NCBI GenBank assembly: GCA_951812955.1
Contig: OX638340.1
Span: forward strand, 3,136,001 to 3,200,000
Direction of reading: 5' to 3'
DNA: 64,000 nucleotides
Source of the DNA: an uncultured Gemmatimonadota bacterium
GTDB taxonomy: Bacteria > JAAXHH01
The translations under genes and the position numbers were made by a program. How positions within the stretch are numbered: the first letter of the stretch is position 1; every line of letters starts with the position of its first letter. Shown here piece by piece: positions 1-64,000 of this stretch. The notes under the pieces are model-generated. The model worked only from the letters and a program-made list of their open reading frames with translations. It did not search any database and had not been told where the DNA came from.

Positions 1-43
1 GGGGGCCGATCAAAGCCCCTGAAGTCAAACGGATAAACAGGAG

Positions 44-916
44 TTGTCGCAGAACGTGAGCACTTTAACGAAAACCAATTCGACGGCGTCGGAAGACCGG
101 TCTCTCGATCTCTACCTGCAGGAAATCGGCAACGTGCCGCTGTTGATGGCCGAAGAAGAAACCGAGCTGGCCCGGTCGGTCCGGGCCGGCGACCAGAAAG
201 CGCTGGAGAAGCTGGCGTCATCCAATCTCCGGTTCGTGGTCAGCGTCGCCAAGCAGTACCAGAACCAGGGACTTTCCCTGTCCGACCTGATTAATGAAGG
301 AAATATCGGGCTGATCAAGGCGGCCAAGCGATTCGACGAGACCAAGGGCTTCAAGTTCATCTCTTACGCGGTCTGGTGGATTCGCCAGTCCATCCTCCAG
401 GCGCTCGCCGAGCAGTCCCGGATCGTGCGGCTTCCCTTGAGCCGCGTGGGCACCCTCCACAAGATCGGCCGGCTGTCCAGCGAATTCGAACAAGAGTTCG
501 GGCGCGAACCCAGCGCCGAGGAAATCGCTCGGGAGCTGGATATGAAACCCGGCGACGTGAAAGACACGATGCGCATCGCGAGCCGCCACGTATCGCTGGA
601 CGCGCCGCTCAAATCGGGTGAAGACAACAGGTTGCTTGATCTCATCGAGGATGATGAACAGGATGCGCCGGACGAAGCCCTCATGGTGGATGCGCTGAAA
701 GAAGAGATCTTCCGGGCGCTCGGATCCCTGACTAAGCGGGAAGCGGCCGTGATCGCCTTGTATTTCGGCATCAACATGGAAAAGTCCTATACCCTGGAGG
801 AGATCGGATCGCGGTTCAGTCTCACGAGGGAACGCGTGCGCCAGATCAAGGAAAAGGCGCTGCGCAGGCTACGCCACGTTTCCAGAAGCCAGAAGCTTCG
901 GGCCTATCTGAACTGA
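44..916 (+). CDS. rpoD: RNA polymerase sigma-70 factor, short RpoD/SigA type lacking region 1.1
   Basis: Regions 2-4 motifs present ([74 protein letters not shown]). TTG start at 44 or GTG at 56. In-frame stop at 20-22 bounds the ORF. Confidence 0.85.
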
Positions 917-1015
917 TTGATCCCCATCCGTGACGCGGCGGGACCCATCCCCGGGATCCCGCCGGTCATCCGCTCGCGACGGCGCCGCACCGGCCGCCGG
1001 GGCGCGGAGACGGAA

Positions 1016-1924
1016 ATGCTTCGAAGAAGATTGGTCTCAATCATACATATGCCGTCAAGTGCGCGGGACGATCAGCGGGAGTACGGCCTGTTGTCGATCC
1101 TGGCCTGCATCGCCATACTGGCGCTTCTGATGCTGGGGGGATGGCATTTCGCCGCGTCCCATGTGATTGCCCTGCTGGACGAAAGGGCCCTGATTGAACG
1201 GGAAAGGGAAAACAACCGGCTGCAGTCCCAGTTGCAGGCCCTGCATGAATTGGACGGCGCGCTCGAATCGCAGATCCTGACCCTGTCGGAGCGTGCGTCC
1301 GACATTGGCAAGATCGTGCATGGAGCCGATGTGCCCGGCACGGTCGCCGGCCCAGACAAGCCCCCTGGGTCCCAGGCATCTTTCGAATGGTCCGAATCGC
1401 CCGATGCGGCCATAGGCAGGATCGGCGGAAGGATCGACCGGATGCTGGCCGAAACCCGTGCGGAACTGACCAGCCTGCGTACCATCGAAGCAGAGGCAGG
1501 CACCGACGAGACATACTGGCTCGGCGTCCCTGTCGTCTTGCCGGTGCGCGGTCCCGTCTCGAGATCCTTCGGGTCTTCGCGCAACCTGTTGAGCGACGAC
1601 CAGCGCGTGCACGGCGGCCTGGACATCGCCGCGAACAAGGACGAACCGGTACGGGCGACTGCTAACGGAGTGGTTTCGAGGACCGGTGTGAACGCAAGCC
1701 TTGGCCGGTATGTGGACATCGATCACCAGAACGGGTACGTCACGCGGTACGGCCACCTTTCCGACGTGCTTGTCGAAAGAAGGAAACGGGTGGAGCGCGG
1801 GGAGGTCATCGGACGGGTCGGTCAGACAGGAAAGACCAGCGGATACCACATACATTACGAGGTCCATTACGAAGGCCGCATACTCGATCCGTCGGCCTGG
1901 TTGTTCCCCGCCCGGGGCCTTTAA
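1016..1924 (+). CDS. M23/LytM family metalloendopeptidase with N-terminal TM helix and coiled coil
   Basis: HxxxD (VHGGLDIA) and HxH (YHIHYEV) zinc-site motifs. TM segment LLSILACIAILALLMLGGW. ORF is open from 917; internal ATG at 1016 chosen as start. Confidence 0.8.
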   Translation: MLRRRLVSIIHMPSSARDDQREYGLLSILACIAILALLMLGGWHFAASHVIALLDERALIERERENNRLQSQLQALHELDGALESQILTLSERASDIGKIVHGADVPGTVAGPDKPPGSQASFEWSESPDAAIGRIGGRIDRMLAETRAELTSLRTIEAEAGTDETYWLGVPVVLPVRGPVSRSFGSSRNLLSDDQRVHGGLDIAANKDEPVRATANGVVSRTGVNASLGRYVDIDHQNGYVTRYGHLSDVLVERRKRVERGEVIGRVGQTGKTSGYHIHYEVHYEGRILDPSAWLFPARGL

Positions 1925-2070
1925 CCTGCGGCCGGTTGCGGAAGAAACCGCAAGAAATAGTTTGACACGAGGCGCGATCCGCTTCATTTTGTGTGTCACA
2001 TCGTCGCGGTAAGTGTTTATATCGTATTGATGAAGATTTCAGGGTCAACTTGTAACGGGAATCAGGGATT

Positions 2071-2949
2071 TTGATAAGAAACCGAATGCCGACCGGGCTC
2101 ATGGTCTTGCATTTCGGGGATATAACGGTTCGTATACCCGGACTGCCGATTGCTGTCATGCTGGGCGTGCTGGTCATGGTAACGGGCGTCGTATACGTCG
2201 GCGCGCGGTCATGGGTGGCCGAGTACAGGCATGAAAGCATGCGGGAAGAGATCGCGATCCTGGAACAGTCCAGCCGATCGAGCAGGGACAGGCTGGATTC
2301 GCTCATAGCATCGGAAGAGTCCGCCCGGTTGATTTCGGGGCTTCCAAGCATCCATCCGGACGTTCGCCAGGTAGGTGTGGGTGGACGGACCGAGATGCCG
2401 GATCCGGGTCTCGGTCACGATTCGCCCTTCTACCGGGCTTCCAGATTGTACTCCGAGATGGAAACCTCGAAACGGATGTCCAGCCTTTCGCTCAAGAGCA
2501 TGGAGGATATCGAGCGGCAGATCCGGGAAGTCGACGACCGCTGGCAGTTCGTACCTTCGATTACTCCGGTGACCGGCGTGATAACCAGCCGGTACGGACC
2601 GAGGAACGATCCCTTCACCGGTCTGTACGCCATGCACAGTGGAATCGATATCGCCGCGGCCCCGGGAACGCCGGTCAGTTCTCCGGCCAGTGGCGTCGTG
2701 ATCAAGACCGGTGTGGACTCCCGGTACGGCCTGTACATAGACGTGGACCACCAGAACGGATACAGGACCCGCTTCGGTCATCTTTCCACCATCCTGGTGA
2801 AGAAGGGCATGGAACTGCAGCGCGGAGATATCATCGGCCAGGTAGGTATGACGGGAAGAGCCAACGGATATCACCTGCACTACGAGATTCAGAAGGACGG
2901 CAGACGCGTCAACCCCATAAAGTACATCCGGTCCGAAAACGACTGCTGA
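2071..2949 (+). CDS. M23/LytM family metalloendopeptidase, paralog of the gene at 1016..1924
   Basis: AMHSGIDIAA and YHLHYEI motifs. Same TM + coiled-coil + M23 layout as the upstream gene. Confidence 0.8.
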   Translation: MIRNRMPTGLMVLHFGDITVRIPGLPIAVMLGVLVMVTGVVYVGARSWVAEYRHESMREEIAILEQSSRSSRDRLDSLIASEESARLISGLPSIHPDVRQVGVGGRTEMPDPGLGHDSPFYRASRLYSEMETSKRMSSLSLKSMEDIERQIREVDDRWQFVPSITPVTGVITSRYGPRNDPFTGLYAMHSGIDIAAAPGTPVSSPASGVVIKTGVDSRYGLYIDVDHQNGYRTRFGHLSTILVKKGMELQRGDIIGQVGMTGRANGYHLHYEIQKDGRRVNPIKYIRSENDC

Positions 2950-2977
2950 ACCGTACGGACCACGAAATTCGATTGGA

Positions 2978-3008
2978 GGCAGGAGCGTAGTTCACTCCTG
3001 CCTTTTTC
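2978..3008 (+). terminator. Rho-independent terminator after the second M23 gene
   Basis: GGCAGGAG-cgtagttca-CTCCTGCC stem-loop followed by TTTTT. Confidence 0.6.
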
Positions 3009-3162
3009 ATATCTGTGCCGCGACCGTCTTCCGGTTGTTTTCCCCTTAACGTCAGCATAGCCACCCATACCCGCAGGCAATCTGCCGCCGTGTCGGTCGT
3101 CCCCTGAATTCCGCCGGGCGCCCGGTGGCGCGTGCCGGCCGGGAAGGGGCGAGGGCCGATCG

Positions 3163-3888
3163 ATGTTCCGACAGGACTACATCATGAGAACCATCCGTGT
3201 TTTCATCGATGCGATGATCCTGTTGATCCGGTCGCGCCGCGACCAGGACTATCACCGAGCCCGTTCGATCATCGCCCAGACCTGGGAAGACATATTCGGC
3301 CTGTCCACGGCGTCCGTCATGGCGCTGTCCGAACGCACCCTGCTTTCCATGTTGATGAAACGAAGTGGAGGGGCTGTAGACACCGCGCTGATGGCCGCGC
3401 GCCTGTTCAAGGAAGATGGAACGCTGGCCCTGTCGGACGGACAGGAGGACGACGGCCGCATCCTGTACCTCAAGGCCCTCAACTGTTACCTTGAAATCGC
3501 CGTGGAACCGACCATCGGCACGGAAGACTTTCGCTGGATCAGCGAAGACATAAGCTCCACCGGTCTCGTAACGGACCCCCACGAAGCGATCGGCGAACTG
3601 CTGGGTCTCCTCGAGAACGCGGATCTGCCCGTGTCTACTTCGATGCTGCTGTTCAGGTACTTCGAACGGTATGGCAAGTACGCCAGGGCCGAAGACATCC
3701 TGTTTCAAGTCATGGACGGTATCCCGGCCGTGCCTGAAATCGCCCGACTCGGCCTCGCGTTCTACGATCGGCTTGAATCCATGGGGGACGACTGCCTGGA
3801 ACGGGGCGGACTGCCCCGCGATGAGGTCCGTGAAGGACGGGAACAACTGAGGCAACGGATACACCGCGCCGGGTATGTTTTTGATTGA
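3163..3888 (+). CDS. hypothetical protein
   Basis: 241-aa ORF with plausible L/E/D-rich composition. Stop overlaps the next ORF. No motif recognised. Confidence 0.4.
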   Translation: MFRQDYIMRTIRVFIDAMILLIRSRRDQDYHRARSIIAQTWEDIFGLSTASVMALSERTLLSMLMKRSGGAVDTALMAARLFKEDGTLALSDGQEDDGRILYLKALNCYLEIAVEPTIGTEDFRWISEDISSTGLVTDPHEAIGELLGLLENADLPVSTSMLLFRYFERYGKYARAEDILFQVMDGIPAVPEIARLGLAFYDRLESMGDDCLERGGLPRDEVREGREQLRQRIHRAGYVFD

Positions 3889-3950
3889 CGGTACCGCGCC
3901 GGACTTATAGATTAGCGGAATCTGAAAAACCTGTAAGAAGACGGGGATTT

Positions 3951-5330
3951 ATGGTCACGGAAAGCACGGACAGGATAGTCCTGGAACCACCCGCGCCGTC
4001 TGCCGCGGTACAGGCGCGATCGCTGTACGTGGAGACCTACGGCTGCCAGATGAATAAGGCGGATTCCGAGTTGATCGTGGGGCTGCTCACACGCGAGGGG
4101 TACCGCGTAACCGACCGGGTCGACCGGGCCGACGTGATCCTGGTAAACACCTGCGCCATTCGTGAGAACGCGGAGCAGCGGGTACTCGGGCGCATGTCCG
4201 AACTGAACCGGTTCAAGACGGCCAATCCCGACCTGATCCTGGGACTCTGCGGTTGCATGTCCCAACACCTCGGCGACCGGATCATCGAGCAAGCACCCTA
4301 TATCGACCTGGTCGCGGGTCCCGACAATTACCGGCGCCTGCCGACCATGCTTCGAGCACTGGACGCGGAAAGCGAACCGGCGCTGAGCCTGACCTGGGAC
4401 CGGGCCGAACACTATCTCGACATCGATCCCGTCAGGGAAGCCGGCGTAAACGGCTGGGTTACGATCATGCGCGGCTGCGACAAGATGTGCGCCTTCTGCA
4501 TCGTTCCTTTCGTGCGCGGCCGGGAGCGCAGCACGCCCCACGGCGAAGTGATCCGCCAGATCGAGCGCCTCGCGGCGGAAGGATACCGGGAAGTAACGAT
4601 GCTCGGCCAGACGGTGAACAAGTACCGGGACGGCGAGGTCGACTTCGCGGACCTGCTTTCCCGGGCGGCGGAAATCGACGGCATCGCGCGCATCCGGTTC
4701 ACATCGCCCCACCCGGCACATTTCCCGGAACGTTTGATCGAGGTCATGGCGGCTTCCCCGAAGGTCTGTCCCCATACGCACCTTCCGCTGCAGTCCGGCG
4801 CGTCGACGACCCTGTCCCGCATGCGGCGGGACTATACCCCGGAAACGTTTCTTGAGGTGGTCCGCATGCTCCGGGAGCACATTCCCCGGATCGCCCTGAC
4901 GACGGACGTCATCGTGGGATTCTGTGGCGAGACGGAAGAAGAATACGAGGCGACCTGCGAGATGATGCGCACCGTGCAGTTCGACAGCGCTTTCATGTTC
5001 AAGTATTCTCCGCGCCCAGGGACGGCTTCCCATAAACGGCTGCCCGACGACGTGCCCGAAGCTGTAAAGGCCGAAAGGCTGACAGCCATCATCGACATGC
5101 AGAAATCGATCTCCGATCTCCGGAACCGTGCGTACAGGGGACAGATCGTGCATGTGCTTGTAGAGGGCCAGTCCAAACGCGACGCAGATAAGCTCTTCGG
5201 CAAGACGGACGCCTTCAAGACCGCCGTGTTTCCCCGGAGGCCGGGCATCGAATCCAACATGATCGTTCCCGTGCGCGTCAACGGTTCCACACCCTTCACG
5301 CTGTTCGGAGACATCGAAACGCCGGCATAG
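3951..5330 (+). CDS. miaB: tRNA-i6A37 methylthiotransferase MiaB (radical SAM)
   Basis: N-terminal MTTase cysteines (YVETYGCQMN, VNTCAIRE, CGCM). Radical-SAM CAFCIVPFVRG. C-terminal TRAM domain. ORF is open from 3885; ATG at 3951 gives a typical length. Confidence 0.85.
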   Translation: MVTESTDRIVLEPPAPSAAVQARSLYVETYGCQMNKADSELIVGLLTREGYRVTDRVDRADVILVNTCAIRENAEQRVLGRMSELNRFKTANPDLILGLCGCMSQHLGDRIIEQAPYIDLVAGPDNYRRLPTMLRALDAESEPALSLTWDRAEHYLDIDPVREAGVNGWVTIMRGCDKMCAFCIVPFVRGRERSTPHGEVIRQIERLAAEGYREVTMLGQTVNKYRDGEVDFADLLSRAAEIDGIARIRFTSPHPAHFPERLIEVMAASPKVCPHTHLPLQSGASTTLSRMRRDYTPETFLEVVRMLREHIPRIALTTDVIVGFCGETEEEYEATCEMMRTVQFDSAFMFKYSPRPGTASHKRLPDDVPEAVKAERLTAIIDMQKSISDLRNRAYRGQIVHVLVEGQSKRDADKLFGKTDAFKTAVFPRRPGIESNMIVPVRVNGSTPFTLFGDIETPA

Positions 5331-5433
5331 CGAATTGCCCCGCCCCGTCGCGGACGAATCGCCCGCGGAAGACGGTCGAACAAGAATGAAAACGGGCGAA
5401 CCGTAGTCGAACAGGAAAGGAAGCCTATACCCT

Positions 5434-6285
<852 letters not shown>

Positions 6286-6305
6286 GGGCAGCCCCTGGAG
6301 GTAAA

Positions 6306-7436
6306 ATGGCGCGAACGGGAAGAGCGGCGATACTGGACGGGGAAAAAGGGAACTTCACGGTCGGCGAGGCGGTGGTCCCCGATCCGGGGCCGGGCGAGTT
6401 GCTCGTCAGGCAGACCATGTGCGGCGTGTGCGGCACGGACGTGCACATCTACAACGGCCACATGCGGCGCAAGGCCTTCCCGCTAGTGTTGGGCCATGAA
6501 ATCGTCGGCGTGATCGAAAAACTGGGACCAGGCGTCGACTCGGACGCGATGGACAAACCGGTAAGAGAGGGCGATCTCATCGCCGTAATCCCCGGGCAAC
6601 AGTGCGGGTCCTGCTATTTCTGCGCGGTGGTCCGGGAGCCCGGACTCTGTCCCAACGTGCTGGCCTACGGATTCCGGCCCTATGCCGACACCAAGCCCCA
6701 CTTCCAGGGCGGGTACGCGGAATACGTCCTGCTGAACATCCCACGCAGCAAGTTCCTGAAGGTAAGTTCGCCGCCAGAAATCGCCGTCCTGCTCGAACCC
6801 TTCACCGTCGGTCTCCATTTCGCCGAAAAGGCGCAGATGAAACTCGGGTCCACAGCGGTGATCCAGGGCGCCGGGGCCATCGGTCTTTTCAGCCTCGCGG
6901 CGGCCATCGAGGCCGGCGCGCACCGCACCATCGTCGTAGGCGCACCGGCGTCCCGGCTGGAACTGGCGACGGCCTTCGGCGCCGACGTGACCATTAATAT
7001 CGAGGAAGTGCCGGACGCGCAGGAACGTATCGAAATGGTCAAGGCGGAAACGCCGGGCGGGCACGGCGCCGACGTGGTCTTCGAATGCACGGGCGTGCCA
7101 CCGGCCATCCCGGAGGGCGTGGAAATGCTGCGAAGGGGTGGCACCTACGTGGAAGGCGGTCATTTCACCGACGCGGGCGACGTCCGCATGAACCCCTTCA
7201 ACCACTTCGTGTTCCGCCACATTACCCTCGTGGGCGTCTGGGCCAGCAACATCTCCCACTTCGTCCGCGGCCTGCCCATCCTCGAGTCCGGCCGCTATCC
7301 CTTCGAGGAAATGGTGTCCCACACCCTGCCGCTGAGCCGGGTCGGCGAGGCCATCGACGCCCTGTCCACCAATTACCGGCTTGACGGAGAAGAGGTCCGC
7401 AAGATCGCCATATCGGGGGAAGTGGAGCGCCAATGA
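6306..7436 (+). CDS. Zn-dependent alcohol/polyol dehydrogenase (MDR family)
   Basis: CGVCGTDVHIY, GHEIVGVIE, GAGAIG Rossmann motif. SD GGAGGTAAA before ATG 6306. Confidence 0.8.
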   Translation: MARTGRAAILDGEKGNFTVGEAVVPDPGPGELLVRQTMCGVCGTDVHIYNGHMRRKAFPLVLGHEIVGVIEKLGPGVDSDAMDKPVREGDLIAVIPGQQCGSCYFCAVVREPGLCPNVLAYGFRPYADTKPHFQGGYAEYVLLNIPRSKFLKVSSPPEIAVLLEPFTVGLHFAEKAQMKLGSTAVIQGAGAIGLFSLAAAIEAGAHRTIVVGAPASRLELATAFGADVTINIEEVPDAQERIEMVKAETPGGHGADVVFECTGVPPAIPEGVEMLRRGGTYVEGGHFTDAGDVRMNPFNHFVFRHITLVGVWASNISHFVRGLPILESGRYPFEEMVSHTLPLSRVGEAIDALSTNYRLDGEEVRKIAISGEVERQ

Positions 7437-8191
7437 AATTCAAACTGGGATTCAGCGGATTGAGGTGGACGACCCCCGACCTGGATGAGATTCTGGGGCA
7501 GCTGAAGGAAACCGGCTGGGATGGCTGGGAGATCCGCCAGTCGCTGGACTGGCTCGGATCGGCCAGCCGGGTGAAGGCCATTTCGGACCGTGCGGGCGTC
7601 GCGGTCGCCGTGGTCACTGGAATCGGCATTTCCCTCGACGGGGACCACGAAATGAAGGAACGCAACAAGCGCCGGATCGACTTCGCCGCCGACGTGGAGG
7701 CCGACACCTTCATGTTCATGGGCGCCGGGCGTCCCTACGGACGCTCCTCCACTCCGGACGACATCCGGGCCCTGGCGGATCTGTCCGACGAATTCGCCGA
7801 CTACGCATCGCAGTACGACCTGGACGTGTGCTACCACATCCACACGAGCACCACGGTCGATTCCCGCGAAGAGTGGGAACTGCTCATGCGCCTGATGAAG
7901 CGGGCGAAACTCTGTATCGACGTATCCCATTCAGCCTTCTGGCACTACGATCCCGCCCAGTCCATCCGCGATTTCAGGGACCGGCTGGTCTACGTGCACC
8001 TTCAGGATTACAAGGATTACCGCTTCGTCGAGCTCGGAGACGGGGGGTTGCTCGATTTTGGCGCAGCCATGAAGTCGCTGGAGGAGATCGGTTACGACCG
8101 GTGGGTGACCGTGTGTCCCAGCCAGACGGACCTGCCCGACATCGAGAAGATGCGGCGGGAACGCGCTTACCTGCGCAAACTGGGGTATTGA
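7433..8191 (+). CDS. sugar phosphate isomerase/epimerase (xylose-isomerase-like TIM barrel)
   Basis: ATGA overlap with the ADH stop. Family-typical length and composition. Assigned by overall similarity. Confidence 0.65.
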   Translation: MKFKLGFSGLRWTTPDLDEILGQLKETGWDGWEIRQSLDWLGSASRVKAISDRAGVAVAVVTGIGISLDGDHEMKERNKRRIDFAADVEADTFMFMGAGRPYGRSSTPDDIRALADLSDEFADYASQYDLDVCYHIHTSTTVDSREEWELLMRLMKRAKLCIDVSHSAFWHYDPAQSIRDFRDRLVYVHLQDYKDYRFVELGDGGLLDFGAAMKSLEEIGYDRWVTVCPSQTDLPDIEKMRRERAYLRKLGY

Positions 8192-8198
8192 AGTCCCG

Positions 8199-9545
8199 CT
8201 ACTTGCCCCGGGATCTTTCCAACACCGCAAGCGCAATGTCCGTGACCCGCTCCGGGTCGCTCGCGATGACCCGAATCATGGGTTCCTTCCCCTCGTCCCC
8301 CAGGTCGTAGACGATATCCGGTACGAACCCCTGCTCCTCGATGACCCGGGCCGTTCCCCATTCGAGGGTCGAACCTTCCCGCGTTTTTGATTCCAGCGGT
8401 TCCTCGTGCCGGTCGAAGGCAGCCACGGACAGGCCCAGTCCCCGGCAGGCGCCGAGGATCGAATCATCGTATCGGATATTCATCACGGATCTCTTGTCCG
8501 GGTCTTTCCGCATGGCGGTAAGGATGATCCGGGCCACGTGGGAGGACGCGCCGAATTCGGGGGGCGCCACGGAACGGACGTCGCGGCGCAGGCGGATGAG
8601 CCGGCCGGGGAAGGCCGCTACGTCGTCCGCCGAACTTGCGCGAGACATTCCCATGCCCAGGTTGCATTGCACTTCGGGAACGAGATCCCCCGCGTGAGCG
8701 TTTTCGAGACGCCGCGCTGCCGCGGTAAGCTGGTCCAGGACCGAGAGGCGTTCGGCGTCGCGGTAGAGTTCGTGGAAGTGCTGGACCGGCCCGTGCCCCC
8801 CGCCCATGGGTAGGGCGTGACGCAGCGCCCCGGTCAGGTAGGTCTTGGCGTCTCTGACGGCTTCGGCCACCGGGACGCCTTTTGCCAGGCCGGCGGCGAT
8901 CGCGGAAGCAAATGTGCAGCCTGTACCGTGGGTGCTTCGCGTATCGATGCGTTCCGATTCAAGCGTTTCGAAGTTCCCGCCGTCGAATAACACGTCTACG
9001 GCCGGTCCTTCGAGGTGCCCGCCCTTGACGACCACGTTGCGCGGCCCCATTTCGAAGAGTCTGCGCGCGACCGTCCGCATCCCGTCCACGTCCGAAGCCT
9101 CGATTCCCGTCAGCGCCCGCGCCTCGTCCAGGTTCGGCGTAATGACCGTGGCAAGGGGGATCAGCCGTTCGATGAGCGTGGATACCGCCTCCGGTTCGAG
9201 CAGCGCGTCGCCGCTCTTGGCGATCATCACCGGGTCCACGACAATAGGGATCTCCGTATATCCCCGCAGCACGTCGGCCACGGCGGCGAGGATATCCGCG
9301 TTGGCCAGCATGCCCGTCTTGATGACCTGGGCGCCGATATCGGTCAGGACGGAATCGATCTGCGCGGCCACCACCTCGGGCGACAGGTTGTGGACCGCCT
9401 GCACGCCGAGGGTGTTCTGCGCCGTGACCGACGTAACGGCGGACATGCCGTAAACGCCGTTTGCCGAGAAGGTCTTGAGATCAGCCTGGATGCCGGCTCC
9501 GCCGCCGGAGTCGGAACCCGCAATGGTGAGTGCTACGGGGATCAT
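8199..9545 (-). CDS. thiDN: bifunctional HMP/HMP-P kinase ThiD fused to ThiN-type thiamine-phosphate synthase (ThiDN)
   Basis: N-terminal ThiD ([37 protein letters not shown]). C-terminal ~180 aa with ThiN motifs ([13 protein letters not shown]...[19 protein letters not shown]). Confidence 0.7.
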
Positions 9546-9570
9546 TTGCGGTAAATGGCCTGGGGAATCG

Positions 9571-11082
9571 TCAGGTTGACTTAGGTTGGTTTTCGTAGAA
9601 CTTCTTGATCAGGCGGTCCAGGTATTCTCCGGGGTTCCTGATCGCGTCTTCCGTGATCTTCAGTTCCCGGGCCTGGATCAGCTTCAGACCGTGGACGTAA
9701 TCCCTGAAAAGCTCCATTCCCATGCTTTCAGGGGTACTGCCGCGCTGCTCGGCGAGATGCTCCAACGCCGCGGACGCGGCTTCGTCCAACGTGAGGGTTA
9801 TGTCGTGTTCCTCGAAGTACACCTGTAGTTCCTCGGCGGGCTCGGGAGGCGCTTCCGCAAGGGTCCGCTCGAGCTCACGTTCCGGGTTCTCCACCACGGC
9901 CGCCGTCACGTCGAACCGTTTCACCGTACTGGAAGGCAGTTTCTTCTCGAACTTGATCAGGATCCGCTCCATCGTACCGATGAGGCCGCGGGCGCCCGTA
10001 CCCGACCGGTGGGCCCGTTCCGCGATCAGGCGCAACGATTCCTCGTCGAAGTCGACTTCGATGCCGTAGGCCTTGAAGTCAAGCTTCTTGGCGATAATGA
10101 CCGGCCCGTTCGGGTTCCGAAGGATCTGGAAAAGGTCGTCGACACTGAGTTTGTGAAGCACGGCGGTCACCGGCAACCGCCCGATGAATTCCGACTCGAA
10201 GCCGTACTCGATCAGGTCCTCCGCGGTCACGTACGGCAGCCATTCGCCATCCTCCGGCTTTTTCACGCTGTCGCCCTGCCCGAACCCCATAGCCTGCACG
10301 CTCATTCGTTTCCTGATGATCTCTTCCAGGTTGGCAAAGGCGCCGCTGACGATGAACAGGATATTGCGTGTATTGATTCGTTTTCTTTCCACTTTGCCCG
10401 TTTTCTGGAACTGGAGGGCGTTCTCCATCTGAGACGTAAGATCGTGAGGCGCCTGCAGGTCCACGTCCGTTTCTTCCATCAGCTTCAGCAGCGTGCGCTG
10501 CACCCCGGTCCGCGACACGTCCGGTCCCACGGTGTTGCCGGACGAGGCGATCTTGTCGATCTCGTCGATGTAAATAATGCCGTATTCCGCCAGCTTGATG
10601 TTGCCATCGGCCTCGTGGACCAGCGAACGGACCAGTTCGTCCACGTCTCCGCCCACATAGCCTGTTTCACTGAACCGCGTTGCGTCGCCCTTTACGAAAG
10701 GCACGCCGATCTTGCTGGCGATGAGCTTGATGAGGTAGGTCTTCCCAACGCCGGTCGAGCCGATCAGGATGATGTTGTTCTTGATGTTGCCGACCGGTTC
10801 CTTCTCCTCCTGGAGCCGGATCCGGTTGAAGTGGGTGCAGATCTTGGTGGCCAGGATCTCCTTCGCCTCGTCCTGACGGATGACGTACTCGTTCAGGTAG
10901 GCTTCCAGTTCTTCGGGCTTCATGTCGAAGCGGATTTCGGGCAACGGAGTTTCTTCCGCGGGCGGATCCGCGGGGACGCCTTCCTTTTCCGGCTGGGCGA
11001 ACTGCACCTGCGCGCCGTACTTGTTCGAGAAGAAATCTTTCAGGTCCTTCTGTATGTCACCCATGTCGGGGGTCTTTGCCAT
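9571..11082 (-). CDS. ClpX-like AAA+ unfoldase lacking the N-terminal zinc-binding domain
   Basis: Walker [21 protein letters not shown], Walker [11 protein letters not shown], sensor-2 GARGL. No C4 zinc finger. No clpP adjacent. Confidence 0.65.
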
Positions 11083-11384
11083 ATGGGGTCGATCCTTTCG
11101 GCAACCTTTATCCGTTCGTACTGAAGCGGGCCTGCTGGCAAAAAGCGCCGGCGCCTGTTCACTAACGCCGCCCGATATGGCGCTAGTGGTACAACCCGGT
11201 AATATAGGTCATCGCGGGCATTCGGGCAAACGCATTTGACATGACGGTTCCGTGCATTGGGCGATTCCTCGCCTGCTGGCATCGCCCATTTCGGTTAAGT
11301 GATCCATCCTGCTAAACTTTCTGACTGACAACCATTGAAAGTTTCGCGGGGTATCGAAAAACCGGTAATAAAGTGGTGAAGGCG

Positions 11385-12388
11385 TCCCGCGCCTAGGTGC
11401 CGTCGGGGTAGACAAGGCGGGTTATTCGGCTAGACAGATCATGGACGTATGTGAACGTCTTGTCACCGGTCAGGCCGTCGATTTCGACCTGCTTGACGCG
11501 CACGTTGCCGAGATGGTCGTAGGCGTACAGGTAGCTGACCTCGGCGGCCGGGTCAGCGTCGGTATTCTCCTCGACCTTTGCAAGGCGCCCCTGGGCGTAG
11601 TTGGGACCGCCACCCGCGATGGCATCGTTGTCTGCGGCATCGCCGTCGTCGTAGGTCATGCGGCTTCGCCACGAGGTGTTGTCGCGTTCGAAGGGGTAGG
11701 TTGCTCTCCGGATCGAGGGAGGCGAACGTGGCCGTCGCCTCGCCCACGCGCGTTACGCGGCCGAAGTCGTCGTAGATTTTGAAGGTGATTTTCTCGGTGG
11801 CGTTGCCCGTGCCTGCAGCCTTCTGCCGCGTGTCCTGTGAAAAACGCACGCGGCCCAGGTCGTCGTACTTGTAGCGGACAGGTCCGTCGGCATCGGGGTG
11901 ATGCCTGGAGGTCATGCGCCCCAGGGTGTCGTAGGCATAGCGCGAGGTGCCGCCGCCCGGCATGGTTGTCGAGACGAGGCGGTCCAGGGCGTCGTAGACA
12001 AAGGACGTTTTGTTGTTCCTGGTGGCGGCACTCGTACCCGCCGAGTCGGCTATGGCATAGCGCATGCGTCCATAGGCGTCGTAGACGCTGGTGGTCAGGA
12101 CCCCCTTTTCGTCGTCTACAGTCCGAAATGAGCGTCCCTGGCCGGACTCGATACCCCAGTTCCCGTAGCGTGAATCGACCGCGTTATCCTGTGTATGCCC
12201 GGGCGGTATGACGCGGGAGACCCTCAGCAGGGGGTCGTCGTCGTAGGAGACTTGAGTGATGCGTTCTGCCGCGTCTGCGCTGGCCAGGGCGCCGTAGGTA
12301 TGCGAAGGCGACAGGTACGCGGGTCCGAGCAGCGTATCGGGTTTATTGACGCGGTTGTAGTTCGTCTGGGTGACGATGTCGTTTGCGC
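11385..12388 (-). pseudogene. truncated, frameshifted RHS/YD-repeat fragment, copy of the core region of the main rhs gene
   Basis: ORFs 11553..12401 and 11393..11659 in two frames are near-identical to aa ~1440-1770 of the 20995..28107 protein. Homology breaks at ~12388 upstream and ~11385 downstream. No toxin tip. Confidence 0.75.
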
Positions 12389-13002
12389 CGGCTCGACGCA
12401 TGCAGCAGAAGATGCACCGACTGGGCTATGGATTGGAACCTCGATGCCAGCCTGACCCTGAATGTTATGGACTACAAACCACTGGCCGAATTCGAACGGA
12501 GGTTAACACGCATTAAGACAGTAGCTTAACTACTTGTCCCATTTTTGGGTGCACTACATGTCATTGCCATATACACGCCTGAAGGTCCGCAACGTGATCC
12601 CCTTGTTGGTAGGACCGCCGGGGTCGTTGGGATGATCTACGTATCCACCCTCATGGACTAATACATGTTCGAGGGATGGGGAGAAATTGGGTTTCATATT
12701 GGTTTCTGAATCCCTTTCGGTGGTGTGTTCTGCATTTGTTTAACCTCTGGTTACCTACACAGATGGTGTTTATAGTGCATTTCCCTCATTTATCACAGTT
12801 CCCGCTCATATGCAAACTCGCACACACCAATTCCCTTTGGGAAGGAGTTGATCGACGTTAACCGATCTTCTCAAAATTCGAACATGGAGGTCAGGCCAAC
12901 TTCATCGCATTAACGTCAGAAATACGTTTTTAACCGAAATACCAGATTCGGACTGTCGCATCTGGTATTTCGGAAATAAATGATAGGTATGAAAGTTCGA
13001 AG

Positions 13003-13326
13003 TTATAAGTCTATTAAGCCAAAAAGACGGAAAAAGCTGATTAGGTTGAAGAAAAAAGTACCAATTCCTGTTGTTACGATTAAAATTTTGGTACCTATGT
13101 CCTGTTTATCCCAGTGCTTTATGTCCTTCCAATAGGATAACATAACTAAATTGGCTATCACAGTTACTGTATAGATTGTATCTAACCCATACGCATCTAT
13201 AATGTCACCAAGGTATTCTGACAGAGTCTCCTTAGTATCCCGATAAGGGTTCCCACCGCTCCAAATGCTCCTAAGCAAAACTATCACCCCTACCAATGCC
13301 AGCACTCTACTTACTAATTTCGTCAT
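13003..13326 (-). CDS. small polytopic membrane protein, candidate immunity protein for the orphan Rhs-CT toxin at 13356..15644
   Basis: 3-4 predicted TM helices. Low-GC. Lies immediately 3' of the toxin tip. Confidence 0.45.
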   Translation of the reverse strand: MTKLVSRVLALVGVIVLLRSIWSGGNPYRDTKETLSEYLGDIIDAYGLDTIYTVTVIANLVMLSYWKDIKHWDKQDIGTKILIVTTGIGTFFFNLISFFRLFGLIDL

Positions 13327-13355
13327 CTAATGTATTTCCTAGGTTGTAGGGTTGC

Positions 13356-15644
13356 TTAGCGCTCATCGTCATCTGGAATAACCGTTTTTGCTGCTTCCTT
13401 CGCCGTATCGTACGATCCACCCTTCCGATCCGATACGAATTCTCCAGTCTTGGCATCACGATATCTCGGTCCGGTGCCATTAAAAGACGTAGGTTTTATT
13501 CTAAGCCTCGAAATGACATTTAACGTTCTCGAGGTTACCATGTTTAATAAGGTAGCCCTAATTTGGTCTGTGGCTCTTTGGGATGAGCCTTCGAAAAACA
13601 GGGCATCTGCTGTTAGTGCAAACGTTTTTGTTATATCTGCACCTGTACCTATAACTGCCGAGGCTCTTACAGAGCCTAACGATCCTGCCGTTATAAAAGG
13701 ATTCCCTGAAACCAAACCCGCACCGGCACCAACTAAACCACCAGCCACACCGTAATCTGCTCCTGCCGAAACAGCATCGCTAGCTACAATGCTAGTCTGT
13801 ATAGCTTCCTGGATCGCGTCTACTGCAGCAAACCTTAATGTACGAATCTCCGATGCTATTTTTGCATAGAGGTAGTGATGCGGCTCATGATGGCTATTTC
13901 CATCCGGATCCACATACTTGAGCGGATTGTTGTTGGCATAGGCATAGGGGCTCAATCCCGGGTACTCGCCCTGCATGGGATCGGGTCTTAAGAACCTGCC
14001 TATATCGTTAGCGTACGACCTTGCGAGCATGTAGTCAAGGCCGGACTCTGAGTCTCTCTCGTGCCCGGTGAACCGGAAATGCGTGGAACCCGTGCCACTC
14101 AATGCCAAAACCTTGCCGTAGGGCCAGTAGTCGTAGATGGCGGTGACTGTGCCTTCCTCATCCACGAGGCTTCTGGTGCTTCCGAGATGATCGGTCAGGT
14201 AGTAGCTTGCGCTACTTCCTGCTATCCGCGCTATTCTTCTGCTGCCCGCGTACACGTACCTTGCAGATAGCATCTGGCCTGAGTATTCGGCGAGTACGCT
14301 GCCGTCCGCTCCCCGCAGGTAGTAGGTGACGGCCGTTCCGACGGTTTTCTTCACGCGCCGTCGGTCCGGATCCATGAGATACCGTGCGCTGCCGTAGCCG
14401 GTGGTAAGCCCGCGGTAGTCGTAGCTCACCGTATCGGCGCCCCTTCGCGTCATCCACCCGTTTTGGTTGTAGGCGTAGATCTGCCCTCCCGTGCCGGTCG
14501 TGCTGTCCAGCCTGTTGGGTGTGGAGGATGCCGAGTAGTTGTAGGTGAGCGTGGTAGTACCTGTGACCAGGCTGGTGATATTGCCGTTCCTGTCGTAGGC
14601 GTAATCCTGCGAGGCACCGCCCGACGCGTCGAAGCCGGTGATCCGGTACAGGTCGTCGTAGGCGTAGTCCGCGGTCTTGGACGCCGCGGTGCCGTGCCGG
14701 TACACCTGCCTGGTGACGTTGCCCACGTGGTCGTAGGTGAGCGTAGACCTGAACGTGCCTGCATAGTTCAGGTCGGTGACCCATTCCCGCGCGTTGTAGG
14801 TGTAGGATCCGGTGATGGCGCCGTCTCCCGCGCCATCTCCCACTCCGTCGCCCACGGTGTGGGTGGCGATATTGCCCGCTGCGGTGTGGGTGTAAGCGAC
14901 CAGGGTCTTGCCTTGCGCATCCCACACGCGGCTGAGCCGCCCGGCGCTGTCGTAGGCGTAGCGCGCCTGGCTGCCGTCGGGGTAGATCAGGCGGGTTACG
15001 CGCCCGGCCAGGTCGTGGAGGTATGTGAGCGTCTTGTCGCCGGCCAGGCCGTCGATTTCGACCTGCTTGACACGCACGTTGCCGAGATGGTCGTAGGCGT
15101 AATGATGGATGACCTCGGTCGCCGCATCCGCGTCGGTATTCTCCTCGACGTTGGTCAGGCGCCCCTGGGCGTAGTTGGGCCCGTCGCCTGCGGCATCGCC
15201 GTCGTCGTAGGTCATGCGGCTGCGCCAGGAGGTGGCATCGGTCTCGAAGGGGTAGGTGCTATCGGGATCGAGGGAGGCGAACGTGGCCGTCGCCTCGCCC
15301 ACGCGCGTTACGCGCCCGAAGGCATCGTACACGGTGTAGGTAACCTTGCCGGTGCCGGCAGCGCGCTGCCGCGCGTCCTGTGAAAAACGCACGCGGCCCA
15401 GGTCGTCGTACTTGTATTGCGTGGCCCCGTCGGCATCGGGGTGATGCCTGGAGGTCATGCGCCCCAGGGTGTCGTAGGCATAGCGCGAGGTGCCGCCGCC
15501 CGGCATGGTGGTCGAGGTGAGTCGGTCCAGGGCGTCGTAGGCGAAGGATGTTTTGTTGTTGCGGGTAGCAGCGTCCGTGCCCGCCGAGTCGGCTATGGCA
15601 TAGCGCATGCGGCCGTAGGCGTCGTAGACGCTGGCGGTTGCCAC
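13356..15644 (-). CDS. orphan RHS C-terminal cassette (YD repeats + DPDG switch + glycine-zipper-rich toxin tip)
   Basis: Near-identical to the main rhs through YANNNPLKYVDPDG, then a unique ~190-aa C-terminus with GVAGGLVGAGAGLVSG. Homology continues upstream to ~15848, where an in-frame TAG sits. Confidence 0.75.
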   Translation of the reverse strand: MATASVYDAYGRMRYAIADSAGTDAATRNNKTSFAYDALDRLTSTTMPGGGTSRYAYDTLGRMTSRHHPDADGATQYKYDDLGRVRFSQDARQRAAGTGKVTYTVYDAFGRVTRVGEATATFASLDPDSTYPFETDATSWRSRMTYDDGDAAGDGPNYAQGRLTNVEENTDADAATEVIHHYAYDHLGNVRVKQVEIDGLAGDKTLTYLHDLAGRVTRLIYPDGSQARYAYDSAGRLSRVWDAQGKTLVAYTHTAAGNIATHTVGDGVGDGAGDGAITGSYTYNAREWVTDLNYAGTFRSTLTYDHVGNVTRQVYRHGTAASKTADYAYDDLYRITGFDASGGASQDYAYDRNGNITSLVTGTTTLTYNYSASSTPNRLDSTTGTGGQIYAYNQNGWMTRRGADTVSYDYRGLTTGYGSARYLMDPDRRRVKKTVGTAVTYYLRGADGSVLAEYSGQMLSARYVYAGSRRIARIAGSSASYYLTDHLGSTRSLVDEEGTVTAIYDYWPYGKVLALSGTGSTHFRFTGHERDSESGLDYMLARSYANDIGRFLRPDPMQGEYPGLSPYAYANNNPLKYVDPDGNSHHEPHHYLYAKIASEIRTLRFAAVDAIQEAIQTSIVASDAVSAGADYGVAGGLVGAGAGLVSGNPFITAGSLGSVRASAVIGTGADITKTFALTADALFFEGSSQRATDQIRATLLNMVTSRTLNVISRLRIKPTSFNGTGPRYRDAKTGEFVSDRKGGSYDTAKEAAKTVIPDDDER

Positions 15645-16367
15645 GCCCTTCTCATCGTCTACGGTCCGGAACGACCGTCCCTGGCCGGACTCGGTGCCCC
15701 AGTTCCCGTAGCGTGAATCGACCGCGTTATCCTGTGTATGCCCGGGTGGTATGACGCGGGAGATCCTCAGCAGGGGGTCGTCGTCGTAGGTGGTCTGGAT
15801 GATGCGTTCTGCAGCGTCTGCGCGGGCCAGGGCGCCGTAGGTATGCTAGGCGGCCGGTGCACAGACCTGAGGACGTGCTTGGGAAGGCTCGTCCGGTTGT
15901 ATCTCGATCGGGCTTCTACATCGCCGGCGCCAGACCCAACTCTGGTCTGTATACAGAGCGCCAGGGTCTATAATCCGCCTGGTACAGTATCAGCCACATA
16001 GGCGAAGTCTGTTGCACAGAACAAGACATCGTCGGTCCACCAATGGTCATGACCGGCCGTATCATTACGGACAGACCGACCTATGAGACTGTATAGAGGC
16101 ACACCGAGGTCGTTTATGATGTTCTGATGTTTTCATTTGTGAGCCTTCTGCATTTACTCTCAACTGACCACCGACAAAAGTGAAACCGGGCTTGCCACGA
16201 CACCTGATCTACCAAAACAGTGGGTTTAGCCAGACCGGAAGAATCCATTGAGTACGGTACCTATAAAACAACTCTGTCCTTGCTTCAAAATAACACAGGA
16301 CCTGGACAAGCTGCGTTCCTATCAACAGCAGGCAACAACCTGTCCAGGAACCCGGCATATACCCAAC

Positions 16368-17036
16368 CTATTGCGGAAAATGTCGTTGATCGAACGTGAC
16401 GGACCAACTCCCTTCTGCCCAACTTTTTGGCGATAGCTTGACTGTTGTATCATTGATCCACTGCAATGCACCAAAGTACTTATCAAATACAAACTCGTCA
16501 GGCATATCCGTAACAACAAGGACCCTGTCTAGAATCTCTTTGGAACGGTTTCTGAGCTGGATGTAAATCCGGATCTCTTCGATTTCGTGTTCGACGAAGA
16601 CCTCGGCGACAAGGCGCCTTCCATTTCTCCACCAGACGCGTTTCCGCCAGGTCCACTGATTCACAAAGTTAAGGTCCAAGACCGCTTGCCGGGCTTTCTC
16701 GTATGGCTCAATGTCCCATCCATAAGCCCGCGTCACGATCTCGATGCCCCGGAATAACCAATTCAATGCCTTGTGTTTCTTCTCATATGCGCTGAGTTCA
16801 AAGAAGGCCAATGGATCATCCTTGATTTGTAGCTCGAGACATCCAAGCATGTCTAGTACATTCTGCCTTTTTGGCTGTGGCACGATAAAGACCGATATCT
16901 TCCATGCTTTTCCTGACTCACGAGGTGGTGTGAAATGCCTCTGGAACAAGGCGAGTACTGATCGTGTCTCATTTACAAATCGATGACTAGTCCACCACTC
17001 TAGTTTGGGTGCGTATAGACCAAACTGTCTTATCAT
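16368..17036 (-). CDS. hypothetical protein, candidate immunity protein for orphan Rhs-CT 2
   Basis: Low-GC 222-aa ORF directly 3' of the toxin tip at 17062. Confidence 0.4.
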   Translation of the reverse strand: MIRQFGLYAPKLEWWTSHRFVNETRSVLALFQRHFTPPRESGKAWKISVFIVPQPKRQNVLDMLGCLELQIKDDPLAFFELSAYEKKHKALNWLFRGIEIVTRAYGWDIEPYEKARQAVLDLNFVNQWTWRKRVWWRNGRRLVAEVFVEHEIEEIRIYIQLRNRSKEILDRVLVVTDMPDEFVFDKYFGALQWINDTTVKLSPKSWAEGSWSVTFDQRHFPQ

Positions 17037-17061
17037 GATTTCTCCTGGGGTTGGACTTCGG

Positions 17062-18918
17062 TCAGGGTTGCTGCTGCCTAATTAACTTTTGTCCTTCACT
17101 ACGCAATCGGTCCGAAGCTGCCTTCTCGGCCTCAAGCGCGGCCTGTCGCCCCGGAACATCGGTTTCAACTATCCGTGCCGAATAGGTTCCAGCCCCCTCT
17201 TGGCGGTTGAACGCATTTACCTGCGTGTTCGCACGGGGTGATGTACCGTCTACGTTAAGCGGCCTACCACTGATTCCCGTTTTGACCACATCACCAGTTT
17301 CTGTGTTGTAGATTTCGTATCGATGTTGCGGCTTGGTACTGAGTTTCGAGTTACCATGAATCGCGCTTCTAGCAGCGTCCGCCGCGTCGGCGCCTTGATC
17401 TGCCGCACGAGTTCCTCGTAGTACTTTAATGAGCGTACCGGCACCACCTGGCACGCCTGGAGCAATGGTTGCCGCCACATCCACGACGAGGCCGACCGCA
17501 TCAAGTGCTGCCCAACCGTAACTGCCCTAGCGGATATTCTGAGCCAGCGACGCCGCACCAATCCCGATGTTGACGACATCCCAGATTGTCTCGGCGGCTC
17601 TTCCATCCGGATCCACATACTTGAGCGGATTGTTGTTCGCATAGGCATATGGACTGATCCCCGGATACTCGCCCTGCATGGGATCGGGCCGCAGGAACCT
17701 GCCGACATCATAAGCGTACGACCTTGCGAGCATGTAGTCAAGGCTGGACTCTGAGTCTCTCTCGTGGCCGGTGAACCGGAAGTGCGTTGAGCCGGTGCCG
17801 CTCAAGGCCAGAACCTTGCCGTAGGGCCAGTAGTCGTAGGCGGCGGTGACGGCGCCTTCCTCATCCACGAGGCTTCTGGTGCTTCCGAGATGATCGGCCA
17901 GGTAGTAACTTGCGCTGTCTCCCGCTATTCGGGCGATCCGCCTGCTGCCGGCGTACACGTACCTGGCAGAGAGCGTCTGACCCGAGTATTCGGCCAGGAC
18001 GCTGCCGTCTGCGCCGCGCAGGTAGTAGGTGACGGCGGTCCCGACGGTCTTCTTCACGCGCCGTCTGTCGGGATCCATGAGATACCGTGCGCTGCCGTAG
18101 CCGGTGGTAAGCCCGCGGTAGTCGTAGCTCACCGTATCGGCGCCCCTTCGCGTCATCCACCCGTTGGGGTTATAGGCGTAGATCTGCCCTCCCGTACCGG
18201 TGGTGCTGTCCAGCCGGTTGAGTGTGGAGGCGGACGTGTAGTTGTAGGTGAGCGTACTGGTACCTGTGACCAGGCTGGTGATATTTCCGTTCCTGTCGTA
18301 GGCGTAGTCCCGGCTCGCGCTGCCCGACACGTCGAAGTCCGTGATCCGGTACAGGTCGTCGTAATCGTAGTCCGCGGTTATGGACGCGGCGCTGCCGTGC
18401 CGGTGCACCTGCCTGGTGACGTTGCCCGCGGGATCGTAGGTGAGCGCGGACTTAAACTTACCCGCATAGTTCAGGTCGGTGACCCATTCCCGCGCGTTGT
18501 AAGTGTAAGCACCAATGACGATGCCGTCTCCCGCGCCATCTCCCACTCCGTCGCCCACGGTGTGGGTGGCGATGTTGCCCGCTGCGGTATGGGTGTATGC
18601 TGCCAGGGTTTTGCCTTGCGCATCCCACACGCGGCTGAGCCGCCCGGCGCTGTCGTAGGCGTAGCGCGCCTGGCTGCCGTCGGGGTAGATCAGGCGGGTT
18701 ACCCGCCCAGCCAGGTCATGGACGTATTCCAGCGTCCTGGCGCCGGTGAGGCCATCGATGGTCACCTGCTTGACGCGCACGTTGCCCAGGTGATCGTAGG
18801 CGTAGAGGTGGGTGACCTCGGCGGTCGCGTCGACGTCGGTGTTCTCCTCGACTTTGGTCAGACGCCCCTGGGCGTAGTTGGGTCCGCTGGAGACGGCATC
18901 GCCGCCGTCGTAGGTCAT
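17062..18918 (-). pseudogene. orphan RHS C-terminal cassette 2, interrupted by an in-frame TAG at 17527-17529; toxin tip possibly GIY-YIG-like
   Basis: ORFs 17527..18918 and 17062..17484 are in the same frame, separated by a single amber codon. RHS homology through VDPDG, then a unique tip containing HRYEIYNTETGDVVKTGIS. Confidence 0.7.
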
Positions 18919-19291
18919 GCGGCTGCGCCAGGAGGTGTTGTCGGGGTGACGCGGATGAGGCCGTGTTTACTCGGAGTAATTGGGCTTGCTAGGAGCGGAT
19001 AGTGAGTAAAGCACTTACCTAGTATGTCGCCTTTGCATGCGACGGGTCCAATCCGACCGGCTACCGTTGCGTCGAAGGCGGCCTGAAGCCACTCAGTCGT
19101 TCAGCCTTGTCCTAAATTGTCAGCATGATTTGCTGAGATTGGTTTTCTTGATTCTCTACAACAAATGTCTGACGCTCAATTCTCATTGTAGCATCTGTCT
19201 ATCCAACGTAGCAACTATGAACTCCATCGAATAAACCATTCAAACATCCAAGCCGACGTACCTACAGGACATTGTTAGTCCGTTCAGAAGC

Positions 19292-20170
19292 CTAAGGATC
19301 TATGTCGTCAAGGCGTATGTCTGTCGATCTAACCGATACCGTTCTCAATTTCGGACTGTCCCTGTTGCCAATTTCATATGTCCACTCTTTGTGCAGATAC
19401 ATCGTATCATGACCGGTTCCCATATCCAGTTCTTCAGTCTCACATCGCCCTACAAGCGTATCATCGGTTAACTCGTATTCATTTGAAAGCAGCCTGAAAT
19501 CTCGCGGATGCCCCTTATACTGCGTTAGCTGAATCCAATCAGCTACAAACTCGTCGACACTTTCTCGGCTTTGCTTGGGAACATGCTCAAGTTTGGGATA
19601 CTGCAATTGGTCATTATATGATACATACGCCGTTGTGTCATCTGGGGAATGGATTCTCTCCTCAAAACCGTTAAGTTTTAAAAACGCAAAGTGCTTTCCC
19701 AGATCCAACTCTTCGAAGGCTGGCCCATAATCTCTTGCTATAATTCCCAGTTTGTAAGGATAAGATTCTGGCGAATCAGGTGGGTAGGCCATATATACAT
19801 CTATCCCAATAAACTTCCGCTGTTGCAATTCACACCTGTAGTCTTTTATACGATCGAGTGTGGGAAACGACAGGCTCTCCAACTTCGTTAACGCTTCATT
19901 TATCGATCCGGGACGATCCTCTTGGATATTGTTGTTATGTTTTTCTTTTGCATTAACGGATTCATCGCGCTTGAACCAATTTCTGAGTTTAAGAATGGCT
20001 GTTTCATATTCAAAATACGCTACATAGTATCGACACAACTCAGCATATCGTCCTTCGTCTTTACTTTGATCCGATTCCTCGGCATACATATTCATTGTAA
20101 AAAAGAAGCACCATATAGATGCCACAGATAACCTTCTTGTTGAACTACTCATGTTGGTTCTTTTGTTCAT
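19292..20170 (-). CDS. secreted hypothetical protein, paralog of 20167..20979 (immunity-like)
   Basis: N-terminal hydrophobic signal. Shares DEFVADWIQLTQYKGHPRDFRLLSNEYELTDDTLVGRCETEEL with the neighbour. Low GC. Confidence 0.5.
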   Translation of the reverse strand: MNKRTNMSSSTRRLSVASIWCFFFTMNMYAEESDQSKDEGRYAELCRYYVAYFEYETAILKLRNWFKRDESVNAKEKHNNNIQEDRPGSINEALTKLESLSFPTLDRIKDYRCELQQRKFIGIDVYMAYPPDSPESYPYKLGIIARDYGPAFEELDLGKHFAFLKLNGFEERIHSPDDTTAYVSYNDQLQYPKLEHVPKQSRESVDEFVADWIQLTQYKGHPRDFRLLSNEYELTDDTLVGRCETEELDMGTGHDTMYLHKEWTYEIGNRDSPKLRTVSVRSTDIRLDDIDP

Positions 20171-20979
20171 GGAGACACACTCGGTACTGAAGCATTGTCA
20201 TCACTCGACGATTCGCGAGTTCTATCAAACAACTCATGAAGATCATTTCGTACTTCACGTGACAGCTCTTTCAAGACCGGCGTGCCTTCATTCGGTATTT
20301 TGTACTTCCATAGTTTATATACAACAGTCCCCTTTGGAATCAACGGTCCGTGGTGTAATTCGGCTGTTGTACAAATTCCCAAAACGTCGCCGTTTTCTAA
20401 CTGATACACGTTGGATAGTATCCTGAAAAAGTTGGGATGATCATTGAACTGCGTAAGATGAACCCAGTCCGAAACGAATTCCTCCATTTTTTTCGGATCT
20501 TCAACTGGCACGTCTTTACTACTGAAATCCAGCCAGTCGTCATATGAGAATTTAGTCAAGACCAGTCCGCCCCACGTGTTTTCTTCGTAAAACCCATAAA
20601 AGCGAACAATGTTAAATTGATCGTCTATGCCGATTTTGTACGGTTTACTATCGGATATCCCTCGTCGGACCATGAATACATCATAGGTCAGGAATCTTCG
20701 AGGTAACCTGCTAGTGGGGAAATTAAACACTTGTATGATTTCATGATCCATTGGTATAGGAATTTTACTGACCAGTGCTTCGTACATATCGGGGCGGTCC
20801 CAATTGGCGTCTTGTGATGAGTCCATCAGCGTGCGTTTCTTGTACGCGACGGTTGTCGCTAATTCAAAGAAGGCAACGTAGTGTCTAATTACCTGTGCTT
20901 TCACGCTGTATCCGATTTTCTGTTGGTCATCAGCATCGACCAACATCAGTCCCGCCAGAACACACCAGACCGCCCCCAT
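20167..20979 (-). CDS. secreted hypothetical protein, candidate cognate immunity protein of the main Rhs toxin
   Basis: Starts 16 nt after the rhs stop. Paralogous to 19292..20170 (EEFVSDWVHLTQFNDHPNFFRILSNVYQLENGDVLGICTTAEL). Confidence 0.5.
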   Translation of the reverse strand: MGAVWCVLAGLMLVDADDQQKIGYSVKAQVIRHYVAFFELATTVAYKKRTLMDSSQDANWDRPDMYEALVSKIPIPMDHEIIQVFNFPTSRLPRRFLTYDVFMVRRGISDSKPYKIGIDDQFNIVRFYGFYEENTWGGLVLTKFSYDDWLDFSSKDVPVEDPKKMEEFVSDWVHLTQFNDHPNFFRILSNVYQLENGDVLGICTTAELHHGPLIPKGTVVYKLWKYKIPNEGTPVLKELSREVRNDLHELFDRTRESSSDDNASVPSVSP

Positions 20980-20994
20980 TACTACTCACCTCCT

Positions 20995-23900
20995 CTACTG
21001 TTGCTGCTGTTTCTCAAGTTCTTCCCACTGTTTCCTGAACTTTTCCTGGGCTTCTTTAGCTCTTATTTCGTGAGGTTGATCGTCGTAATCGTACATAGCC
21101 TTCTCAAGCTCTGTTTGTTTGTAGAACTTCGTTGTGCTTTCTATCGATTCGAGTTTTCCTAGTGCTTCGGCAATGTGGAATAGTTCTTCTATCATAGTAC
21201 TCTCTACCATTCCTGCATTACCCTTAATCAACGCCTCATTGATATATGCCACTGAACCTGTTTGAGGGATTATCACCTCTTCTATTTCATCGATGGTTCT
21301 GGCGAAGGCAGGAAAATACCGGAAGTGTATCTGGGCAAGTCCACGGTACGTTTCACCGTCTGGAGCGATATCAAAAACGAATTCCTGAGTAGCTTTATGT
21401 ACATGGTTGTACAACTGATTCCCGATTTCTGTCTTCCTCAGGTTGGCGAAATAGCCCTCGAATCGTTTCCTTTCTACGATCGACAGATCAGATGAGAGTT
21501 TGATAACCCTCCCATCCGGGTCCACATATTTAAGCGGATTGTTGTTGGCATAGGCGTACGGGCTCCGTCCCGGATACTCGTCCTGCATGGGATCGGGCCG
21601 CAGGAATCGGCCTATATTGTAAGCATACGTCCTTGCAAGCATGTAGTCAAGGCCGGACTCGGCGTCTCTCTCGTGGCCGGTGAATCTGAAGTGCGTCTGC
21701 TCTGATCCGCCGGATGCCAGGATATCGCCGTAGGGCCAGTAATCGTAGGCGGCGGTGACCGTGCCTTCCTCATCCACGAGGCTTCTGGTGCTTCCGAGAT
21801 GATCGGTCAGGAAGTAGCTTGCGCTACTACCTGCTATCCGCGCTATTCTTCTGCTGCCCGCGTACACGTACCTTGCAGATAGCATCTGACCCGAGTATTC
21901 GGCCAAGACGGATCCGCCTGGTCCCCGCAGGTAGTAGGTGGTCACCGTGCCTACGGTCTTCTTCACGCGCCGTCTGTCGGGATCCATGAGATACCGTGCG
22001 CTGCCGTAGCCGGTGGTAAGCCCGCGGTAGTCATAGCTCACTGTATCAGTGCCCTTGCGCGTCATCCACCCGTTCGGATTGTAGGCGTAGTTCTGCCCAC
22101 CGGTGCCGGTGGTGCTGTCCAGCCTGTTGGGTGTGGAGGCGGACGTGTAGTTGTAGGTGAGCGTACTGGTACCTGTGACCAGGCTGGTGATATTTCCGTT
22201 CCTGTCGTAGGTGTAGTCCTGCGAGGTACCGCCCGACACGTCGAAGCCGGTGATCCGGTACAGGTCGTCGTAATCGTAGTCCGCGGTTATGGACGCGGCG
22301 CTACCGTGCCGGTACACCTGCCTGGTGACGTTGCCCACGTGGTCGTAGGTGAGGGCGGACTTGAACGTGCCGGCATAGTTCAGGTCTGTGACCCATTCCC
22401 GCGCGTTGTAGGTGTAGGATCCGGTGATGGCGCCGTCTCCCGCGACGTCGCCCACTCCGTCGCCCACAACGTGGGTGGCGATATTACCCGCGGCGGTGTG
22501 GGTGTAAGCAGCCAGGGTCTTGCCTTGCGCATCCCACACGCGGCTGAGCCGCCCGGCGCTGTCGTAGGCGTAGCGCGCCTGGCTGCCGTCGGGATATATG
22601 AGCCTGGTGATGCGCCCAGCCAGGTCGTGGACGTATTCTACCGTCTTGTCGCCGGTCAGGCCGTCGATGTCGACCTGCTTGACGCGCACGTTGCCGAGAT
22701 GGTCGTAGGCGTACAGGTAGCTGACCTCGGCGGTCGCGTCGGCGTCGGTGTTCTCCTCGACGTTGGTCAGACGCCCCTGGGTGTAGTTGGGTCCACCGCC
22801 TGCGGCATCACCGTCGTCGTAGGTCATGCGGCTTCGCCAGGAGGTGGTATCGCGTTCGAAGGGGTAGGAGCTTTCGGGATCTAGGGAGGCGAACGTGGCC
22901 GCTGCCTCGCCCACGCGCGTTACGCGCCCGAAGGCATCGTAGACGGTGTAGGTGATTTTCTCAGTGGCGTTGCCCGTGCCTGCAGCCTTCTGCCGCGCGT
23001 CCTGTGAAAAGCGCACGCGGCCCAGGTCGTCGTACTTGTAGCGGACTGGTCCGGCGGCATCGGGGTGATGCCTGGAGGTCATACGCCCCAGGGTGTCGTA
23101 GGCGTAGGTGGTGGTGGCGGTCAGCGGCCTGGCGGTAGTGCCTCTCTCTGGCATGGTGGTGGAGATGAGGCGATCCAGGGCGTCGTAGACAAAGGACGTC
23201 TTGTTGTTGCGGGTAGCAGCGTCCGTGCCCGCCGAGTCGGCGATGGCATAGCGCATGCGTCCGTAGGTGTCGTAGACGCTGGTGGTTGCCACCCCCTTCT
23301 CATCGTCTACGGTCTGGAACGATCGTCCCTGGCCGGACTCGATACCCCAGTTCCCGTAGCGGGTATCGACCGCATTATCCTGTGTGTGCCCGGGCGGGAT
23401 GACCTGCGATACCCGCAGGAGGGGATCGTCGTCGTAGGAGACTTGAGTGATGCGTTCTGCCGCGTCTGCGCGGGCCAGGGCGCCGTAGGTATGCGAAGGT
23501 GCCCGGTATACGGGACCAAGCAGGGTTTCGGGTTTATTGACGCGGTTGTAGTTCGTCTGGGCGACGATGTCGTTTGCGCCGGCGCTGGCGCGGGTCTGTA
23601 TCTGCCTGGCCAGGCCGTCGAAGGAGGAGGCCACCATCTCGGCGGCGCCGACGTAGAGGTTTGCGAGATATCCGTTTCCGGTCTCTCCCCGGGCCCTGAA
23701 GGCGGGCGTCCAGTTCGCGGGGACGGAGACCGAGGCCGACGCGCCCTTGAAGCGGGTCGTCTCATGACCGTAGAGCCACGCGTTCACGGTGCCCGTGGGC
23801 TGGAGCTCCATCTCCACGCGGGCCCAGGGCCATCTCCGGATGTATCCGGGCACGAAGGCCGAGGAGGCGGTCTGTCCGTCCACCCTGCTTTCAAGTTTTA

Positions 23901-26900
23901 CGGATCCGTTCTCGTAGACCACGCGGACGTGGTCGTCCCCGTCCTCGAAGGCCATGATGACGGTTTTTCCCGAAGATGCCGAGGCCGGATGAAAGTCGGC
24001 CCTTGCGGTGACGTGGCCGCCGACTCTTCCGGTTTCCAGGACGGAGGAGGGTCCGAGTTTCACGGACCGCTTCCCTGCCTTCTCCTGGTTATAGGCGACT
24101 CCCCCGCTGCCGGTGACCTGATCTTCGCCTGCCTGGGGGTCGATCGCAGCGCGGAACTCCGCGCCGGCCTTCGCCTGGAAACCGGTCGTCAGACGTACGC
24201 GTACACTGGCGCGCAGATCCACGGTCTCGCCGGAGGCGATGACGTAGGGGGCATCGGTTTCAAGACTGACGCCCTCCTCGAGGCGGTCGCCCGTGCCGCG
24301 GGCTACGATCCGGTGTCCGTCTCTGGAGAGATCCTTGTGGCCGTCCCTGGAAGGATAGGCGATAACGGTCTGCCGGTTCGGTCTGGCGGTGTTGTACGCG
24401 CTGAAACCGCCGATGCCGCGCGAGAAGCGGTGGTCCCGCTGGGCGGTTATGCGTCCCCTGCTGTCGCTTGCCTGAACGACACGCCTGAGACCGTCCCTCA
24501 GGTACCTCTCGGTATGTCCGTTCGGATCGGTGACGGCGACGGCGTCCAGCGTTACGGGATCCCAGGTGGTCATGACGCCGGGCTGAGCGCCCTGGGGCCA
24601 TACGCGCAGGTTGTCGAAAGCGGCGGCGCCTTGCAGCGCGCCGTTGGCCAGCTTCACGGCGTCTACGACGCCTCTGCGGCCCCTCATGTCCCAGACACCG
24701 GTTGTCGGATAGCGCACGCCGTCCACGTGGGCCCACCATCGCCCGTTCTTCCAGGCGATGCGCAGGCGGTGCCATCGGCCTGGTTCATAGTCGGCGCCGG
24801 TGTCTGTGAGGGCCCCGGACTGGATCACCCGGATGTGTCCGTCCCGGTCGAAGATCCACTGGATGCGGTTCCGTCCCAGGGTTATTTCGGTGCGCTCTCC
24901 GGTGGTCGGCACCCTGACGTCGATCTCGAACACGCCGGCGTCCAGGACGGTCAGGGTACGTTCGGCCACGGCATTGTCCACGGAGAGTGCGCCGCCCTCC
25001 AGGGTGATCGCGCTGCGCCGCCTGTTGTCGGTCCTGCGCCACGAGCCCGCGGCGGTGAGCGCGTCCCAGCCGGCAAGGTCGTCGAAGACCTCGGCGGTCA
25101 CCTGCGAGCCGGAGGCGCCGGTGAAGGCGGCCACGGGCCGCATCCTGCCGTAGCCCATGACCGTGGTGGTGACGGTGCCATGGGCGTCCTGTGCCTCGAT
25201 CAGGTTGCCGTAGGCGTCGTAGCCGGTGGCCACCTCCCGGTCGATCCACTCGCTCGGGCTCACCTGGCCGTCGCTGTCCTTATCGAGCCATACCGAGGTG
25301 GTATCCGGCATGACGATGCTACCTCCGTTGAACCGCCCATAGCGGTACCTGGTGGACTGCAGCCGGGCGCCGGATCCGTCCTTGACCGTGACCACGTGAG
25401 GGCGGTCCAGGATGTGTGCATTCTCCAGGAACACGTCATCGGGATCGTCGGCGTTCTTCCCGGCGACCTGGATATCCTTTGCGTATATCCTGATCTTGCG
25501 GTACACGGCCTGCTGCGGCTTGTATACGCCGGCGTAAAGCGTGAGATTGACTCGGGCGCTGTCCGTGTTCGAAGGTACAGGTACAAGGACGTCGAAGGAT
25601 TCCTCCTTCGGATCGGGCAGCCCGCCGGCTACAGGCACAACATGCGTTAGCGATGCTGCCGAACGGTAACCGCCGTCCTTCCAGTCGACAGTCACCGTGG
25701 CGCCGGCGTACATGTTGTCTCCGCCCTGCAACTGATCGGTCCCGAGGACGCCGCGGATGTGCAGCACATCGGTGCCGGACACGGAGAAGCGGCGGCCCTC
25801 GAAATCGTAGAATCCGGCGCTCTCAGTGACTGAGCCCGCATTCAGGAAGGCCTCCACCGAGGCCGTGGGCGGATCGTCCCGGCTCAGGAAGGCGGCGTGG
25901 ACCCGGTCACCGGTCGAAATGGATGTGTCGAGGACAGGCTGTCCGAAGGCCAGGGCCACCGGACTGCTTGTTACCGCATCTGCGTGATAGCTGGTCTCCG
26001 TGACGCGCAGGGTACGGGACCCGGATTTGAGCGTCTGCGTTGCCACTAGGCCGTTCCTGGCGTTGTGCGTCTGCTGTGTCGTGGTACTTACCCCGTCCCT
26101 GGTGGTCGTCGTCTCCCCTGCTCGCAACCAGTAGGCCTGCTGGGGGATACCCGGATGGTAGAAACTCTGCGACTCGCCGGTCCAGGTTCCCTGGGTCGTG
26201 ACCTGCCAGTCCGTCCGCTCCCGCTGGACCACTGCGCCAATACCGTCGTGCCAGGTTACCTCCTTGAGGAGCCCTCTTCGGATATCGCGTTCGGATTCGT
26301 GCTGCTTGTTCCTGGCCGAAAGCCCCAGGGCGTTCAAGTCGGCTTCGCCTACGAAGTTGCGGCGTATCTTGCCATGGGGCCCGGGCAGGATCTCGTCGAC
26401 GATGGGGAAAGTGATGCGGCGCACGCGATTGGCATTGACGGTCTCCATGACCGCATCGGTCTGGACGTAGACGAACGTAGTCGTATCCGCTACCGCGCCG
26501 CCCAAGCCGTCCGCGTCCCATATCCTGCGCTTGATGCGGCGGGACCGGTCGAAATAGGCGTCATCGTAAGCAAGCGAGGTGTCAGGATTTGTAATCTCCT
26601 CGTAGTCTATCTTCATCTCCCCGCCCGTGGGCGCGACGATCTTCGTAATACGGTAGCTGTCCGCAAGGGTGTTGGTGAAGCGATACGGCGGCAACTGGTC
26701 GCCGGCCGAGTTCCCTGTTCCCTTGATGGCGATTTCCTCGAGCAGCAGCGTGCGCGCATTATCCCCCGAGGCTACGGCAGGCCGCGGAGGACCGCCGTTG
26801 GCGCCGTTGTAGCGGAAGACGTATCGGGCGATCTGATTGCCATCCACGTCCGTAACCTTCAGGGCATCGAGACGGTGCGTACTCGCAAGGCCGTCGTACA

Positions 26901-28107
26901 TCCGGTAGTTCCGGTTGTCGGTGACCAGGTGATGGCCGTAGGACAGGGTCTCACCGGACGGCGTGTCGAAGTAGTTGTCATAGGTGATCACCACACCACC
27001 GCGAGAGGCAATCTGGATGTCGGGCCTGGCGCTGGTCTCGGTCGTGATCTTGCGTACGACCTTGCCATCTGTGCCGGCGAGGATGACCGTGTCGAGGTGC
27101 GCCGTGTTAAACGTCTTGACTACGGTCAGGTTGGTGCGGCTCTGACCAACCGTTATCCCGCCGGGAAACCGCGGGTCGATGTCCGCGTAGTCGAGCAGGT
27201 TGCGAAAAGAGCGCGTGGTTTCGGCCCGTTCCCTCGCCCTGTCCCGCACGGTGGTCACCGGACCGTCAGAGGTATACCGGAAGCGGATCGTGTTGCCGGC
27301 CTGGTCCCGGATCTCGGCCAGGTTCCACTGGTATACCATCTCGGGCATGAGTTCGTTGAAACCCCCCTGCTGTACCGCGCCGCCCTTGACGGTCTGGTTC
27401 ATGCCGTAGTCCTTGCCCGAGATCGTAACGGCGCCGAAAGTGTAGACCAGGCCCGATACGGTCTTGACCGTCCAGGTGGAGGAAAGCGGCGCATTCCTGT
27501 CGAAGTTCCACCTGATGTCCATGAAGCGCCTGTTCTCGGCGTAATAGACGTTGGTGGCGGGTAGCGCTACTCCCGGAGTGGCGGCGCGCTGCGAGTCGTC
27601 CAGTTGTCTGACGAGACGGTGGGAGCCGTCGGGAAGCACCAGGGAGAGATTGAAGGAAAAAGGATGGTTGATGGGACTACTCACGTCGCGCAGGTTGTAG
27701 CCGCCGGTCACCCTGATGGCCCCGAACTCCAGGTTCCATCCCAGGCCCACCCACGTGGCGTTATTGAGCGTAACCGTGCCCTTGCTGTTGGACTTGATCT
27801 GCTCGGCCGTGCCCAACTTGATCAGACGGTCGGTACCCGTCACCGCGCTGCTGTAGCGCATGCGAATGGGCAGGGACATGCCGCCCGCGCCTTCGACGTC
27901 GCCTAGCGGCACCGCGTAGGACCAGTTGCCCGAAAAGTAGTCAACCTGATCCGCGTCTATGACGCCGGAGAGGCTGTCGAAGTCGTAGGCGCTCTTGGAG
28001 GCATCTGTGATCGGCGTCTGCTGGCCGTGAACGATTGGCGCCGCCGTGGAGAGCATGAGGATGCCGATGAGCATCCTCACAGCGAAACAGCACAGGTGTC
28101 TTTGCAT
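20995..28107 (-). CDS. giant RHS/YD-repeat polymorphic toxin with Sec signal, SpvB-like N-terminal region and C-terminal toxin domain
   Basis: ATG at 28107 with SD AAAGGAG. Signal MQRHLCCFAVRMLIGILMLSTAAPIVHG. SpvB/TcB-like GLGWNLEFGAIRV. Long run of YD repeats. RHS core end YANNNPLKYVDPDG followed by a unique 200-aa tip. Confidence 0.85.
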   Translation of the reverse strand: MQRHLCCFAVRMLIGILMLSTAAPIVHGQQTPITDASKSAYDFDSLSGVIDADQVDYFSGNWSYAVPLGDVEGAGGMSLPIRMRYSSAVTGTDRLIKLGTAEQIKSNSKGTVTLNNATWVGLGWNLEFGAIRVTGGYNLRDVSSPINHPFSFNLSLVLPDGSHRLVRQLDDSQRAATPGVALPATNVYYAENRRFMDIRWNFDRNAPLSSTWTVKTVSGLVYTFGAVTISGKDYGMNQTVKGGAVQQGGFNELMPEMVYQWNLAEIRDQAGNTIRFRYTSDGPVTTVRDRARERAETTRSFRNLLDYADIDPRFPGGITVGQSRTNLTVVKTFNTAHLDTVILAGTDGKVVRKITTETSARPDIQIASRGGVVITYDNYFDTPSGETLSYGHHLVTDNRNYRMYDGLASTHRLDALKVTDVDGNQIARYVFRYNGANGGPPRPAVASGDNARTLLLEEIAIKGTGNSAGDQLPPYRFTNTLADSYRITKIVAPTGGEMKIDYEEITNPDTSLAYDDAYFDRSRRIKRRIWDADGLGGAVADTTTFVYVQTDAVMETVNANRVRRITFPIVDEILPGPHGKIRRNFVGEADLNALGLSARNKQHESERDIRRGLLKEVTWHDGIGAVVQRERTDWQVTTQGTWTGESQSFYHPGIPQQAYWLRAGETTTTRDGVSTTTQQTHNARNGLVATQTLKSGSRTLRVTETSYHADAVTSSPVALAFGQPVLDTSISTGDRVHAAFLSRDDPPTASVEAFLNAGSVTESAGFYDFEGRRFSVSGTDVLHIRGVLGTDQLQGGDNMYAGATVTVDWKDGGYRSAASLTHVVPVAGGLPDPKEESFDVLVPVPSNTDSARVNLTLYAGVYKPQQAVYRKIRIYAKDIQVAGKNADDPDDVFLENAHILDRPHVVTVKDGSGARLQSTRYRYGRFNGGSIVMPDTTSVWLDKDSDGQVSPSEWIDREVATGYDAYGNLIEAQDAHGTVTTTVMGYGRMRPVAAFTGASGSQVTAEVFDDLAGWDALTAAGSWRRTDNRRRSAITLEGGALSVDNAVAERTLTVLDAGVFEIDVRVPTTGERTEITLGRNRIQWIFDRDGHIRVIQSGALTDTGADYEPGRWHRLRIAWKNGRWWAHVDGVRYPTTGVWDMRGRRGVVDAVKLANGALQGAAAFDNLRVWPQGAQPGVMTTWDPVTLDAVAVTDPNGHTERYLRDGLRRVVQASDSRGRITAQRDHRFSRGIGGFSAYNTARPNRQTVIAYPSRDGHKDLSRDGHRIVARGTGDRLEEGVSLETDAPYVIASGETVDLRASVRVRLTTGFQAKAGAEFRAAIDPQAGEDQVTGSGGVAYNQEKAGKRSVKLGPSSVLETGRVGGHVTARADFHPASASSGKTVIMAFEDGDDHVRVVYENGSVKLESRVDGQTASSAFVPGYIRRWPWARVEMELQPTGTVNAWLYGHETTRFKGASASVSVPANWTPAFRARGETGNGYLANLYVGAAEMVASSFDGLARQIQTRASAGANDIVAQTNYNRVNKPETLLGPVYRAPSHTYGALARADAAERITQVSYDDDPLLRVSQVIPPGHTQDNAVDTRYGNWGIESGQGRSFQTVDDEKGVATTSVYDTYGRMRYAIADSAGTDAATRNNKTSFVYDALDRLISTTMPERGTTARPLTATTTYAYDTLGRMTSRHHPDAAGPVRYKYDDLGRVRFSQDARQKAAGTGNATEKITYTVYDAFGRVTRVGEAAATFASLDPESSYPFERDTTSWRSRMTYDDGDAAGGGPNYTQGRLTNVEENTDADATAEVSYLYAYDHLGNVRVKQVDIDGLTGDKTVEYVHDLAGRITRLIYPDGSQARYAYDSAGRLSRVWDAQGKTLAAYTHTAAGNIATHVVGDGVGDVAGDGAITGSYTYNAREWVTDLNYAGTFKSALTYDHVGNVTRQVYRHGSAASITADYDYDDLYRITGFDVSGGTSQDYTYDRNGNITSLVTGTSTLTYNYTSASTPNRLDSTTGTGGQNYAYNPNGWMTRKGTDTVSYDYRGLTTGYGSARYLMDPDRRRVKKTVGTVTTYYLRGPGGSVLAEYSGQMLSARYVYAGSRRIARIAGSSASYFLTDHLGSTRSLVDEEGTVTAAYDYWPYGDILASGGSEQTHFRFTGHERDAESGLDYMLARTYAYNIGRFLRPDPMQDEYPGRSPYAYANNNPLKYVDPDGRVIKLSSDLSIVERKRFEGYFANLRKTEIGNQLYNHVHKATQEFVFDIAPDGETYRGLAQIHFRYFPAFARTIDEIEEVIIPQTGSVAYINEALIKGNAGMVESTMIEELFHIAEALGKLESIESTTKFYKQTELEKAMYDYDDQPHEIRAKEAQEKFRKQWEELEKQQQQ

Positions 28108-28293
28108 GGTGAACTCCTTTAACATGGATGAATTGGAAAGGGGGTTGAATGAAACGCGCGATGTCAACGCATGGATGTATCGGATGAAGACCGGCATGAT
28201 GCGCTCCTTGATGGCGGACGGAACAGCCGCCCGGCATGGATCCTGCAACTCGTTATCGGGATGTGAGACTGAAGTCTTTGCGGGCATGAAATG

Positions 28294-28336
28294 AAAAACC
28301 CCCGTGCCGTGGGTCGATCAGAAGTAGCACGGGGAC
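28294..28336 (-). terminator. Rho-independent terminator downstream of 28566..29390
   Basis: Minus strand reads CCCCGTGCtacttctgatcgacccacGGCACGGGGGTTTTT. Confidence 0.55.
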
Positions 28337-28390
28337 GCTAGAAGGTCCGCGGGGTGCGGGTCCGCTAAGGGGACGCGAGGGTATTCTGAT
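28294..28390 (+). repeat. 97-bp repeat copy A (terminator hairpin + conserved 60-nt segment)
   Basis: About 96% identical to 35844..35940. CCCCGTGC..GCACGGGG stem with a T-run on the minus strand. Confidence 0.8.
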
Positions 28391-28565
28391 GCGGTTTTGT
28401 GATGAGCCTATGCGTGTTGCACAGGCGTTACGGTGTATCGATTCCTCTTTGTTGGTGTCGTCTTTGGCAAAAGATCGTATTCTCCGAACTATTCATGGCC
28501 CCGAAGGACCGGCTCCTCGACCGGTCCCCCGGGGTGGTGGCGCTGTGCTGCTCACACAGCGTCGA

Positions 28566-29390
28566 TCACCGATTCTTCTCCAGATCTGAAAGGCGCCTCT
28601 CCAGCGACTCGATGTAATGCTGCTGCGCGGCAAGCTGCCGCGTCTGCTCGTCGATGAACTTCCGCTGGGAAGCCAGTGCCCTGTGCTGGTCGATGGTGTA
28701 GAGCATGAGCTCCTCCACTTTCTCCAGCAGCCGGGTCTGCATCCGGCCGACGCTGACGCCTTCGGCTTCCATCTCGGCGCCCGGGGCGATGCCCGGAAGA
28801 TGACCGCGGGTTCGGATATGTTCTTTCAACGCGTCCAGGGACATGAGGTCGTAGTCCTCGTCGAACACGTAGTCGGCGGGCGTGACGTCCTCTATGTGGA
28901 TCTCCTCGGCCTTGATGCGGCCGTCCACGACGAGCCGCTCGTCCGGATCGTCCACGCCGATGCCCACGTTGCCGGTCAGCCGATAGACGTTGTCGTCCGA
29001 CACCGACCAGGGACTGCCCGCCAGCGCCGTGACGCGGAACGTCGCACTTGGCGAGTTCGTCATGGTACCCAGCTTCACCGTTACGTTCACCCGGCCCGGC
29101 TTAGCCGCTGCAATCGTCAAAGTGTTGCCGGAAACGCTGACCGTCACCAGATTCATGTCCGAAGACGTGGCGCTGAACCCGAGCGTGCCGATCATGCCGG
29201 TGACATAGATTGACAGATCCAGTTCAAGCTGGCCGCCGACCGCCAGGAACTGCGCCGGGATGGACTTCAGCGTCGGCGTCGACTGGTCGGGGACGGGTTC
29301 GTCTAACGCGTCTGCAAGCAGGGCTCCGGCATGCACCTTCGGTGTGATAAGCGCTGCCAGCATTGAAATGGTCAATAGAATCCTAAGCAT
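28566..29390 (-). CDS. secreted protein: Ig-like domain + conserved C-terminal fibre-like coiled-coil module
   Basis: ATG 29390 with SD AAAGGAG. Signal MLRILLTISMLAALITPKVHA. C-terminal ~165 aa about 70% identical to the C-terminus of the adhesin (WSVSDDNVYRLTGNVGIGV...LLEKVEELMLYTIDQH). Confidence 0.6.
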   Translation of the reverse strand: MLRILLTISMLAALITPKVHAGALLADALDEPVPDQSTPTLKSIPAQFLAVGGQLELDLSIYVTGMIGTLGFSATSSDMNLVTVSVSGNTLTIAAAKPGRVNVTVKLGTMTNSPSATFRVTALAGSPWSVSDDNVYRLTGNVGIGVDDPDERLVVDGRIKAEEIHIEDVTPADYVFDEDYDLMSLDALKEHIRTRGHLPGIAPGAEMEAEGVSVGRMQTRLLEKVEELMLYTIDQHRALASQRKFIDEQTRQLAAQQHYIESLERRLSDLEKNR

Positions 29391-29461
29391 GAATTGCTCC
29401 TTTCTGCGGTTAATGGAAATTGTGTCTCTGCGATCCTCATGGGACTGCGGGTTTCCGGTCA

Positions 29462-32400
29462 TCATTGCTCCAACCTTTCCAGGCGATGGTCCAGCTGCCT
29501 GACAACCTGGTGTTGCAGCTTGAGCCGCCGCCGCTGCGAATCGATACTATGGCCCTGCGCGCGGAGCTGTTCGTGCTGGCCTATGACGTAAAGCGAGAGC
29601 TCTTCGATCTTCTCCAGCAGCAGGGTTTGCATCCGGCTGATGCCGATACCCTTGGCCTTCATCTCCACGCCGGAGGCCACGCCCGGCAGGTGGCCATGGC
29701 CCCGGATGTGACGCGCCACGTCCTCCAGGGGCATGAGGTCGTAGCCCGGCCCGAACACGTAGTCGGCAGGCGTCATCGGAACGTACACCTCCTCGGCCCT
29801 GATCTTGCCGTCCACGACGAGCTTCTGATCCGGACTGGAAACGCCGATACCCACGTTGCCGGTAAGCCGGTAGACGTTCTCGCCCGACACGGACCATGGA
29901 GTCGAGAATGGATCCATCACCGTGATCATGAAGGACACAGACGCGGGATCGCACCCATCATTTTCGGCCGTATCCGTAGCGGTAACCGTCACGGTTGCGA
30001 TCCGGCCGACCGATTTCGGATCGATCTTCAAGACGCTGCCTTCTATGCTCAACACCGCGATCTCCGGGTTCGGAGACGTGACCGTGATCTCGATTTTGTC
30101 CTGATCGAGTCGTTCGAAGTGTTCCGTCAGATCGATCGGCGTTTTCCCCGCGCCTGCGAACAGCGTCTGGTCCTGGATGGGAGCGTCCGTGATCGCGGCC
30201 GGACAGGGCAGGATCACCGTGATTACAAAGGATTGCGTCACCGGATCGCAATCCTGCTTGCTGACCGTAACGCTTAGCGTATCCGTACCGGCGGCCGCAG
30301 GCGTGACCGTCAGCGTGTCTCCGGCAAGACTTGTAGTCGTTACGGTCGAATCGGTGGAGTTGACTACGTAGTCCGGGTCGAATTCCGCCGGAAGCGAGAA
30401 ATATGTCGTCAGATCGATCGGGAGGGCGTCCCCTCCTACGGTGAGCCTCTGATCCAATATGCTGCCCATCAGCGCGGGGCAGGTTGCCGGTGGCGGCGGT
30501 TCGGTCACAGTGAGCGTCGCCGTGCCGGAAACATTGTCCACCGCTGCCGAAATCGTCGTGGAACCCGCATCCTGCGCCGTGGCCAATCCCGCGGTGCTGA
30601 TCGTCGCGACCGCCGTGTCGCTGCTCGTCCAGGTAAAAGTCTTGCCCGGGATCTCCATGTTGTCTGAGTCATAAGCAGTAGCGGAGAACTGCTGCGTCTC
30701 GCCCTCCTCGACCGTCGCTTCAGATGGACTCACCTTCACCGACGATGCCATCGGCAGCGTTGGCGGCGGTTCCACCACCCTGGCGTTGAATACCTGGCTG
30801 GCTCCTGTTCCGCATCCAACTCTGGAAACTGTAACTGTAACCTGAGCGTTACCGGCGATACCCGGAGATATAGCCAGGGTGCTATCCGTTCGACTGGCTC
30901 TCGCTACGTCAGCGTTCGACGACACGATCGTGTACGCAATGTTGCTCTTGTCGAGGTTGGTGAAATGCGAGTTGAGGTTCACTTCAACATCGCTTCCACC
31001 AATAATCATCGACACGTCTCTGCTGGGATGCATCTGCTTCACCGCGGGACATTCTGCAATCGGCGGTACAGGATCAACCGTTACGTTGAAGTCCCGCGTT
31101 ACGTCGGTGCACCCGGCTGCGCTGACCGTGACGATGACCTTTCCGGTATGCCCCTGGGTCTTGGGCTCGATTGTCAGCGTATGTCCGGATATGCTCACCG
31201 TCGCTGTGCCCGGGCTCGGATTATTGGCACTGTAGGTCGGGGTGACACCCTGTGGTATTTCGAAGTAGTCCGATACGTCCATCGTCACCGAATCACCGCC
31301 TGCAACCATCGCGGGGGGTGTAATGACGACAGTGTTTGCCGTCGGGCAGGCTGGCGGCGGTGGCGGCGGCGGAGGTCCGACGGATACGTTGAAGTCCCGC
31401 GTGACGCCGGTGCATCCGTTCGCGCTGGCCGTGACAATGACCTTTCCGGTATCCCCCTGGGTTATGGGTGTGATCGTCAGCGTGTCTCCGGATATGCTCA
31501 CCGTCGCTGTGCCCGGGCTCGGATTATTGGCACTGTAGGTCGGGGTGACGCCCTGAGGTATCGTGAAATAGGTCGATACGTCGATCTTTACCGAGTCCCC
31601 ACCCGCAACCATCGCAGGGAGCGTAATGGCGACGGTGTTTGCCGTCGGGCAGGCTGGCGGTGGCGGCGGCGGCGGAGGTCCGACGGATACGTTGAAGTCC
31701 CGCGTTACGCCGGTGCATCCGTTCGCGCTGGCCGTGACAATGACCTTTCCGGTATCCCCCTGGGTTATGGGTGTGACCGTCAGCGTGTCTCCGGATATGC
31801 TCACCGTCGCTGTGCCCGGGCTCGGATTATTGGCACTGTAGGTCGGGGTGACGCCCTGAGGTATCGTGAAATAGGTCGATAGGTCGATCTTTACCGAGTC
31901 CCCACCCGCAACCATCGCAGGGAGCGTAATGGCGACGGTGTTTGCCGTCGGACAGGAGGGTGGTGTCGTCTGTTCAGGCCCCACGACGACTCTGAAATCC
32001 TCCGATATACGCAGCCCTTCGGTATCGGTTGCGGTCACCGTGACCTTGCCGATCTCTCCTTCGGATTTGGGGGCCACCGTCACCTCGCTGCCCGATATGC
32101 TTACTTTGGCGACTGAAGAATCCGGGTCGTCTACCGAGAAGGTGAGGCTGTCTCCATCAGCATCGGAAAAATTGCCCGACACGTCGAAACTCTCCGACGG
32201 ATCGCCCACCCTTATATTTACGTCAGCAATGCTCCCCACAATCTCCGGAGCACGATTCATCACAGACACGCTGATGCTCTGCGTCGCCGACGCCTTGTCA
32301 ATGTCCTCGGCTTTTACCGTAATCGTCGCACTTCCTGAATTGCCGGAGGTGATGGTCACCGTACCGCCGGACACGCTGGCGGTGGCCACGGCCGTATTGG

Positions 32401-34663
32401 ACGATGAGGCACTGTATGTGAGCGCATCGCCGTCGGGATCGGTGAACTTACCCGAGACGATTACGTCCTGAGTGTGCCTGTTCTTGTAGAGGGTGACAGC
32501 ATCGATCGAACCCTGCGCCTGAGGGGATTTGTTCCGCACGGTGACCGTAAAATCGGTCGAAACGGAAGCGCTGAGTGCATCAGTCGCGGTCACTGTAACG
32601 GTCGCGTCTCCGCCGTCATCTTCAGATTCGATCGTCGCCGTACTTCCAGTAACGCTGGCGGTAACGATGTTCGTATTGGACGATCCGGCCGAGAAGGTCA
32701 TTTGATCGCCGTCGGGATCCGAGAAGTGCCTGGATACGTTGAAGCTATATGAGCTGTTCTTGTTTAACGATCTGTCAGGTATACTCTGCGATACTACGGG
32801 ACGCCTGTTGACCACCTCTACGGCAAAACCATGTCTGTTGCTGGCATCATCCGTATCCGTCGCAGTCACCGTGACTCTGGCTGAGCCAAGTACTCCTGGA
32901 TCGACCTCCACGTCGCTACCCGATACGCTGACCGTAGCCACGGAGGAATCGGACGAAGTGGCAGTAAAGGTGAGCGCGTCGTTGTCCGGATCGCGGAAAT
33001 TGTCCGAAACGTCGGTACTCTTTGTAGCCTGGCCCCTGTAGAACGTCATTTTCGAAATATCACCCTGTGGTTGCGGTATTCTATTGATCACGGTGACGTC
33101 AAAATCCTGCGTACCGGTGGCATCGTCGGTATCTTCGGCGGTAACCGTGATCGTGGCCGTACCTTTTACCCCCGACCTGACGGTCACCGTGCTGCCTGAT
33201 ACTCTGACGGTCGCCACGCTCGTTTCGTCCGATGTTGCCGAGTAGGTGAGGGCGTCGCCGTTGGGATCGGAGAACTTGCTTGAGACAGAGACGTTCCGGG
33301 TTTTTCCTTTCTTGTACAGAGTTATATTGGAGATGGTACCCACTGCCCGAGGCGGTTGATTGGTCACCGTGGCGGTGAAATCCTGTACGGCGGTCTCTCC
33401 ATCGGGGTCCGTGGCCGTTACGATGATCTTGCCCGTTGAGCCGGTAGCTACGGGTGCTATCGTGACGGTGCTTCCCGATATGCTCACCGTGACGATCGAA
33501 GGATTCGGGGAGTTGACCGAATAAGTGAGGGTATCGTTATCCGGATCGGAGAACTTGCCGGACACGCTGCGGGTTGCCGAGGAACCGCCCTTGTTAAGGG
33601 AGACGTCGCTGATGGATCCTACGGCTACAGGCGCCATGTTCGCGGGCGGTGGAGGCGGAGGAGCCGCCTCCACGGTGGCGGTAAAGTCCTGGGTGGCGGT
33701 GAGGCTGTCAGGGTCGGTGGCCGTTACGATGATCTTGCCCGTCGTGCCGGCGGCTACCGGCGCTATCGTGACCGTGCTTCCCGATATGCTCACGTTGGCA
33801 ATCGATGAACTCGGGGAATTGACCGAATAGGTGAGGGTGTCGCCGTCGGGATCTGAGAACTTGCCTGACACACTGCGGGTTGCCGAGGTGCCGCCCACCT
33901 GCAGCGTCACATCGGAGATGGACCCGACCGCTGTGGGCGCCCTGTTCGCTGGTGGTGGCGGGGGTGGCGGAGGAGCCGCCTCCACGGTGGCGGTGAAGTC
34001 CTGTGTGGCGGTAAGGCCGCCCGGGTCTCTGGCCGTGACGATGATCTTGCTCGTCGTGCCGGCGGCCACGGGCGCGACCGTCACCGTACTTCCCGCGATG
34101 CTCACGTTGGCAATCGATGAACTCGGGGAATTGACCGAATAGGTGAGGGTGTCGCCGTCGGGATCGGAGAACTTGCCGGACACGCTGCGGGTTGCCGAGG
34201 TGCCGCCCACCTGCAGCGTCACGTCGGAGATAGACCCTACGGTAGTGGGTGCCCGGTTCGCCGGCGGGGGCGGCGGAGGGTTCTGCACCGTGGCAGTGAA
34301 GTCCTGTGTGGCGGTAAGGCCGCCCGGATCCCTGGCCGTGACGATGATCTTGCTCGTCGTGCCCACGGCCACGGGCGCGACCGTCACCGTACTTCCCGCG
34401 ATGCTCACGGTGGCAATCGACGAACTCGGTGAATTGACCGAATAGGTGAGCGTGTCGCCATCGGGGTCTGAAAAGTACGACGAGGCGTTTACCGTTGCCG
34501 AGGAGCCGCCTACGTAAAGCGTCCCGACGTCGATATAGCTGACCGTCTGCGGCGCCCGGTTCTGCGGAGGCGCGGGGCCGGGTGGAAACCCCGGCACTGC
34601 TCCTCGCGCGGCCTGTCCCGGCCACGTTGCGAGCAGCATGAAACAAAGTAAAACGCGAAGCAT
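29462..34663 (-). CDS. giant cell-surface protein with >12 tandem Ig/cadherin-like ~100-aa repeats, poly-Pro linkers and a C-terminal fibre-like module
   Basis: Signal MLRVLLCFMLLATWPGQA after SD AAAGGA (ATG 34663). Repeats of ...FSDPDGDTLTYSVNSP...VTVAPVAAGTT..IIVTA.D.... PPPPPP linkers. Near-identical DNA repeats. Confidence 0.75.
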   Translation of the reverse strand: MLRVLLCFMLLATWPGQAARGAVPGFPPGPAPPQNRAPQTVSYIDVGTLYVGGSSATVNASSYFSDPDGDTLTYSVNSPSSSIATVSIAGSTVTVAPVAVGTTSKIIVTARDPGGLTATQDFTATVQNPPPPPPANRAPTTVGSISDVTLQVGGTSATRSVSGKFSDPDGDTLTYSVNSPSSSIANVSIAGSTVTVAPVAAGTTSKIIVTARDPGGLTATQDFTATVEAAPPPPPPPPANRAPTAVGSISDVTLQVGGTSATRSVSGKFSDPDGDTLTYSVNSPSSSIANVSISGSTVTIAPVAAGTTGKIIVTATDPDSLTATQDFTATVEAAPPPPPPANMAPVAVGSISDVSLNKGGSSATRSVSGKFSDPDNDTLTYSVNSPNPSIVTVSISGSTVTIAPVATGSTGKIIVTATDPDGETAVQDFTATVTNQPPRAVGTISNITLYKKGKTRNVSVSSKFSDPNGDALTYSATSDETSVATVRVSGSTVTVRSGVKGTATITVTAEDTDDATGTQDFDVTVINRIPQPQGDISKMTFYRGQATKSTDVSDNFRDPDNDALTFTATSSDSSVATVSVSGSDVEVDPGVLGSARVTVTATDTDDASNRHGFAVEVVNRRPVVSQSIPDRSLNKNSSYSFNVSRHFSDPDGDQMTFSAGSSNTNIVTASVTGSTATIESEDDGGDATVTVTATDALSASVSTDFTVTVRNKSPQAQGSIDAVTLYKNRHTQDVIVSGKFTDPDGDALTYSASSSNTAVATASVSGGTVTITSGNSGSATITVKAEDIDKASATQSISVSVMNRAPEIVGSIADVNIRVGDPSESFDVSGNFSDADGDSLTFSVDDPDSSVAKVSISGSEVTVAPKSEGEIGKVTVTATDTEGLRISEDFRVVVGPEQTTPPSCPTANTVAITLPAMVAGGDSVKIDLSTYFTIPQGVTPTYSANNPSPGTATVSISGDTLTVTPITQGDTGKVIVTASANGCTGVTRDFNVSVGPPPPPPPPACPTANTVAITLPAMVAGGDSVKIDVSTYFTIPQGVTPTYSANNPSPGTATVSISGDTLTITPITQGDTGKVIVTASANGCTGVTRDFNVSVGPPPPPPPPACPTANTVVITPPAMVAGGDSVTMDVSDYFEIPQGVTPTYSANNPSPGTATVSISGHTLTIEPKTQGHTGKVIVTVSAAGCTDVTRDFNVTVDPVPPIAECPAVKQMHPSRDVSMIIGGSDVEVNLNSHFTNLDKSNIAYTIVSSNADVARASRTDSTLAISPGIAGNAQVTVTVSRVGCGTGASQVFNARVVEPPPTLPMASSVKVSPSEATVEEGETQQFSATAYDSDNMEIPGKTFTWTSSDTAVATISTAGLATAQDAGSTTISAAVDNVSGTATLTVTEPPPPATCPALMGSILDQRLTVGGDALPIDLTTYFSLPAEFDPDYVVNSTDSTVTTTSLAGDTLTVTPAAAGTDTLSVTVSKQDCDPVTQSFVITVILPCPAAITDAPIQDQTLFAGAGKTPIDLTEHFERLDQDKIEITVTSPNPEIAVLSIEGSVLKIDPKSVGRIATVTVTATDTAENDGCDPASVSFMITVMDPFSTPWSVSGENVYRLTGNVGIGVSSPDQKLVVDGKIRAEEVYVPMTPADYVFGPGYDLMPLEDVARHIRGHGHLPGVASGVEMKAKGIGISRMQTLLLEKIEELSLYVIGQHEQLRAQGHSIDSQRRRLKLQHQVVRQLDHRLERLEQ
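31020..31930. repeat. three tandem ~303-bp near-identical repeats inside the adhesin gene
   Basis: Identical antisense ORFs 31323..31538 and 31626..31841. The internally repeated ORF 30965..31882 shows the same period. Confidence 0.7.
33525..34445. repeat. three tandem ~306-312-bp near-identical repeats inside the adhesin gene
   Basis: Antisense ORFs 33525..33830, 33831..34142 and 34143..34445 are near-identical. Confidence 0.7.
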
Positions 34664-34737
34664 GATATATCCTTTCATGGTATGCATCTGTTGGCAGATG
34701 GATTTGTACCGGCCGGGCCCTCGCCCGGTCCGGGTGG

Positions 34738-35118
34738 TCAGTAGCTCCATATCGTCGGCCTGGGAATGCCCGGCGCCTTGTCGAGGTCGTCGACGTGCAC
34801 GTAGCGGCTCCGGAAGTCCCCCCGCTGCCTGATGCCGATGCCGGTGAAACCGAGCATCAGCGCCATGCGGACGAGCCGGTGCGCCTTGTCGCCCGATATC
34901 GCGATGTCGACGGCCCGGCCGGCCAGATGGGCCGAACGGGACCTGCCCCCCACCTTGGCGTTGTGCTGGGGCGATCTGTACGCCGAGGTGACGATCAAAG
35001 GGAAACCGAGTTCCTCGCGCAGCAGCACGAGCCTGAGCATGAATCGCTCGTCCATCTCGTGCCTGCCGGTGTCCGGCGAGGAAAGGATCTGGTTCGGGAA
35101 GTACGGCCACGACTTCAT
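34738..35118 (-). CDS. peptidase M15 (VanY/YcbK-like zinc D-Ala-D-Ala carboxypeptidase fold), endolysin-like
   Basis: SAYRSPQHNAKVGG, SAHLAGRAVDI, YVHVDD zinc-ligand motifs. ATG 35118 preceded by SD AAGGAGG. Confidence 0.7.
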   Translation of the reverse strand: MKSWPYFPNQILSSPDTGRHEMDERFMLRLVLLREELGFPLIVTSAYRSPQHNAKVGGRSRSAHLAGRAVDIAISGDKAHRLVRMALMLGFTGIGIRQRGDFRSRYVHVDDLDKAPGIPRPTIWSY

Positions 35119-35247
35119 TTGCAAACCTCCTTGCCTTCCTTCCCCGGGACCCGATTTGTCGAACCCTCGGGGAAAGAAGACCTGTATGTACTGCGGTGAA
35201 CGATATGAACGCTTCTGCCAGGCGAACCGGATGACCCGGGTACGCAT

Positions 35248-35496
35248 TCACTTGAGCCGGCGGATCGTGAATGCGGGAGTATCCCATGCAGGATCACCTG
35301 CGTCCGCGTTCGGGGTGCTATGCGGAAGGACGCCGGACCGCCGGGTGGTCGCCCGGACGGTCCGCTCCTTCCCCTTCAACTGCTTGACGGCGGCTGACGG
35401 ACCGCCGTGTGCGGGCTTCCGATCGTTGCCGGGAGCCCTTGTATCTGCTTTGAGACCAACGCTGGTCGATCCTGCATCCGCGCGTTGCCGCTTCAT
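35248..35496 (-). CDS. small basic hypothetical protein
   Basis: 82-aa K/R-rich ORF. Start overlaps the stop of 35493..35702 (ATGA). Weak. Confidence 0.25.
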   Translation of the reverse strand: MKRQRADAGSTSVGLKADTRAPGNDRKPAHGGPSAAVKQLKGKERTVRATTRRSGVLPHSTPNADAGDPAWDTPAFTIRRLK

Positions 35497-35702
35497 TCCT
35501 GCTCCTTGTGCCTATCGAGCACGACCTCGTAGATCAGATCGATCTTGGCGGTCAGGTTCTCGATGTCCCGTTCGATCTTCGACAGGCGGACCTCGCGCAT
35601 GGTCATACGATCCACGAAGGGTGCGATGAACTTGAAAATGAAAATCCACAGCGCGACCAGGACGGCGATGACGACGATCCAGACCGATACGTTTTCCGGC
35701 AT
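35493..35702 (-). CDS. small membrane protein: single TM helix + C-terminal coiled coil (holin/spanin-like architecture)
   Basis: ATG 35702 with SD AGGAG. VWIVVIAVLVALWIFIF then REVRLSKIERDIENLTAKIDLIYEVV. Confidence 0.45.
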   Translation of the reverse strand: MPENVSVWIVVIAVLVALWIFIFKFIAPFVDRMTMREVRLSKIERDIENLTAKIDLIYEVVLDRHKEQE

Positions 35703-35843
35703 GTCGAGTTGCTCCTGATCCGGACTTGCGGCAGGCAGAGAAGTGAACAGGACGCCGCAACGGGCGAGCGGCCCGGTGCTTGTACCGGCCGGGCGCGCCT
35801 GCTTTCGTGCGGTCGAGTGAACAGGGTTTTCGGGAAAGGGCAT

Positions 35844-35940
35844 AAAAATCCCCGTGCCGTGGGTCGATCAGAAGTAGCACGGGGACGCTGGAAGGTCCGC
35901 GGGGTGCGGGTCCGCTATGGGGACGCGAGGGTATTCTGAT
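35844..35940 (+). repeat. 97-bp repeat copy B
   Basis: Near-identical to 28294..28390, same orientation. Minus-strand hairpin + T-run. Confidence 0.8.
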
Positions 35941-35979
35941 TCAGTTTTAAATCACGCCCGTGCGCGTTACACGAGCAGG

Positions 35980-36019
35980 TTGACAGATATACTATACACG
36001 TGATTAGTATATCTGTCAA
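35980..36019. promoter_or_regulatory. 40-bp perfect palindrome TTGACAGATATACTA-n10-TAGTATATCTGTCAA (operator or bidirectional terminator candidate)
   Basis: 15-bp perfect inverted arms around tacaCGTGat. Followed by CAGGGTTTTTC. Each arm begins with TTGACA. Confidence 0.45.
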
Positions 36020-36068
36020 CAGGGTTTTTCAAAAAAACACATTTGTTCTATTTTACTGCATGCAAGGC

Positions 36069-36488
36069 TCATGCTCCTTTCAATGCGCCCTGGTTCGTTG
36101 CCTTGCACCTGCGGCACCTGATGCTCCAGGGACGAGAGAAGTATCTGCCCAGCACGCGGCCGCATTTCCAGCACCGGGGCTGGTGGTCCGTAACCGGCGC
36201 GGGCCCCGTGGGGTTGCCGTTCAGATCCCCGACTCCCTTACCGTCGATATACGGATCACTCGGGGTCGCATCCCCGGTCTCGGCGAACCGCTCGTCTGAT
36301 CGGGAACCATCTTGCCCGTCCGATCGGGAATCGACGGACCATTCCGTCCCGCTGCTCCCGCTCGGTGTTATGGTCGTACCCTCCCGGTTCCGGCGCGTTC
36401 CGCACACCGGGCAGATCCAGTAGGGATACTCGCCGGACACGCGGAGCATGGACCGGCCACAGCATCTTAGATTGTTGCCGTGTGACAT
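36069..36488 (-). CDS. small protein with two zinc-ribbon-like Cys clusters flanking a D/G/S-rich linker
   Basis: CC-x15-CPVC near the N-terminus and CWKC-x17-CRRC at the C-terminus. SD GGAGAGAGG before the ATG. Overlapping plus-strand ORFs have implausible composition. Confidence 0.4.
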   Translation of the reverse strand: MSHGNNLRCCGRSMLRVSGEYPYWICPVCGTRRNREGTTITPSGSSGTEWSVDSRSDGQDGSRSDERFAETGDATPSDPYIDGKGVGDLNGNPTGPAPVTDHQPRCWKCGRVLGRYFSRPWSIRCRRCKATNQGALKGA

Positions 36489-37045
36489 AAGAAACACCTC
36501 TCTCCGTCCTCCCGGACGGCATAGACCGTGCGGGATTTAGCAGGCTCCTGCACGGCAAGTAGATATGAATATATACACAACAAATGTTTAGTAAACTTCG
36601 CCACCTGTCAAGACTTTAATGCATTATTTAAACTATCGATAAATTGTAGAATTCTCGATTTTGCCTGCTTCGTTTGAAAGCTGGATCCCGAAGTTATTGT
36701 AACCTGGCGGGTTGCGCGGTCATCGATTGCATGCTGGCGAAAGAATTCGACACGCAATCAGATACACCCTGGGAAGGCATCAGTTACTTCGTGCACGAAT
36801 TGGAGGGGAAAATAGCTCGGTGGAATCGGCCGGGGAGTGGGCATAGCGGTTTGAAGGGGAATATGGATCGGCGGAATCGGCCGGGGAGTGGGCATGGCGC
36901 GTCCGCCGCTTAACGAGATGGTATTACTTACGGGAAGACCTGCGAGTCAGAGAACACACTGACGGGTATCGTGCGAGGTATCGTGCGATACTTAAGTTGT
37001 ACAATTGTACAGGTTAATCTTCCTGGTCATCTTCCAGTATTGCCG

Positions 37046-39022
37046 CTATCCCGGAGATCCTTCTACCGTCCACGCGATGACCTGGCGCATTTCCGCAGCG
37101 GTACGCTGGGCTCTGAGCCGGTCCATCGCATCCGCCGCGCGGTAGGCATCTTCTATTTCATCGGTTTGAAATGCAGATCCGGTATTGTGCAGATACAACT
37201 CGGCGGGAGTCGCGAGCGCCGCCGCGGCGGCCAGTCCACCAAGCCGGCGCAAAACGGGTATGAACAGTTTCGCCTCGTACTCCGCATCGCTGTCCGTATC
37301 GAATCGGTCGACGTCGATCACGGCCCTGGTGATCTGCGGACACAGCCCGCAGGCCAGCAGGCACCACGGTCCGGCCGCGCCGATGCCGACCAGGGATACC
37401 GACGGAAATGCGCTCTCACGCCTGAGCCAGGCCACGGCCGTAAGGATATCCTGCACCCGGTTGGCGGTCGGTGTATGATTGTACGTTGAGAAGTAGGCAT
37501 GTTCCCCTGAATCCAACGCACCTTCCGCCATACCCGTGAGAAACACATCCACGACGAGTACCAGCCGGCCCTTTCCCAGGAGATGCTGAATCAACAGTCC
37601 GGGATCCCGTCCATTCTGCTGCGTCAGGGCCGATGCACCGCCGGGATGGACGACGAGGACGGCGCTCCTGGCGCTGCCCTCCGGCAGAAACGCGGTATAG
37701 GGCACCCGGTCGCCGTGATGCCTTCGTCCCATATACCCGGAGTGGATGGTACAGGCGTCGGCCTGGTGCTTACCTCGAGGCGCCACGACCAGGTCGTCAT
37801 CGGACCTGGCGGGCGATCCGATGATCGACCGGAAGCCGGTTGACATGATCTGCCGGAATCTGCGCAGCGACTTGGCGTCGGCAGGTTTCATCTGGTCGAG
37901 CTTTTTTCGAGTCCGTTCGATCCAGCCGCTCGTCAATCCGTCTTCGTCGACCCAGGGATCGGGTTCGTCGCCGGGCGTAACGGCCAACATCCTTTCCGGG
38001 GGCTCTAATTCGACAGGCCTGTCTGAGAATCGACCGCCGACTTCCTCCCCCAGCATCCACTTGCCGAACCAGGCGTACACGGCCTCCCGGCTCGCGGCAT
38101 TGTAATTGTGGCCCGCGTCGATCTGCACTTCCGCCAGGCAATCCTCGGCGCTGTAAAGCGCATAGACCGCCCGGATGGCCGGGTACTCCAGCACTGGCGT
38201 ATTCACCGTCCAGTCTCCGGTTGCGGACACCAGCAGCAGGGGCCGCGGCGCGGCCAGGGCGGCAATCTCCATGTTGTTCGTCTCGATGCGCAGATTGGGA
38301 CCATTCTCGCAGATGCATCCGCCCTGCATGTGCCCTGAGATCATGTTGACGGGTGCGGCAGCATGCACCCGGTCGTCGACCGCGGTGAGCATGAAGGTCT
38401 GCGTGCCGCCGCCGGAGGCCCCGGTACAGGCGATACGGCTGTTGTCCACGTCCGGAAGCGACTGGAGGAAATCGATGGAACGCATGCCGTTCCAGAGCTG
38501 CAGCCCCATGAGGCTGAGTCCCCAGAGCAGCTTCCGGTTGTCCCCGAATGTCCGGTGCGCCAGTTGCGTGCTGTCGTTGTAGCCGGCCATGGACCAGGCG
38601 AAGGCCACGTACCCCTGCCGGGCGAAGTTGATGCACCGCGCGGGTATCGAACCGTCGGGCTCGTGGTTGACGCGTCCTTCCTGCCAGTGTCCATGGGGAT
38701 TGAGTATGGCAGGATGGGGACCGTCGGTTTCGGCGGGACGGTACAGGTTTCCGGTCACGTAGAAGCCGGGCAGGCTATCAAAATGGACGTTTTCGATGCT
38801 GTAGCCGTCCCGCTCGACCCGGTGGGAGATCCGGGCGTTCAGCGGACACTTCGCGGGGCTCGGCCAGAGTCCCATGCTGACCAGTATATGCTCCTTGAGC
38901 GCCCGGGCCCGTTTCTCCCAGGCCTCCTTCGTGGCCGGCGCGACGAATTCACACGGGAGATCAAGGTGCCGTATTTCCGTCCTGCGTCGGTCTACGGACG
39001 GCAGGGGATCGTAGCTGTACAT
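37046..39022 (-). CDS. alpha/beta hydrolase, acetyl-xylan-esterase/dienelactone-hydrolase-like, two-domain
   Basis: GxSxG nucleophile elbow CTGASGGGTQT. Conserved HGHW segment. Confidence 0.6.
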   Translation of the reverse strand: MYSYDPLPSVDRRRTEIRHLDLPCEFVAPATKEAWEKRARALKEHILVSMGLWPSPAKCPLNARISHRVERDGYSIENVHFDSLPGFYVTGNLYRPAETDGPHPAILNPHGHWQEGRVNHEPDGSIPARCINFARQGYVAFAWSMAGYNDSTQLAHRTFGDNRKLLWGLSLMGLQLWNGMRSIDFLQSLPDVDNSRIACTGASGGGTQTFMLTAVDDRVHAAAPVNMISGHMQGGCICENGPNLRIETNNMEIAALAAPRPLLLVSATGDWTVNTPVLEYPAIRAVYALYSAEDCLAEVQIDAGHNYNAASREAVYAWFGKWMLGEEVGGRFSDRPVELEPPERMLAVTPGDEPDPWVDEDGLTSGWIERTRKKLDQMKPADAKSLRRFRQIMSTGFRSIIGSPARSDDDLVVAPRGKHQADACTIHSGYMGRRHHGDRVPYTAFLPEGSARSAVLVVHPGGASALTQQNGRDPGLLIQHLLGKGRLVLVVDVFLTGMAEGALDSGEHAYFSTYNHTPTANRVQDILTAVAWLRRESAFPSVSLVGIGAAGPWCLLACGLCPQITRAVIDVDRFDTDSDAEYEAKLFIPVLRRLGGLAAAAALATPAELYLHNTGSAFQTDEIEDAYRAADAMDRLRAQRTAAEMRQVIAWTVEGSPG

Positions 39023-39060
39023 AGAAGGCTCCGAAGCGTTGACGTCAAGCGGTGTGCAGT

Positions 39061-39137
39061 GATGGTGCGCGACTTAGCTGATGCGCCGCGACGGCTGTGA
39101 TCGTCGCGATGGTGCGCGACTTAGCTGATGCGCCGCG
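39061..39137. repeat. two 30-bp direct repeats (period 47 bp) plus a degenerate third copy at ~39196..39219
   Basis: ATGGTGCGCGACTTAGCTGATGCGCCGCGA x2 in the intergenic region between two minus-strand genes. Confidence 0.6.
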
Positions 39138-39226
39138 ATTTTGCGCGACGACGATGGCCGCGATTGGCGGTAATGGTAAGCCGCAATGATGCTTCACGAT
39201 GGTGCACAACTGAGCTCGAGATCGGC

Positions 39227-40156
39227 TCAGGGTATGTGCCAGGGCCTGCCCGGCCGCTGGTATTCGGTTCCGGCGGTTGGCAGGAACTGGCGAAGATGAC
39301 GGCAGCCCAGGGCAAATCCGGCCAATCCGGGCATGCCGCGGTCCTCGTTCTCGACACAGAGCACGTAGTCATAACCCGACTCGACCAGCGCGCCGACGAC
39401 GGTCCCCCAGTTAAGCTGTCCCCGGCCCGGCACCCGGTACTGCCACCACCAGTTTCCGATGATGCCCTGCCGGAACAGCATGTGTTTGCTCACCTCGGCG
39501 TCCTTCACGTCCGCGTAGACCCATTTGCCCGCGAACATGCGGATGGCGTCCTCGGCGGGCAGGATCATCATCCACAGCCAGTGGGAGGGGTCGCAGGAAA
39601 GACCGAGATGGTCAGAGGGGACGGCGTCCAGGACTCGTTCCCACATCTCCGGGTTGCAGGCGATGTTGCCCATGCGCACGGCGCCGTCCAGGGCGATGGT
39701 GACGCCGTGGTCCTCGGCCAGCTTCACGATGGGCTCGTACCGTCGCTGAAAACGGTCAACCAGCTCCTGCGAACGGTCTGCCGGGTTGCCGGGAGGAGAA
39801 GAGAACTGGCCATAGAAATGCCAGCCCACGGGACTGCCGGCGTGGGTGACGACCACCGGCGCACCCAGGGCCGAGGCCGCCAGGATGGCCTTGCGCAACC
39901 GTTCTTCCGCGGCGTCTGCCTGTTCCGTGTCGTCGTCCAGAAGGTTGTTGTGGGCCGACAGCGCGGCTAGGTAGATTCCGTGATGCTCGAGGGTGCCGTT
40001 GACTTCGTCGGGGCCCTCGGCAAGGATGCGGTCCGGATCGACGGAGCCGCCGGCAGAGAGCCGCACCGAGTCGAAGCCGTTCGCCTTCGCCCACCGGGCG
40101 CATTCATCAAGCGGCCACGCATCGCCTCCAGCGCTTGTGAAAAAACTGAGGTCCAT
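39227..40156 (-). CDS. sugar phosphate isomerase/epimerase (xylose-isomerase-like TIM barrel)
   Basis: Family-typical motifs (HGIYLAALSAHNN, VVVTHAG, WVYADVKD). ATG at 40156. Confidence 0.7.
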   Translation of the reverse strand: MDLSFFTSAGGDAWPLDECARWAKANGFDSVRLSAGGSVDPDRILAEGPDEVNGTLEHHGIYLAALSAHNNLLDDDTEQADAAEERLRKAILAASALGAPVVVTHAGSPVGWHFYGQFSSPPGNPADRSQELVDRFQRRYEPIVKLAEDHGVTIALDGAVRMGNIACNPEMWERVLDAVPSDHLGLSCDPSHWLWMMILPAEDAIRMFAGKWVYADVKDAEVSKHMLFRQGIIGNWWWQYRVPGRGQLNWGTVVGALVESGYDYVLCVENEDRGMPGLAGFALGCRHLRQFLPTAGTEYQRPGRPWHIP

Positions 40157-40170
40157 GGGCACATTCCGTG

Positions 40171-40482
40171 CTAAGCGTTGTCGGGCAGTCTATTCATCCG
40201 GACGTACCAGGCGCCCGATTGCGGTTTCCGGAACTTGTCCCCAATATCATGGAGCGCTACTTCGTCCGAATCAAGGACCGCCTGCAGCGCCGCCCTCCAG
40301 TCCACGGCGCCCCGATTCTTCCGGTAACGGACGTTGAGCAGCTTGCCCTTGCGTCCCTCTGCAGGGGTGAGACCCAGCAACACCCTCCGCGCCTCTTCGA
40401 GATCGGCCTCGGCGGCCTCAAGTTTTTTCAGGCATTGCACGTAGTCGAACTCGGCACGCTCCCACTCGTCCCTGAAATCCAT
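40171..40482 (-). CDS. hypothetical small protein
   Basis: 103-aa ORF from an internal ATG. Coiled-coil-like composition. Overlaps an equally plausible plus-strand ORF. Confidence 0.3.
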   Translation of the reverse strand: MDFRDEWERAEFDYVQCLKKLEAAEADLEEARRVLLGLTPAEGRKGKLLNVRYRKNRGAVDWRAALQAVLDSDEVALHDIGDKFRKPQSGAWYVRMNRLPDNA

Positions 40483-40544
40483 GAATGTTGGTCCTTGTGT
40501 TCCTGTTCTGAAATCGTTAAAGGCCTTATCCCGTGTCGCCGCGT

Positions 40545-40901
40545 CTAAGCCGTTCCGTACCGGTCCGTCGGCGTCTTGACCAGTTTCAGCGAGGGGACGT
40601 ACCCTTCCTGCTCGATGTAGTAATGGGCGTGCTCGTGGCACCCGGGCGGCTTGGTCCCGTCGAAGACGCTGATGGTGAAGTCGTCGCTGTTCGGACCGTC
40701 GCTACCGTGTTCGAAACCCGCGGGGATCATCCAGACGTCTCCCGCTTCCAGCACGAAATCCTCCCGGTTGCCGTCGTGATCGATCCAGAAACCCGTCCCG
40801 CTTCCTTTCAGGATCAACCAGGTCTCGTCGTGGTCGTGGAAGTGCTTCTCGCACGTGGGCAGGGCAAAGCCGCCATGTAAAAGGGCCTTGTGGTGGGCCA
40901 T
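40545..40901 (-). CDS. cupin domain protein
   Basis: Cupin motifs HFHDHDETWLILKG and GDVWMIPAGFEH. Confidence 0.65.
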   Translation of the reverse strand: MAHHKALLHGGFALPTCEKHFHDHDETWLILKGSGTGFWIDHDGNREDFVLEAGDVWMIPAGFEHGSDGPNSDDFTISVFDGTKPPGCHEHAHYYIEQEGYVPSLKLVKTPTDRYGTA

Positions 40902-41214
40902 CGGGGTTCCTTTCGGTTTCTCGTGGGGATGCGATAAACAAACATATCGTCGAATACCGTGGCTAACCTTATACCTTTACAAGAGTGTATTATAAGACCG
41001 CCTGAACGATACATCAAGGATCAATAGGAACATGTGTGATTGCTCGTTTGTGGGTTGAAGCGAACTGTGAGATTTGGTATATTGCGGGGATCGGATTCCA
41101 GATCATACGTCTGGACGGTTTGTCCTGATTTGTTGTAGTTCACTTTCCAGTTACATGAGGAGGCATGAACACACGGCATACCGCTGATTAGTAGCAGTTC
41201 GTGCCATTTCCCTT

Positions 41215-42189
41215 TTGTTAGCGGTACAAAAGATTACCTGCTGCATTAATACTGAAGTAAGGCAACTTATCTGTGAGGTGTTTGTGGACGAGTATTCCAA
41301 TTTAATCAAAGCAATCGCTACATTTCTGTGGCCATCTCTTACTTTTGTTGTCGTTCTCATCTTCAGAAGAGAGATTGGAGATGCAATTGAGCGCCTCAAA
41401 AAAGGCAAGTTGTTTGGTCAGGAGGTAGAGCTTCATAATAACCTAGAAACATTACATCAGTCAGTATCTCGGGCATCGGACGAGGTTGCGTCACTGCCGA
41501 AGCCGAAAGAACTGGAAAACGAAGACGATGGCCAGCACAGGGATAAAGAAGACGACGAAGTGATTCGTTCAGTTATACATGAAGCGTCGCATTCTCCTAA
41601 GGCGGCATTGATGATTTTGGCTGCCGAGATAGAAAAGGAAGCCAGGTTAATTCTTGCTAGTGTCGGCAAGATAGATGGACGGTCGCACATTCCAATAACT
41701 CAGGCCATTCGTGTCTTGGATTCACACTATGGACTACCGCGTTTTCTTTCCAGCAGCCTGAACCTATTTTGGGACACTCGCAACAAGTTAATCCATGGCA
41801 GAGACACCGAAGACGGGAATGTCCTCAGTGCGCTTGATTCTGGTATTACGATTTTGAAATCGCTGCAAGCCCTTCCAAGGCAGCTAAACATCGTTTACAA
41901 AACGGGGGTACCAATCTACTCAGATCCAGATTGCCAACACGAGATTACCAATGCGACTGGAGTGATTCTAGAAAGTCGATCCAATGAATATGCGCAGTTT
42001 TGTTACAGGATTTTCCCTACAACTCGTTCACATTTTGAGGAGGGTAGATCAGTAGCCTGGGAATGGAATATGAACGATATTTGGCAAGACGCTTGGTACC
42101 GAGATCCTCTAGAACCTGGGGGAGCGATTAAACTTGCCTGGAATTCTTCCGCAGAATTTATAGGCCGTCATTTAGACGACCTTGGATAA
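41215..42189 (+). CDS. membrane-anchored protein with C-terminal HEPN-like domain (Rx4H), Abi-like
   Basis: N-terminal TM helix IATFLWPSLTFVVVLIF. Helical domain with FWDTRNKLIHG (R-x4-H). Low-GC, at the island edge. Confidence 0.45.
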   Translation: MLAVQKITCCINTEVRQLICEVFVDEYSNLIKAIATFLWPSLTFVVVLIFRREIGDAIERLKKGKLFGQEVELHNNLETLHQSVSRASDEVASLPKPKELENEDDGQHRDKEDDEVIRSVIHEASHSPKAALMILAAEIEKEARLILASVGKIDGRSHIPITQAIRVLDSHYGLPRFLSSSLNLFWDTRNKLIHGRDTEDGNVLSALDSGITILKSLQALPRQLNIVYKTGVPIYSDPDCQHEITNATGVILESRSNEYAQFCYRIFPTTRSHFEEGRSVAWEWNMNDIWQDAWYRDPLEPGGAIKLAWNSSAEFIGRHLDDLG

Positions 42190-42658
42190 CTTGCTTAGTT
42201 TCACAAACAAGAAAATCCTCTGGTGCAGACTGAACCTCTGCCGGTCATAATGGGTTTGGTATACTGAGATTGAAACCCCGGTACACCGTTGAAAACCGTT
42301 CCTTTACGTATTTCGTGTTTAACTTGTTATATGTACGATTTAGGCATGTATTTGGAATGTTAATAAGTTAGCTGGTAGTCCTTCGAATCGGTATGTCAGA
42401 ATATACCATACATCCTTGCCAAAGTTGTTAATAAGTATTGTCTGTGTGGCAGTATAATTCAGTTTAAGGCGGCGTATCCACCAATAGCCTTACATTGCCG
42501 TGAAAAACAGGCTCATAAATTACGGATCAAGATTAAGAGGTATTCGGTTTTGAAGCTATAGTGAACTGATTGATATGAACGAAATTCGCATAGGTAAAGC
42601 AGATTACCGGAAGCAGTCATCAGAATAGGTTTACTACTACACAACGACTGTAGAATGA

Positions 42659-43378
42659 ATGGATTCGACGGGTCAATCGGACTGGTTAATGGCAAAATTG
42701 GACGCACACTACAAGGGACACCGTAGCCGACTCCGTGAGCGGTTCCAAAAGAGTGGATTTGGTGGATTCGCTGAGCACGAGGTCATTGAGTTACTGTTGA
42801 CGATGGCCATGACCCGTTCGGACGTAAAACCACAGGCCAAGATGTTGCTTGAGCGTTTTGGCAGTCTGCGAGGCATTTTGGATGCACCAGTATCCGAACT
42901 GCAGTCGGTAAAGGGAATTGGTGAGATTTCAGCCATACTACTGAAAGTTATCCGTGAATCGGCGACGATGTATTTATTGGAAGCATCAAAAGAAACAGAA
43001 GTCCTCAGCGATCCGGAGCGGCTCAGCAATTTCTGGCGCATGCGAATCGGCCATCTTAAGAACGAAGTGTTCGCTGTCGCTTACCTTGATTCAGCTTATC
43101 GGTTGTTGCGTAATGGCGTAGAAACGCTTCAGGAAGGTACGATAGACCGTGCAGCGGTGTACCCGCGCCGCGTCGTGGAGGCGGCACTTAATCGCCAGGC
43201 GGCGGCCCTCGTGCTCGCGCACAACCATCCGAACGGCGATGTCGAGCCGAGCGAACAGGACAAGATGATAACACGCGCCGTCACGCTTGCAGCCGAAACC
43301 ATCAGCATACGAGTCGTCGATCATCTAATAGTGTCGGCCTCGGAGACTTTCAGTTTCAGAAAAGCGGGACTGCTATGA
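42659..43378 (+). CDS. radC: RadC-like JAB/MPN domain protein
   Basis: JAMM motif LAHNHPNGD, ExnS region. N-terminal HhH-like segment (GIGEISAILL). Confidence 0.8.
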   Translation: MDSTGQSDWLMAKLDAHYKGHRSRLRERFQKSGFGGFAEHEVIELLLTMAMTRSDVKPQAKMLLERFGSLRGILDAPVSELQSVKGIGEISAILLKVIRESATMYLLEASKETEVLSDPERLSNFWRMRIGHLKNEVFAVAYLDSAYRLLRNGVETLQEGTIDRAAVYPRRVVEAALNRQAAALVLAHNHPNGDVEPSEQDKMITRAVTLAAETISIRVVDHLIVSASETFSFRKAGLL

Positions 43379-46239
43379 GTATCGCGCCAGCGATCCAGAA
43401 GCACTTTCCTGAGCTTATCTACAGCCAGAGGGAGGTCGTCGGCCATCTCGACGGACCGTTGCTGGTGATTGCGGGACCGGGATCGGGCAAGACTTTCAGC
43501 ATTGTCCTGAGGGCCTTGAATCTTATGTTGCTGGAGAAGGCCGAGCCAAATGAGATTCTGCTCTGCACCTTTACCGAAAAAGCTGCCTACGAGATGCGGG
43601 ACCGATTGACTGCAGCGGCCCGTAAAGTGGCGTACACGGGTGACCTTTCCGAACTGAAGGTCTCGACCATACACGGCTTCTGCCACCGGATGCTCGCCCA
43701 ACACCGGCACAAGACTGAACTCGGGCACAACTACGAAACGCTCGACGAATTGACACAACTTCTCTTCATATTCGAGCACTTCGACGAGATCATCGGTCCG
43801 CCTATCGACGACCGTTTTCTCACTCGCTGGAAAACGCGTTGGACAGCCATTGAAGGCGTGCGTGGCTATTTTGACAAGATCACGGAAGAATTGGTAGACT
43901 CTCGCTGCCTTACGGCATCCTCCGACCCATTTTTGTCGGTGATTGGTACTGCGTATCAACACTACGAACAAGCCCTGCAAGTGGCCAACAGGATTGACTT
44001 TGCCCACCTGCAGAGAACCGTATACGGCCTGCTGGACAACTCTACGGACACCGCTGCCATTTCCACCGACGTGCGCTATCTGCTGGTAGACGAGTATCAG
44101 GACACGAACTACATACAAGAGCGGATTCTCCTGAAGTTGGCCGAACCGGGCAACAACTTATGCGTCGTAGGGGATGAGGATCAAAGCCTCTACCGTTTCA
44201 GGGGCGCGACTGTCCGTAACATCCTGGAGTTCGCACAGCACTTTCAGGAATGCAGGATCGCCAGGTTGACAACAAACTACCGGTCTCACCGCTCAATTGT
44301 AGAGCGCTACGACCATTGGATGGAGTCGGCTGACTGGTCCGATCCAGCGGGAGGTTCATACCGACACGAGAAAACCATCGTTGCTGATCCCATGGCGCAA
44401 CATCCTGACTATCCCTCTGTCATAAGCATTTGGGGAAGGAACAGGCACGATGAAGCCGACCGGTTCGCCGATCTCGTCGAGTTCCTTAAAGAGAGCGAGG
44501 TAATAGTAGATTACAGTCAGATCGCATTGTTGCTGCACAGCGTGCGCGAACAACACAGCGGCCCTTATCTGGAGGCGTTGCGGCGCAGGGGCATCCCCGC
44601 GTTCTGTCCTCGGGCGCGCGTCTTCTTCCATATACCGGAGATTCGCTATCTGATCGCCTGTTATGCCATTTTGTTCGGCTGGTACGGCGACCGGCGCGGT
44701 GATCTCATAGGCGTCGTGAAGCAACTTGCTGAGTACGTGGACGAGGCCATTATCGACTTAAGCAAGCGCTTCGTGTCCACCGACCCGCTCGCGGAGAGAC
44801 TTCAGAGTTGGACCGGCGAGATCGCGGCGCTTCAGGAAGAAGAGACGCTCGACCTGCGGCCGGCCGATTATTTCTATAGACTGATCGCACTTGATCCATT
44901 CCGGAAGGCTGTCCGAAACGAAAACACCGCACGCAACTTAGCCATTTTCTCCGAACTTCTGACCATTTTTCAAAGCTATTATCATTTTCCGGTCATTACG
45001 TACAGGAATCGCGAGTACATCCGATTTCACTTCTTCAACAGCTTCTTGCGATTTCTCCACGCTGGCGGAATCAACGAGTACGAGGATCCGGACAAGCCGT
45101 TCCCTCGGGGCCACGTGCAGGTGATGACTGTCCATCAGGCCAAGGGCCTTGAGTTCCCTGTAGTCGTTGTCGGGTCCCTTTCGGTGTCTTTAAGCAGCCC
45201 CAAGCAAATCGATCGCAACCTTATGCCATTCTATCACCGCCCGCCCTTCGAGCCGGAGGACCGGATCACGCTCTTCGACCGCATGCGGTTGCACTACGTA
45301 GCGTTTTCACGACCGGAAAGACTGCTGGTACTTACCGCGCACGAACAACCGAAAGACTACTTCTCACCCATTTGGCAAGGGCTTCCCCAGTGGCCGTACA
45401 TCCCTAAGGAAACGCTGGCCAGCCAATCCTTCGAGCGACACGAGCGTATGCCGATCAAAAAGACGTATAACTTTACGGGTGATCTCAAGGTTTACGAAAC
45501 ATGCCCTCGCCAATATCAGTTCTTCCGCGAATACGGCTTTGCACCCTCCCGTTCCGCGGAGATGTTCTTTGGACTGCTCGTACATCAGTCTATCGAGGAA
45601 ATCCACCGTATCGCCCTTGACGGCCTAATCCATACGCTGGACGACGCGCGTGTCGGCGAGTTGTTTGAAAGAACTTACCAGTTTCTAAATCTCACCGATA
45701 GGCGTCCCATTGGCGATAGAGCGAAGGAGTTGGCTTTAAAGCAGGTATTGAACTATTATCGACAGAACCAGGATGGATTGAATCGGATCATCGAGACGGA
45801 GGTGGATGTATCGCTGGAGAAAGACGGGTACATACTCGCAGGAAAGGTCGATCTTCTTCTCGGCGACGACGGCAAGTTGGAACTATTGGATTTCAAAACC
45901 TCGCCGCGTCCGGCAAGCACGCCCGAACTAATCGCCGCATACGGAAGACAACTCTGCACCTATGCGCATATACTGGAGCAACGGCACGAAAAACATGTGG
46001 ACCGGTTGCTACTGTATTGGACAGCAGAGAAATCACGGGACCAGGCGCTCATGGTCCTGCCGTTACGCCCGGAATCGATAGAGGAAGCGGGCCGATACTT
46101 CGACGAGACCGTAAAACGGATTCAGACAGGTAAATTCGTGGTAAACACACCTCCCGAAGCGAAAGTCTGCCAGGAATGCGACCTGCAGATGCTGTGTCAC
46201 GCGGACGGTGTTATAGAATGGGCGGAGGCAGTCGCTTGA
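43375..46239 (+). CDS. UvrD/PcrA-family SF1 helicase fused to a C-terminal Cas4/AddB-like PD-(D/E)xK nuclease with a 4-Cys cluster
   Basis: Walker A AGPGSGKTFSIV. UvrD motifs (LLVDEYQDTN, VMTVHQAKGLEF). C-terminal C-x5-Y..D..GKVDLL..LELLDFKT and CQECDLQMLC. ATGA overlap with radC. Confidence 0.8.
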   Translation: MSIAPAIQKHFPELIYSQREVVGHLDGPLLVIAGPGSGKTFSIVLRALNLMLLEKAEPNEILLCTFTEKAAYEMRDRLTAAARKVAYTGDLSELKVSTIHGFCHRMLAQHRHKTELGHNYETLDELTQLLFIFEHFDEIIGPPIDDRFLTRWKTRWTAIEGVRGYFDKITEELVDSRCLTASSDPFLSVIGTAYQHYEQALQVANRIDFAHLQRTVYGLLDNSTDTAAISTDVRYLLVDEYQDTNYIQERILLKLAEPGNNLCVVGDEDQSLYRFRGATVRNILEFAQHFQECRIARLTTNYRSHRSIVERYDHWMESADWSDPAGGSYRHEKTIVADPMAQHPDYPSVISIWGRNRHDEADRFADLVEFLKESEVIVDYSQIALLLHSVREQHSGPYLEALRRRGIPAFCPRARVFFHIPEIRYLIACYAILFGWYGDRRGDLIGVVKQLAEYVDEAIIDLSKRFVSTDPLAERLQSWTGEIAALQEEETLDLRPADYFYRLIALDPFRKAVRNENTARNLAIFSELLTIFQSYYHFPVITYRNREYIRFHFFNSFLRFLHAGGINEYEDPDKPFPRGHVQVMTVHQAKGLEFPVVVVGSLSVSLSSPKQIDRNLMPFYHRPPFEPEDRITLFDRMRLHYVAFSRPERLLVLTAHEQPKDYFSPIWQGLPQWPYIPKETLASQSFERHERMPIKKTYNFTGDLKVYETCPRQYQFFREYGFAPSRSAEMFFGLLVHQSIEEIHRIALDGLIHTLDDARVGELFERTYQFLNLTDRRPIGDRAKELALKQVLNYYRQNQDGLNRIIETEVDVSLEKDGYILAGKVDLLLGDDGKLELLDFKTSPRPASTPELIAAYGRQLCTYAHILEQRHEKHVDRLLLYWTAEKSRDQALMVLPLRPESIEEAGRYFDETVKRIQTGKFVVNTPPEAKVCQECDLQMLCHADGVIEWAEAVA

Positions 46240-46306
46240 TGTCCAAGGAATTCTTTATTCTCATCCAAAATCGGATGATGTTTGGCAAACCAAAAGGAAC
46301 CTGAAA

Positions 46307-48274
46307 ATGGCAAAGATCGACATCACAAAGACCGAATTGGTCTGGCCTGGAAAGTTCGATGAGGATGGAACGCTTAGGGAAGTTCCTCGGGTCAACCTGC
46401 CATTTCAAGTCATCGAAACCGTGAATGAGAGTCGTGCTACGCGCGAAGTAAAGAAAGGTACGGTGCAGGAGTCCCTTTTTGATTTCTATGAAGGTAAGGA
46501 GGGGGACACCTTTGAGGATGGATGGAAGAACAAGCTCATATGGGGCGACAATCTGCTGGTGATGGGTTCATTGCTGGAGAAGTTTGCAGGGAAGATCGAT
46601 CTGATCTACATCGATCCGCCTTTTTTTACAGGAGTTAACCAGCTAGCAACGGTGTTTCTTGGGGAGGGCAATACTGGATTTGAGAAAGAGACGTCAATCA
46701 CAGAGGATGTAGCGTATAGAAATGCGTGGCGTGACGGGGATCCGTCCTTCATGACATGGATTCGAGATCGACTCAGTCTTATGCGTGATCTTCTCAAACC
46801 GAGCGGCATTATCTTCATTAGGTTTGACCAATACTGGAGCCACAGCGTTAAACTGATCGCAGATGAAGTCTTTAGCCGGGATTTGTTTCAGAACGAGATT
46901 ACAGTGAAACGTATTTTTAAAAACGTCACAGGTCAAGGTCGCGTCTCAATTCCACTCGCTACAGATACATTGTTTTTGTACTTCCGAACCGATCAAGCGC
47001 AATTTGCAGATACCCTAGTTCCAAGGGAGAAGACGCGGCCGGGATTCTGGCGACACATGGACGATTCTTCGGGCGTCAGGCGTCCACCTGAGCGCCGTAT
47101 GTTTGGAAGAGTCTTCTATCCACCGCCTGGCAAGCATTTCAAATTTTCCCAAGCAAACATCGACAAGAAGATAGCAGATGGAAAAGTCAGACTCAATCCC
47201 AAGACTGGTAAGCCCGAGTACTGGGTCGAGGAGAGTTCAGTTAAACCCTTGAATTCGAATTGGACAGACATCCCAGGCTACTCGTTCACTACCTCCTATC
47301 CAACGGAAAATTCCGAAGCACTCCTTCAAAGAGTCATCAAAGTTGCGTCACATCCGAATGCACTCGTGGCAGATTTCTTCGGTGGTTCTGGCACGACAGC
47401 AGCAGTCGCTGAACAACTTGGCCGTCGCTGGATCACGTGCGACGTTGGTCGTTTTTCGATCCACACGATTCGGAAGCGACTGCTCGACATTGAAAACTGC
47501 CAACCCTTCGAGGTACTGAACCTTGGTAAATATGAGCGCCAGTATTGGCAGGGGGTGACGTTCGGCGGTCAGAGCAACAAGTCACTAACCGAAAAAGCAC
47601 TCTATGAGTACCTTGCCTTCATCCTTAAGCTATATGGCGCACAGCCGGTAGCGGGATTGGAACATCTACATGGGAAGAAAAACAAGGCTATGATACACAT
47701 TGGCGCGGTGGATGCCCCGGTCACCATTGACGAGATCGATGATGCTGTAGAAAATTGTGCCAAACTGAAGCAGGCTGAATTGCACGTTCTTGGCTGGGAA
47801 TGGGAAATGGGACTCCAGAATCTTGTAGTTTCACAAGCACAGAAGAAGGGCGTGAAACTAATACTCCTGCAGATACCCTTGGAAGTGATGGAGCAACAGG
47901 CCGTGGATGATGGCGATATCCGATTTTTCGAACTGGCCTATTTAAGGGCGATGATAGTAAAACCAAAGAAACTTACCGTGCAAGTTCACCTTAAAGATTT
48001 TGTCATCCCCAACACCGAACTCATCCCTGAAGAAGTGCGGGACAGGGTTACGAAGTGGTCGGACTACATCGACTACTGGACTGTGGACTGGGACTTTCAG
48101 AACGACACCTTCATGCAGGGATGGGTAGCCTACCGCACCCGCAAAGATCGAACGCTCTCACTCATTTCCGACTTTCACACTTATGAAAAGCCCGGCAAAT
48201 ACCAAGCTCTGGTCAAAGTAATCGACATCTTCGGCAACGACACCTCGCAACTTCTTGATGTCGAGGTGAATTAA
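46307..48274 (+). CDS. mod: Type III restriction-modification methyltransferase (Mod, beta-class N6A/N4C MTase)
   Basis: Motif IV DLIYIDPPF precedes motif I ALVADFFGGSGTTAAVA. Confidence 0.8.
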   Translation: MAKIDITKTELVWPGKFDEDGTLREVPRVNLPFQVIETVNESRATREVKKGTVQESLFDFYEGKEGDTFEDGWKNKLIWGDNLLVMGSLLEKFAGKIDLIYIDPPFFTGVNQLATVFLGEGNTGFEKETSITEDVAYRNAWRDGDPSFMTWIRDRLSLMRDLLKPSGIIFIRFDQYWSHSVKLIADEVFSRDLFQNEITVKRIFKNVTGQGRVSIPLATDTLFLYFRTDQAQFADTLVPREKTRPGFWRHMDDSSGVRRPPERRMFGRVFYPPPGKHFKFSQANIDKKIADGKVRLNPKTGKPEYWVEESSVKPLNSNWTDIPGYSFTTSYPTENSEALLQRVIKVASHPNALVADFFGGSGTTAAVAEQLGRRWITCDVGRFSIHTIRKRLLDIENCQPFEVLNLGKYERQYWQGVTFGGQSNKSLTEKALYEYLAFILKLYGAQPVAGLEHLHGKKNKAMIHIGAVDAPVTIDEIDDAVENCAKLKQAELHVLGWEWEMGLQNLVVSQAQKKGVKLILLQIPLEVMEQQAVDDGDIRFFELAYLRAMIVKPKKLTVQVHLKDFVIPNTELIPEEVRDRVTKWSDYIDYWTVDWDFQNDTFMQGWVAYRTRKDRTLSLISDFHTYEKPGKYQALVKVIDIFGNDTSQLLDVEVN

Positions 48275-48276
48275 CC

Positions 48277-51120
48277 ATGGCAAAAGCCGTCATCAATTAC
48301 GACAAGGAGTTGCCGGAGATTCAAGATCGGCGACCTTGGGAAAAGCCCGGATCCTACTTGGTCAAGGACGAAGAGGAGCCAACGGGTTGGCGGGAGGATA
48401 CTTCCGGCCGTCGCCCGACCAAGCTTCTGCTGGTGCCTAAAATCCGTAAGGCCGTTGATGCGTGGCGAGACAGTGGCTACAAAGGAGCATCGGAAGTCTC
48501 CCTGCGCTTGTTTGAGTATTGGTTCCATGAGGATCACAAGGTCAACGGATTCGATACGCCGTTCCGGTACTACTTCTGCCAACGAGAAGCTATAGAAACG
48601 CTGGTCTGGTTGGTGGAGGTCGCCTGCCAGCAGGACGCGATAGCGCTTATAGAGAAATATGGATCGTTCTATCAACTGGACCTTCTATCGAAAAACATTG
48701 AGTTTCAGACTACCATAGATGGCAGGCGGCAGATTCGTCGATACATACCAGAACTGGAACAACATGGCATACAGGACTTACCGTCCAAAGAATTGCGTCG
48801 CTACGCCTTCAAGATGGCCACTGGGTCGGGTAAAACCTGGGTGATGGCCATGATGGTCGTCTGGTCGTGTTTCCACAAGCAGCGCGTACCTGGTTCGAAA
48901 CTTTCCACGAATTTCCTTATCGTAGCCCCCAATGTGATCGTCTATCAGCGGCTGGAGAAGGACTTTGCAAACAACCGGATATTTAATGAGTTACCATTGA
49001 TCCCGCCGGAATGGAAAGGCAATTTTAACCAAAAGGTGATTTTGCGCGGGGAAGTCGCTGAGCCCGACCCGTCGGGGAATCTGTTTCTTACGAATATCCA
49101 TCAACTGTACGAATCTCGCGATCAGAAGTGGACCCCGGGAAACGCCGTCGAAGCCCTCCTGGGCAAGACCCCCGCGCCAGATCTCGCGGCATCTGGTCAG
49201 CGGACCATGCTGGAGTGCGTGAAGTATCTAAAAGACCTCGTCGTGCTAAATGACGAAGCCCACCACGTCCATGATGACGACCTATCCTGGAATCAATCTC
49301 TGCTGGCTATTGATAATGCGTTGCCGAAGGGACTCTGCGCTTGGCTCGACTTTTCAGCCACGCCGAAAGACCAGAACGGCATGTACTTCCCTTGGACCGT
49401 TGTGGACTACCCGTTGGCACAGGCCGTGGAGGATAGAATCGTCAAAGCCCCACTCATCGTAACCAAGGGGGATGATCCCAATCAGCCGACCGAAGATCCC
49501 GATGGGATCACTAAGGAGAACGTAGCACAGAAATACGGTTACTGGCTACAGGCCGCCGCGCAACGTTGGAAGGAACACTGGCAGATTTACAGGAAGCTCG
49601 GGACCAAGCCTGTCCTCTTTGTCATGGCTGAAAAAAACATCTATGCAGATGCCCTGGGAGAGTATCTGTGGAAGACTAAGGAATTTGGTTTCAAGGAATC
49701 CGAGGTACTCGTTATCCATACGGACAATACGGGTGAAGTTCGGAAAGGGGATATCGAGAAAGCCCGGAAGGCTGCAAGAGACATCGATAAGGCAGAGAGC
49801 AAAATAAAAGTGATCGTCAGCGTTATGATGCTGCGCGAGGGTTGGGACGTTCGGAATGTTACAGTGGTACTGGGTTTGCGCCCCTATACTGCGAAAGCCG
49901 AGATATTGCCGGAACAGGTGATCGGTCGCGGACTTCGTCTGATGACCCAGGTAAGCCCCGACCAAACGCAGACCCTTGAGGTGCTCGGAACGCGTAACCT
50001 GCTCGAAGTGCTACGCGATCAACTTGAGGCTGAGGGCGTCGGAGTAGCGAGTACGAAGGACAATACGCCACTGCCAGTCATCATTGAGCCGGTGCAGGAA
50101 CGACTGAATTACGACATCGCCATTCCAATCACGAAACCGAGTCTAACACATGATTTCCGCAAACTGTCCACCGTTGATGTGCCATCGCTGGAAGCGATTT
50201 ACGATCAGGAAGAACTGGCCGAACCGTTTCGGGTCGGTCTGAAGATGGAATTCGCAATGACGGAGACCGAGGTTCATCAAGCCGACGTTGCGTTGCAACT
50301 CCGACCTGCCCAGGAGCTTTTGGCGAGCATCGCCAACAAGACGGCTGAGCGCGCCAATCTGACTAACTGTTTTGCGGAATTGTATCCCATTATTCAGGAT
50401 TATGTCGAGAATCGTTGCTTTGGACATAAAATTGAACTGTCAGATGAAACCATTCGCTCCCATCTCGAAAGATTGGAGTTGCAGAATGGGATTGCCGGAT
50501 ACATGGCACGTAAGCTTTCGACGCTTTCCATTAAACGGCATGCAGTCGAGTTCGAGAAAGAGGATTACCGTCTTTCCCTGACCAGACCCTTTAGCTGGCG
50601 ACGCAACTTGCCACCAATGCAGGCGTACAAAACGATTTTCAACTTCGTGGCCACCTACAATGACTTTGAGCGAAGCTTTGCGACGTTCTTGGATGGAGCG
50701 GAAGATGTGGTGCGCTTTGCGGCACTTGGCACGACAGAACAAGGACGTTCCGGTACGACATTTCACATCGACTACCTGAAACCGACTGGGGCTATCGGAT
50801 TCTACTATCCAGACTGGGTAGTCGTTCAAAAGGCCAAAGATAACGAAGTGAACTGGATCGTTGAGACCAAGGGCCGAGTCTGGGAAGGAACCGCCGAAAA
50901 AGATGTCGCAGCGCGAAACTGGTGCAAGCGGGTAAGCAACGCCACGGGAAAGCCTTGGAAGTACACCCGCATCAACCAGTCAGAGTTTACGGATGAACTC
51001 GCGACGTTTCGCGCACTGATTGTAGATAAGGCGATTAAAACCTCAGTTCAACGACACGAAAACATGCAACCGGTAACGCAGGAAGAAATCCGCCGCTGGA
51101 AAGAAGAGGGCCGTCGCTGA
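48277..51120 (+). CDS. res: Type III restriction endonuclease Res subunit (SF2 helicase + C-terminal nuclease)
   Basis: Walker A MATGSGKTWVMA. DEAH box LNDEAHHV. Motif VI QVIGRGLR. C-terminal D..VETKG nuclease motif. Adjacent to mod. Confidence 0.8.
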   Translation: MAKAVINYDKELPEIQDRRPWEKPGSYLVKDEEEPTGWREDTSGRRPTKLLLVPKIRKAVDAWRDSGYKGASEVSLRLFEYWFHEDHKVNGFDTPFRYYFCQREAIETLVWLVEVACQQDAIALIEKYGSFYQLDLLSKNIEFQTTIDGRRQIRRYIPELEQHGIQDLPSKELRRYAFKMATGSGKTWVMAMMVVWSCFHKQRVPGSKLSTNFLIVAPNVIVYQRLEKDFANNRIFNELPLIPPEWKGNFNQKVILRGEVAEPDPSGNLFLTNIHQLYESRDQKWTPGNAVEALLGKTPAPDLAASGQRTMLECVKYLKDLVVLNDEAHHVHDDDLSWNQSLLAIDNALPKGLCAWLDFSATPKDQNGMYFPWTVVDYPLAQAVEDRIVKAPLIVTKGDDPNQPTEDPDGITKENVAQKYGYWLQAAAQRWKEHWQIYRKLGTKPVLFVMAEKNIYADALGEYLWKTKEFGFKESEVLVIHTDNTGEVRKGDIEKARKAARDIDKAESKIKVIVSVMMLREGWDVRNVTVVLGLRPYTAKAEILPEQVIGRGLRLMTQVSPDQTQTLEVLGTRNLLEVLRDQLEAEGVGVASTKDNTPLPVIIEPVQERLNYDIAIPITKPSLTHDFRKLSTVDVPSLEAIYDQEELAEPFRVGLKMEFAMTETEVHQADVALQLRPAQELLASIANKTAERANLTNCFAELYPIIQDYVENRCFGHKIELSDETIRSHLERLELQNGIAGYMARKLSTLSIKRHAVEFEKEDYRLSLTRPFSWRRNLPPMQAYKTIFNFVATYNDFERSFATFLDGAEDVVRFAALGTTEQGRSGTTFHIDYLKPTGAIGFYYPDWVVVQKAKDNEVNWIVETKGRVWEGTAEKDVAARNWCKRVSNATGKPWKYTRINQSEFTDELATFRALIVDKAIKTSVQRHENMQPVTQEEIRRWKEEGRR

Positions 51121-51542
51121 TGGCCACTGTGATCGATGCTTCGGTGATGGTAGCCTTCCTGTTACGCAACGAAGATAATAGTCGTTACGCACGACGAATA
51201 GTCGAAAGACTTGATAGGGAAGAACTGATCGTGCCGAGGATTTTCTGGTATGAAGTTCGTAATGTTCTATTGAAGGCGAAACGGAACAATCGAATTGGGC
51301 AACAGGATTTTGAAGATTGCCTGATTCAACTCACGGATGAGATTTCACCGACAGAGGATGACAGAAACGACGAAGATAGGACGTTGGACCTCGCACTACG
51401 TCATAACCTTACGGTATATGACGCAAGCTATCTCGAGACGGCCATCAGACGCAAAGCTAGCTTGGCGACCTTCGATCGAAACCTCGCGGATGCGGCCTCT
51501 AGCGAAAGAGTTGAGAATCCGGCAGTCGGTTTTAGCGCTTAG
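51120..51542 (+). CDS. PIN domain ribonuclease (VapC-like), no adjacent antitoxin
   Basis: VIDASVMVAFLL (Asp5), EVRN (Glu), TVYDASYLE (Asp), TFDRNL (Asp). Start overlaps the res stop. Confidence 0.75.
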   Translation: MATVIDASVMVAFLLRNEDNSRYARRIVERLDREELIVPRIFWYEVRNVLLKAKRNNRIGQQDFEDCLIQLTDEISPTEDDRNDEDRTLDLALRHNLTVYDASYLETAIRRKASLATFDRNLADAASSERVENPAVGFSA

Positions 51543-52244
51543 GGCGGATGCATTCCCCAGAAAAGAAGAACGTGTCTTCCGCGCTGGTGCTGAATTCAGG
51601 ATCGCGGGAGAATCCAAAGGATGGGAAAGGGATACTGCCAGCAGAATTGCGACAGGGTAGGTATGGCAACAGGCCGAGTTCCACCGCTAATATGGAGCCA
51701 CGCCCGGAGAATGGCTTGCACACCTTTGTGAAGTTGTAGCGGTCAGTTTATGCGATGTGAACCAGCGCGGTGGATGTACTTCAGGCTAGATTATCACTGC
51801 GCGTTTATGGCGGAGGGTGGCGTTCCGGGCACGTAACCGAGTCTCTGGTAATGCCGCAAGGCGCAAGACGGGGTCCTGAAGGCCTTCCCAAGCGGGGTTC
51901 GGTGCGGATTGAAGAGGTGACTCCGGACCTGCATCAAGTTGATCCACAATCCCAACACTGGTGAATTACCCGTCCTCGGTAGCGCACCTTGGTTTTTGTG
52001 TAGCAGTTCAATTGGGAATGCTGACCTTCACTTTGTCGCTGTGCCCCTTATCTCCTCGGGCAGATCTTCAAGCGATTTGTGGTTGGAGGTCGCGAAGGGT
52101 TGACTATCTGATTCTTATCACTAACCACCGCTTCTAAACACCGTTCACCCTGTTCATAACTCAAATGTAGTCTGCAAAACGCCAGGTACGTCGCAAGACT
52201 TCAGAAACTGTTACAGAATCCGGAACAAAAAAGGGTCACCTCCC

Positions 52245-54719
52245 ATGCCGAACTACCTTCCCCTCGACCTGTCCGCCCAGTGCAACTCCGGTCTCGAAGT
52301 CCTGATGGAAAAACCCAATGCGCCCATTGGCGAACAAACCTTCCGCGGCCTGCCATTCAGGGTCGGCGAAGACCCGGCGAAGTGTTTCATCGCACTGGAA
52401 GGCGCCACGGACGGCGTCACCGTACCGATCAACAGCCCGGCCACAGGCGTGATCCTGGCCCATCGCCTGCTGGAATCCGACCTGATGGAAGGCGGCCCGC
52501 TGGGGAAACCGGTGGCGGATTACGTGTTCCGCATGGCGGGAGGTGAGAAGATCCGCGTACCCATCCGCGAGCGGTTCGAAATCGCCCATATCTCTCTGGG
52601 CGGAAAGCCTTTCGTCGCGCTTCCGGACTCCGGTCAAGTAAAGATGCGGCGCCACAGCGGGACGTGGGGCGACGCGGGACGGCGTCAGACGGAAGTTACG
52701 GGCGACTATTCCAGGGGATACTTCCTCTGGGCCTGGCGAAACCCCCATCCCGACCGGGCGATCGAATCGCTGGAAGTCATTCCAAAGGGTCCACGGTTCA
52801 TCATCGCCGGACTTACGGTTTCCCAGGCGAATGAACATCCCTTCGTCCGCCAGGGGAAACGGGAAGCGCGCCTGACCCTGACCGATCCGGAAGACGCCGA
52901 GAAGCCCTTCGATCTGAGCGTAAACGTGGACCGGGGAATCGCCTCCTACGTCCATCCCCTGCCCGAGGCTTCGGCCGATGATTTCGTCGAAGATGATTTC
53001 GCCGGGTGGGGCGAGACGCAGAACCCGAAGTCGAGCCCGGCGTACGTCGAGGTCGCCGCGATCCCTTCGGCCACGGTGACGGTGAAGCAGGGCGAGGAAA
53101 AGGTGGGCGAGGTCAGGTGGGGCGACGTCGAGCAGAAGAAGGTCGTCGAGACGCCTCGCATGAAGGTGGAACTCCTGGACCGGGGCCGGAACTGGGTGAA
53201 TGTCACGGTTCTCGACGACGATACGGGAAGGCCGGTTCCGTGCCGCGTCCACTTCCGCTCGCCGGAAGGCATTCCCTACCAGCCCTACGGCCACCACAAC
53301 CAGGTCAACTCCAATCTGGACACCTGGCATGTCGACATCGGCGGAGACCTCCGGCTCGGACAGATCACCTACGCATACATCGACGGCAAGTGCCAGGGAT
53401 GGCTGCCCCGCGGCGAGGTGATCGTGGACGTGGCGCGGGGTTTCGAGTACGAGCCGCTGCGGACCCGGGTGAAGATCGAACCCGGTCAGCAAGATCTGAC
53501 CCTGCGGCTCAAACGTTGGGTAAACATGAACGCGCAGGGGTGGTACAGCGGGGATTCCCACGTCCACTTCCTCTCCACGCAGGGCAGCCACACGGAATCC
53601 CAGGGGGAGGACCTGAACATCGTGAACCTGCTCCCGTCGCAGTGGGGCAATCTCTTCACGAATACGGAGGATTTCACGGGCCGGCCGAGTATCTCGCAGG
53701 ACGGGAACAACATCGTCTACGTCGGCCAGGAAAACCGCCAGCACTTCCTGGGACACCTCATTCTCTGGGGCCTGAAGGAGCCGGTCATGCCCTGGTGCAG
53801 CGACGGTCCGGGCGAGGCGGAACTGGGCGGTACGCTGGAAATCACGATGAGCGACTGGGCGGACCAGTGCCACGCGCAGGGCGGTTCGGTCATTATCCCC
53901 CATCTCCCGAATCCGAACGGCGAGCCCGCGGCACTGATCGCCACGGGCCGCGCGGACGGCGTGGAGATGCTACGGCACCAGCCCTTCAACCACATCGAAT
54001 ACTACCGCTATCTTAACTGCGGATATAAGCTGCCGCTGGTGGGCGGGACGGACAAGATGAGCAGCGACGTGCCCGTCGGGCTATACCGCACCTACGCCTA
54101 CATGCCCGACCAGGACTTCACCTACGACAACTGGTGCGACGCCGTGTCCAAGGGCCGGACGTTCCACAGCGGCGGTCCGATCATCCACCTCTCCGTGGAC
54201 GGGCACGACGTCGGTGATACCGTGCAGGTGTCGAGGCCCGGAACGGTGGAGGTCCAGGCGTGGTCGGAGAGCATCTTCCCGATCCATACCCTGGAGATCG
54301 TCCAGGGCGGGCGGGTCGTGGCCTCCACGGAAGACCGCAACGGCGCTCGCCGACTGGAACTGAAGGCGCGGGTGAAGGTGGAGGGGCATACCTGGCTGGC
54401 CGCGCGGTGCGCGGGTCCCGACTATTCGAGCGTGCCCCATCACGACGGCTGGGGACGGGGGATCTTCGCCCACACCTCGCCGATCTACATCGCCTGCGGG
54501 GGCGAGTGGTGGATGTTCGACAAGGATGCCGCCCAATACATGCTCACCCTCATCGACGGCGACCTGCAGTACATCCGCCGCACCGCGGCGAGGCACGAGC
54601 CCGGCACGGCCACCCATCATCACGGCGAGGAAGATCATCTCGCCTACCTGGAGAGACCGTTTGTCGAGGCCAGGGAGGCGATTCACAAAAGGATGCACCA
54701 GTTGGGGATACCGCACTGA
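52245..54719 (+). CDS. large hypothetical protein with central PHP/CehA-McbA-like metallohydrolase region
   Basis: 824-aa ORF. WYSGDSHVHF, His-rich metal-site-like segments (HHNQ, PHHDGWGRG, THHHGEEDH). No other family recognised. Confidence 0.4.
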   Translation: MPNYLPLDLSAQCNSGLEVLMEKPNAPIGEQTFRGLPFRVGEDPAKCFIALEGATDGVTVPINSPATGVILAHRLLESDLMEGGPLGKPVADYVFRMAGGEKIRVPIRERFEIAHISLGGKPFVALPDSGQVKMRRHSGTWGDAGRRQTEVTGDYSRGYFLWAWRNPHPDRAIESLEVIPKGPRFIIAGLTVSQANEHPFVRQGKREARLTLTDPEDAEKPFDLSVNVDRGIASYVHPLPEASADDFVEDDFAGWGETQNPKSSPAYVEVAAIPSATVTVKQGEEKVGEVRWGDVEQKKVVETPRMKVELLDRGRNWVNVTVLDDDTGRPVPCRVHFRSPEGIPYQPYGHHNQVNSNLDTWHVDIGGDLRLGQITYAYIDGKCQGWLPRGEVIVDVARGFEYEPLRTRVKIEPGQQDLTLRLKRWVNMNAQGWYSGDSHVHFLSTQGSHTESQGEDLNIVNLLPSQWGNLFTNTEDFTGRPSISQDGNNIVYVGQENRQHFLGHLILWGLKEPVMPWCSDGPGEAELGGTLEITMSDWADQCHAQGGSVIIPHLPNPNGEPAALIATGRADGVEMLRHQPFNHIEYYRYLNCGYKLPLVGGTDKMSSDVPVGLYRTYAYMPDQDFTYDNWCDAVSKGRTFHSGGPIIHLSVDGHDVGDTVQVSRPGTVEVQAWSESIFPIHTLEIVQGGRVVASTEDRNGARRLELKARVKVEGHTWLAARCAGPDYSSVPHHDGWGRGIFAHTSPIYIACGGEWWMFDKDAAQYMLTLIDGDLQYIRRTAARHEPGTATHHHGEEDHLAYLERPFVEAREAIHKRMHQLGIPH

Positions 54720-54760
54720 CGCAAAAAAGACGGTATGCGCGAAACAAGGAGGAGAACTTC

Positions 54761-55648
54761 ATGGGTACCAAACGAGAAGTACGTATCGGTTGCGTACAGA
54801 TACCTGCATCGGAAACCTTCGACGAGGCTATCGAGATCGCCTGCCGTCTTGCGGGAAGAGTGGTGGAAGATGGCGCTGAACTGGTGTGCCTGCCCGAGTA
54901 TTGCGGCGGGCTGATGACCGACCGGGGAGCGCTGAAGCCCCCGGCGGCGCCGGAGGCGAGCCACCCCGTGCTTGCGGCCCTGCGGGAATTCACCCGCGAC
55001 GCCGGCGTGTGGACGCTTATCGGATCCGTGGCGGTGGAAGGACTCGATGGCCGACTCATCAACCGCGGTTACCTGGTGGACGACCAGGGGGAAATCCGTG
55101 CGCGCTATGACAAGATCCATATGTTCGACGTCGATTTCTCGGCGACCGAGAAATACCGTGAGTCAGACGTTATCTCCCCTGGCGACACGGCCGTGGTCGC
55201 CGATACGCCCTGGGGCCGGCTGGGCATGACCACCTGCTATGATCTCCGCTTTCCCCATCTCTACCGGTCACTGGCCCAGGCCGGCGCCGAGATGCTCGCC
55301 GTACCGGCGGCGTTCACGAAGACGTCGGGACAGGCCCACTGGCACGTGCTGAACCGCGCGCGGGCCATCGAGAACGGCGCCGTGGTGGTCTCTCCCTGTG
55401 CGACGGGTTCGATACCGGGCGGCGGCGAGGTCTACGGCCATTCGCTCATCATATCGCCCTGGGGCGAGGTCCTGGCCGATGGCGGCGAAGAGGTGGGTGT
55501 CATTGTCGCGACGGTGAACATGGACAGTGTCGCCAGCGCCCGCAACCGCGTGCCGAGTCTACAACACGACCGCCCGTTCAACCTGCAAGCGAAATCCGGG
55601 ACGGACCTGCAGACGAAATCCGGGACGGACCGCCGATCGGTGGCCTGA
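54761..55648 (+). CDS. carbon-nitrogen hydrolase (nitrilase superfamily)
   Basis: Catalytic triad context: E in CLPEY, K in YDKIHMF, C in MTTCYDLRFP. SD AAGGAGGAG before ATG 54761. Confidence 0.8.
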   Translation: MGTKREVRIGCVQIPASETFDEAIEIACRLAGRVVEDGAELVCLPEYCGGLMTDRGALKPPAAPEASHPVLAALREFTRDAGVWTLIGSVAVEGLDGRLINRGYLVDDQGEIRARYDKIHMFDVDFSATEKYRESDVISPGDTAVVADTPWGRLGMTTCYDLRFPHLYRSLAQAGAEMLAVPAAFTKTSGQAHWHVLNRARAIENGAVVVSPCATGSIPGGGEVYGHSLIISPWGEVLADGGEEVGVIVATVNMDSVASARNRVPSLQHDRPFNLQAKSGTDLQTKSGTDRRSVA

Positions 55649-55774
55649 GCCGGCCTTGTGGTCCATCCTCACATATGAGACGGCAGGTCGCGGTGCGGTA
55701 GCGCCAGGGCGCGGTGGCCGTAACAGGATCCGTTATGTATCGCGTTCTGTCCAATTCTATGTACTGATAATCTC

Positions 55775-56287
55775 TTGGAGCACTTTCCAGTGAAAGATCT
55801 CATCCTGGTACGGCACGCCAAGTCGAGCTGGAGGGACCCATCCCTCGATGACCATAGTCGGCCGCTCAACAAGCGCGGGAAGCGGGACGCCCCCGAGATG
55901 GGCGTCCGGCTGGCGCGTCGTGGGTATGCTCCCGACCTGCTCATTTCGAGTTCCGCTGTCCGTGCCCTGGAGACGGCGAGGACGATTGCGGAGAAACTCG
56001 ATTATCCGCAATCGCGGATCCGGGTGGAGAAGCTGCTCTATCTGGCGGGCGTCGACGTATTGCTCGAAGTGGTTCGCGGCGTGGCCTCGACAGTCGAAAC
56101 CCTTATACTGTTCGGGCACAACCCGGGATTTACGGATTTATCGAACCTGCTCGGACCCCGCGACATCTTCAACATGCCCACCTGCGGCGTGTTGCATCTG
56201 CGGTTTGACACTGCAACCTGGAATGCGATCGGCCAGGTTGCCGGCGAAGAGGTGCTCTACGACTTCCCCAAGAGGGTTCAAAAATAG
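55775..56287 (+). CDS. histidine phosphatase family protein (SixA-like)
   Basis: LILVRHAKS with RHG-type catalytic His. Short length. Confidence 0.65.
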   Translation: MEHFPVKDLILVRHAKSSWRDPSLDDHSRPLNKRGKRDAPEMGVRLARRGYAPDLLISSSAVRALETARTIAEKLDYPQSRIRVEKLLYLAGVDVLLEVVRGVASTVETLILFGHNPGFTDLSNLLGPRDIFNMPTCGVLHLRFDTATWNAIGQVAGEEVLYDFPKRVQK

Positions 56288-56355
56288 ATCGCTCGCCGCA
56301 CGCGCGCACCGGCCTGTAGGTAATATCTACGTGGTAAGCAGGAGGAATCGAATTT

Positions 56356-57015
56356 ATGGAAACGAAGGAATTGAAGTTCACCGCGACGGTGGAAAAAGGC
56401 GAGGTATCGGCCTTGTTTGCCGATCCCGGCGACGCGAAAGCACTACTCGTGCTCGGCCACGGGTCGGGTACGAATATGCGGCACAGCTTCATGCAGGAGC
56501 TGAGCGACGCGTTGAACGGTGCGGGGATCGCCACTTTCCGGTTCAATTACCCCTATTCCGAGAAGGGTGGCGGCGGCATGGACGGCGAGAAGGTTCGTCT
56601 GGCCACGGTGCGGGCCGCTGTCGAGACGGCGGCGGAGCACGGTGACGGATTACCCCTTTTCGCGGGCGGACATTCCATGAGCGGCCGCATGTTCTCGATG
56701 GCCTGCGCCAACGCGCCCATAGAAGGGCTGCGGGGGATCGTGTTCGTCGCGTTTCCGCTACACGCAGGCAAGCCGAATACGGAACGGGCCGAGCATCTCA
56801 AGGACGTGGACGTGCCCATGCTCTTCCTGTCGGGCCAGCGGGACAGGATGGCCGACCTCGCGTTGCTGGAACCGGTCGTAGAGGCCCTGGAAAACGCGAC
56901 CCTTCACGTCGTCGATACGGCGGATCACGGGTTCAAGGTGCTCAAGCGCCGGAATACCGATGAACCTGTCATGGAGGAGCTGGCCAGGGTGGCGGCCGAG
57001 TGGATGGTGAAGTAG
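56356..57015 (+). CDS. alpha/beta hydrolase fold protein (dienelactone-hydrolase-like)
   Basis: LVLGHGSG. Nucleophile elbow GGHSMSG. C-terminal DH. Confidence 0.6.
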   Translation: METKELKFTATVEKGEVSALFADPGDAKALLVLGHGSGTNMRHSFMQELSDALNGAGIATFRFNYPYSEKGGGGMDGEKVRLATVRAAVETAAEHGDGLPLFAGGHSMSGRMFSMACANAPIEGLRGIVFVAFPLHAGKPNTERAEHLKDVDVPMLFLSGQRDRMADLALLEPVVEALENATLHVVDTADHGFKVLKRRNTDEPVMEELARVAAEWMVK

Positions 57016-57115
57016 AGGTGGCCCGTTCGGGGATGCCCTGCATCCCATACTGAGATCGTGAAAACGGTGTAGGATGGAAGTTCTTTTTCTGTTACAGTGT
57101 TAGGTCTTACAGACA

Positions 57116-57991
57116 ATGGATAAACGATTTTCAAACATAGATTTTCCAATGGCGCAGCTAGAGGATGAACTCGCCAGAGATCATGCTGTGTTCAAGGACT
57201 TGCTTTCAACTTCTATGGCGGAAATGGTAAACCAGAATCCGCAGCTTTTTTCGCTTAAAGTCAACAACATCAATAGCGTAAAGATTTACTTCGAGTTGGG
57301 ACGATCATTACCCAAAGGAGTATTATTGGATTTCCTTCTAAAACTTCAGCAACATGTAGAAGAAGAAATGTGTTCCTCTATAGCGACTCAAACTGGAAGA
57401 CCAATATCAATAGATGAGTTAAGCGGTGTTCTTACAGTTCCACAATCAGACTACCAAATACTGCGTGATTTGCAGGAGTATTATAAATCAAAGTTAGTTA
57501 AGAACATTCAAATTGGTATGTTGGGTATGATAAGCAGAAGTATCCCTGATACTCAACAAACACATCCTGATATTGAGATCGTTATCGACCTAAAAGATGT
57601 AGGAGGAACAAGGCGGTTTTTGTACGTCGAATCTCAGGGTAAAGTACAGAAAGATCTAGTGGTCAAGCTCACATCAGTGACCCTCGATACAAACGTTTTA
57701 ATGGAATGGTGGAAAGAGCAAAAAAAGGTAGAAGTAGTAGAGAATCTTCTGACAATGGGAGAGCAATTCGAAATTGATCTTGCGGTCACAAGTAGAATCC
57801 GCGATGACGTATTTCGTCCACCCCTGTCTGACAGGATTAATGAGCTACCCAGTCTGAATGTTCAAGAGATTGGGTCTGTTATACGAATCGGGCACTGGAA
57901 GGTAGGTGTAGACGCAGTGGGCGACACGGAGTTCAGGGAATTTGTAGATTCCAATGAAGTTCAACAGAAGATTAAATATTTGATAAAATGA
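57116..57991 (+). CDS. hypothetical protein, low-GC, possible C-terminal PIN-like segment
   Basis: VTLDTNVLMEWW resembles the first PIN motif. Otherwise unrecognised. Confidence 0.35.
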   Translation: MDKRFSNIDFPMAQLEDELARDHAVFKDLLSTSMAEMVNQNPQLFSLKVNNINSVKIYFELGRSLPKGVLLDFLLKLQQHVEEEMCSSIATQTGRPISIDELSGVLTVPQSDYQILRDLQEYYKSKLVKNIQIGMLGMISRSIPDTQQTHPDIEIVIDLKDVGGTRRFLYVESQGKVQKDLVVKLTSVTLDTNVLMEWWKEQKKVEVVENLLTMGEQFEIDLAVTSRIRDDVFRPPLSDRINELPSLNVQEIGSVIRIGHWKVGVDAVGDTEFREFVDSNEVQQKIKYLIK

Positions 57992-58188
57992 AGCGGATTA
58001 ATAACGAACCCGATTGGCGGGATTGGGATCATGTTCATACTCATTACAGGTATAGGAGGGACTTTTTTCTTACCTGGGATAAGGGGATCTTAGCGTTCGC
58101 GGAAGAGTTTGAGAGTAAAATGGGGATTCAAGTACTGAAACCTGAAGACTACCTTACAGAATCCAAGATACAATCTTCGGGATCATGA
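57988..58188 (+). CDS. small hypothetical protein coupled (ATGA) to the upstream gene
   Basis: 66-aa ORF with the same low-GC composition. Confidence 0.3.
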   Translation: MKRINNEPDWRDWDHVHTHYRYRRDFFLTWDKGILAFAEEFESKMGIQVLKPEDYLTESKIQSSGS

Positions 58189-58211
58189 CCGACTTCGGTA
58201 GGAGTAATTAG

Positions 58212-59585
58212 GTGGACACATTGACGGTTATTCTCTTCATCGCACTACTGGTCAGCCTTGGTCTGATAGCCGTGCTACTGTTCTGGAGCCAGAAGGCTAA
58301 CGCGCGGATCAACACGTTGAGCAGCGACAAGTCGGGCATGGAGACCGAACTGGGCTTGGCGCACGAGCAACTGGCAGAAGTACGCGAGCAACTGGCCGAA
58401 ACGAGGAAATCACTCGAAGAGGCCCGCAGGTTGGAAGTCGATCGGGCAAAGCTGCAACAGCAGCTCGCAAACGCGGAAGAACGCATCGGCGATCGTGACG
58501 AGGTGGAGAAGCGGTTTAAGGATACGTTCAAAGCTTTGTCGTCGGAGGTCCTGAAATCGCAGCAAGAGTCGTTCAAGGAGAGCGCCGAGGAAACGTTGAA
58601 AGCCCGGCAGGAGGCGGTTGAGAAGCTGGTAAAACCGTTGTCGGAGAAGATCGAGACGCTGGACAAGGCGCGAGCTAAAAACGCTGGCGAATTCCAGACC
58701 CAGATTTCGAACCTCATGCGGACCAACAAGGAGTTGGCCGAAGAGGCCCAGGCGCTGTCAAACGCGCTGAAGCGGCCCGACGTTCGCGGAAAGTGGGGCG
58801 AGACCCAGCTCGAGCGTGTGCTTGAACTGTCCGGACTGCGGAAGGACATCGATTTCACGGTGCAGGACAGCTTCAATAACGACGGAGAGCGCATACGGAC
58901 CGACGTGATCGTCCATCTGCCGCAGGACCGGACGGTGATTCTCGATTCCAAGGTGTCGCTGGCCGCCCTGATGGAAGCCTTTGAGACGGACGATGATGAA
59001 GCCAGGTCGGCAGCCTTCGATCGCCACGTAAGCCAGGTTAAGACCCACGTCGACTCTCTCTCAAAAAAGGAATACTGGAACGTCCTGGCCTCTACCCCCG
59101 ACATGGTGGTGATGGTCATGCCCGAATTCGCCTTCCTTCCCGCCATCGAAAGGGAGCCCGGCCTGACCGAACGGGCGCTGGAGAAAAACGTGATCATCGT
59201 CACGCCCCCGGCCCTGCTGGCGCTGCTCAAGGCCGTGGAGATGTCCTGGCAGCAGATCCGGGTCGCGGAGACCGCGCGGGAGATCAGCGACCTGGGCAAG
59301 GAGATGTACGAGCGCCTCGCGGTGTTCGCGGGCCACTACGTCAACGTGGGCAATTCGCTTCGGCAGGCGATTGAGCGGTACAATCGAAGTGTCGGATCAT
59401 GGGATACCCGGGTCGCCACGTCCGCCATGCGGTTCCCCGAACTGAACGTCCCCGTCACGCGGGAACTGCCGGAAGTATCTCCTGTGGATGAGATTCCCCG
59501 TACGATCCAGAAACTGACGGACGGTAAGGTGGAAGAAGGCCAGGCTGAAGACGTGGACGGGCGCGTCGTTGATAACGATGGATAG
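58212..59585 (+). CDS. rmuC: DNA recombination protein RmuC
   Basis: N-terminal TM + long coiled coil. RmuC core (RPDVRGKWGETQLERVLELSGL, DVIVHLPQDRTVILDSKVSLAA). GTG start with GGAG. Confidence 0.8.
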   Translation: MDTLTVILFIALLVSLGLIAVLLFWSQKANARINTLSSDKSGMETELGLAHEQLAEVREQLAETRKSLEEARRLEVDRAKLQQQLANAEERIGDRDEVEKRFKDTFKALSSEVLKSQQESFKESAEETLKARQEAVEKLVKPLSEKIETLDKARAKNAGEFQTQISNLMRTNKELAEEAQALSNALKRPDVRGKWGETQLERVLELSGLRKDIDFTVQDSFNNDGERIRTDVIVHLPQDRTVILDSKVSLAALMEAFETDDDEARSAAFDRHVSQVKTHVDSLSKKEYWNVLASTPDMVVMVMPEFAFLPAIEREPGLTERALEKNVIIVTPPALLALLKAVEMSWQQIRVAETAREISDLGKEMYERLAVFAGHYVNVGNSLRQAIERYNRSVGSWDTRVATSAMRFPELNVPVTRELPEVSPVDEIPRTIQKLTDGKVEEGQAEDVDGRVVDNDG

Positions 59586-59822
59586 TTGATCTCGCCAGGA
59601 ATCGATTTCGTCGTTTCCAGGAAAACGCGATGCCGTTCCCCCGCGAACTCCCAGGCACGTATCCACCGGACTCCGTCAACCCTTCTTCCACGCTTGAATG
59701 ATCCTCCCACCTGCTACCTTTCGCCCCACGATCAATTTAGCGTAACATTATATTGCTTTATATTAAATATAGCGTAATTTTTATTATAAAGAGCATTAAT
59801 TTACGCCAAAAGAGGTAGAATC

Positions 59823-61076
59823 GTGAAAAACCGGATCATGCTGTCTAATATGAAACAAAAGGCAGATACCCGGCTGGGGCGTCTTATCGCGTTGACGGGA
59901 GCCCGTCAGACCGGCAAGACTACCCTGGTACAGGCCGGGTTTCCGGAATACGACTTCGTTTCTCTCGAAGACCCGATCGCGCGTCCGGACTTTATCGCGC
60001 TGTCAGCGGCACAATGGCAACAACGCTATCCCAGGGTCATACTTGACGAAATCCAGAAGGCGCCGTCAATTGTCGAATCCGTTAAGGCGGTATACGACCG
60101 GTATCCCGACAACCGCGCCATCCTGCTTGGATCCAGCCAGATCCTGTTGATGGAGCAGATACGGGAGAGTCTGGCCGGGCGTGTAACGCTGCTGGAACTG
60201 TATCCGCTGACGTTACCGGAACTGCTGACCGATTCCTGGGACGATCCGGTCATGGATTCCCGCCTTGTCCGGTACCTTGAAACGGGGGATCTTGATATAC
60301 TTACATCGGGAATACCCCAGCAGAGCGCCAGGTACGCCCGGGCGGTAGACCACTTGGATCACTACCTGGAATTCGGCGGCATGCCGGTAGTATCCGATGT
60401 CACGCTGTCCCGGGAAGACAGGTACGGGTGGCTTCGGGACTACCTCCGTACATATCTCCAGCGGGATCTACGCGATCTGGCCAATCTCCGGGATCTCGTC
60501 CCCTACGTACGCATGTTGAAGGCATTGGGTGAGTTGGCTGGCGGCTTGCTGAACGTGAATGAACTGGCCCGTCTCGCTGGCGTGACGCACAGGACTATCA
60601 AACGTTTCGTCACCTACCTTGAAATCAGTTATCAGGTCATCCAGTTGCAACCGTGGTTTAGAAATCGAAGCAAACGACTGTCCAAAGCAGCGAAAATACA
60701 CTTTCTCGATCCGGGCATTCAGCGGGCTTTGCTCAACCGCAGAGGCCAGCCCACAGGAACCGAATTTGAAGGCGCCATCATTGCGGAGGTTTACAAACAG
60801 GTCAGGAACGCAAGGTTGCCCGTTGACTGTTATCATCTTCGTACGTTTGACGGACGGGAAGTCGATCTGCTGATCGAAACCGAAGCGAGCTATGTACCTA
60901 TAGAGATAAAATCCAAAGACCGTGTCTCGCATGCCGACGCGCGTCACCTGCGCCGGTTGAGCGAGATCCTGGACAAACCCGTCCTGCACGCGCTGGTGCT
61001 ATCCAACGATCCACACATCCGAAACCTGGGAGATGGCGTCACGGGACTCCCCGCGGGATGGGCGCTTTGTGGATGA
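59823..61076 (+). CDS. AAA+ ATPase with DUF4143-type C-terminal domain
   Basis: Walker A GARQTGKTTL. Architecture typical of the widespread archaeal-ATPase/DUF4143 family. Confidence 0.7.
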   Translation: MKNRIMLSNMKQKADTRLGRLIALTGARQTGKTTLVQAGFPEYDFVSLEDPIARPDFIALSAAQWQQRYPRVILDEIQKAPSIVESVKAVYDRYPDNRAILLGSSQILLMEQIRESLAGRVTLLELYPLTLPELLTDSWDDPVMDSRLVRYLETGDLDILTSGIPQQSARYARAVDHLDHYLEFGGMPVVSDVTLSREDRYGWLRDYLRTYLQRDLRDLANLRDLVPYVRMLKALGELAGGLLNVNELARLAGVTHRTIKRFVTYLEISYQVIQLQPWFRNRSKRLSKAAKIHFLDPGIQRALLNRRGQPTGTEFEGAIIAEVYKQVRNARLPVDCYHLRTFDGREVDLLIETEASYVPIEIKSKDRVSHADARHLRRLSEILDKPVLHALVLSNDPHIRNLGDGVTGLPAGWALCG

Positions 61077-61382
61077 CTGTGCTTCCCCTGTTGGGAATAA
61101 TGCTATTTCATCACGAGAATTTGGTGACAAGTGACACTGAAGGAATATGACGATCTAACAGAAACGGCTTGACATCATGTACATAAAGCGAAGAAGATAA
61201 CACCATGCGGCCCCGAGTCATGACGGTTCACAACGCCTTCTTCGAAAGAGACTCTATTTATGAAGATTTCAAAATGAAATCGAGTTATGAAAAGAGAGGC
61301 GCCGTGGCCAGGTATGAAGGCTGGACGCGGAGATTGAAACGAATCTGACTTGTCTGGGATTTGGGGGTAGATCCGGCCAACG

Positions 61383-61586
61383 ATGCCCAAGGTTAGAGAT
61401 GCCATGCGGTTGATAGAGGAGGATGGATGGAGGCTCGTTCGTACCAGAGGAAGCCACCGTCAGTTCAAGCATCGAGAGAAACCGGGTCGTGTGACCGTTC
61501 CTGGCAAACCAAGAGATGACCTACCGCCGGGCACTTGGAATAGCATAATGAAACAGGCGGGGCTAAAGGAGCAAGAAGAACCATGA
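61383..61586 (+). CDS. hicA: HicA mRNA interferase toxin
   Basis: GWRLVRTRGSHRQFKH...GTWNSIMKQAGL. Confidence 0.8.
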   Translation: MPKVRDAMRLIEEDGWRLVRTRGSHRQFKHREKPGRVTVPGKPRDDLPPGTWNSIMKQAGLKEQEEP

Positions 61587-61807
61587 AGTACACCGTCGTC
61601 ATTGAGAGGACCCCGAACAACTACGCAGCCTACGTGCCGGACCTGCCCGGGTGCGTGGCCAGCGCGGGGACCCGCAAAGAAGTGTTGAAGGAAATCCGGG
61701 AAGCCATAGCGTTCCACCTCGAAGGAATGCACGAAGACGGCGAACCCATACCCGTGCCTCAGACTACGGCGGTAGTGGTGGACACTGCGGTTACGGCAGT
61801 GAGGTAA
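61583..61807 (+). CDS. hicB: HicB antitoxin (RNase-H-like fold only, no DNA-binding domain)
   Basis: MKYTVVIERTPNNYAAYVPDLPGCVASAGT. ATGA overlap with hicA. Confidence 0.75.
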   Translation: MKYTVVIERTPNNYAAYVPDLPGCVASAGTRKEVLKEIREAIAFHLEGMHEDGEPIPVPQTTAVVVDTAVTAVR

Positions 61808-62014
61808 GAAGCTTCCAGTAAGTTACCGAAGGGGAAACAGAACGTATCGTGGACGTCCCGCAGAATCCTTCGCAAGTGCTGGTTGTGCGATGCGCATGTT
61901 TCGCGATGGTGCACGGGCGCCGCTTGCGGGCGCTGGTTTCGTGTGTGCGTAGTGTTTGGGTGCTGGCCCGAGCCCCGCTGGCCCGCACTCCGCAATCGCC
62001 CGCCCCGCTCCATC

Positions 62015-62941
62015 CTACCACGTCCTTTCCTTCAGCAGATCCCGGATAGCCTCCTTCGGGACCGGCAATTCGTCCATGCGGCCCTCCAGCCACTCCGAGA
62101 AATCCGCCTCCATCCCGTCCGTCCAACGGTCGTCGATCTGTCCGGGCGTGTATTTCCCCTCGCGAAGCCGCTGCTTGCCGAACAGGTCCCTCAGTTGGAC
62201 CAGTTCCGAAGTCTTCACCACGGTTTCGGCGAGGTGGGGCGGGATGAAGACGACCCCCTCGCGTTTGCCCAGGACCACGTCCCCTGGCATGACGGTAGCC
62301 TGGCCGATGCGCACGGCGGTGTTGACGCCCAGGAGCATGATGGTGGGCGAGGCGTAGGAAGGGTGCCAGCCCCGGACGAAACAGGCGAACTCCGGCATTT
62401 CCTCAATGCCTTCCAGGTCGCGGACCGATCCGTCGAAGACCACCCCGTTGCCTGAATTCGCGTAGATCGCCGTGGCCAGGTTGTCGCCGATGATGGGCCC
62501 CTCGTCCACCTTGCCGTAGGTATCCGCCACGTAGACGTCCCCTGGAACCAGCATGTCGATGGGCCAGGAGATCTGGTCGCCGATGCATCCGTGGGCGGCC
62601 CCCTTGGCTTCCATCACCGTGCGCATGGCCGGCCGGCGGGGCATGTACATGGCCGTCACCGCCCGGCCCACGAGCGTTTTGCCGGGGTGGGTCTGCTGCC
62701 ATCCGCCCTCGTACTGGTGTTCGTATCCCGCGCCACTCATCACGCCCCAGGCCTGGGTGATAGACACGTGCTTCATCCGCTCGATGATCGCGTCCGGCAC
62801 TTTGGGCCGGCCGTCGGGGAAGCGTTCGCCGGTCCAGTCCGGCGTGTATTCGATGAGTTCCTCGGAGGCCAGGTTCAACGGGCAGAATTTGTCGGACACG
62901 TGTACTCCTTTGTCAGGCACAGGTATTCTTTGGTCGGACAT
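62015..62941 (-). CDS. RraA/DlpA-family protein (demethylmenaquinone-methyltransferase-like fold)
   Basis: GDVYVADTYGKVDEGPIIGDNLATAIYANSGNGVVFDGSVRD. SD GAAGGAG before the ATG. Confidence 0.6.
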   Translation of the reverse strand: MSDQRIPVPDKGVHVSDKFCPLNLASEELIEYTPDWTGERFPDGRPKVPDAIIERMKHVSITQAWGVMSGAGYEHQYEGGWQQTHPGKTLVGRAVTAMYMPRRPAMRTVMEAKGAAHGCIGDQISWPIDMLVPGDVYVADTYGKVDEGPIIGDNLATAIYANSGNGVVFDGSVRDLEGIEEMPEFACFVRGWHPSYASPTIMLLGVNTAVRIGQATVMPGDVVLGKREGVVFIPPHLAETVVKTSELVQLRDLFGKQRLREGKYTPGQIDDRWTDGMEADFSEWLEGRMDELPVPKEAIRDLLKERTW

Positions 62942-63000
62942 GGGTACTCCTTCGGATTTGGCGCCGGCGCCTGCACGCTATGACGTACCGGTGTAACTGC

Positions 63001-63780
63001 TCATTCGAACTGCCCATGGTCCCACTGCCGAAAAAAGAGACGTACGTCCCTGTTTTCCACGGCGAGCGCCCCGATGTAGTCCGGGCCGGGGTCGATGTTT
63101 GTCATGGTCCAGCGTTGCGCGTAGTAAACGTCCCAGCGCGTGGCCAGTAATTCGGCCGGACCGTTGGGATCGACGGTGACGTCGAACTGGTCGAGGGGAC
63201 AGGTCAGGCCCTGGCCGATGGCCTTGACGAAGGCTTCCTTCCGCGTCCAGCACGCGAGGAAGGCCCGGTCGCGTCGATACGGCGGCATGGCTGCCAGGGT
63301 GTTGTATTCGCGGTCGGAAAAAAAGCGGTACGCGATCCTGAGCCGGTCTACGATCTTGCGCCGGTACAGGTATTCCACGTCGACGCCCACGGATTGGTCC
63401 GATGTCAGCGCGTAAACGGCCAGGTCGTGAGAATGGGAGACGTTGAACCGGATGGACGTGTGGGGATGGGCGAGGTGGGGCTTGCCGTGCTCGGCATAAC
63501 CGAAACGCAGCTCGGCCGGTGCTTCAGAAACGTACCGCGCCAGGATGTTTCTCAGGACGGCACGGGCGGTGGTGTATCGATCCCGCGCGCTGCGTACGAC
63601 GAACCGGTTCGCCCGTTCGCGTTCGTCCGGGGACAGGAAGCGTGTCAGCGCCCGGGTCTGTTCCGGCGGCAGATCGAGGGAAGCCCGCCACAGATGGACC
63701 TGGCCGGGGGCAAGCCGCCACGCCGCGTCGGAGGGCGCCGTCAGCCATAGCGCTTTATCTCTGGGTCCGTCACCGTTCAT
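63001..63780 (-). CDS. 4'-phosphopantetheinyl transferase (Sfp type)
   Basis: FNVSHSHDLAVYAL, GVDVE, WTRKEAFVKAIG. Confidence 0.75.
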   Translation of the reverse strand: MNGDGPRDKALWLTAPSDAAWRLAPGQVHLWRASLDLPPEQTRALTRFLSPDERERANRFVVRSARDRYTTARAVLRNILARYVSEAPAELRFGYAEHGKPHLAHPHTSIRFNVSHSHDLAVYALTSDQSVGVDVEYLYRRKIVDRLRIAYRFFSDREYNTLAAMPPYRRDRAFLACWTRKEAFVKAIGQGLTCPLDQFDVTVDPNGPAELLATRWDVYYAQRWTMTNIDPGPDYIGALAVENRDVRLFFRQWDHGQFE

Positions 63781-64000
63781 ATACGATGTTGCCGCCGACT
63801 ACGGTCAGGTCCACCTTCGCCTCACGGATTTCCTCGGGCGGCATGGTGGTCAGGTCCCGGTCCAGGATCACGAAATCCGCGAGTTTTCCGGGTTCCAGCG
63901 AACCCTTGATGTCTTCCTCGTAGGAGGCATAGGCGGCGTCGATGGTGTAACCGCGCAACGCTTCCTCCACGGTAATCTTCTGTTCCGGTACCCATCCGTC
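63770..64000 (-). CDS. amidohydrolase family protein, C-terminal part (gene continues beyond the window)
   Basis: Reading frame is open to the window edge. C-terminal amidohydrolase signature (GSLEPGKLADFVILDRDL...VVGGNIVY). Confidence 0.5.
   Translation of the reverse strand, partial: DGWVPEQKITVEEALRGYTIDAAYASYEEDIKGSLEPGKLADFVILDRDLTTMPPEEIREAKVDLTVVGGNIVYER

Follow-up and report, generated by a model that had tools for sequence, protein, structure and literature searches.

The window analysed here, a stretch of 64,000 nucleotides, most probably carries a chromosomal Rhs polymorphic-toxin array of a sponge-associated Gemmatimonadota-like bacterium; with the whole account proposed below, we give this reading a probability of about 0.85. 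The locus is of an ordinary, already-known kind (bacterial Rhs toxin locus), and its interpretation is supported by all the sequence-level tests that were run. Two of its three toxin tips (A and C) are, by sequence comparison, members of undescribed families. The full-length rhs gene, ending in tip A, is followed by immA1 and immA2, then by orphans B and C, each consisting of a 5'-truncated core, a tip and a partner gene located 3' of the main gene, and lastly by a tip-less fragment. The main gene and its domains are the following:

20995..28107, minus strand: full-length rhs gene, 2370 aa from the M at 28107 (open reading frame to 28287)
28024..28107, minus strand: predicted Sec signal peptide MQRHLCCFAVRMLIGILMLSTAAPIVHG, a hydrophobic segment (KD19 2.05)
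25414..25776, minus strand: second beta-sandwich domain, moderate confidence (residues 778-898, AF2 pLDDT 60-79)
24589..25026, minus strand: ConA-like/LamG lectin-type beta-sandwich domain (residues 1028-1173 from the M at 28107, end ...FDNLRVWPQG)

The full-length gene successively encodes a Sec-type signal peptide, a beta-rich region of ~1400 aa, YD repeats, the RHS-associated core and tip A. It had been placed at 20995..28107 in an earlier note on this DNA, rightly so, the mechanical open reading frame reaching 28287; the start at 28107 is backed by an AAGGAG SD site and by a signal peptide conserved among orthologues, with a VHG|QQ-type end kept in L001, L006, L007, L008, L010 and L011, where the Rhs protein is presumably cleaved. 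Matches to PF05593 (E 1.6e-13) and TIGR03696 (E 2e-20, ORF aa 2183-2259) were obtained, and these two families and TIGR01643 match both the full gene and orphan C. PDB sequence matches of the full-length protein (Rhs/Tse5/SGS1) are confined to its C-terminal part, and the RHS core of the main gene holds both autoprotease Asp motifs. The N-terminal region gave nothing above threshold in Pfam; it has only 8 homologues, those named by NCBI being Gemmatimonadota/Gemmatimonadetes MAGs, and appears from these searches to be lineage-specific. Its AF2 model is poor overall (pLDDT 45), with residues 1028-1173 reaching pLDDT 76-88. The Foldseek matches to galectins, the calreticulin lectin domain, laminin LG and sialidase lectin modules (prob 1.0, E ~1e-9 to 1e-5), for which no query ranges are given, would belong to these residues.

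Such a Sec-exported, lectin-domain protein could conceivably target sponge or other eukaryotic cells, like Tc-toxin BC components, teneurin or SGS1. The top PDB sequence match of the core is indeed mosquito SGS1 (E 7.8e-24), the relatives all come from sponge-associated MAGs, and neither a PAAR domain nor a T6SS gene was found within the 64-kb window, a T6SS component not being consistently upstream at related loci either; the predicted ConA-like/LamG domains of the N-terminal region point the same way. Nevertheless, this host-directed role is very unlikely: each tip has a tightly linked, co-inherited partner, a hallmark of toxins able to harm the producer's own kind, one tip comes from a family of nucleases typical of polymorphic toxins used between bacteria, purifying selection retains the orphan immunity genes, and no TcA-like gene was found.

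The four core copies lie, as had been noticed, on one strand (minus):

21511..23583, minus strand: core A, the part of the full gene repeated in the orphans (blastn query positions 4705-6779, GC 0.626)
17602..18943, minus strand: orphan B core, 5'-truncated, in frame, 87.1% nt identity to gene positions 5436-6779
13899..15872, minus strand: orphan C core, 5'-truncated, in frame, 86.8% nt identity to gene positions 4781-6776
11380..12392, minus strand: fragment D, a dead core piece, 84.7% nt identity to gene positions 4705-5722, spread across two frames

These copies are not near-identical, as first thought, but share 85–87% nt identity, and the repeat lengths, given earlier as 1.4-2.3 kb, amount to 1.0, 1.35 and 2.0 kb. 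The switch point is real: the motifs GRFLRPDP and YVDPDG are found in copies A, B and C, the RHS/YD repeats lead to an RHS-associated core domain terminating at the DPxG motif in all complete copies, and similarity stops at the very codon of the G in YVDPDG. Beyond it, the three tips are indeed unrelated (best mutual BLASTP E-value 0.24), and each is followed by the expected low-GC gene, preceded by an SD site. GC content is 0.63–0.64 for the cores, drops to 0.43–0.57 for the tips and reaches 0.38–0.47 for the genes behind them.

Local core identity varies as a mosaic of 72–96%, the longest exact match being 64–95 nt among the A, B and C cores and 23 nt between B and D. At informative core sites, 141 adjacent-same patterns were observed versus 84.9 ± 7.2 expected, a count reached by none of 10,000 permutations (0/10,000). 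This statistic shows the copies to be significantly mosaic, a pattern that speaks for exchange between them. Core segments group by genome and not by tip. With ~13% divergence and exact runs of at most 95 nt, main/orphan recombination should be much rarer here than in Salmonella, and tip switching may be restricted to evolutionary time.

The comparison with related loci also bears on whether the array exists on one chromosome at all, since collapsed or mis-joined core repeats from other strains or loci could have produced it. The source looks metagenome-derived, judging from its relatives, related genomes have several rhs paralogues (three loci in OY762445.1: L001, L007 and L011), and short-read MAG contigs often end inside rhs genes (L005, L008, L009, L010 and L012). 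However, copies 13–15% divergent with a longest exact match of 95 nt are not collapse-type repeats, and all junctions are biologically coherent (in-frame cores, tips, SD sites and partner genes). Collinearity with window positions 15967–18101, covering core B, tip B, immB and the next gap, is moreover seen in L020, an independent metagenome contig. Syntenic loci in L001, L003 and L004 have the same layout between Ig-domain genes and clpX-like/thiDN genes; L001 and L004 are records titled complete chromosomes, and chromosome-level relatives show main gene, orphans and terminal fragment at the same genomic site. Assembly artefact is thus extremely improbable, and the earlier worry about an assembly-prone region was overstated, given copies ~13% apart and independent long-read chromosomes sharing the architecture.

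These syntenic loci, from related sponge-symbiont Gemmatimonadota MAGs, keep the architecture with other tips on the main gene. Whereas tip A belongs to the main gene here, L002 and L011 have it as an orphan, and the main genes of L001, L002, L003, L004 and L011 bear tips other than A. The same layout with different main tips, besides arguing against an artefact, argues for switching over evolutionary time; the shifting position of tip A and the mosaic cores support the suggestion that the arrangement suits tip switching by homologous recombination. Tip–partner pairs recur as units, namely A with immA (window, L002, L011), B with immB (window, L002, L020) and C with immC (window, L001, L003, L012). 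The cassettes of the window comprise:

20995..21510, minus strand: tip A, 171 aa, a rare zincin-like family (GC 0.434)
20167..20979, minus strand: immA1, putative immunity gene of tip A, 270 aa with a short N-terminal hydrophobic segment
19292..20170, minus strand: immA2, tandem paralogue of immA1, 292 aa with a signal-peptide-like N-terminus
17062..17601, minus strand: tip B, pre-toxin Gly-rich module and Tox-URI2 nuclease domain, broken by a TAG at 17527..17529
16368..17036, minus strand: immB, putative immunity gene of tip B, 222 aa without a hydrophobic segment
13356..13898, minus strand: tip C, 180 aa, Gly/Ala/Ser-rich centre with many small-xxx-small motifs
13003..13326, minus strand: immC, putative immunity gene of tip C, 107 aa, a small predicted integral membrane protein
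12934..12973, no strand assigned: ~40-nt palindrome directly after immC (blastn self-match, inverted, 88%)

Tip A gave no match in Pfam, PDB or word-seeded searches, and HMMER, run exhaustively against 1.84 billion representatives, returned only 4 true relatives. Its EELFH (21175..21189) stands where relatives show HExxH (three of the four; the other has EExxH). The first zinc-binding His being thus replaced by Glu, tip A may be catalytically altered or dead, and constraint is only moderate (ω 0.45 vs L002). The model of tip A is poor (pLDDT 49), like that of the N-terminal region, so that a zincin fold is suggested only by the motif and the order of secondary structures. The immA1 gene has an AGGAGG site 7 nt ahead of its ATG and 15 nt past the tip A stop; family searches gave no match for it, and its homologues come after tip A relatives in L002 (74%) and L011 (39%). 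Its stop overlaps the immA2 start as ATGA. The earlier note called these immunity genes duplicated, which is correct as to paralogy (E 7e-29) and incorrect if close duplicates are meant (26% aa identity); tandem paralogous pairs are also seen in L002, L003 and L004. Tip A would be a zincin-like enzyme, or a derivative of one, working outside the cytoplasm, because its partners carry signal-peptide-like N-termini.

Tip B matches Tox-URI2 (PF15653) with an E-value of 2e-14 over 76/86 profile positions. Its inactivation is a single GAG→TAG change, the GAG being kept in L002 and in the L020 contig. With a dN/dS of 0.11 vs L002, it stayed strongly constrained until very recently. The gene behind tip B in L002 and L020 is likewise immB (65% and 89% aa, respectively; dN/dS 0.15), and in L003 the pre-toxin module of tip B is joined to another C-terminal domain. 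As immB is without an export signal, tip B would be a present or former URI-fold nuclease acting in the cytoplasm.

Tip C is intact, with relatives after Rhs cores in L001, L003 and L012, each followed by an immC homologue; Pfam, PDB and homologue searches gave no known family. The immC product has hydrophobic segments at residues 1-26 and 81-105, and because this partner would be a small integral membrane protein, tip C would act on the membrane.

Several remnants lie between the cassettes:

15845..16021, minus strand: decayed core piece, out of frame, lying upstream of orphan C (37% identity to ORF aa 1540-1598 by tblastn, other frame)
12554..12697, minus strand: truncated GH108-type muramidase gene, first 47 codons (PF05838, E 7.9e-13), interrupted by the IS end
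12468..12558, plus strand: IS3-family relic, terminal inverted repeat and last ~20 transposase codons

The relic was identified by alignment with L011, L001, L007 and L004, the L007 copy being complete (rve + HTH_Tnp_1). The IS3 end, the GH108 fragment and the decayed core piece at 15845..16021 were absent from the earlier reading. Fragment D is dead and tip-less, as proposed there: it shifts frame near 11700, has a stop in frame and never reaches a PDG motif or a tip. Tip-less terminal fragments adjoin the clpX-like gene in 4/4 syntenic loci. Both orphan cassettes are present, but the in-frame TAG in tip B had been overlooked.

As a reservoir the array is only partly usable and in part a graveyard or fossil record, since tip B is nonsense-mutated, fragment D is dead, and an IS relic lies beside a truncated GH108 gene. 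Pushed further, the same remnants, together with the IS relics that L011, L004 and L001 have directly 5' of truncated cores, could mean that the orphans are never-reused fossils of displacement and IS damage, the main gene and the immunity genes alone being functional. A core divergence of 13% is, besides, expected to depress RecA-mediated exchange. We nevertheless consider so complete a loss unlikely: orphan cores B and C stay in frame across 1.3–2.0 kb with ω ~0.2 (0.19 for B vs core A, 0.21 for C), tip C is intact, tip B stayed constrained until very recently, the core mosaic points to exchange between copies, and one tip family is main in one genome and orphan in others.

In the switching array favoured here, export would begin via Sec and not a type VI system; the Rhs shell would enclose the tip and then free it by autoproteolysis at ...DPDG, while the gene after each tip would protect the producer and its kin by neutralising that tip. 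Homologous recombination in the shared core would bring new tips to the main gene and push older ones to orphan positions, where decay would set in, and displaced immunity genes would stay useful against neighbours still firing those toxins.

The nearest systems are the rhs-main/rhs-CT-orphan locus of Salmonella enterica Typhimurium (PMC3967940) and the orphan-bearing Rhs loci of E. coli and Dickeya. They share a full-length rhs gene, an immunity gene and then 5'-truncated core, tip and immunity orphans on the same strand, core homology ending at a PxxxxDPxG motif, cassettes of lower GC than the core, and recombination in the shared core as the proposed switching route. In Salmonella, main/orphan recombination across 522 bp at 95% identity yields a new full-length rhs (Koskiniemi et al. 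2014, PMC3967940), whereas the cores compared here share 85–87% over 1.0–2.0 kb. The present array also differs by its two orphans, dead fragment and IS debris, by an N-terminus made of a Sec signal and a ~1400-aa lectin-like-domain region, not PAAR/VgrG-linked, and by its host, an uncultured sponge-symbiont lineage.

WapA and other Sec-dependent YD/Rhs toxins are classed as signal-peptide/T2SS-type (Zhang et al. 2012, PMC3482391). Bacillus subtilis WapA resembles the present protein in its Sec signal, YD repeats, RHS core motif, variable C-terminal toxin, downstream immunity gene and lack of a T6SS, but its N-terminal region is unrelated, and the host here is likely diderm, judging from relatives labelled Gemmatimonadota, so that an additional outer-membrane step would be required. 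In the bee gut, Snodgrassella and Gilliamella have long Rhs/T6SS effector arrays with strain-variable orphan tips and immunity genes (Steele et al. 2017, PMC5727410; PMC8125069); these, too, are arrays of host-associated symbionts and are interpreted as traces of antagonism between bacteria and of recombination. Their proteins are T6SS-delivered (VgrG/PAAR-linked), whereas no T6SS link is seen in the window. CdiA-CT/CdiI arrays and Neisseria MafB also combine a conserved gene for delivery, a sharply defined switch motif and, downstream, orphan toxin/immunity cassettes sharing short upstream homology, but they rely on two-partner-secretion filamentous CdiA or on MafB, without an RHS shell, and on VENN or a similar motif instead of DPxG. 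Finally, the tip B domain is preceded by a Gly-rich pre-toxin module, as Tox-URI2 (PF15653) domains are in other polymorphic toxins, and differs from them by its premature TAG.

All relevant genes of the array lie on the minus strand. Searching the window with the full-length rhs gene, by blastn and tblastn, recovers three further copies of its 3' part, two of them 5'-truncated orphans with their own tips (B and C) and one a tip-less core fragment (D):

28287->20995, minus strand: full-length rhs ORF of 2430 codons (copy A, core and tip A)
17600..18943, minus strand: copy B, 87.1% nucleotide identity, gene positions 5436–6779
13900..15858, minus strand: copy C, 86.8% nucleotide identity, gene positions 4781–6776
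11380..12392, minus strand: copy D, 84.7% nucleotide identity, gene positions 4705–5722

The start codon of the full-length gene is likely the Met at 28107, as the earlier note had placed it, because an AAGGAG site precedes it and the signal peptide MQRHLCCFAVRMLIGILMLSTAAPIVHG opens there. This signal peptide is kept in six orthologous or paralogous genes, and the 60 codons upstream of 28107 are not consistently in frame among them.

The reading of the locus as an Rhs polymorphic-toxin system holds on several counts. RHS/YD repeats are matched on the full gene (PF05593, E 1.6e-13; TIGR01643, E 1.4e-14) and on orphan C (TIGR01643, E 5.9e-16), as is the RHS-associated core domain TIGR03696 (E 2e-20 and 1.6e-21, respectively). 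The core closes with the PxxxxDPxG end that marks off a variable tip: A, B, and C all carry PLKYVDPDG, and at that codon the nucleotide similarity stops. Copies B and C stay in frame as far as the last Gly codon of YANNNPLKYVDPDG, and their similarity drops away at that point, which confirms the conserved switch point already described. The predicted autoprotease motifs GRFLRPDP and YVDPDG both occur in all three complete copies; GRFxxxDP and DPxG presumably contain the two Asp residues conserved in the C-terminal aspartyl autoprotease, as in TcC/Rhs structures. The relatives found by sequence in the PDB are Rhs-family proteins, Tse5, and mosquito SGS1/SGS4, all aligned to the C-terminal core only, and an exact-sequence look-up of the Rhs protein returned no record. 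Copy D is an internal piece, disrupted by a frameshift near 11700 and by an in-frame stop. It ends before the YANNNPLKYVDPDG motif and is indeed the dead, tip-less fragment that had been proposed.

The cores were said to be near-identical, over shared repeats of 1.4-2.3 kb. Measured lengths are 1.0–2.0 kb, and since identity per 150-nt window forms a mosaic of 72–96%, with the longest exact matches among A, B, and C at 64–95 nt, "near-identical" overstates their likeness. Comparisons among the four copies give a dN/dS (ω) of about 0.2 and a dS of 0.35–0.42. Phylogenetically informative sites in A, B, and C show strong clustering (141 adjacent-same patterns vs. 84.9 ± 7.2 expected, with 0 of 10,000 permutations as high), a pattern that indicates exchange between these core copies. 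The alternative that cores travel with their tips was rejected, as the last 900 nt of the core cluster by genome and not by tip type. Exchange is expected to be rarer at 85–87% identity. In Salmonella, the experimental precedent, 522 bp at 95% identity was enough for exchange after locus duplication (PMC3967940), a higher identity than the 85–87% of the cores here.

The three tips are unrelated, as had been claimed (best pairwise E 0.24), and at least six tip types occur among the related loci. Tip A gives no match in Pfam, NCBIfam, the PDB, or a word-seeded homologue search, and its single-sequence and profile PDB searches yield chance-level matches only (E 0.07 or higher). Searched exhaustively with HMMER, a set of 1.84 billion representatives yields only four true relatives, all Rhs C-termini, which makes a family of about five members in that collection; two further matches (P0002 and P0006) were rejected as low-complexity repeat proteins. 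Three of the four relatives (P0003, P0004, and P0005) carry HExxH, as HEIFH or HEMQH. The aligned residues in the window and in the L002 orthologue (P0001) are EELFH, in which Glu replaces the first zinc-binding His, so that tip A falls outside the HExxH definition of zincins. Across the family, no variation is seen in the motif Glu, in the second His, or in several Glu residues further downstream. Because EELFH stands where the relatives have HExxH, tip A is read as a putative derivative of a small zincin-like toxin family with a changed first metal ligand. An AlphaFold2 model from a five-sequence alignment places EELFH in a predicted helix; at pLDDT 48.7 it is too poor to test the fold, and Foldseek gives no match for it at E ≤ 0.001. 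Further tips bearing HExxH or HExxxH are seen in L002 (20433), L011 (16613), and L004 (17172), with LLHEADH, LDHEVDH, and AHELFGH; they have no Pfam match, and exported-looking partner genes come after each of them, often in tandem pairs.

Tip B matches PF15653 (Tox-URI2) with 54.1 bits against a gathering cutoff of 20 (E 2e-14), and a Gly-rich pre-toxin module precedes this domain. Its reading frame is interrupted:

17527..17529, minus strand: in-frame TAG in tip B

In L002 and metagenome contig L020, the orthologous cassettes read GAG (Glu) instead; L020 is 88% identical in nucleotides to window positions 15967–18101. As tip B shows an ω of 0.11 against L002, the stop is either recent or a sequencing error. 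The earlier description of two orphan toxin cassettes stands for the layout of core, tip, and following gene in B and C, but it missed that the tip B ORF is broken. In L003 (5889-6461), the pre-toxin module of tip B (62% identical, residues 4-88) is fused to a different C-terminal domain, with ...AQAHHDLPQ... and the appearance of an AHH/HNH-type nuclease. By joining this module to another domain, L003 shows modular shuffling below the level of the whole tip. Metagenome contigs L021-L024 have the module on other Rhs cores as well.

Tip C has no Pfam, NCBIfam, PDB, or word-seeded match, and no detectable relative outside four Rhs loci; its PDB searches, with a single sequence and with a profile, also remain at chance level (E 0.07 or higher). 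Its centre consists of 49% Gly/Ala/Ser and holds 14 small-xxx-small motifs.

After each tip, an ORF with an SD-like site begins within 15–30 nt, and immA1 and immA2, the two genes behind tip A, overlap at ATGA. The low GC content reported for these genes is confirmed (0.38–0.47, compared with 0.63–0.64 in the cores and 0.43–0.57 in the tips). The four genes (immA1, immA2, immB, and immC) match no known immunity or other family in Pfam or NCBIfam. The pairs recur together: tip A with the immA family in the window, L002, and L011; tip B with immB in the window, L002, and L020; and tip C with immC in the window, L001, L003, and L012. Position, SD coupling, and co-inheritance across genomes are as for cognate immunity genes, which makes all four candidates for this role. 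The gene immB is under purifying selection (ω 0.15), and its product is without a hydrophobic segment; immC encodes a predicted membrane protein of 107 aa with hydrophobic segments at both ends; and immA2 and the immA homologue of L011 have signal-peptide-like N-termini. These predicted topologies fit the inferred sites of toxin action, with immB suiting a nuclease toxin. The products of immA1 and immA2 are only 26% identical; the "duplicated" immunity genes are tandem paralogues, but they make up an old pair and not a recent duplication. Tandem pairs also follow other tips in L002 (41% identical), L003 (58%), and L004 (89%).

In a genome scan, proteins at 75–80% identity come up exclusively in sponge-associated MAGs that bear the label Gemmatimonadetes or Latescibacterota, and several are on records whose titles describe complete chromosomes (OY762445.1 and OZ241838.1). 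The loci L001, L003, and L004 are syntenic with the window, all adjoining the same two genes, which flank the array and mark a conserved insertion site:

8199-9545, minus strand: ThiD-ThiN fusion gene
9571-11082, minus strand: ClpX-like AAA+ ATPase gene (307 bits, below the ClpX equivalog cutoff of 359)

An exact-sequence look-up of the ThiDN protein gave no record. The ThiD–ThiN fusion had raised the idea of an archaeal origin, which was discarded because the relatives are without exception bacterial MAGs. The three loci share one layout, with a full-length gene, orphan cassettes, and a tip-less core fragment at the clpX-like gene. Descent of these fragments from a single ancient terminal fragment is unsupported, as they vary in extent and are 69–71% identical where they overlap. 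The upstream Ig-domain genes are present in L001 as well. Main genes at syntenic and paralogous loci carry different tips, and tip A, borne by the main gene in the window, is an orphan in L002 and L011. Such differences in placement are natural evidence of the tip switching that had been postulated. Together with the 13% divergence between copies, they argue against an assembly artefact; the worry that the repeats make the region assembly-prone is further eased by the complete chromosomes of relatives, which share the layout. Overall, the original interpretation is supported once five points are corrected: how alike the copies are, how long the repeats are, the stop in tip B, what the "duplicated" genes are, and how great the assembly risk is.

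The gap between immC and copy D contains, in order, a palindrome, a muramidase gene fragment, and the end of an insertion sequence:

12934-12973: palindrome of about 40 nt, arms 88% complementary, directly after the immC stop codon
12554-12697, minus strand: first 47 codons of a GH108-type muramidase gene (PF05838, E 8e-13)
12468-12558, plus strand: IS3-family end relic, with inverted repeat TGTAGTGCACCC... and the last ~20 transposase codons

The palindrome may be a terminator or a REP-like element. The IS3 relic cuts the GH108-type gene off after 47 codons, and L007 holds a complete copy of the same element (about 17612-18840). In L011, L004, and L001, relics of this IS lie immediately 5' to truncated cores, so its activity may contribute to the 5' truncations.

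The N-terminal ~1500 residues of the full-length protein have no Pfam match above threshold, the sub-threshold ones being SpvB (E 0.013, 15 bits against a cutoff of 22), RHS_repeat, and DUF6443. Only eight homologues of this region exist in a collection of 5.8 billion proteins, and those named by NCBI are labelled Gemmatimonadota/Gemmatimonadetes MAGs. An AlphaFold2 model of residues 89–1200 has a pLDDT of 45 overall, with two better-defined beta-sandwich domains that are usable. Foldseek matches it to ConA-like/LamG lectin folds; as the search gave no query ranges, the match is tentatively assigned to the C-terminal one of the two domains because that part is confidently modelled.

The protein falls outside the T6SS-delivered Rhs effectors and has a Sec signal peptide instead: no PAAR or DUF4150 domain is found in its N-terminal 1600 aa, even at E up to 1, and no T6SS gene among the large ORFs of the window. 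It also falls outside the Tc-toxin BC (TcB-TcC) definition, with SpvB below threshold and no TcdB_toxin_mid domain. Two co-directional genes lie upstream:

28566-29465, minus strand: gene for a 299-aa protein with a hydrophobic N-terminal segment
29462-35287, minus strand: gene for a 1941-aa protein with Big_9, Big_2, and cadherin-like repeats

The latter was rejected as a TcA candidate, its product being an Ig/cadherin-repeat protein. A common upstream accessory gene was likewise rejected, as the Ig-domain genes are confined to the syntenic locus and the rhs loci have no gene that all of them share. With neither a PAAR domain nor a T6SS gene in the window, and with no such accessory gene, the protein is placed in the Sec-dependent class of Rhs toxins. 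The 299-aa and 1941-aa proteins share a homologous C-terminal ~120 aa (...PADYVF..YDLM.L....HIR..GHLPG...MQT.LLEK.EEL.LY.I.QH...) ending in a coiled coil, and conservation of their genes is restricted to the syntenic rhs locus (L001, L006, and L008). About 240 nt upstream of the rhs start (28108-28350, minus strand) are highly conserved with the paralogous locus L007 and with L001 and L008, and not with L006, L010, or L011. This conservation suggests a leader or promoter duplicated along with the rhs gene.

Taken together, these features can be joined in a tentative reading, given roughly a three-in-ten chance. It proposes a class of Rhs delivery that does without a T6SS and is restricted to sponge-symbiont Gemmatimonadota, in which a Sec-exported protein with a ~1400-aa N-terminal region and lectin-like receptor-binding domains would be displayed on the surface as a contact-dependent "bacterial teneurin". 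Its payloads would include two new toxin families. One would be an EExxH zincin derivative whose immunity proteins are exported, and the other a Gly-zipper-like membrane toxin that has a small membrane protein for immunity.

Scans of the window for tRNA and Rfam families return nothing, and a promoter and terminator scan of 11–29.6 kb is uninformative because its counts are near expectation (10 promoter-like sites vs. 9.4 expected, and 14 terminator-like sites vs. 15.2). Elsewhere in the window, a defence-type cluster of three genes spans 43375-51120 on the plus strand:

43375-46239, plus strand: UvrD-like helicase fused to a PD-(D/E)XK nuclease
46307-48274, plus strand: N6/N4 DNA methylase
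48277-51120, plus strand: Type III restriction res-subunit helicase

The array extends the Rhs main-plus-orphan arrangement to an uncultured sponge-symbiont lineage, and because each genome of this lineage carries several rhs loci, strong kin-discriminating antagonism within the dense sponge microbiome is suggested. It supplies two uncharacterised candidate toxin/immunity pairs, and the window with L001–L004, L011, and L020 forms a comparative series, in which the same cassettes are found in main and orphan positions. A Sec-exported Rhs protein with lectin-like domains would here have to deliver its tip from what is likely a diderm cell. The current understanding of the Rhs mechanism is unchanged by these findings: the array is of the known Rhs main-plus-orphan kind, noteworthy for its undescribed tips and for its T6SS-independent, lectin-bearing N-terminal region.

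Follow-up and report, generated by a model that had tools for sequence, protein, structure and literature searches.

The main gene at this locus, which belongs to an uncultured Gemmatimonadota-type bacterium, is an rhs gene on the reverse strand, at positions 20995 to 28107 of the window (the whole 64-kb stretch of DNA that was analyzed), with 2370 codons plus a stop codon according to the list of open reading frames (ORFs) and its translation. The frame is open without a break over 20995 to 28287 (reverse strand), and the start at 28107 corresponds to Met61 of this longer ORF. A Shine-Dalgarno sequence, AAGGAG, can be read at 28114 to 28119 (reverse strand), 6 nt upstream of the ATG at 28107, and relatives of the protein begin with the same residues (MQR...) in the alignment. 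Position 28107 is therefore the correct start of the gene. The relatives (n = 36) share 40 to 97% identity with the protein, and the majority are full length. The exact sequence of the window protein had no record in public assemblies. The earlier note had described the product as Sec exported, in agreement with what we recognized by inspection as a predicted Sec-type signal peptide at residues 1 to 28 (MQRHLCCFAVRMLIGILMLSTAAPIVHG, followed by QQ; 28024 to 28107, reverse strand). Its n-region is basic, its hydrophobic core extends from about residue 4 to residue 26 (11-residue Kyte-Doolittle windows of 1.8 to 2.3), and V-H-G precedes the predicted cut. The signal peptide is kept in the alignments of the relatives and suggests export of the protein.

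Two SpvB-like motifs had been quoted for the region behind the signal peptide, and both are present verbatim (GNWSYAVPLGDVEGAGGMSLPIRMRY at amino acids [aa] 60 to 85 and GLGWNLEFGAIRV at aa 121 to 133). In direct comparisons, the Pfam SpvB model (PF03534) scored 14.2 bits against the window protein, below the cutoff of 22, and phmmer comparisons of this protein with SepB, Bacillus TcB, and SpvB were negative or insignificant. Aligning the N terminus of the family with SpvB and with a TcB alignment in hhalign gave probabilities below 1% in both cases. The N-terminal profile had no match among PDB sequences, and a second homologue search, word indexed and started from the N-terminal alignment, yielded 7 close fragments and nothing more distant. 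SpvB was the sole Pfam match here in eight of nine family members (best E value, 2.7e-4). Searching 1.84e9 representative proteins with the family profile led to five distant relatives (P0061, P0063, P0085, P0086, and P0088) that align collinearly and score above the SpvB gathering threshold. By this transitive remote homology, the assignment of the N-terminal ~300 residues to a divergent SpvB/TcaC-like domain (aa ~50 to 300; 27208 to 27960, reverse strand) is indirectly supported. The proposed SpvB-like N terminus thus stands as remote homology and not at the level of direct scores. An SpvB-type N-terminal module appears to be common to a wide set of signal peptide-bearing YD proteins that carry no Pfam label for it.

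The head is followed by a conserved beta-hairpin region (aa ~301 to 705; 25993 to 27207, reverse strand), delineated by collinear matches of the family profile in many signal peptide-bearing YD proteins and by the secondary structure of the AlphaFold model, whose long hairpins have pLDDT values in the low to moderate range. Inside this region, QLPPYRFTN (aa 471 to 479) and YRITKIVAPTGGEMKIDYE (aa 485 to 503) adjoin. Judged by the likely equivalence of these motifs to those of SepB and Bacillus TcB, their junction would be the point where TcB carries its propeller. The beta-propeller of TcB is the part that binds TcA and acts as a gate. A propeller had also been proposed for the middle of the window protein, and this part of the proposal found no counterpart in our searches: propeller-type Pfam repeats were absent from the protein even at E values of ≤10, and an HMM of the TcB propeller segment, built from two sequences only (SepB and Bacillus TcB), matched no family member. 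TcdB_toxin_midN and TcdB_toxin_midC gave no match in aa 1 to 1500 at E values of ≤10, and a weak midN match was found in one remote relative only (P0063; E = 0.0011). The protein apparently lacks a TcA-docking propeller.

The rest of the middle region contains three inserted beta-rich domains. The first is a beta-sandwich (aa ~710 to 890; 25438 to 25980, reverse strand), which AlphaFold models as all-beta with a pLDDT of 75 to 92. The second, at aa ~1003 to 1175 (24583 to 25101, reverse strand), is a ConA-like lectin jelly roll that resembles ERGIC-53, VIP36, and galectins; it bears out the LamG-like domain that had been suggested for the middle. The third is another all-beta, beta-sandwich-like domain (aa ~1350 to 1490; 23638 to 24060, reverse strand; pLDDT of 75 to 88 in the second model) and is preceded by one "coathanger" unit (aa 1289 to 1323; 24139 to 24243, reverse strand; NCBIfam NF045639 GCX_COOH, 28.2 bits against a cutoff of 26). 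AlphaFold was run on aa 1 to 1200 and aa 1171 to 2370 with alignments of 37 and 32 sequences, and both models were poor (mean pLDDT of 57.6 and 49.9, respectively). Only the three inserted domains and one YD hairpin stretch are trustworthy in them, and global Foldseek TM-scores from these models are meaningless. The proposal of a single large cocoon and the apparent absence of a propeller in aa 300 to 700 therefore rest on sequence, not on structure.

A DUF6443-like shell start and YD/RHS repeats occupy aa ~1491 to 2122 (21742 to 23637, reverse strand), with matches to Pfam RHS_repeat and NCBIfam YD_repeat_2x. Pfam scans place DUF6443 at the equivalent position in the relatives. We considered DUF6443 as an N-terminal delivery domain and rejected it, as in the relatives it lies at aa ~1490 to 1590, where the canonical shell begins. 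The Rhs-associated core with its aspartyl autoprotease follows at aa 2123 to 2200 (21508 to 21741, reverse strand; TIGR03696, E = 2e-20 over aa 2123 to 2199), and the Rhs shell and core of the earlier note were thereby recovered. The protease motif was sought just before DPDG and is present there: D2172 and P2191xxxxD2196xxG2199 are all invariant in the family, and D2172 and D2196 align with both Asp residues of SepC and Bacillus TcC. Positions P-5 to P-1 of this TcC-type PxxxxDxxG motif read D-P-D-G-R, and by published motif rules, the cut is predicted to fall after R2200 (PMC7861908). TccC3 of strain TT01 has a similar D-x-D-G-R cleavage site (PMC7861908).

Foldseek searches with the model of aa 1171 to 2370 matched Rhs cores, mosquito SGS1, teneurins, and TcB-TcC at E values of 1e-11 to 1e-18, and the teneurin-like structure 9ifo was just one of many such shell-level matches. 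The closest structures to the C-terminal half were T6SS-linked Rhs cores (8qjd, Tse5, and RhsA), as would be expected of an ordinary T6SS Rhs effector with its secretion genes elsewhere in the genome. This origin seems very improbable to us, since the N terminus carries a Sec signal peptide where a PAAR, VgrG-binding, or chaperone-binding head would be expected (Pfam finds none), and a 1490-aa SpvB-like, lectin-bearing extension lies ahead of the canonical core. T6SS genes were also absent from the window and from the loci of eight relatives.

The remaining 170 residues (aa 2201 to 2370; 20998 to 21507, reverse strand) form a variable C-terminal tip, presumably the toxin. In three alignments (17, 37, and 32 sequences), conservation does not extend beyond DPDG. 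The GC content drops to 0.47 in the tip region. For the tip of the window protein, searches of the protein database and the PDB returned no homologue, and Pfam and PADLOC gave no match. Tips differ among the 36 relatives and carry differing toxin domains (Ntox24, Tox-URI2, and DUF5675 in our Pfam scan; precomputed annotation adds further toxin Pfam accessions). The toxin domains in these tips are of nuclease type. Two candidate immunity genes follow on the same strand. Gene 1 (20167 to 20979, reverse strand; 270 aa) begins 16 nt past the rhs stop codon, and gene 2 (19292 to 20170, reverse strand; 292 aa) has an N terminus that resembles a signal peptide. The two are paralogues (26% identity; E = 7e-29) and match no known family; gene 1 had no match in Pfam, NCBIfam, or PADLOC. 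Position and paralogy suggest an immunity function for gene 1, and we propose the same function for gene 2.

Three rhs fragments with 85 to 87% DNA identity to the 3' core of the main gene lie farther downstream, and two of them end at the DPDG codons. The nearest (17527 to 18957, reverse strand) is an orphan 3' cassette that corresponds to aa 1748 to 2208 of the main protein, with 87% nucleotide identity ending at the DPDG codons; it contains Rhs_assc_core, and its tip breaks off after about 24 aa. The second cassette (13356 to 15872, reverse strand) matches aa 1532 to 2199, also with 87% nucleotide identity and Rhs_assc_core, and leads into a different tip of 180 aa. The third fragment (11378 to 12392, reverse strand), equivalent to aa ~1509 to 1848, has 85% nucleotide identity, an RHS_repeat match, and no tip; its tblastn match falls into two pieces and changes reading frame. 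Taken together, the variable tips, the two candidate immunity genes, and the three orphan 3' cassettes speak for competition in which recombination at the conserved core brings in new tips. The layout is that of a polymorphic Rhs competition toxin and not of an insecticidal Tc locus, and the system most likely serves competition between bacteria.

The earlier note had compared the protein to the fused TcB-TcC (BC) cocoon of Tc toxins without a TcA partner or T6SS gene in view. Pfam scans of the 64-kb window indeed revealed no TcA, T6SS, T9SS, or T2SS genes, and tblastn with SepA and Bacillus TcA gave no match either in the window or in the loci of 8 relatives. The likeness to TcB-TcC cocoons (TcdB2-TccC3, PDB 4O9X and 6H6G; SepB/SepC; the natural B-C fusion of Burkholderia pseudomallei) extends to the Rhs core, its pair of catalytic Asp residues, the PxxxxDxxG motif, from which cleavage of our protein is predicted, and, by remote homology, the SpvB-type N-terminal strands. 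The size ahead of the tip is also alike, ~2200 aa compared with 1428 to 1454 aa of TcB plus the first ~675 to 680 aa of TcC in the comparators used here. Natural B-C fusion genes exist, and tc genes can be scattered in a genome (PMC7861908), so that a TcA pentamer encoded elsewhere could in principle dock to this protein and inject the tip into eukaryotic cells. We regard such a genuine Tc fusion as quite improbable. The propeller and any TcdB mid-domain signal are missing, and the Tc comparators (SepB and Bacillus TcB) lack a signal peptide and open directly with an SLPKGGG-type motif. At 170 aa, the tip falls short of the 201 to 400 aa seen in 97.9% of TcC hypervariable regions (PMC7861908), and a locus with candidate immunity genes and orphan cassettes is typical of Rhs rather than Tc systems. 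In particular, with neither a TcB-type propeller nor a nearby tcA gene detected, the protein is not expected to act as the BC component in a Tc injector. Layout, size, Rhs core, and cleavage motif of the proposed BC cocoon thus hold, whereas the propeller, the TcdB mid domains, and the TcA-linking features were not found.

Lectin-like domains and a likely host-associated lifestyle are also compatible with a eukaryotic target. A secreted or surface-bound cocoon could bind the glycans of a host or grazer through these domains and serve as an adhesin, a toxin, or both, for which SGS1 and the teneurins offer parallels. SGS1 (PDB 8FJP) was the best Foldseek match for aa 1 to 1200 (E = 1.2e-13, compared with 1e-8 for the next) and among the top matches for aa 1171 to 2370 (E = 7e-17), both from low-confidence models, and among PDB sequences it also matched the core best (E = 7.8e-24). 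SGS1 forms a large Tc-like shell whose wall carries an inserted CBM and an inserted lectin domain (PMC9935623). It is a secreted protein of a eukaryote and differs from ours in its two propellers and wedge domain and in having internal helices where our protein has a small toxin tip. The ConA-like fold that the lectin domain shares with ERGIC-53, VIP36, and galectins also fits a eukaryotic target, as does a giant Ig/cadherin-repeat adhesin gene just upstream of the rhs gene that is syntenic in one relative (L007). The relatives come solely from uncultured metagenome-assembled genomes, and some isolate names suggest sponge metagenomes. We nevertheless consider a eukaryotic target unlikely: Tox-URI2 and Ntox24, found among the relatives' tips, are bacterial polymorphic-toxin domains, two paralogous genes occupy the immunity-gene position, orphan cassettes are present, and bacterial surface glycans are equally possible ligands of the lectin domains. 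The adhesin pair is also absent beside other relatives (L001 and L008), and we discarded the idea that the upstream adhesin must accompany the protein.

On balance, we favor, with some confidence, a polymorphic Rhs/YD cocoon toxin that is self-contained, belongs to the "signal peptide plus SpvB-like head plus RHS" class, works independently of TcA, and finds its target through its own lectin-like domains. After its predicted export by the Sec machinery, the SpvB-like strands, the hairpin regions between the inserts, and the YD repeats would build one shell of roughly the size of TcB plus TcC, as homology and length accounting suggest. The Rhs core would then seal the shell, and D2172 and D2196 would cut after R2200, leaving the 170-aa tip free inside; the motif itself is observed, and cleavage is expected by analogy with TcC and Rhs biochemistry. 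By analogy with SGS1 and the teneurins, the three beta-rich inserts in the shell wall, one of them the ConA-like lectin, may point outward and bind the target surface.

The architecture is already known. Polymorphic toxins with a signal peptide, SpvB, and RHS were catalogued in 2012 by Zhang et al., and their TcdB/TcaC-type members combine a signal peptide, SpvB, an integrin-like beta-propeller, RHS repeats, and a variable toxin tip (PMC3482391). Our protein shares with this type the signal peptide, the SpvB-like head, the RHS repeats, the variable C-terminal toxin, the cassette-style diversification, and the downstream candidate immunity genes. It differs in an SpvB domain too divergent for the Pfam cutoff and in that the three beta-rich inserts were detected instead of the integrin-like propeller. 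Gemmatimonadota are absent from the listed distribution of the class (PMC3482391). Sec-exported cocoons with other heads offer a second comparison. WapA of Gram-positive bacteria and bacterial teneurin-like proteins likewise combine a Sec signal with a YD shell around a polymorphic tip, have immunity genes, and show no obvious delivery machinery; how such proteins reach and enter their targets is an open question of the field (PMC13018210). Their heads are cell wall binding or of the TIP, FN-plug, and NHL kind, unlike the head described here, and Pfam found no NHL or related domain in the main protein. The family adds a third head type to the Sec-exported cocoons, one that is SpvB-like, apparently propeller-less, and equipped with lectin-like domains.

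Rhs/YD cocoons are understood when carried by a TcA injector or mounted on a T6SS spike. The source lineages here are presumably diderm, and a step across the outer membrane would then be needed as well, an extra membrane compared with the WapA and teneurin-like systems. A more specific version of our preferred reading, which we put forward tentatively as a doubtful possibility, is that a propeller-less cocoon of TcB-plus-TcC size with three outward binding domains acts as a one-polypeptide, Sec-exported, lectin-guided vehicle that releases its tip in a manner unlike that of TcA or T6SS systems. If so, the family and the many Bacteroidota relatives that share its N-terminal module would provide a tractable model for YD cocoon delivery without an injector. 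The practical value would be modest and would lie in the new tip and in the inserted binding domains, which are candidates for retargeting cocoon-type carriers.

The main rhs gene lies within a minus-strand ORF at 20995..28287, and its product has 2370 aa when translation begins at 28107 (Met61 of the ORF). This start, proposed in an earlier note made from the sequence alone, is borne out by an AAGGAG at 28119-28114, 6 nt 5' of it, and by the same MQR... N terminus in aligned relatives. Residues 1-28 (MQRHLCCFAVRMLIGILMLSTAAPIVHG/QQ, the slash marking the cut) open with basic residues, continue through a hydrophobic core, and end in small residues at the cut site; judged by inspection, they form the predicted Sec-type signal peptide that the note had claimed.

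The RHS shell described there was recovered as RHS repeats (Pfam) and as YD repeats with an Rhs-associated core at aa 2123-2199 (NCBIfam; E 2e-20). The best PDB sequence matches, all limited to the core region, were mosquito SGS1, RhsP, and Tse5. D2172 and D2196 are invariant across the family alignment and correspond to the two Asp positions conserved in SepC and in a Bacillus TcC. The aspartyl protease motif that was to be sought just before DPDG is present as P2191xxxxD2196xxG2199 with D2172, and both this motif and residues P-5 to P-1 (D-P-D-G-R) fit the TcC cleavage rules, among them the pairing of Asp at P-3 with Arg at P-1 demonstrated for TccC3 from strain TT01 (PMC7861908). Because of this fit and the aligned Asp residues, the protein is predicted to be cut after R2200, which would free a 170-aa tip.

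The evidence for an SpvB-like head is indirect and consistent. The motifs quoted earlier are present in the N terminus, but direct tests of SpvB likeness fell short of significance: Pfam SpvB scored 14.2 bits against a cutoff of 22, phmmer gave no match to SepB, a Bacillus TcB, or SpvB, hhalign with the family head gave a probability of <1%, and the N-terminal profile found no TcB among PDB sequences. SpvB was the sole Pfam family matched by the family N termini (eight of nine; best E 2.7e-4). A profile of aa 30-712 found 63 proteins among 1.84 billion representative proteins. Five remote relatives (P0061, P0063, P0085, P0086, and P0088) exceed the SpvB gathering score (25.8-38.4 bits), with collinear matches in which aa ~50-134 of the main protein correspond to model positions 3-80 and aa ~205-290 to positions 118-219; a TcB/SpvB N-terminal HMM from three sequences matches these same intermediates. 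On this indirect evidence, we accept the head as SpvB-like in the sense of a remote homology. The ~690-aa N-terminal module recurs collinearly in many YD proteins with signal peptides, most of them from Bacteroidota. Many large proteins of this kind (loci L012-L085; Pedobacter, Chitinophaga, Flavobacterium, Fluviicola, and others) start with FSG.WSY..PL....G.GG..LP....YSS ... WVGLGWNL, and most of those scanned have no N-terminal Pfam label.

The beta-propeller assigned to the middle region was not found. Scanned in 500-aa blocks, aa 1-1500 gave no propeller-type Pfam repeat at E<=10, and an HMM built on the propeller stretch of two TcB proteins matched no family member or remote relative. In TcB, a motif comparison places the ~310-aa propeller between '...APLEFDY' and '...KPYLLKRTTNNIGYSSSFFY'; the probable counterparts of these flanking motifs, 'QLPPYRFTN' (aa 471-479) and 'YRITKIVAPTGGEMKIDYE' (aa 485-503), are five residues apart. 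AlphaFold drew long hairpins over aa 270-700 at low confidence. The protein is thus likely to lack a propeller.

Confident AlphaFold modeling was confined to three inserted domains: a beta-sandwich (aa ~710-890), a ConA-like (LamG-like) lectin domain (aa ~1003-1175), and an all-beta, beta-sandwich-like domain (aa ~1350-1490). YD-type hairpin motifs lie between the inserts (e.g., YDAYGNL at aa 963). A single "coathanger" unit was found at aa 1289-1323 (24139-24243, minus strand; NCBIfam GCX_COOH, 28.2 bits); this motif is usually described as a stacked triple. DUF6443 was rejected as an N-terminal domain, as it maps in relatives to aa ~1490-1590, the canonical shell start. In Foldseek searches, the N-terminal model matched SGS1 best (E 1.2e-13 versus 1e-8 for the next), and the C-terminal model matched T6SS Rhs cores, SGS1, Tse5, a bacterial teneurin-like protein, teneurins, and TcdB2-TccC3. 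Delivery by a T6SS is extremely unlikely. In SGS1, a CBM and a lectin domain are inserted into the wall of a Tc-like shell (PMC9935623), the layout that we propose for the main protein; because both models behind the matches are poor overall, the likeness is a lead, not proof.

A search with the N-terminal 1400 aa returned 36 mostly full-length relatives (40-97% identity); those with a named source are Gemmatimonadetes MAGs. Species-representative genomes added two Latescibacterota MAGs and one labeled Planctomycetia, and an exact look-up in public assemblies gave no identical protein. In the family alignments, conservation extends to ...YVDPDG and is lost entirely beyond it, and the C-terminal toxin domains differ among relatives (Ntox24, Tox-URI2, and DUF5675 by scan, with more accessions in precomputed annotation). 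A conserved body with differing toxin domains is a hallmark of polymorphic toxin families. We regard a eukaryote-directed role as rather unlikely. For the tip (20998-21507, minus strand), neither a set of 5.8 billion proteins nor the PDB yielded a detectable homologue. Even P0001, the 97%-identical relative, appears to have another tip.

Two tandem paralogues (19292-20979, minus strand; 26% identity, E 7e-29) directly follow the tip, beginning 16 nt past the stop codon, and GC falls to 0.47 across the tip and the genes after it. Neither matches a known family in Pfam, NCBIfam, or PADLOC. The N terminus of the second product (MNKRTNMSSSTRRLSVASIWCFFFTMNMYA/EE) convincingly resembles a signal peptide, a hint that any immunity may be periplasmic. 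Three rhs 3' fragments on the minus strand share 85-87% DNA identity with the main gene's core: a cassette at 13356-15872 with a different 180-aa tip, another at 17527-18957 with a tip cut short after ~24 aa, and a tipless fragment at 11378-12392, the match to which changes frame. In two of the three, the similarity ends at the DPDG codons, beyond which the sequences diverge. Such an arrangement is classic for orphan cassettes.

In its layout, size, and both ends, the main protein resembles a fused TcB-TcC cocoon, and natural B-C fusions are on record (PMC7861908). The earlier reading as a BC fusion stands in these respects, but neither the propeller nor the mid domains of TcB were found. Because of their likely absence, the signal peptide, and the polymorphic toxin locus, we place the protein outside the Tc BC family in the TcA-partner sense, as a putative cocoon carrier. 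As had been noted, the window holds no TcA: tblastn with two TcA proteins gave no match there or in eight relatives' loci, and a TcA partner encoded elsewhere in the genome is improbable. A class with signal peptide, SpvB, propeller, and RHS was defined earlier among polymorphic toxins (PMC3482391). The present family is an apparently propeller-less, lectin-decorated variant of it, from lineages outside its listed distribution. Its delivery poses the same question as that of Sec-targeted teneurin-like proteins (PMC13018210).

Just upstream on the same strand (28566-35287, minus) is a gene for a 1941-aa protein with Big_9, Big_2, and cadherin-like repeats, along with one for a 299-aa protein that combines an Ig-like region with a coiled-coil tail. 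The pair is syntenic in one Gemmatimonadetes MAG (L007, 2451-9457; 43% and 70% identity) and absent beside other relatives. Apart from these genes, the window holds housekeeping functions and an island of type III restriction-modification and helicase-nuclease genes. The block at 43375-51120 (plus strand; GC 0.49-0.54, below its surroundings) encodes a UvrD-helicase/PD-(D/E)XK nuclease, an N6/N4 DNA methylase, and a type III restriction Res-like helicase, and it has the look of an island for restriction-modification or defence. At locus L002 (1-9227 and 21026-27140), a secretin/OmpH/PilN/PilO cluster precedes the gene for a distant relative, P0035, and a recombinase gene comes after it; TIR, ThsB_TIR, LD_cluster3, Nmad2, and MazG_C domains are encoded nearby, and these domains suggest a defence island.

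Follow-up and report, generated by a model that had tools for sequence, protein, structure and literature searches.

Transcriptional riboswitches with a terminator as expression platform include the c-di-GMP-I and c-di-GMP-II classes, which precede adhesin and virulence genes. The element described here, present twice in the window (the whole 64,000-nt stretch of DNA that was analysed), resembles terminator-platform riboswitches in being a 5′ leader whose conserved domain consists of several helices and is closed by P1, in the 5′ strand of its terminator being common to a sensing-domain helix (with an alternative, translational platform in some members), and in its multiple copies per genome, which head a coherent gene set. 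It differs from known riboswitches in that it matches no Rfam 15 family by sequence or structure, its stems are invariant instead of covarying, its distribution is very narrow and it carries its own conserved promoter; a ligand may not exist.

Resemblances to the RAT (BglG/SacY) and LoaP (NusG paralog) leaders include an imperfect antiterminator with internal loops (here P3) that overlaps the 5′ strand of the terminator, near-identical copies at the head of multiple long operons per genome, and conservation at the level of sequence, as expected for recognition by a protein. Unlike in these leaders, no CAT/PRD or NusG-like gene adjoins any copy (Pfam, 67 upstream ORFs), the sole recurrent neighbour codes for a double zinc-ribbon protein, and the conserved RNA spans about 135 nt (P0 and P1–P3) as compared to the 29-nt RAT. 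EAR (eps-associated RNA) and other processive antitermination RNAs are likewise conserved structured RNAs that go with very long operons whose products are secreted or located at the surface, and, as with EAR, some copies of the element are intergenic inside an operon (e.g., copy 1 of the window). In contrast to EAR, with which it has no sequence similarity (Rfam), the element has a built-in terminator that shares strands, which suggests a local switch and not a lasting modification of the polymerase. The genes behind the element, in which Rhs and Tc-like (SpvB) toxins are paired with a small membrane protein and an M15 peptidase, recall the holin/endolysin-dependent release loci ('type 10 secretion') of Tc and other large toxins and may have a comparable function; this likeness concerns the regulon and not the RNA, and we know of no such RNA leader described for holin/endolysin toxin-release systems.

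The two repeats in the window

The direct repeats described in an earlier note on this DNA were recovered at 28294–28390 and 35844–35940, in the same orientation and with 94 of 97 bases identical (96.9%); a repeat scan of the window lists them as pair D14 (28277–28398 and 35827–35948, spacing 7550). A chance origin is not expected for a repeat of such length and identity. Their make-up was confirmed, as both hold a conserved GC-rich segment and a terminator hairpin (CCCCGTGC-n19-GCACGGGG followed by an A-run on the plus strand, i.e., a T-run on the minus strand), and so was the minus strand as the functional one, where hairpin and U-tract lie, while for the plus strand RNAfold shows no advantage over shuffled sequence. 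The distances to the minus-strand genes also held, with 142 nt between copy 2 and the ATG of the small membrane protein (35702), and 187 nt between copy 1 and the Rhs ATG at 28107; an alternative, earlier Rhs start (28197) is 97 nt from copy 1. Upstream of the 97 bp the two copies remain alike, in a hairpin whose strands differ by compensatory changes (P0, Table 1). In a covariance-model search of the window the two copies scored 112–114 bits (E about 1e−27), and nothing besides them exceeded 14 bits.

That the repeats bracket a 7.5-kb block is correct but incidental, as each copy leads its own following unit: copy 2 heads the membrane-protein/peptidase/adhesin operon and copy 1 the next unit, rhs.

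Table 1 Features of the two leaders and their neighbouring genes (positions in the window)
Feature	Position	Strand	Details
Double zinc-ribbon protein gene (139 aa)	36072..36488	-	directly upstream of copy 2; recurs adjoining the element
Dedicated promoter, copy 2	35991..36045	-	UP-like A/T-rich tract TTTTTTTGAAAAA, -35, spacer motif, -10
P0 5′ hairpin, copy 2	35956..35976	-	GCUCGUGU-AACGC-GCACGGGC
Core, copy 2 (aptamer-like domain)	35867..35940	-	covariance model 112 bits; RNAalifold consensus
Intrinsic terminator, copy 2	35844..35884	-	CCCCGUGC(U)-loop-(G)GCACGGGG + U5; -19.2 kcal/mol
Membrane protein (69 aa), first gene after copy 2	35496..35702	-	called 69-aa gene likewise placed in L042, L043
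M15 peptidase, endolysin-type family	34741..35124	-	tblastn 90% identity to L027 protein, which matches Peptidase_M15_3
Giant Ig-like adhesin	29462..34700	-	Big_9/Big_2/cadherin-like; start approximate
Short paralog of adhesin C-terminus, last gene before copy 1	28566..29465	-	repeats D13, D16
P0 5′ hairpin, copy 1	28406..28426	-	GCCUGUGC-AACAC-GCAUAGGC; compensatory changes vs. copy 2
Core, copy 1	28317..28390	-	covariance-model match 113.8 bits
Intrinsic terminator, copy 1	28294..28334	-	stems 28300-28307 / 28327-28334, U-tract 28294-28298; -18.4 kcal/mol
rhs toxin gene behind copy 1	20995..28197	-	Pfam RHS_repeat

Distribution and conservation of the family

The notion of a two-copy element gave way to that of a family, with about 40 copies found in 11+ species genomes (11 of Latescibacterota type, with 1–5 copies each) and about a dozen metagenome contigs. 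An exact 22-mer search returned 28 true copies, spread over 11 species genomes, and further copies came from metagenome contigs. Several metagenome contigs (L001, L011, L037, and L038) break off within the element, as is usual for repeats, and the element accounts for the assembly breaks and the mis-called extended ORFs at these loci. Phylogenetically the family is narrow, its hosts are uncultivated, probably sponge-associated bacteria, and no copy was found in phages, plasmids or viral contigs. Rfam 15 gave no match over the whole window at gathering thresholds and, around both copies at E ≤ 10, only chance-level matches, none of which covers the element; a leader RNA family with this built-in stop signal is previously undescribed.

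Between paralog classes, the nearly invariant core of ~75 nt is 94% identical and the flanks 55–58%, the latter being at the level of shuffled sequence (56%), which indicates that selection acts on the core. Within it, GCGUCCC and GCGGACC blocks (two of each) are invariant even amid variable surrounding positions, and the variable segments, whose length differs by 1–3 nt, coincide exactly with predicted hairpin loops. The diverged copies L037 and L040 keep the strands of P2 and P3 as well as the terminator, and have P1 strands that are replaced and still complementary (UCAAGU/ACUUGA).

Promoter and 5′ hairpin

Each unit is arranged as a promoter, a covarying 5′ hairpin (P0), an A-rich linker, the core, and a GC-rich hairpin with a U-tract. 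The copy-2 promoter (-35 TTGACA at 36019–36014, -10 TATAGT at 35996–35991, a conserved motif in the spacer) scores 11/12 against the sigma-70 consensus. TTGACA-N17-TATAGT stands at a fixed distance from the element, after the upstream gene, in 24 of the first 33 copies, the motif TTGAC-N9-WAACA-N3-GTATAGT occurs only adjoining the element (window and 20 loci), and the promoter region contains an inverted repeat. No consensus promoter was found upstream of copy 1, and the nine copies (of 33) that are missing their own would therefore act only within a longer transcript. A 3′UTR element, as had been suggested, suits these promoter-less copies only and not the 24 that have a promoter. The P0 position is occupied by a hairpin in every copy, with a different sequence each time, and the proposed covariation check on homologs supported it (RNAalifold; compensatory pairs CG:24/UA:5 and GC:12/AU:7/GU:4).

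Alternative folds of core and terminator

For the core, RNAalifold on 29 copies gave a consensus structure with three proposed helices, P1 (AUCAGAA/UUCUGAU), P2 (GUCC/GGAC), and P3 (GCAC..G.GGAC/GUCC.C.GUGC). The segment that follows has the sequence of an intrinsic terminator, namely an 8–11 bp CCCCGUGC/GCACGGGG stem followed by U5–6 (-18 to -24 kcal/mol); it is strong in 28 of the first 33 copies, and for the two minus-strand hairpins of the window RNAfold gives stems of 9–11 bp and about -18 to -19 kcal/mol. A simple terminator scan missed them because their loop of 17–19 nt exceeds the 8-nt limit of the scan. The 5′ strand of the terminator (CCCCGUGC) is at the same time the 3′ strand of P3, so that the two folds are mutually exclusive, and the terminator loop holds the 3′ strand of P1. 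With folding energies of -28.7 kcal/mol for the terminator fold and -18.2 kcal/mol for the junction fold, the former is the more stable, which points to OFF as the default state. The computed pairings thus suggest a riboswitch-type platform, in which the terminator fold would exclude that of the sensing domain. In most copies P1 does not strictly exclude the terminator, since a pseudoknot is possible.

The element has the leader position and conservation of a riboswitch-type domain, and its helices differ in how they vary. P0 covaries; the covariation check gave no support for P2 and P3, in which every pair is invariant across copies, and P1 shows only one-sided changes (A-U to G-U) in standard copies. 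The core fold consequently rests on thermodynamics and one diverged lineage, and for the core a fold of four hairpins matches the three-way junction in stability (-18.8 vs. -18.2 kcal/mol). Stems that never vary are uncommon in metabolite riboswitches and rather point to sequence-specific recognition.

UUCUG has a further pairing partner in seven copies, a CAGAA located downstream, by which the terminator takes up the strands of both P1 and P3. Three of these (L003, L024, and L029) have no U-tract, and the hairpin covers a GGGGA 4–7 nt before the AUG, which represents a predicted second type of platform that sequesters a Shine-Dalgarno-like sequence.

Genes behind the element

Each of the 30 assessable copies precedes an Rhs, Tc-like, adhesin or AAA+ operon and has the same orientation as it. 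One gene set consists of Rhs or Tc-like (SpvB) toxins, another of a small membrane protein, an M15 peptidase and a giant adhesin, and a third of a phage-related small protein with a ClpX-like ATPase. One protein under the element has distant relatives in neighbourhoods of phage lysis or packaging genes, and the 69-aa membrane protein of the window may be holin-like, judging by its position. Toxins, adhesins and a peptidase as neighbours give no hint of a metabolite ligand. The rhs gene has two in-frame starts with SD and ATG (28197 and 28107), followed by a signal-peptide-like N-terminus, and its leader sequence is conserved in L002, L009, L015, and L030.

Class D copies have 51–91 nt between the U-tract and the ATG and thus no room for another promoter; within the window, no promoter-like site was found between terminator and gene. 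Co-orientation, the class D spacing and the existence of promoter-less copies together argue for an action in cis.

Proposed switch and competing explanations

Structured RNA proved to be the best kind of explanation among those offered in the earlier note. The two repeats are probably paralogous copies of a new cis-acting attenuator, either riboswitch-like or protein-dependent, located in the minus-strand 5′ leader of the following operon, and the leader most likely decides whether the following genes are transcribed. Transcription would start at the strong dedicated promoter (copy 2) or arrive by read-through from the operon upstream (copy 1). By default, the hairpin and U-tract would stop the RNA polymerase, leaving only an RNA of ~135 nt, with the toxin, adhesin and peptidase genes off. 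The core could instead adopt the three-helix junction of P1, P2, and P3, with P3 taking CCCCGUGC and P1 taking the UUCUGAU of the terminator loop. An effector, which might be a small molecule or else a dedicated RNA-binding protein, would hold the junction fold during the passage of the polymerase and thereby block the terminator, so that transcription enters the operon and the effector would mean ON.

Since an RNA of ~135 nt with a strong promoter and terminator of its own could also act in trans, the copies might be multicopy sRNA genes, whose C-rich segments would base-pair with ribosome-binding sites rich in G, or by which a protein is titrated, the proximity to toxin genes being secondary. 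The consensus promoter (24/33), the strong terminator (28/33), the 5′ hairpin, A-rich linker and U-tail, the multiple copies per genome, and an invariance at the sequence level, stems included, that suits a pairing or binding surface would all agree with this. We nevertheless consider trans action unlikely, as every assessable copy is co-oriented with and near a downstream gene, class D leaves just 51 nt for the gene's own promoter, the nine copies without a promoter and the three without a U-tract all have a perfect core, and 9-nt complementarity to the core is not in excess in the 64-kb window (34 vs. ~35 expected). Even less probable is an element that works at the DNA level, with the GCGTCCC/GCGGACC blocks as an array of transcription-factor sites (roadblock or operator) downstream of the promoter and the hairpins incidental. 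The invariance of the blocks next to variable neighbours and the inverted repeat in the promoter region would fit such an array, yet length changes of 1–3 nt in the loops would shift the spacing of DNA sites and not RNA hairpins, the strand-specific terminator with its U-tract is kept, P0 covaries, and alternative expression platforms are sensible only for RNA.

An ordinary repeat, be it a duplicated terminator/3′UTR, a REP/MITE-like sequence or the scars of an inserted 7.5-kb adhesin cassette, is largely refuted and has very little credibility left. The core is 94% conserved over species and paralogs amid randomised flanks, gene context and orientation are fixed, and the element has its own promoter. 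The order leader, operon, leader, rhs recurs in another species (L011, spacing 7433) and the similarity ends at the element borders, which makes recombination scars unlikely; a MITE/REP-like origin is at odds with the lack of terminal inverted repeats and target duplications, the single orientation toward the downstream gene, 1–5 copies per genome at positions common to species, and the absence from plasmid, phage and viral collections. These outweigh the discrete gene block flanked by two copies, the location of copy 1 after the stop codon of the adhesin paralog, and the four contigs that end inside the element.

If the proposed attenuator is real, it represents a new family of regulatory leader RNAs and a further candidate for an orphan riboswitch or antiterminator, and it would place on one switch several of the gene sets that cost a symbiont most and are most dangerous: Rhs and Tc-type toxins of 7 kb, adhesins of 6 kb, and a module with a cell-wall peptidase.

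The zinc-ribbon neighbour

No CAT/PRD or NusG-like antiterminator gene was found by Pfam among 67 upstream ORFs and the downstream genes, which leaves the double zinc-ribbon protein as the only candidate partner or regulator of the element; its C-terminal ribbon VTDYQPRCWKCGRVLGKYFSRPWSIRCRRCKATN, like the RNA core, hardly varies. An RfaH ops/JUMPStart leader was also considered and rejected: the ops motif GGCGGTAG occurs four times in the window, which is chance level, and never in or near either leader. More tentatively, the element and the zinc-ribbon protein may form a new RNA-protein antitermination system, or the element alone an orphan riboswitch class, either of which would be a master switch in uncultivated, animal-associated Latescibacterota that co-induces polymorphic toxins (Rhs, Tc-like) together with giant adhesins and a holin/peptidase release module of phage origin. 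If the proposed attenuator is real, the 75-nt RNA, its defined promoter and the candidate partner protein would offer a concrete handle on how uncultivated host-associated bacteria time the deployment of toxins and adhesins. In L037, L040, and L041, a more distant lineage, a diverged element precedes the zinc-ribbon gene, which would imply feedback control.

Structure and conservation of the repeated element

The two segments that the earlier note had described as direct repeats were recovered at the same positions and in the same orientation (94/97 identical), and a repeat search of the window placed slightly longer stretches around them in one family, 7550 nt apart. The minus-strand terminator hairpin proposed for them also held: on that strand, the element ends with CCCCGUGC-loop-GCACGGGG followed by U5, and RNAfold predicted the hairpin in both copies (z of about −2 for the 141-nt segment), while the plus strand of either copy folded no better than its shuffles. 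The similarity extends farther upstream than had been noted, as a further hairpin is present in both copies, 15 nt away on the 5′ side, GCCUGUGC..GCAUAGGC in copy 1 (before rhs) vs. GCUCGUGU..GCACGGGC in copy 2 (before the membrane protein, M15 peptidase and adhesin operon), and the differences between them are compensatory. Copy 2 has a sigma-70-type promoter (11/12, TTGACA-17-TATAGT). A perfect 15-nt inverted repeat, TTGACAGATATACTA / TAGTATATCTGTCAA, lies across this promoter, creates a mirror promoter-like site on the plus strand, and resembles operators of dimeric regulators; weaker inverted repeats (TTGACAG...CTGTCA) occur at other element copies.

Throughout the family, the same parts follow each other. 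The promoter, TTGAC(A)-N17-TATAGT, stands at a fixed distance in 24/33 copies; an A/T-rich tract precedes it and its spacer contains a conserved WAACA. This composite motif was found only beside the element in the window and in 43 loci. The 5′ hairpin (P0) is present in every copy with at least 10 different sequences, and RNAalifold recorded compensatory changes at two of its pairs (CG:24/UA:5 and GC:12/AU:7/GU:4). An A-rich linker joins it to a core of ~75 nt (AUCAGAAUACCCUCGCGUCCC-loop-AGCGGACCCGCACCCCGCGGACC-loop-AGCGUCCCCGUGCUACUUCUGAUC), where variation is confined to two short segments that also differ in length and are hairpin-loop-like, and the terminator (GC-rich hairpin and U-tract) is found in 28/33 copies. 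Between representatives of different gene contexts, core identity was 94%, vs. 58% in the 100 nt downstream and 55% at 100–200 nt upstream, values that match shuffled sequence (56%); the core is thus under strong selection at nearly every base.

Positions of the features in the window
Feature	Position	Strand
Copy 1, repeat	28294-28390	−
Copy 1, extent from repeat search	28277-28398	−
Copy 2, repeat	35844-35940	−
Copy 2, extent from repeat search	35827-35948	−
Copy 2 promoter	36019..35991	−
Inverted repeat across copy 2 promoter	35980-36019	
Stop-free leader stretch, copy 1	28108-28293	
Stop-free leader stretch, copy 2	35703-35843	
Zinc-ribbon protein gene	36488..36072	−
Zinc-ribbon gene leader	36489-36612	−
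Zinc-ribbon gene promoter-like site	36595..36568	
Tandem 49-51-nt repeat	36800-36899	
ThiD/ThiN	8199-9545	−
ClpX-like AAA+ ATPase	9571-11082	−
Recurring Rhs core sequences	11380-23437	
Low-GC troughs	12800-13600, 16000-16800, 19200-21600	
Two 31-nt direct repeats	39061-39138	
Restriction/defence-like run	42659-51120	+

Distribution of the family

The element matched no Rfam 15 family, with nothing relevant at gathering or permissive thresholds, and nothing on it was found in the literature. The two-copy option of the earlier note was overturned by an exact scan with the central 22-mer against one genome per GTDB species, which returned 30 loci, 28 of them full copies in 11 MAGs (1–5 per MAG) labelled Candidatus Latescibacterota, 'Gemmatimonadetes' or just 'bacterium', whose names we read as indicating sponge or coral origin. 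The remaining two loci, in actinomycetes, were chance matches within unrelated sequence. A degenerate scan of JGI metagenomes, with a pattern designed to let helix P3 vary, added two copies on near-identical contigs only, hence no covariation was gained, and about eight more copies, three of them diverged, were found on contigs reached via a neighbouring protein. Plasmids, phages and viral contigs yielded no copy. With a covariance model of 32 copies, the two known copies in the window scored 112–114 bits (next best 13.7 bits), and no hidden additional copies emerged there or in the loci. The public contigs L001, L011 (7943), L037 (3361) and L038 end within or just past the element, which suggests that, being multicopy, it interrupts short-read assembly at toxin loci. 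The observation is genuine and of more interest than a repeat in two copies would be: it represents a new family of predicted leader RNAs, narrow in distribution, with a built-in terminator.

Genomic context

Where the flanking sequence sufficed (30 copies), the element and the next gene downstream were always co-oriented. These genes were sorted into class A (rhs, as at window copy 1), class B (a 69-aa membrane protein, M15 peptidase, giant Big-domain adhesin and its short paralog, as at window copy 2), class C (a second rhs type, with DUF6443), class D (a 155-aa basic protein, ClpX-like AAA+ ATPase and ThiD/ThiN) and class E (an SpvB/Tc-like protein and an rhs-like protein). Upstream, a Pfam search of 67 ORFs revealed no recurrent regulator family and diverse metabolic genes instead, so that the element belongs to the genes downstream. 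The window's order of leader B, operon, leader A and rhs is shared by another species (L011, spacing 7433), which argues against a recent insertion of the cassette, for which the repeats had been offered as possible scars.

As the U-tract of class D copies is just 51–91 nt from the start codon, class D genes must be transcribed through the terminator, and in the window the interval between terminator and start holds no promoter-like site. The consensus promoter is absent from nine copies, window copy 1 among them, which are located behind the stop codon of a co-oriented upstream gene; these can act only as part of a longer transcript.

Back to the terminator, the downstream gene's frame is stop-free in 30/30 copies (the other two frames average ~0.7 stops), an AUG directly after the U-tract is usually in frame with it, and automatic gene prediction joins the leader to the ORF (e.g., a 231-aa call in the diverged locus L040). 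A coding N-terminal extension was rejected and the leader judged non-coding, given ~40% protein identity vs. > 90% in the gene body and a 2-nt indel within the segment in one locus (L026).

Predicted fold and probable regulatory mechanism

RNAalifold predicted three core helices from 29 copies: P1 (AUCAGAA/UUCUGAU), P2 (GUCC/GGAC) and P3 (GCAC..G.GGAC / GUCC.C.GUGC). The 3′ strand of P3 is also the 5′ strand of the terminator, whose loop holds the 3′ strand of P1, so the terminator and the junction fold are in competition. At −28.7 vs. −18.2 kcal/mol, the terminator fold is favoured by ~10 kcal/mol; termination would be the default, and read-through would depend on stabilisation of the junction fold. 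Seven copies have a further pairing, of UUCUG with a CAGAA downstream, whereby the terminator hairpin takes up both the P1 and the P3 strands. Three of these (L003, L024, and L029, in the same gene context in three genomes) have no U-tract, and their hairpin covers a GGGGA 4–7 nt before an AUG. Such a combination of one conserved domain with two expression platform types is known from riboswitch families.

From sequence analysis, the likeliest reading is that the element attenuates toxin, adhesin and lysis-like operons conditionally and in cis. Mechanisms of this kind are known, unlike the family itself, its regulon and its possible protein partner. A main weakness of this reading is a core without covariation, as P2 and P3 are invariant, P1 shows only A-U to G-U changes in standard copies, and a four-hairpin core fold is as stable as the junction fold. 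Comparative support for P1 comes from the diverged copies only (L037, L040/L041), which keep GCGUCCC..AGCGGACCCGCACC..GCGGACC..GCGUCCCCGUGCUAC and the terminator, with both P1 strands swapped for a new complementary pair (UCAAGU/ACUUGA in L037).

A multicopy sRNA acting in trans retains some plausibility, since most copies possess both promoter and terminator, but it leaves unexplained the promoter-less copies, those without a U-tract and the class D geometry, and 9-mer complementarity in the window stayed at chance level with no excess. An array of DNA-level operators would account for the invariant blocks; the length-variable loops, the covarying P0 and the strand-specific terminator speak against it. 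The conservation pattern, the constant orientation and context, and the dedicated promoter contradict a REP/MITE-like repeat, a scar or a plain 3′UTR, including the MITE/REP-like and 3′UTR options of the earlier note. A DGR template/variable repeat, a tRNA, a tmRNA and an ops motif were also discarded (no reverse transcriptase, non-coding position).

For the attenuator, a candidate protein partner of the RNA is the product of the gene that immediately precedes copy 2 in the same orientation; it has 139 aa, two zinc-ribbon motifs and no Pfam, NCBIfam or PDB match. This gene, or a 3′ remnant of it, precedes the element in all class B loci and at four copies of other classes, and in homologs the basic C-terminal ribbon is almost invariant; the linker is acidic and variable. 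The AlphaFold model (pLDDT 56) was too poor for a fold search. The gene accompanies the element in many genomes, and in some of them a diverged element copy stands before it. In L037, from the most distant lineage found, a diverged element precedes the zinc-ribbon gene and a standard one follows it. Closely upstream of that diverged element are genes for a PDZ/HisKA_3 histidine kinase and two response regulators of GerE type (L037 1-1958), a possible source of upstream signalling input. In the window, the promoter-like site of the zinc-ribbon gene has the ACTAAACATTTGT string of the element promoters, and the gene's leader contains a P0-like hairpin (GCCGUGC..GCACGG), with neither core nor terminator. 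The 1-kb spacer upstream of this gene holds a tandem repeat (88% identical).

Distant homologs of the class D 155-aa protein (40–57% identity) occur in the phage-like contigs L033, L034, and L036 beside an M15_3 peptidase, a GH108 lysozyme, endonuclease VII and a DNA-packaging protein, and the protein is probably of phage origin; these contigs lack the element and gave no route to diverged leaders. Together with the class B membrane protein and M15 peptidase, these homologs suggest that the element may control toxins along with a phage-derived lysis-like module, presumably resembling the holin/endolysin-dependent release of large toxins, which we take as a lead only.

Other features of the window

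Downstream of the main rhs gene, Rhs core sequences recur every 3.5–3.9 kb and the GC content falls to 0.42–0.49 in several troughs, a pattern typical of orphan rhs toxin tips accompanied by immunity genes. The ClpX-like and ThiD/ThiN genes follow this array; in other genomes the pair comes after a class D element and the 155-aa protein, both missing here, and the rhs array may have displaced a class D leader. Two perfect 31-nt direct repeats lie 47 nt apart, and a plus-strand run of RadC, a UvrD-type helicase-PD-(D/E)XK nuclease fusion, an N6/N4 DNA methylase and a ResIII helicase looks like a restriction/defence cluster unrelated to the element.

Follow-up and report, generated by a model that had tools for sequence, protein, structure and literature searches.

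The window analysed here, a stretch of 64,000 nucleotides from an uncultured Gemmatimonadota bacterium, carries on its minus strand a row of genes in the order holin-like protein, M15 peptidase, big secreted protein, small secreted protein and RHS toxin. A sigma-70-like promoter (TTGACA, a 17-nt spacer and TATAGT; 11/12 matches) is located at 35991..36019 on the same strand within a perfect palindrome, TTGACAGATATAC/GTATATCTGTCAA, and judging from the sequence the two probably form the operon start and its operator. The operon genes are not separated by any minus-strand terminator that a consensus scan could detect, and Rfam gave no match anywhere in the window. Upstream of the operon is a Cys-rich (CxxC) ORF of 142 aa (36069..36497, minus strand), which is conserved in three metagenomic contigs (L001, L111 and L113) and whose product is possibly a regulator. 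The order of the five genes recurs in at least three further metagenomic contigs (L111, L001 and L112/L113), again with no other phage genes beside them.

The holin-like miniprotein (35493..35702, minus strand) is 69 aa long and consists of one N-terminal transmembrane helix and a coiled coil, as an earlier note on this DNA had described; an upstream ATG at 35843 would make it 116 aa. It matches PHROG holin families weakly (E=0.002 and 0.11) and has no Pfam holin match, and its gene is conserved in L001, L111, L112 and L113. No spanin was found beside the holin-like gene and the M15 gene. The M15 peptidase (34738..35118, minus strand; 126 aa) had been called endolysin-like, and rightly so, with matches to Peptidase_M15_3 (E=1.8e-18) and to a PHROG endolysin family (PHROG 894, E=2e-27). 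Its gene has a strong AAGGAGG ribosome-binding site, encodes no signal peptide (judged by eye) and lies 75 bp upstream of the big-protein gene. Copies that are 91-99% identical are found at the corresponding place in L111, L112 and L113, and relatives at 35-45% identity are found on contigs whose small ORFs are packed on one strand, an organisation that is phage-like in contigs not scanned for phage genes.

The big secreted protein (29462..34663, minus strand) has 1733 aa counted from MLRVLL and runs from a signal peptide through Ig-type repeats and poly-Pro linkers to a C-terminal module. Its longest ORF extends to 35287 and overlaps the M15 gene in a different frame. Pfam matches in the protein are to Big_9 (9 stretches), Cadherin_4 (5) and Big_2 (6), which may partly overlap, and two tandem DNA repeat arrays of recent origin lie within the gene, at 31082..31956 (period 303) and 33365..34465 (period 312). 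The small secreted protein (28566..29390, minus strand; 274 aa from MLRILL, longest ORF to 29465) has a signal peptide followed by one Ig-like (Big_2-like) domain and the same module. Both signal peptides are of the Sec type, as judged by eye. Orthologues of the small protein are found in L002 (73% identity), L001 and L111, and its nearest named relative comes from a Gemmatimonadetes MAG; a look-up of its exact sequence gave no record.

That the two proteins share a C-terminal module had been proposed in the earlier note, together with a motif that we find to be quoted correctly, and is supported by BLASTP of the C-terminal regions (E=2e-61). The module occupies 28566..29015 in the small protein (149 aa plus stop) and 29462..29902 in the big protein, both on the minus strand. 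The identities given for it, about 70% for amino acids and about 80% for nucleotides, were essentially right and slightly high, as global alignment yields 55% overall at the amino acid level and 76% at the nucleotide level. By the same method, the 109-aa core (PWSV…LY.I.QH) is 65% identical between the two proteins and the 36-aa coiled-coil tail 36%; the column identity in a MAFFT alignment is 80%. Weak similarity detected by BLASTP reaches upstream into the preceding Ig-like domain.

The key neighbour of these genes, absent from the earlier note, is directly downstream: an ORF of 2430 aa encoding an RHS polymorphic toxin (20995..28287, minus strand; RHS_repeat E=1.6e-13, with matches to Rhs cores in the PDB). 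It has a signal-peptide-like segment from M61, an RHS shell at about residues 1550-2290 and a variable C-terminal toxin after DPDGR, and its orthologue in L111 is 73% identical up to residue 2270 and divergent beyond. Directly after it are two paralogous ORFs of 270 and 292 aa (19292..20979, minus strand; 26% identity, E=7e-29), putative immunity proteins by their position. Orphan RHS C-terminal cassettes with low-GC tips are spread over 11553..18918 on the minus strand (17527..18918, 13356..15644 and 11553..12401), the first of them accompanied by a Tox-URI2 gene (17062..17484, minus strand). The RHS repeats and core, the variable C-terminal toxin, and the immunity-like genes and orphan cassettes downstream identify the locus as an RHS polymorphic toxin system. 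A TcB/SpvB-like N-terminus of the RHS protein, considered because of a resemblance in motif, was supported neither by Pfam (E≤0.01) nor by phmmer against the PDB, and a sub-threshold SpvB match was seen in one Bacteroidota RHS protein only.

The module is made up of three parts in order, a turn of beta-helix fibre, a helical domain of about 60 aa and a coiled coil, and it is C-terminal in every family member examined. The beta-helix turn has the consensus GNVGIGxxxPxxKLxVxG, which in the small protein reads GNVGIGV..P..LVVDG. Homology of this part to known fibres came from the comparison of a module profile with the PDB, which matched the MAT fibres of Bdellovibrio (8ond, 4.1e-17; 8oml, 1.6e-11; 8ol4, 1e-7; also 8on4 and 8ojn) and the structure of MYRF, in which GRVGINTDRPDEALVVHG aligns with GNVGIGVDDPDERLVVDG of the module. 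Moreover, the beta-helix part matches phage 'distal tail fiber' proteins, and Phage_T4_gp36 (PF03903) scores above threshold in module relatives (P0028, residues 43-170, 31.3 bits).

The helical domain of the small protein reads ADYVF…GHLPG…LLEKVEELMLY and is followed by about 45 aa of coiled coil; the pattern of the family is D-[YF]-V-F … G-H-L-P-G … L-L-E-K-[VI]-E-E-L. No relative of this domain was found in Pfam, NCBIfam, PHROG or the PDB. The helical domains of the window, of phages and of Bacteroidota all have the invariant residues D, V, Y, H, L, K, E, E and L, and the charged ones among them (D, H, K, E, E) could serve catalysis or ligand binding rather than merely folding. An AF2 monomer model of the module (pLDDT 92.8) has short strands, three short helices and a helix of 60 residues. 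In the coiled coil, V/I at a and L at d form a pattern that fits a dimer and a trimer alike; the position of the helical domain and the homology of the fibre suggest that the domain may trimerise.

In IMG/VR contigs, the helical domain forms the extreme C-terminus of fibre proteins of 330-3052 aa that have no signal peptides. These contigs also carry genes for tail sheath, tube, baseplate hub, portal and terminase, and are genuine uncultivated myoviruses. The resemblance of the module to phage fibres, pointed out in the earlier note, thus holds for the helical domain as well as for the beta-helix turn. When deposited phage genomes were searched by tblastn with three versions of the module, the GNVGIG motif alone or nothing was returned. 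In bacteria, no fewer than 5,350 clusters of unannotated proteins, mostly from Bacteroidota, have the helical domain at their end, and the domain is present at no fewer than 584 loci among GTDB species representatives; a search of the representative library was dominated by giant multi-repeat GNVGIG fibre proteins and was unusable for counting the helical domain. The bacterial genes stand in tandem arrays of up to 17, with variable heads on a constant module: in one such array, the identity between paralogues is 56-64% over the module, against about 20% over the 110 aa in front of it.

The module genes are linked to RHS genes. At 27 of 80 loci the same strand has an RHS-cluster gene within 150 bp downstream, at 46/80 within 2 kb and at 50/80 within 5.5 kb, and as an internal control YD-rich ORFs were found downstream at 29 loci versus upstream at 2. 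About 20 of the 80 loci have enough flanking sequence and no RHS gene. Balneolaceae (L051, with a layout like that of the window) and Opitutales (L026) show the coupling too, and the RHS proteins that neighbour module genes have weak similarity at their N-termini. Some Bacteroidota module loci (11/80) carry genes for a secretin and a T2SSE ATPase; HMMs built from these Bacteroidota neighbours detected no secretin, T2SSE or pilin-like gene in the window. We also checked the co-occurrence of the module with M15 or holin genes that the earlier note had raised, and window-type homologues of these two genes proved not to accompany the module outside the Gemmatimonadota-type operon; in Bacteroidota, Balneolales and Opitutales the partners of the module genes are RHS toxin genes and not M15 or holin genes. 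We found no description of this module and RHS system in the literature.

To explain these observations, we argue, with a probability of about one half, that the shared sequences are fibre-end modules which trimerise and are carried by adhesins accessory to an RHS toxin system; this system would also have a release pair similar to that of type 10 secretion (T10SS). In the module, the final beta-helix turn of a trimeric fibre of the phage type would be joined to the helical domain and the coiled coil. In other fibres, the S74 intramolecular chaperone nucleates and caps C-terminal trimer formation. The module would do the same job without a Ser-Lys protease, and would serve as a constant 'handle' common to fibre or adhesin proteins that are otherwise variable. 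The two Sec-exported Ig-repeat proteins, probably co-transcribed with the RHS toxin, would be trimeric accessory adhesins or targeting fibres that cooperate physically with it. The holin-like protein and the M15 peptidase, which lacks a signal peptide, would be a domesticated phage lysis pair that opens the cell wall and lets the very large periplasmic proteins out, in the manner of type 10 secretion of Tc/RHS toxins. Counting against this explanation are the invariant charged residues, the coiled-coil pattern that fits a dimer as well as a trimer, the place of the helical domain at the distal tip of phage fibres, which is also the site of receptor binding, the weak holin match (E=0.002) and the spanin that was not found, the roughly 20 of 80 loci without RHS, and the confinement of the M15/holin pairing to the Gemmatimonadota-type operon. 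More tentatively, the module proteins might be interchangeable targeting fibres of a new class of Sec-exported RHS toxins, trimers with variable heads that all share one fibre-end domain of phage origin, acting alongside the RHS cocoon or assembled with it for target-cell recognition, with export through the outer layers provided by a type IV-filament/secretin machine in Bacteroidota and by the domesticated holin/M15 pair in Gemmatimonadota.

Rather than being mainly a folding module, the helical domain and coiled coil could be a docking or anchoring domain that ties the variable head to a common partner (the outer membrane, a pilus-like filament or the RHS protein, for example), or a conserved receptor- or ligand-binding tip. 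The combination of a constant module with variable heads, the tight RHS synteny, the distal-tip position in phages and the invariant charged residues, which suggest a binding or active site, are in favour of such a role. We regard it as possible but doubtful, since extreme conservation over phages and four bacterial phyla is atypical of receptor-binding tips, no co-varying partner domain was seen, and the neighbouring RHS proteins are weakly similar at their N-termini. It is very unlikely that the module is a divergent Peptidase S74 or intramolecular chaperone (ICA) domain that cleaves itself after trimerisation; a search for intramolecular chaperone domains had been asked for in the earlier note. 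The Ser-Lys site of MYRF, SD.R.K, falls at PADYVF of the module, where (S/A)DLRAK of MYRF is aligned with VTPADYVF, and is absent from the family consensus. PF13884 has no match in 64 module family members (E≤0.01) or in 34 helical-domain sequences (E≤1), and when the module was compared by hhalign with aligned S74 domains annotated as PF13884, the match was confined to 33 columns of the coiled coil, at a probability of 40-44%. What the module does have in common with the S74/ICA domains of endosialidase tailspikes and MYRF (PF13884) is its C-terminal place directly after the last GNVGIG turn of a trimeric triple beta-helix, as in MYRF and the S74 MAT fibres, and a helical body that ends in a long helix or coiled coil. 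Some relatives are named 'Peptidase S74 domain-containing' or 'Chaperone of endosialidase' in UniRef, and S74 proteins are among the weak structural matches in BFVD (E=0.017-0.5).

The earlier note had favoured a phage-derived ancestry for the cassette. Decayed tail fibres of a prophage or tailocin, with a leftover M15/holin lysis cassette and an RHS gene that is functionally unlinked, would account for the presence of the module on real phage fibres, for the strong endolysin match of the M15 protein and its relatives on phage-like, unscanned contigs, and for the weakly holin-like miniprotein. However, as that note had itself remarked of capsid, tail and integrase genes, the window contains none of these; terminase and tRNA genes are absent from it as well, and Pfam scans of the flanking ORFs returned only RHS, hydrolase, ThiD/ThiN and defence genes. 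A six-gene order is kept at 55-99% amino acid identity across four independent contigs, which argues for selection, and the two fibre-like proteins differ from phage fibres in having signal peptides and Ig-repeat adhesin bodies. Since the module-RHS synteny extends across phyla and the operon recurs without phage genes, the cassette is better seen as an accessory of a toxin system, and a prophage remnant is unlikely.

To our knowledge, no targeting or release mechanism has been known for RHS toxins outside T6SS and Tc delivery. The helical domain defines a very large unannotated family that is linked to RHS genes across several phyla, and arrays of up to 17 genes that combine a constant fibre-end with hypervariable heads have the architecture to be expected of exchangeable receptor-binding proteins. 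If the accessory-adhesin explanation is true, it would give a testable handle on how these RHS toxins find and reach their targets, define a C-terminal domain of phage tail fibres that is new and distinct from S74, and provide a candidate T10SS-like release module beyond Proteobacteria and Firmicutes. Even if this reading is wrong, the definition of the domain is still useful for annotation.

Among known systems, the phage T4 gp36-type domain (PF03903) matches some relatives over the fibre part up to DYVF; the match stops short of the helical domain, and neither of the two module proteins in the window matches PF03903. Release through lysis cassettes of type 10 is exemplified by Serratia ChiWX, the typhoid toxin TtsA and the Yersinia entomophaga Tc toxins, which contain RHS and leave the cell via a holin/endolysin T10SS (PMC10847048). 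The window resembles these in having a small membrane protein and a signal-peptide-less peptidoglycan hydrolase beside very large toxin genes, including RHS. It differs in its weak holin identity, in the spanin not found, in a cargo that has its own Sec signals, and in a holin/M15 layout that is specific to the Gemmatimonadota-type operon. The RHS/YD polymorphic toxin loci of Zhang et al. 2012 (PMC3482391), in the portion of that paper drawn on here, share with the window the RHS shell, the variable C-terminal toxin, immunity-like genes, orphan RHS-CT cassettes and Tox-URI2; the same portion refers to 'tail fiber' only as a repeat type inside toxin proteins and does not mention a secretin, a holin, M15 or separate upstream fibre genes bearing the module. 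The NS74 subclass of MAT fibres of Bdellovibrio bacteriovorus (Caulton et al. 2024, PMC10769870; 8ond, 8oml, 8ol4, 8on4) has in common with the module proteins the trimeric GNVGIG…KLxVxG beta-helix repeat and the character of secreted, multi-paralogue mosaic adhesins with a non-S74 C-terminal end. The DYVF/HLPG/LLEKVEEL helical domain is absent from the MAT structures, and the excerpted text of that paper mentions no RHS linkage for these fibres. According to the same text (PMC10769870), MAT fibres combine a conserved N-terminal anchor with variable C-terminal tips, whereas in the window proteins it is the C-terminus that is constant and the remainder that varies.

The 274-aa protein (28566..29390, minus strand) and the 1733-aa Ig-repeat protein (29462..34663, minus strand) share a C-terminal module (BLASTP E=2e-61), as the earlier note had claimed, but the identities given there were slightly too high: the two copies are 65% identical in the 109-aa core, 36% in the coiled-coil tail and 55% overall, and 76% at the nucleotide level. 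The module, made up of a GNVGIG beta-helix turn, a helical domain of ~60 aa and a coiled coil, is not covered by any Pfam, NCBIfam or PHROG model. Matches of a profile built from 64 homologues were limited to the GNVGIGxxxPxxKLxVxG part, which matches the trimeric beta-helix of the mosaic adhesive trimer (MAT) fibres of Bdellovibrio (8ond at 4e-17, 8oml, 8ol4, 8on4 and 8ojn; the biology of these fibres is described in PMC10769870) and, weakly, MYRF. AlphaFold2 models the monomer with confidence (pLDDT 92.8): there are four short strands, three helices (48-51, 60-70 and 79-85) and, at the end, a helix of 60 residues. The consensus of the helical domain is D-[YF]-V-F-x3-Y-x-L-x2-L … G-H-L-P-G-[IV]-P … L-L-E-K-[VI]-E-E-L-T-L-Y; a domain-only profile found no significant relative among PDB sequences, and scans of 34 diverse domain sequences found none in Pfam.

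When 50,697 deposited phage genomes were searched by tblastn, the GNVGIG motif alone was matched, in 'distal tail fiber' proteins, and the helical domain was not found. In IMG/VR, 28 contigs carry the helical domain. In at least eight of them (L096, L100, L102, L103, L106, L107, L108 and L110) it forms the extreme C-terminus of proteins of 559-3052 aa that have no signal peptide and are rich in fibre repeats, and IMG/VR neighbour genes match PHROGs for tail sheath, tail tube, baseplate hub, portal, terminase and endolysin. Since these fibre proteins end in the helical domain amid phage structural genes, the earlier note was right to see a phage-fibre-type C-terminal module here. The coiled coil is about 20 aa long in phages, compared with about 45 aa in the window. 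The GNVGIG-type profile matches 212,482 proteins at E<=0.001 in a library of 1.84 billion representatives, and 30-50 copies of this fibre unit occur in giant proteins of 4,000-7,900 aa (e.g. P0154-P0162). In a few of the matching proteins (P0194, P0228), the match lies at the extreme C-terminus and runs to near the profile end, consistent with their ending in the helical domain.

In bacteria, a pattern scan in which each GTDB species was represented by a single genome confirmed at least 584 module loci, and a domain-only profile placed the helical domain in at least 5,350 clusters at 90% identity, a figure drawn from 8,000 scored candidates only; the names on these clusters are all hypothetical, SlyX or bZIP. 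Most family members are Bacteroidota proteins with signal peptides, from ORFs of 220-560 aa (called as the longest ORF, so these lengths are overestimates), and in every family protein the module stands at the C-terminus. In a sample of 80 neighbourhoods, same-strand tandem arrays of at least two genes occur in 47 loci and of at least five in 19, the largest reaching 17 genes in Sphingobacterium spiritivorum. Paralogues within an array are 56-64% identical in the module versus ~20% in the preceding 110 aa, a sequence pattern of constant handles and variable heads.

When every ORF lying up to 6 kb from the arrays was clustered, RHS-repeat proteins emerged as the one dominant neighbour family: the main cluster is present in 45 loci and a second RHS cluster in 7, some of which may be shared, and nearly all of these genes are downstream and on the same strand. 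Such a downstream gene lies within 150 bp in 27/80 loci, within 2 kb in 46/80 and within 5.5 kb in 50/80; a further 10/80, where no RHS gene was found, have under 3 kb of downstream sequence. A crude YD-motif detector placed RHS-like ORFs downstream in 29 loci versus upstream in 2. The Balneolaceae locus L051 has two module genes and then a 2338-aa RHS gene, exactly the layout of the window, and the link is also present in Opitutales (L026). An OmpH/Skp-like gene is nearby in 7/80 loci and, among loci mapped in detail, stands between array and RHS gene in L004, L007 and L044. Secretin or T2SSE ATPase genes are found in 11/80 loci. Upstream of some arrays, as in the Bacteroidota loci L007, L020, L040 and L044 (e.g. 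L007:2688-8904), a compact type IV-filament-like set adjoins the arrays and RHS: pilin-like, T2SSE ATPase, secretin with STN/FecR_C, and weak PilN- and PilO-like genes, with no obvious PilC/GspF platform gene. This set may be a dedicated export machine; the window has no secretin, T2SSE ATPase or pilin-like upstream genes.

The minus-strand genes of the window are tightly packed, and a consensus scan detected no terminator on this strand between operon genes. A holin-like protein of 69 aa, with a single TM helix plus a coiled coil (35493..35702; 116 aa if an upstream ATG is used), is followed by a 126-aa M15 peptidase (34738..35118), the two module proteins, each with a Sec-type signal peptide recognised by eye, and a 2430-aa RHS protein (20995..28287). 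Beyond it, at 11553..20979 (minus strand), lies an RHS graveyard, in which two paralogous immunity-like ORFs (270 and 292 aa) are followed by three orphan C-terminal RHS fragments (463, 762 and 282 aa) and Tox-URI2 has an ORF of its own; GC content falls to 0.47-0.53 at the tips. Within the 1733-aa gene, two tandem DNA repeat arrays (31082..31956, with 2.9 copies of a 303-nt period at 92% matches, and 33365..34465, with 3.6 copies of a 312-nt period at 85% matches) encode near-identical Ig-like domains separated by poly-proline linkers, a sign of recent duplication inside the gene. Elsewhere in the window, a defence-island-like run (42659..51542, plus strand; GC about 0.49-0.54, which is lower) encodes a RadC-like JAB protein, a 954-aa UvrD-family helicase fused to a PD-(D/E)XK nuclease, an N6/N4 DNA methylase, a 947-aa ResIII/type III restriction helicase and a PIN-domain protein.

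Upstream of the operon, a sigma-70-like promoter (36019..35991, minus strand; 11/12 matches, TTGACA/TATAGT) sits within a perfect 13-bp inverted repeat, TTGACAGATATAC … GTATATCTGTCAA (35985..36030, minus strand), which looks like an operator. Some 110 nt downstream of it and directly before the holin-like ORF, a GC-rich hairpin, CCCCGTGC…GCACGGGG, followed by ATTTTT (35843..35885, minus strand), may act as an attenuator; neither this region nor the promoter palindrome matches an Rfam family. A possible regulator is the 142-aa zinc-ribbon-like ORF with four CxxC pairs (36069..36497, minus strand), which has no Pfam match and is conserved immediately ahead of the operon in L001, L111 and L113. 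Between the M15 gene and the holin-like gene, a basic, low-complexity ORF of 82 aa (35248..35496, minus strand) is probably a non-coding spacer, since only the closest relatives, L112 and L113, conserve it and the gap is far shorter in L001 and L111.

The gene order of the operon is conserved in L001 and in L111 (ENA ERZ25069412, 22 kb), which carries the Cys-rich ORF, the holin-like (71%), M15 (91%), 1733-aa (76%) and 274-aa (55-60%) homologues, and RHS. The L111 RHS is 73% identical to that of the window up to residue 2270 and divergent after it, as would be expected of a polymorphic toxin tip. L112 and L113 match the window at 92-99% identity across the holin-like and M15 genes and into the first part of the large gene, L113 also having part of the Cys-rich ORF upstream, and a Gemmatimonadetes MAG (L002) has both module genes and RHS. 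Each module resembles its orthologues in other genomes more closely than its paralogue in the same genome, so the duplication is old and both copies have been retained.

The evidence best supports reading the shared segment as a phage-derived fibre-end module, carried by accessories of an RHS polymorphic toxin system. The earlier note took the M15 and holin-like neighbours as signs of a phage-derived cassette. More distant M15 relatives (35-45%) lie on contigs with phage-like layout, small ORFs packed on one strand, and, with those contigs judged by gene layout only, the window M15 gene is consistent with a phage origin. Relatives of the window-type M15 or holin are absent from the module-array loci. 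The reading as a prophage remnant is disfavoured.

As for the module itself, it occupies the exact position of the S74 intramolecular chaperone domain (ICA), and the SD.R.K cleavage motif of MYRF aligns with PADYVF. We nevertheless reject S74 membership, because the Ser-Lys dyad is absent, PF13884 matched neither the 64 members nor the 34 helical-domain sequences, hhalign aligned the coiled coil alone (probability 40-44%; reference alignment of one L058 domain and 32 homologues, all but one PF13884-annotated), and S74 proteins appear in BFVD at E>0.01 only. A bona fide S74 fibre protein (SDARVK…) is encoded in Cyclobacteriaceae (L058:6243-7187), 3 kb upstream of a module-bearing gene, so that both kinds of fibre C-terminus coexist in one neighbourhood. 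By analogy, the helical domain would nucleate and cap the trimer at the C-terminus, as S74 does. The main rival reading makes it a domain for docking or ligand binding instead of a folding cap, and draws on its invariant residues (D, H, K, E and E).

We propose an accessory role for the two secreted Ig-repeat proteins of the window, as adhesins or targeting fibres of the RHS toxin system, with which they may cooperate physically or functionally. The searchable literature, whose coverage is incomplete, held no description of the helical domain or of the linkage between fibre arrays and RHS, which is absence of evidence only. The known kinds involved are phage-type trimeric fibres, RHS polymorphic toxin loci and T10SS-like cassettes. 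The holin-like/M15 pair could serve as a T10SS-like release device, similar to the holin/endolysin system on which release of Tc toxins, which contain RHS, depends (PMC10847048).
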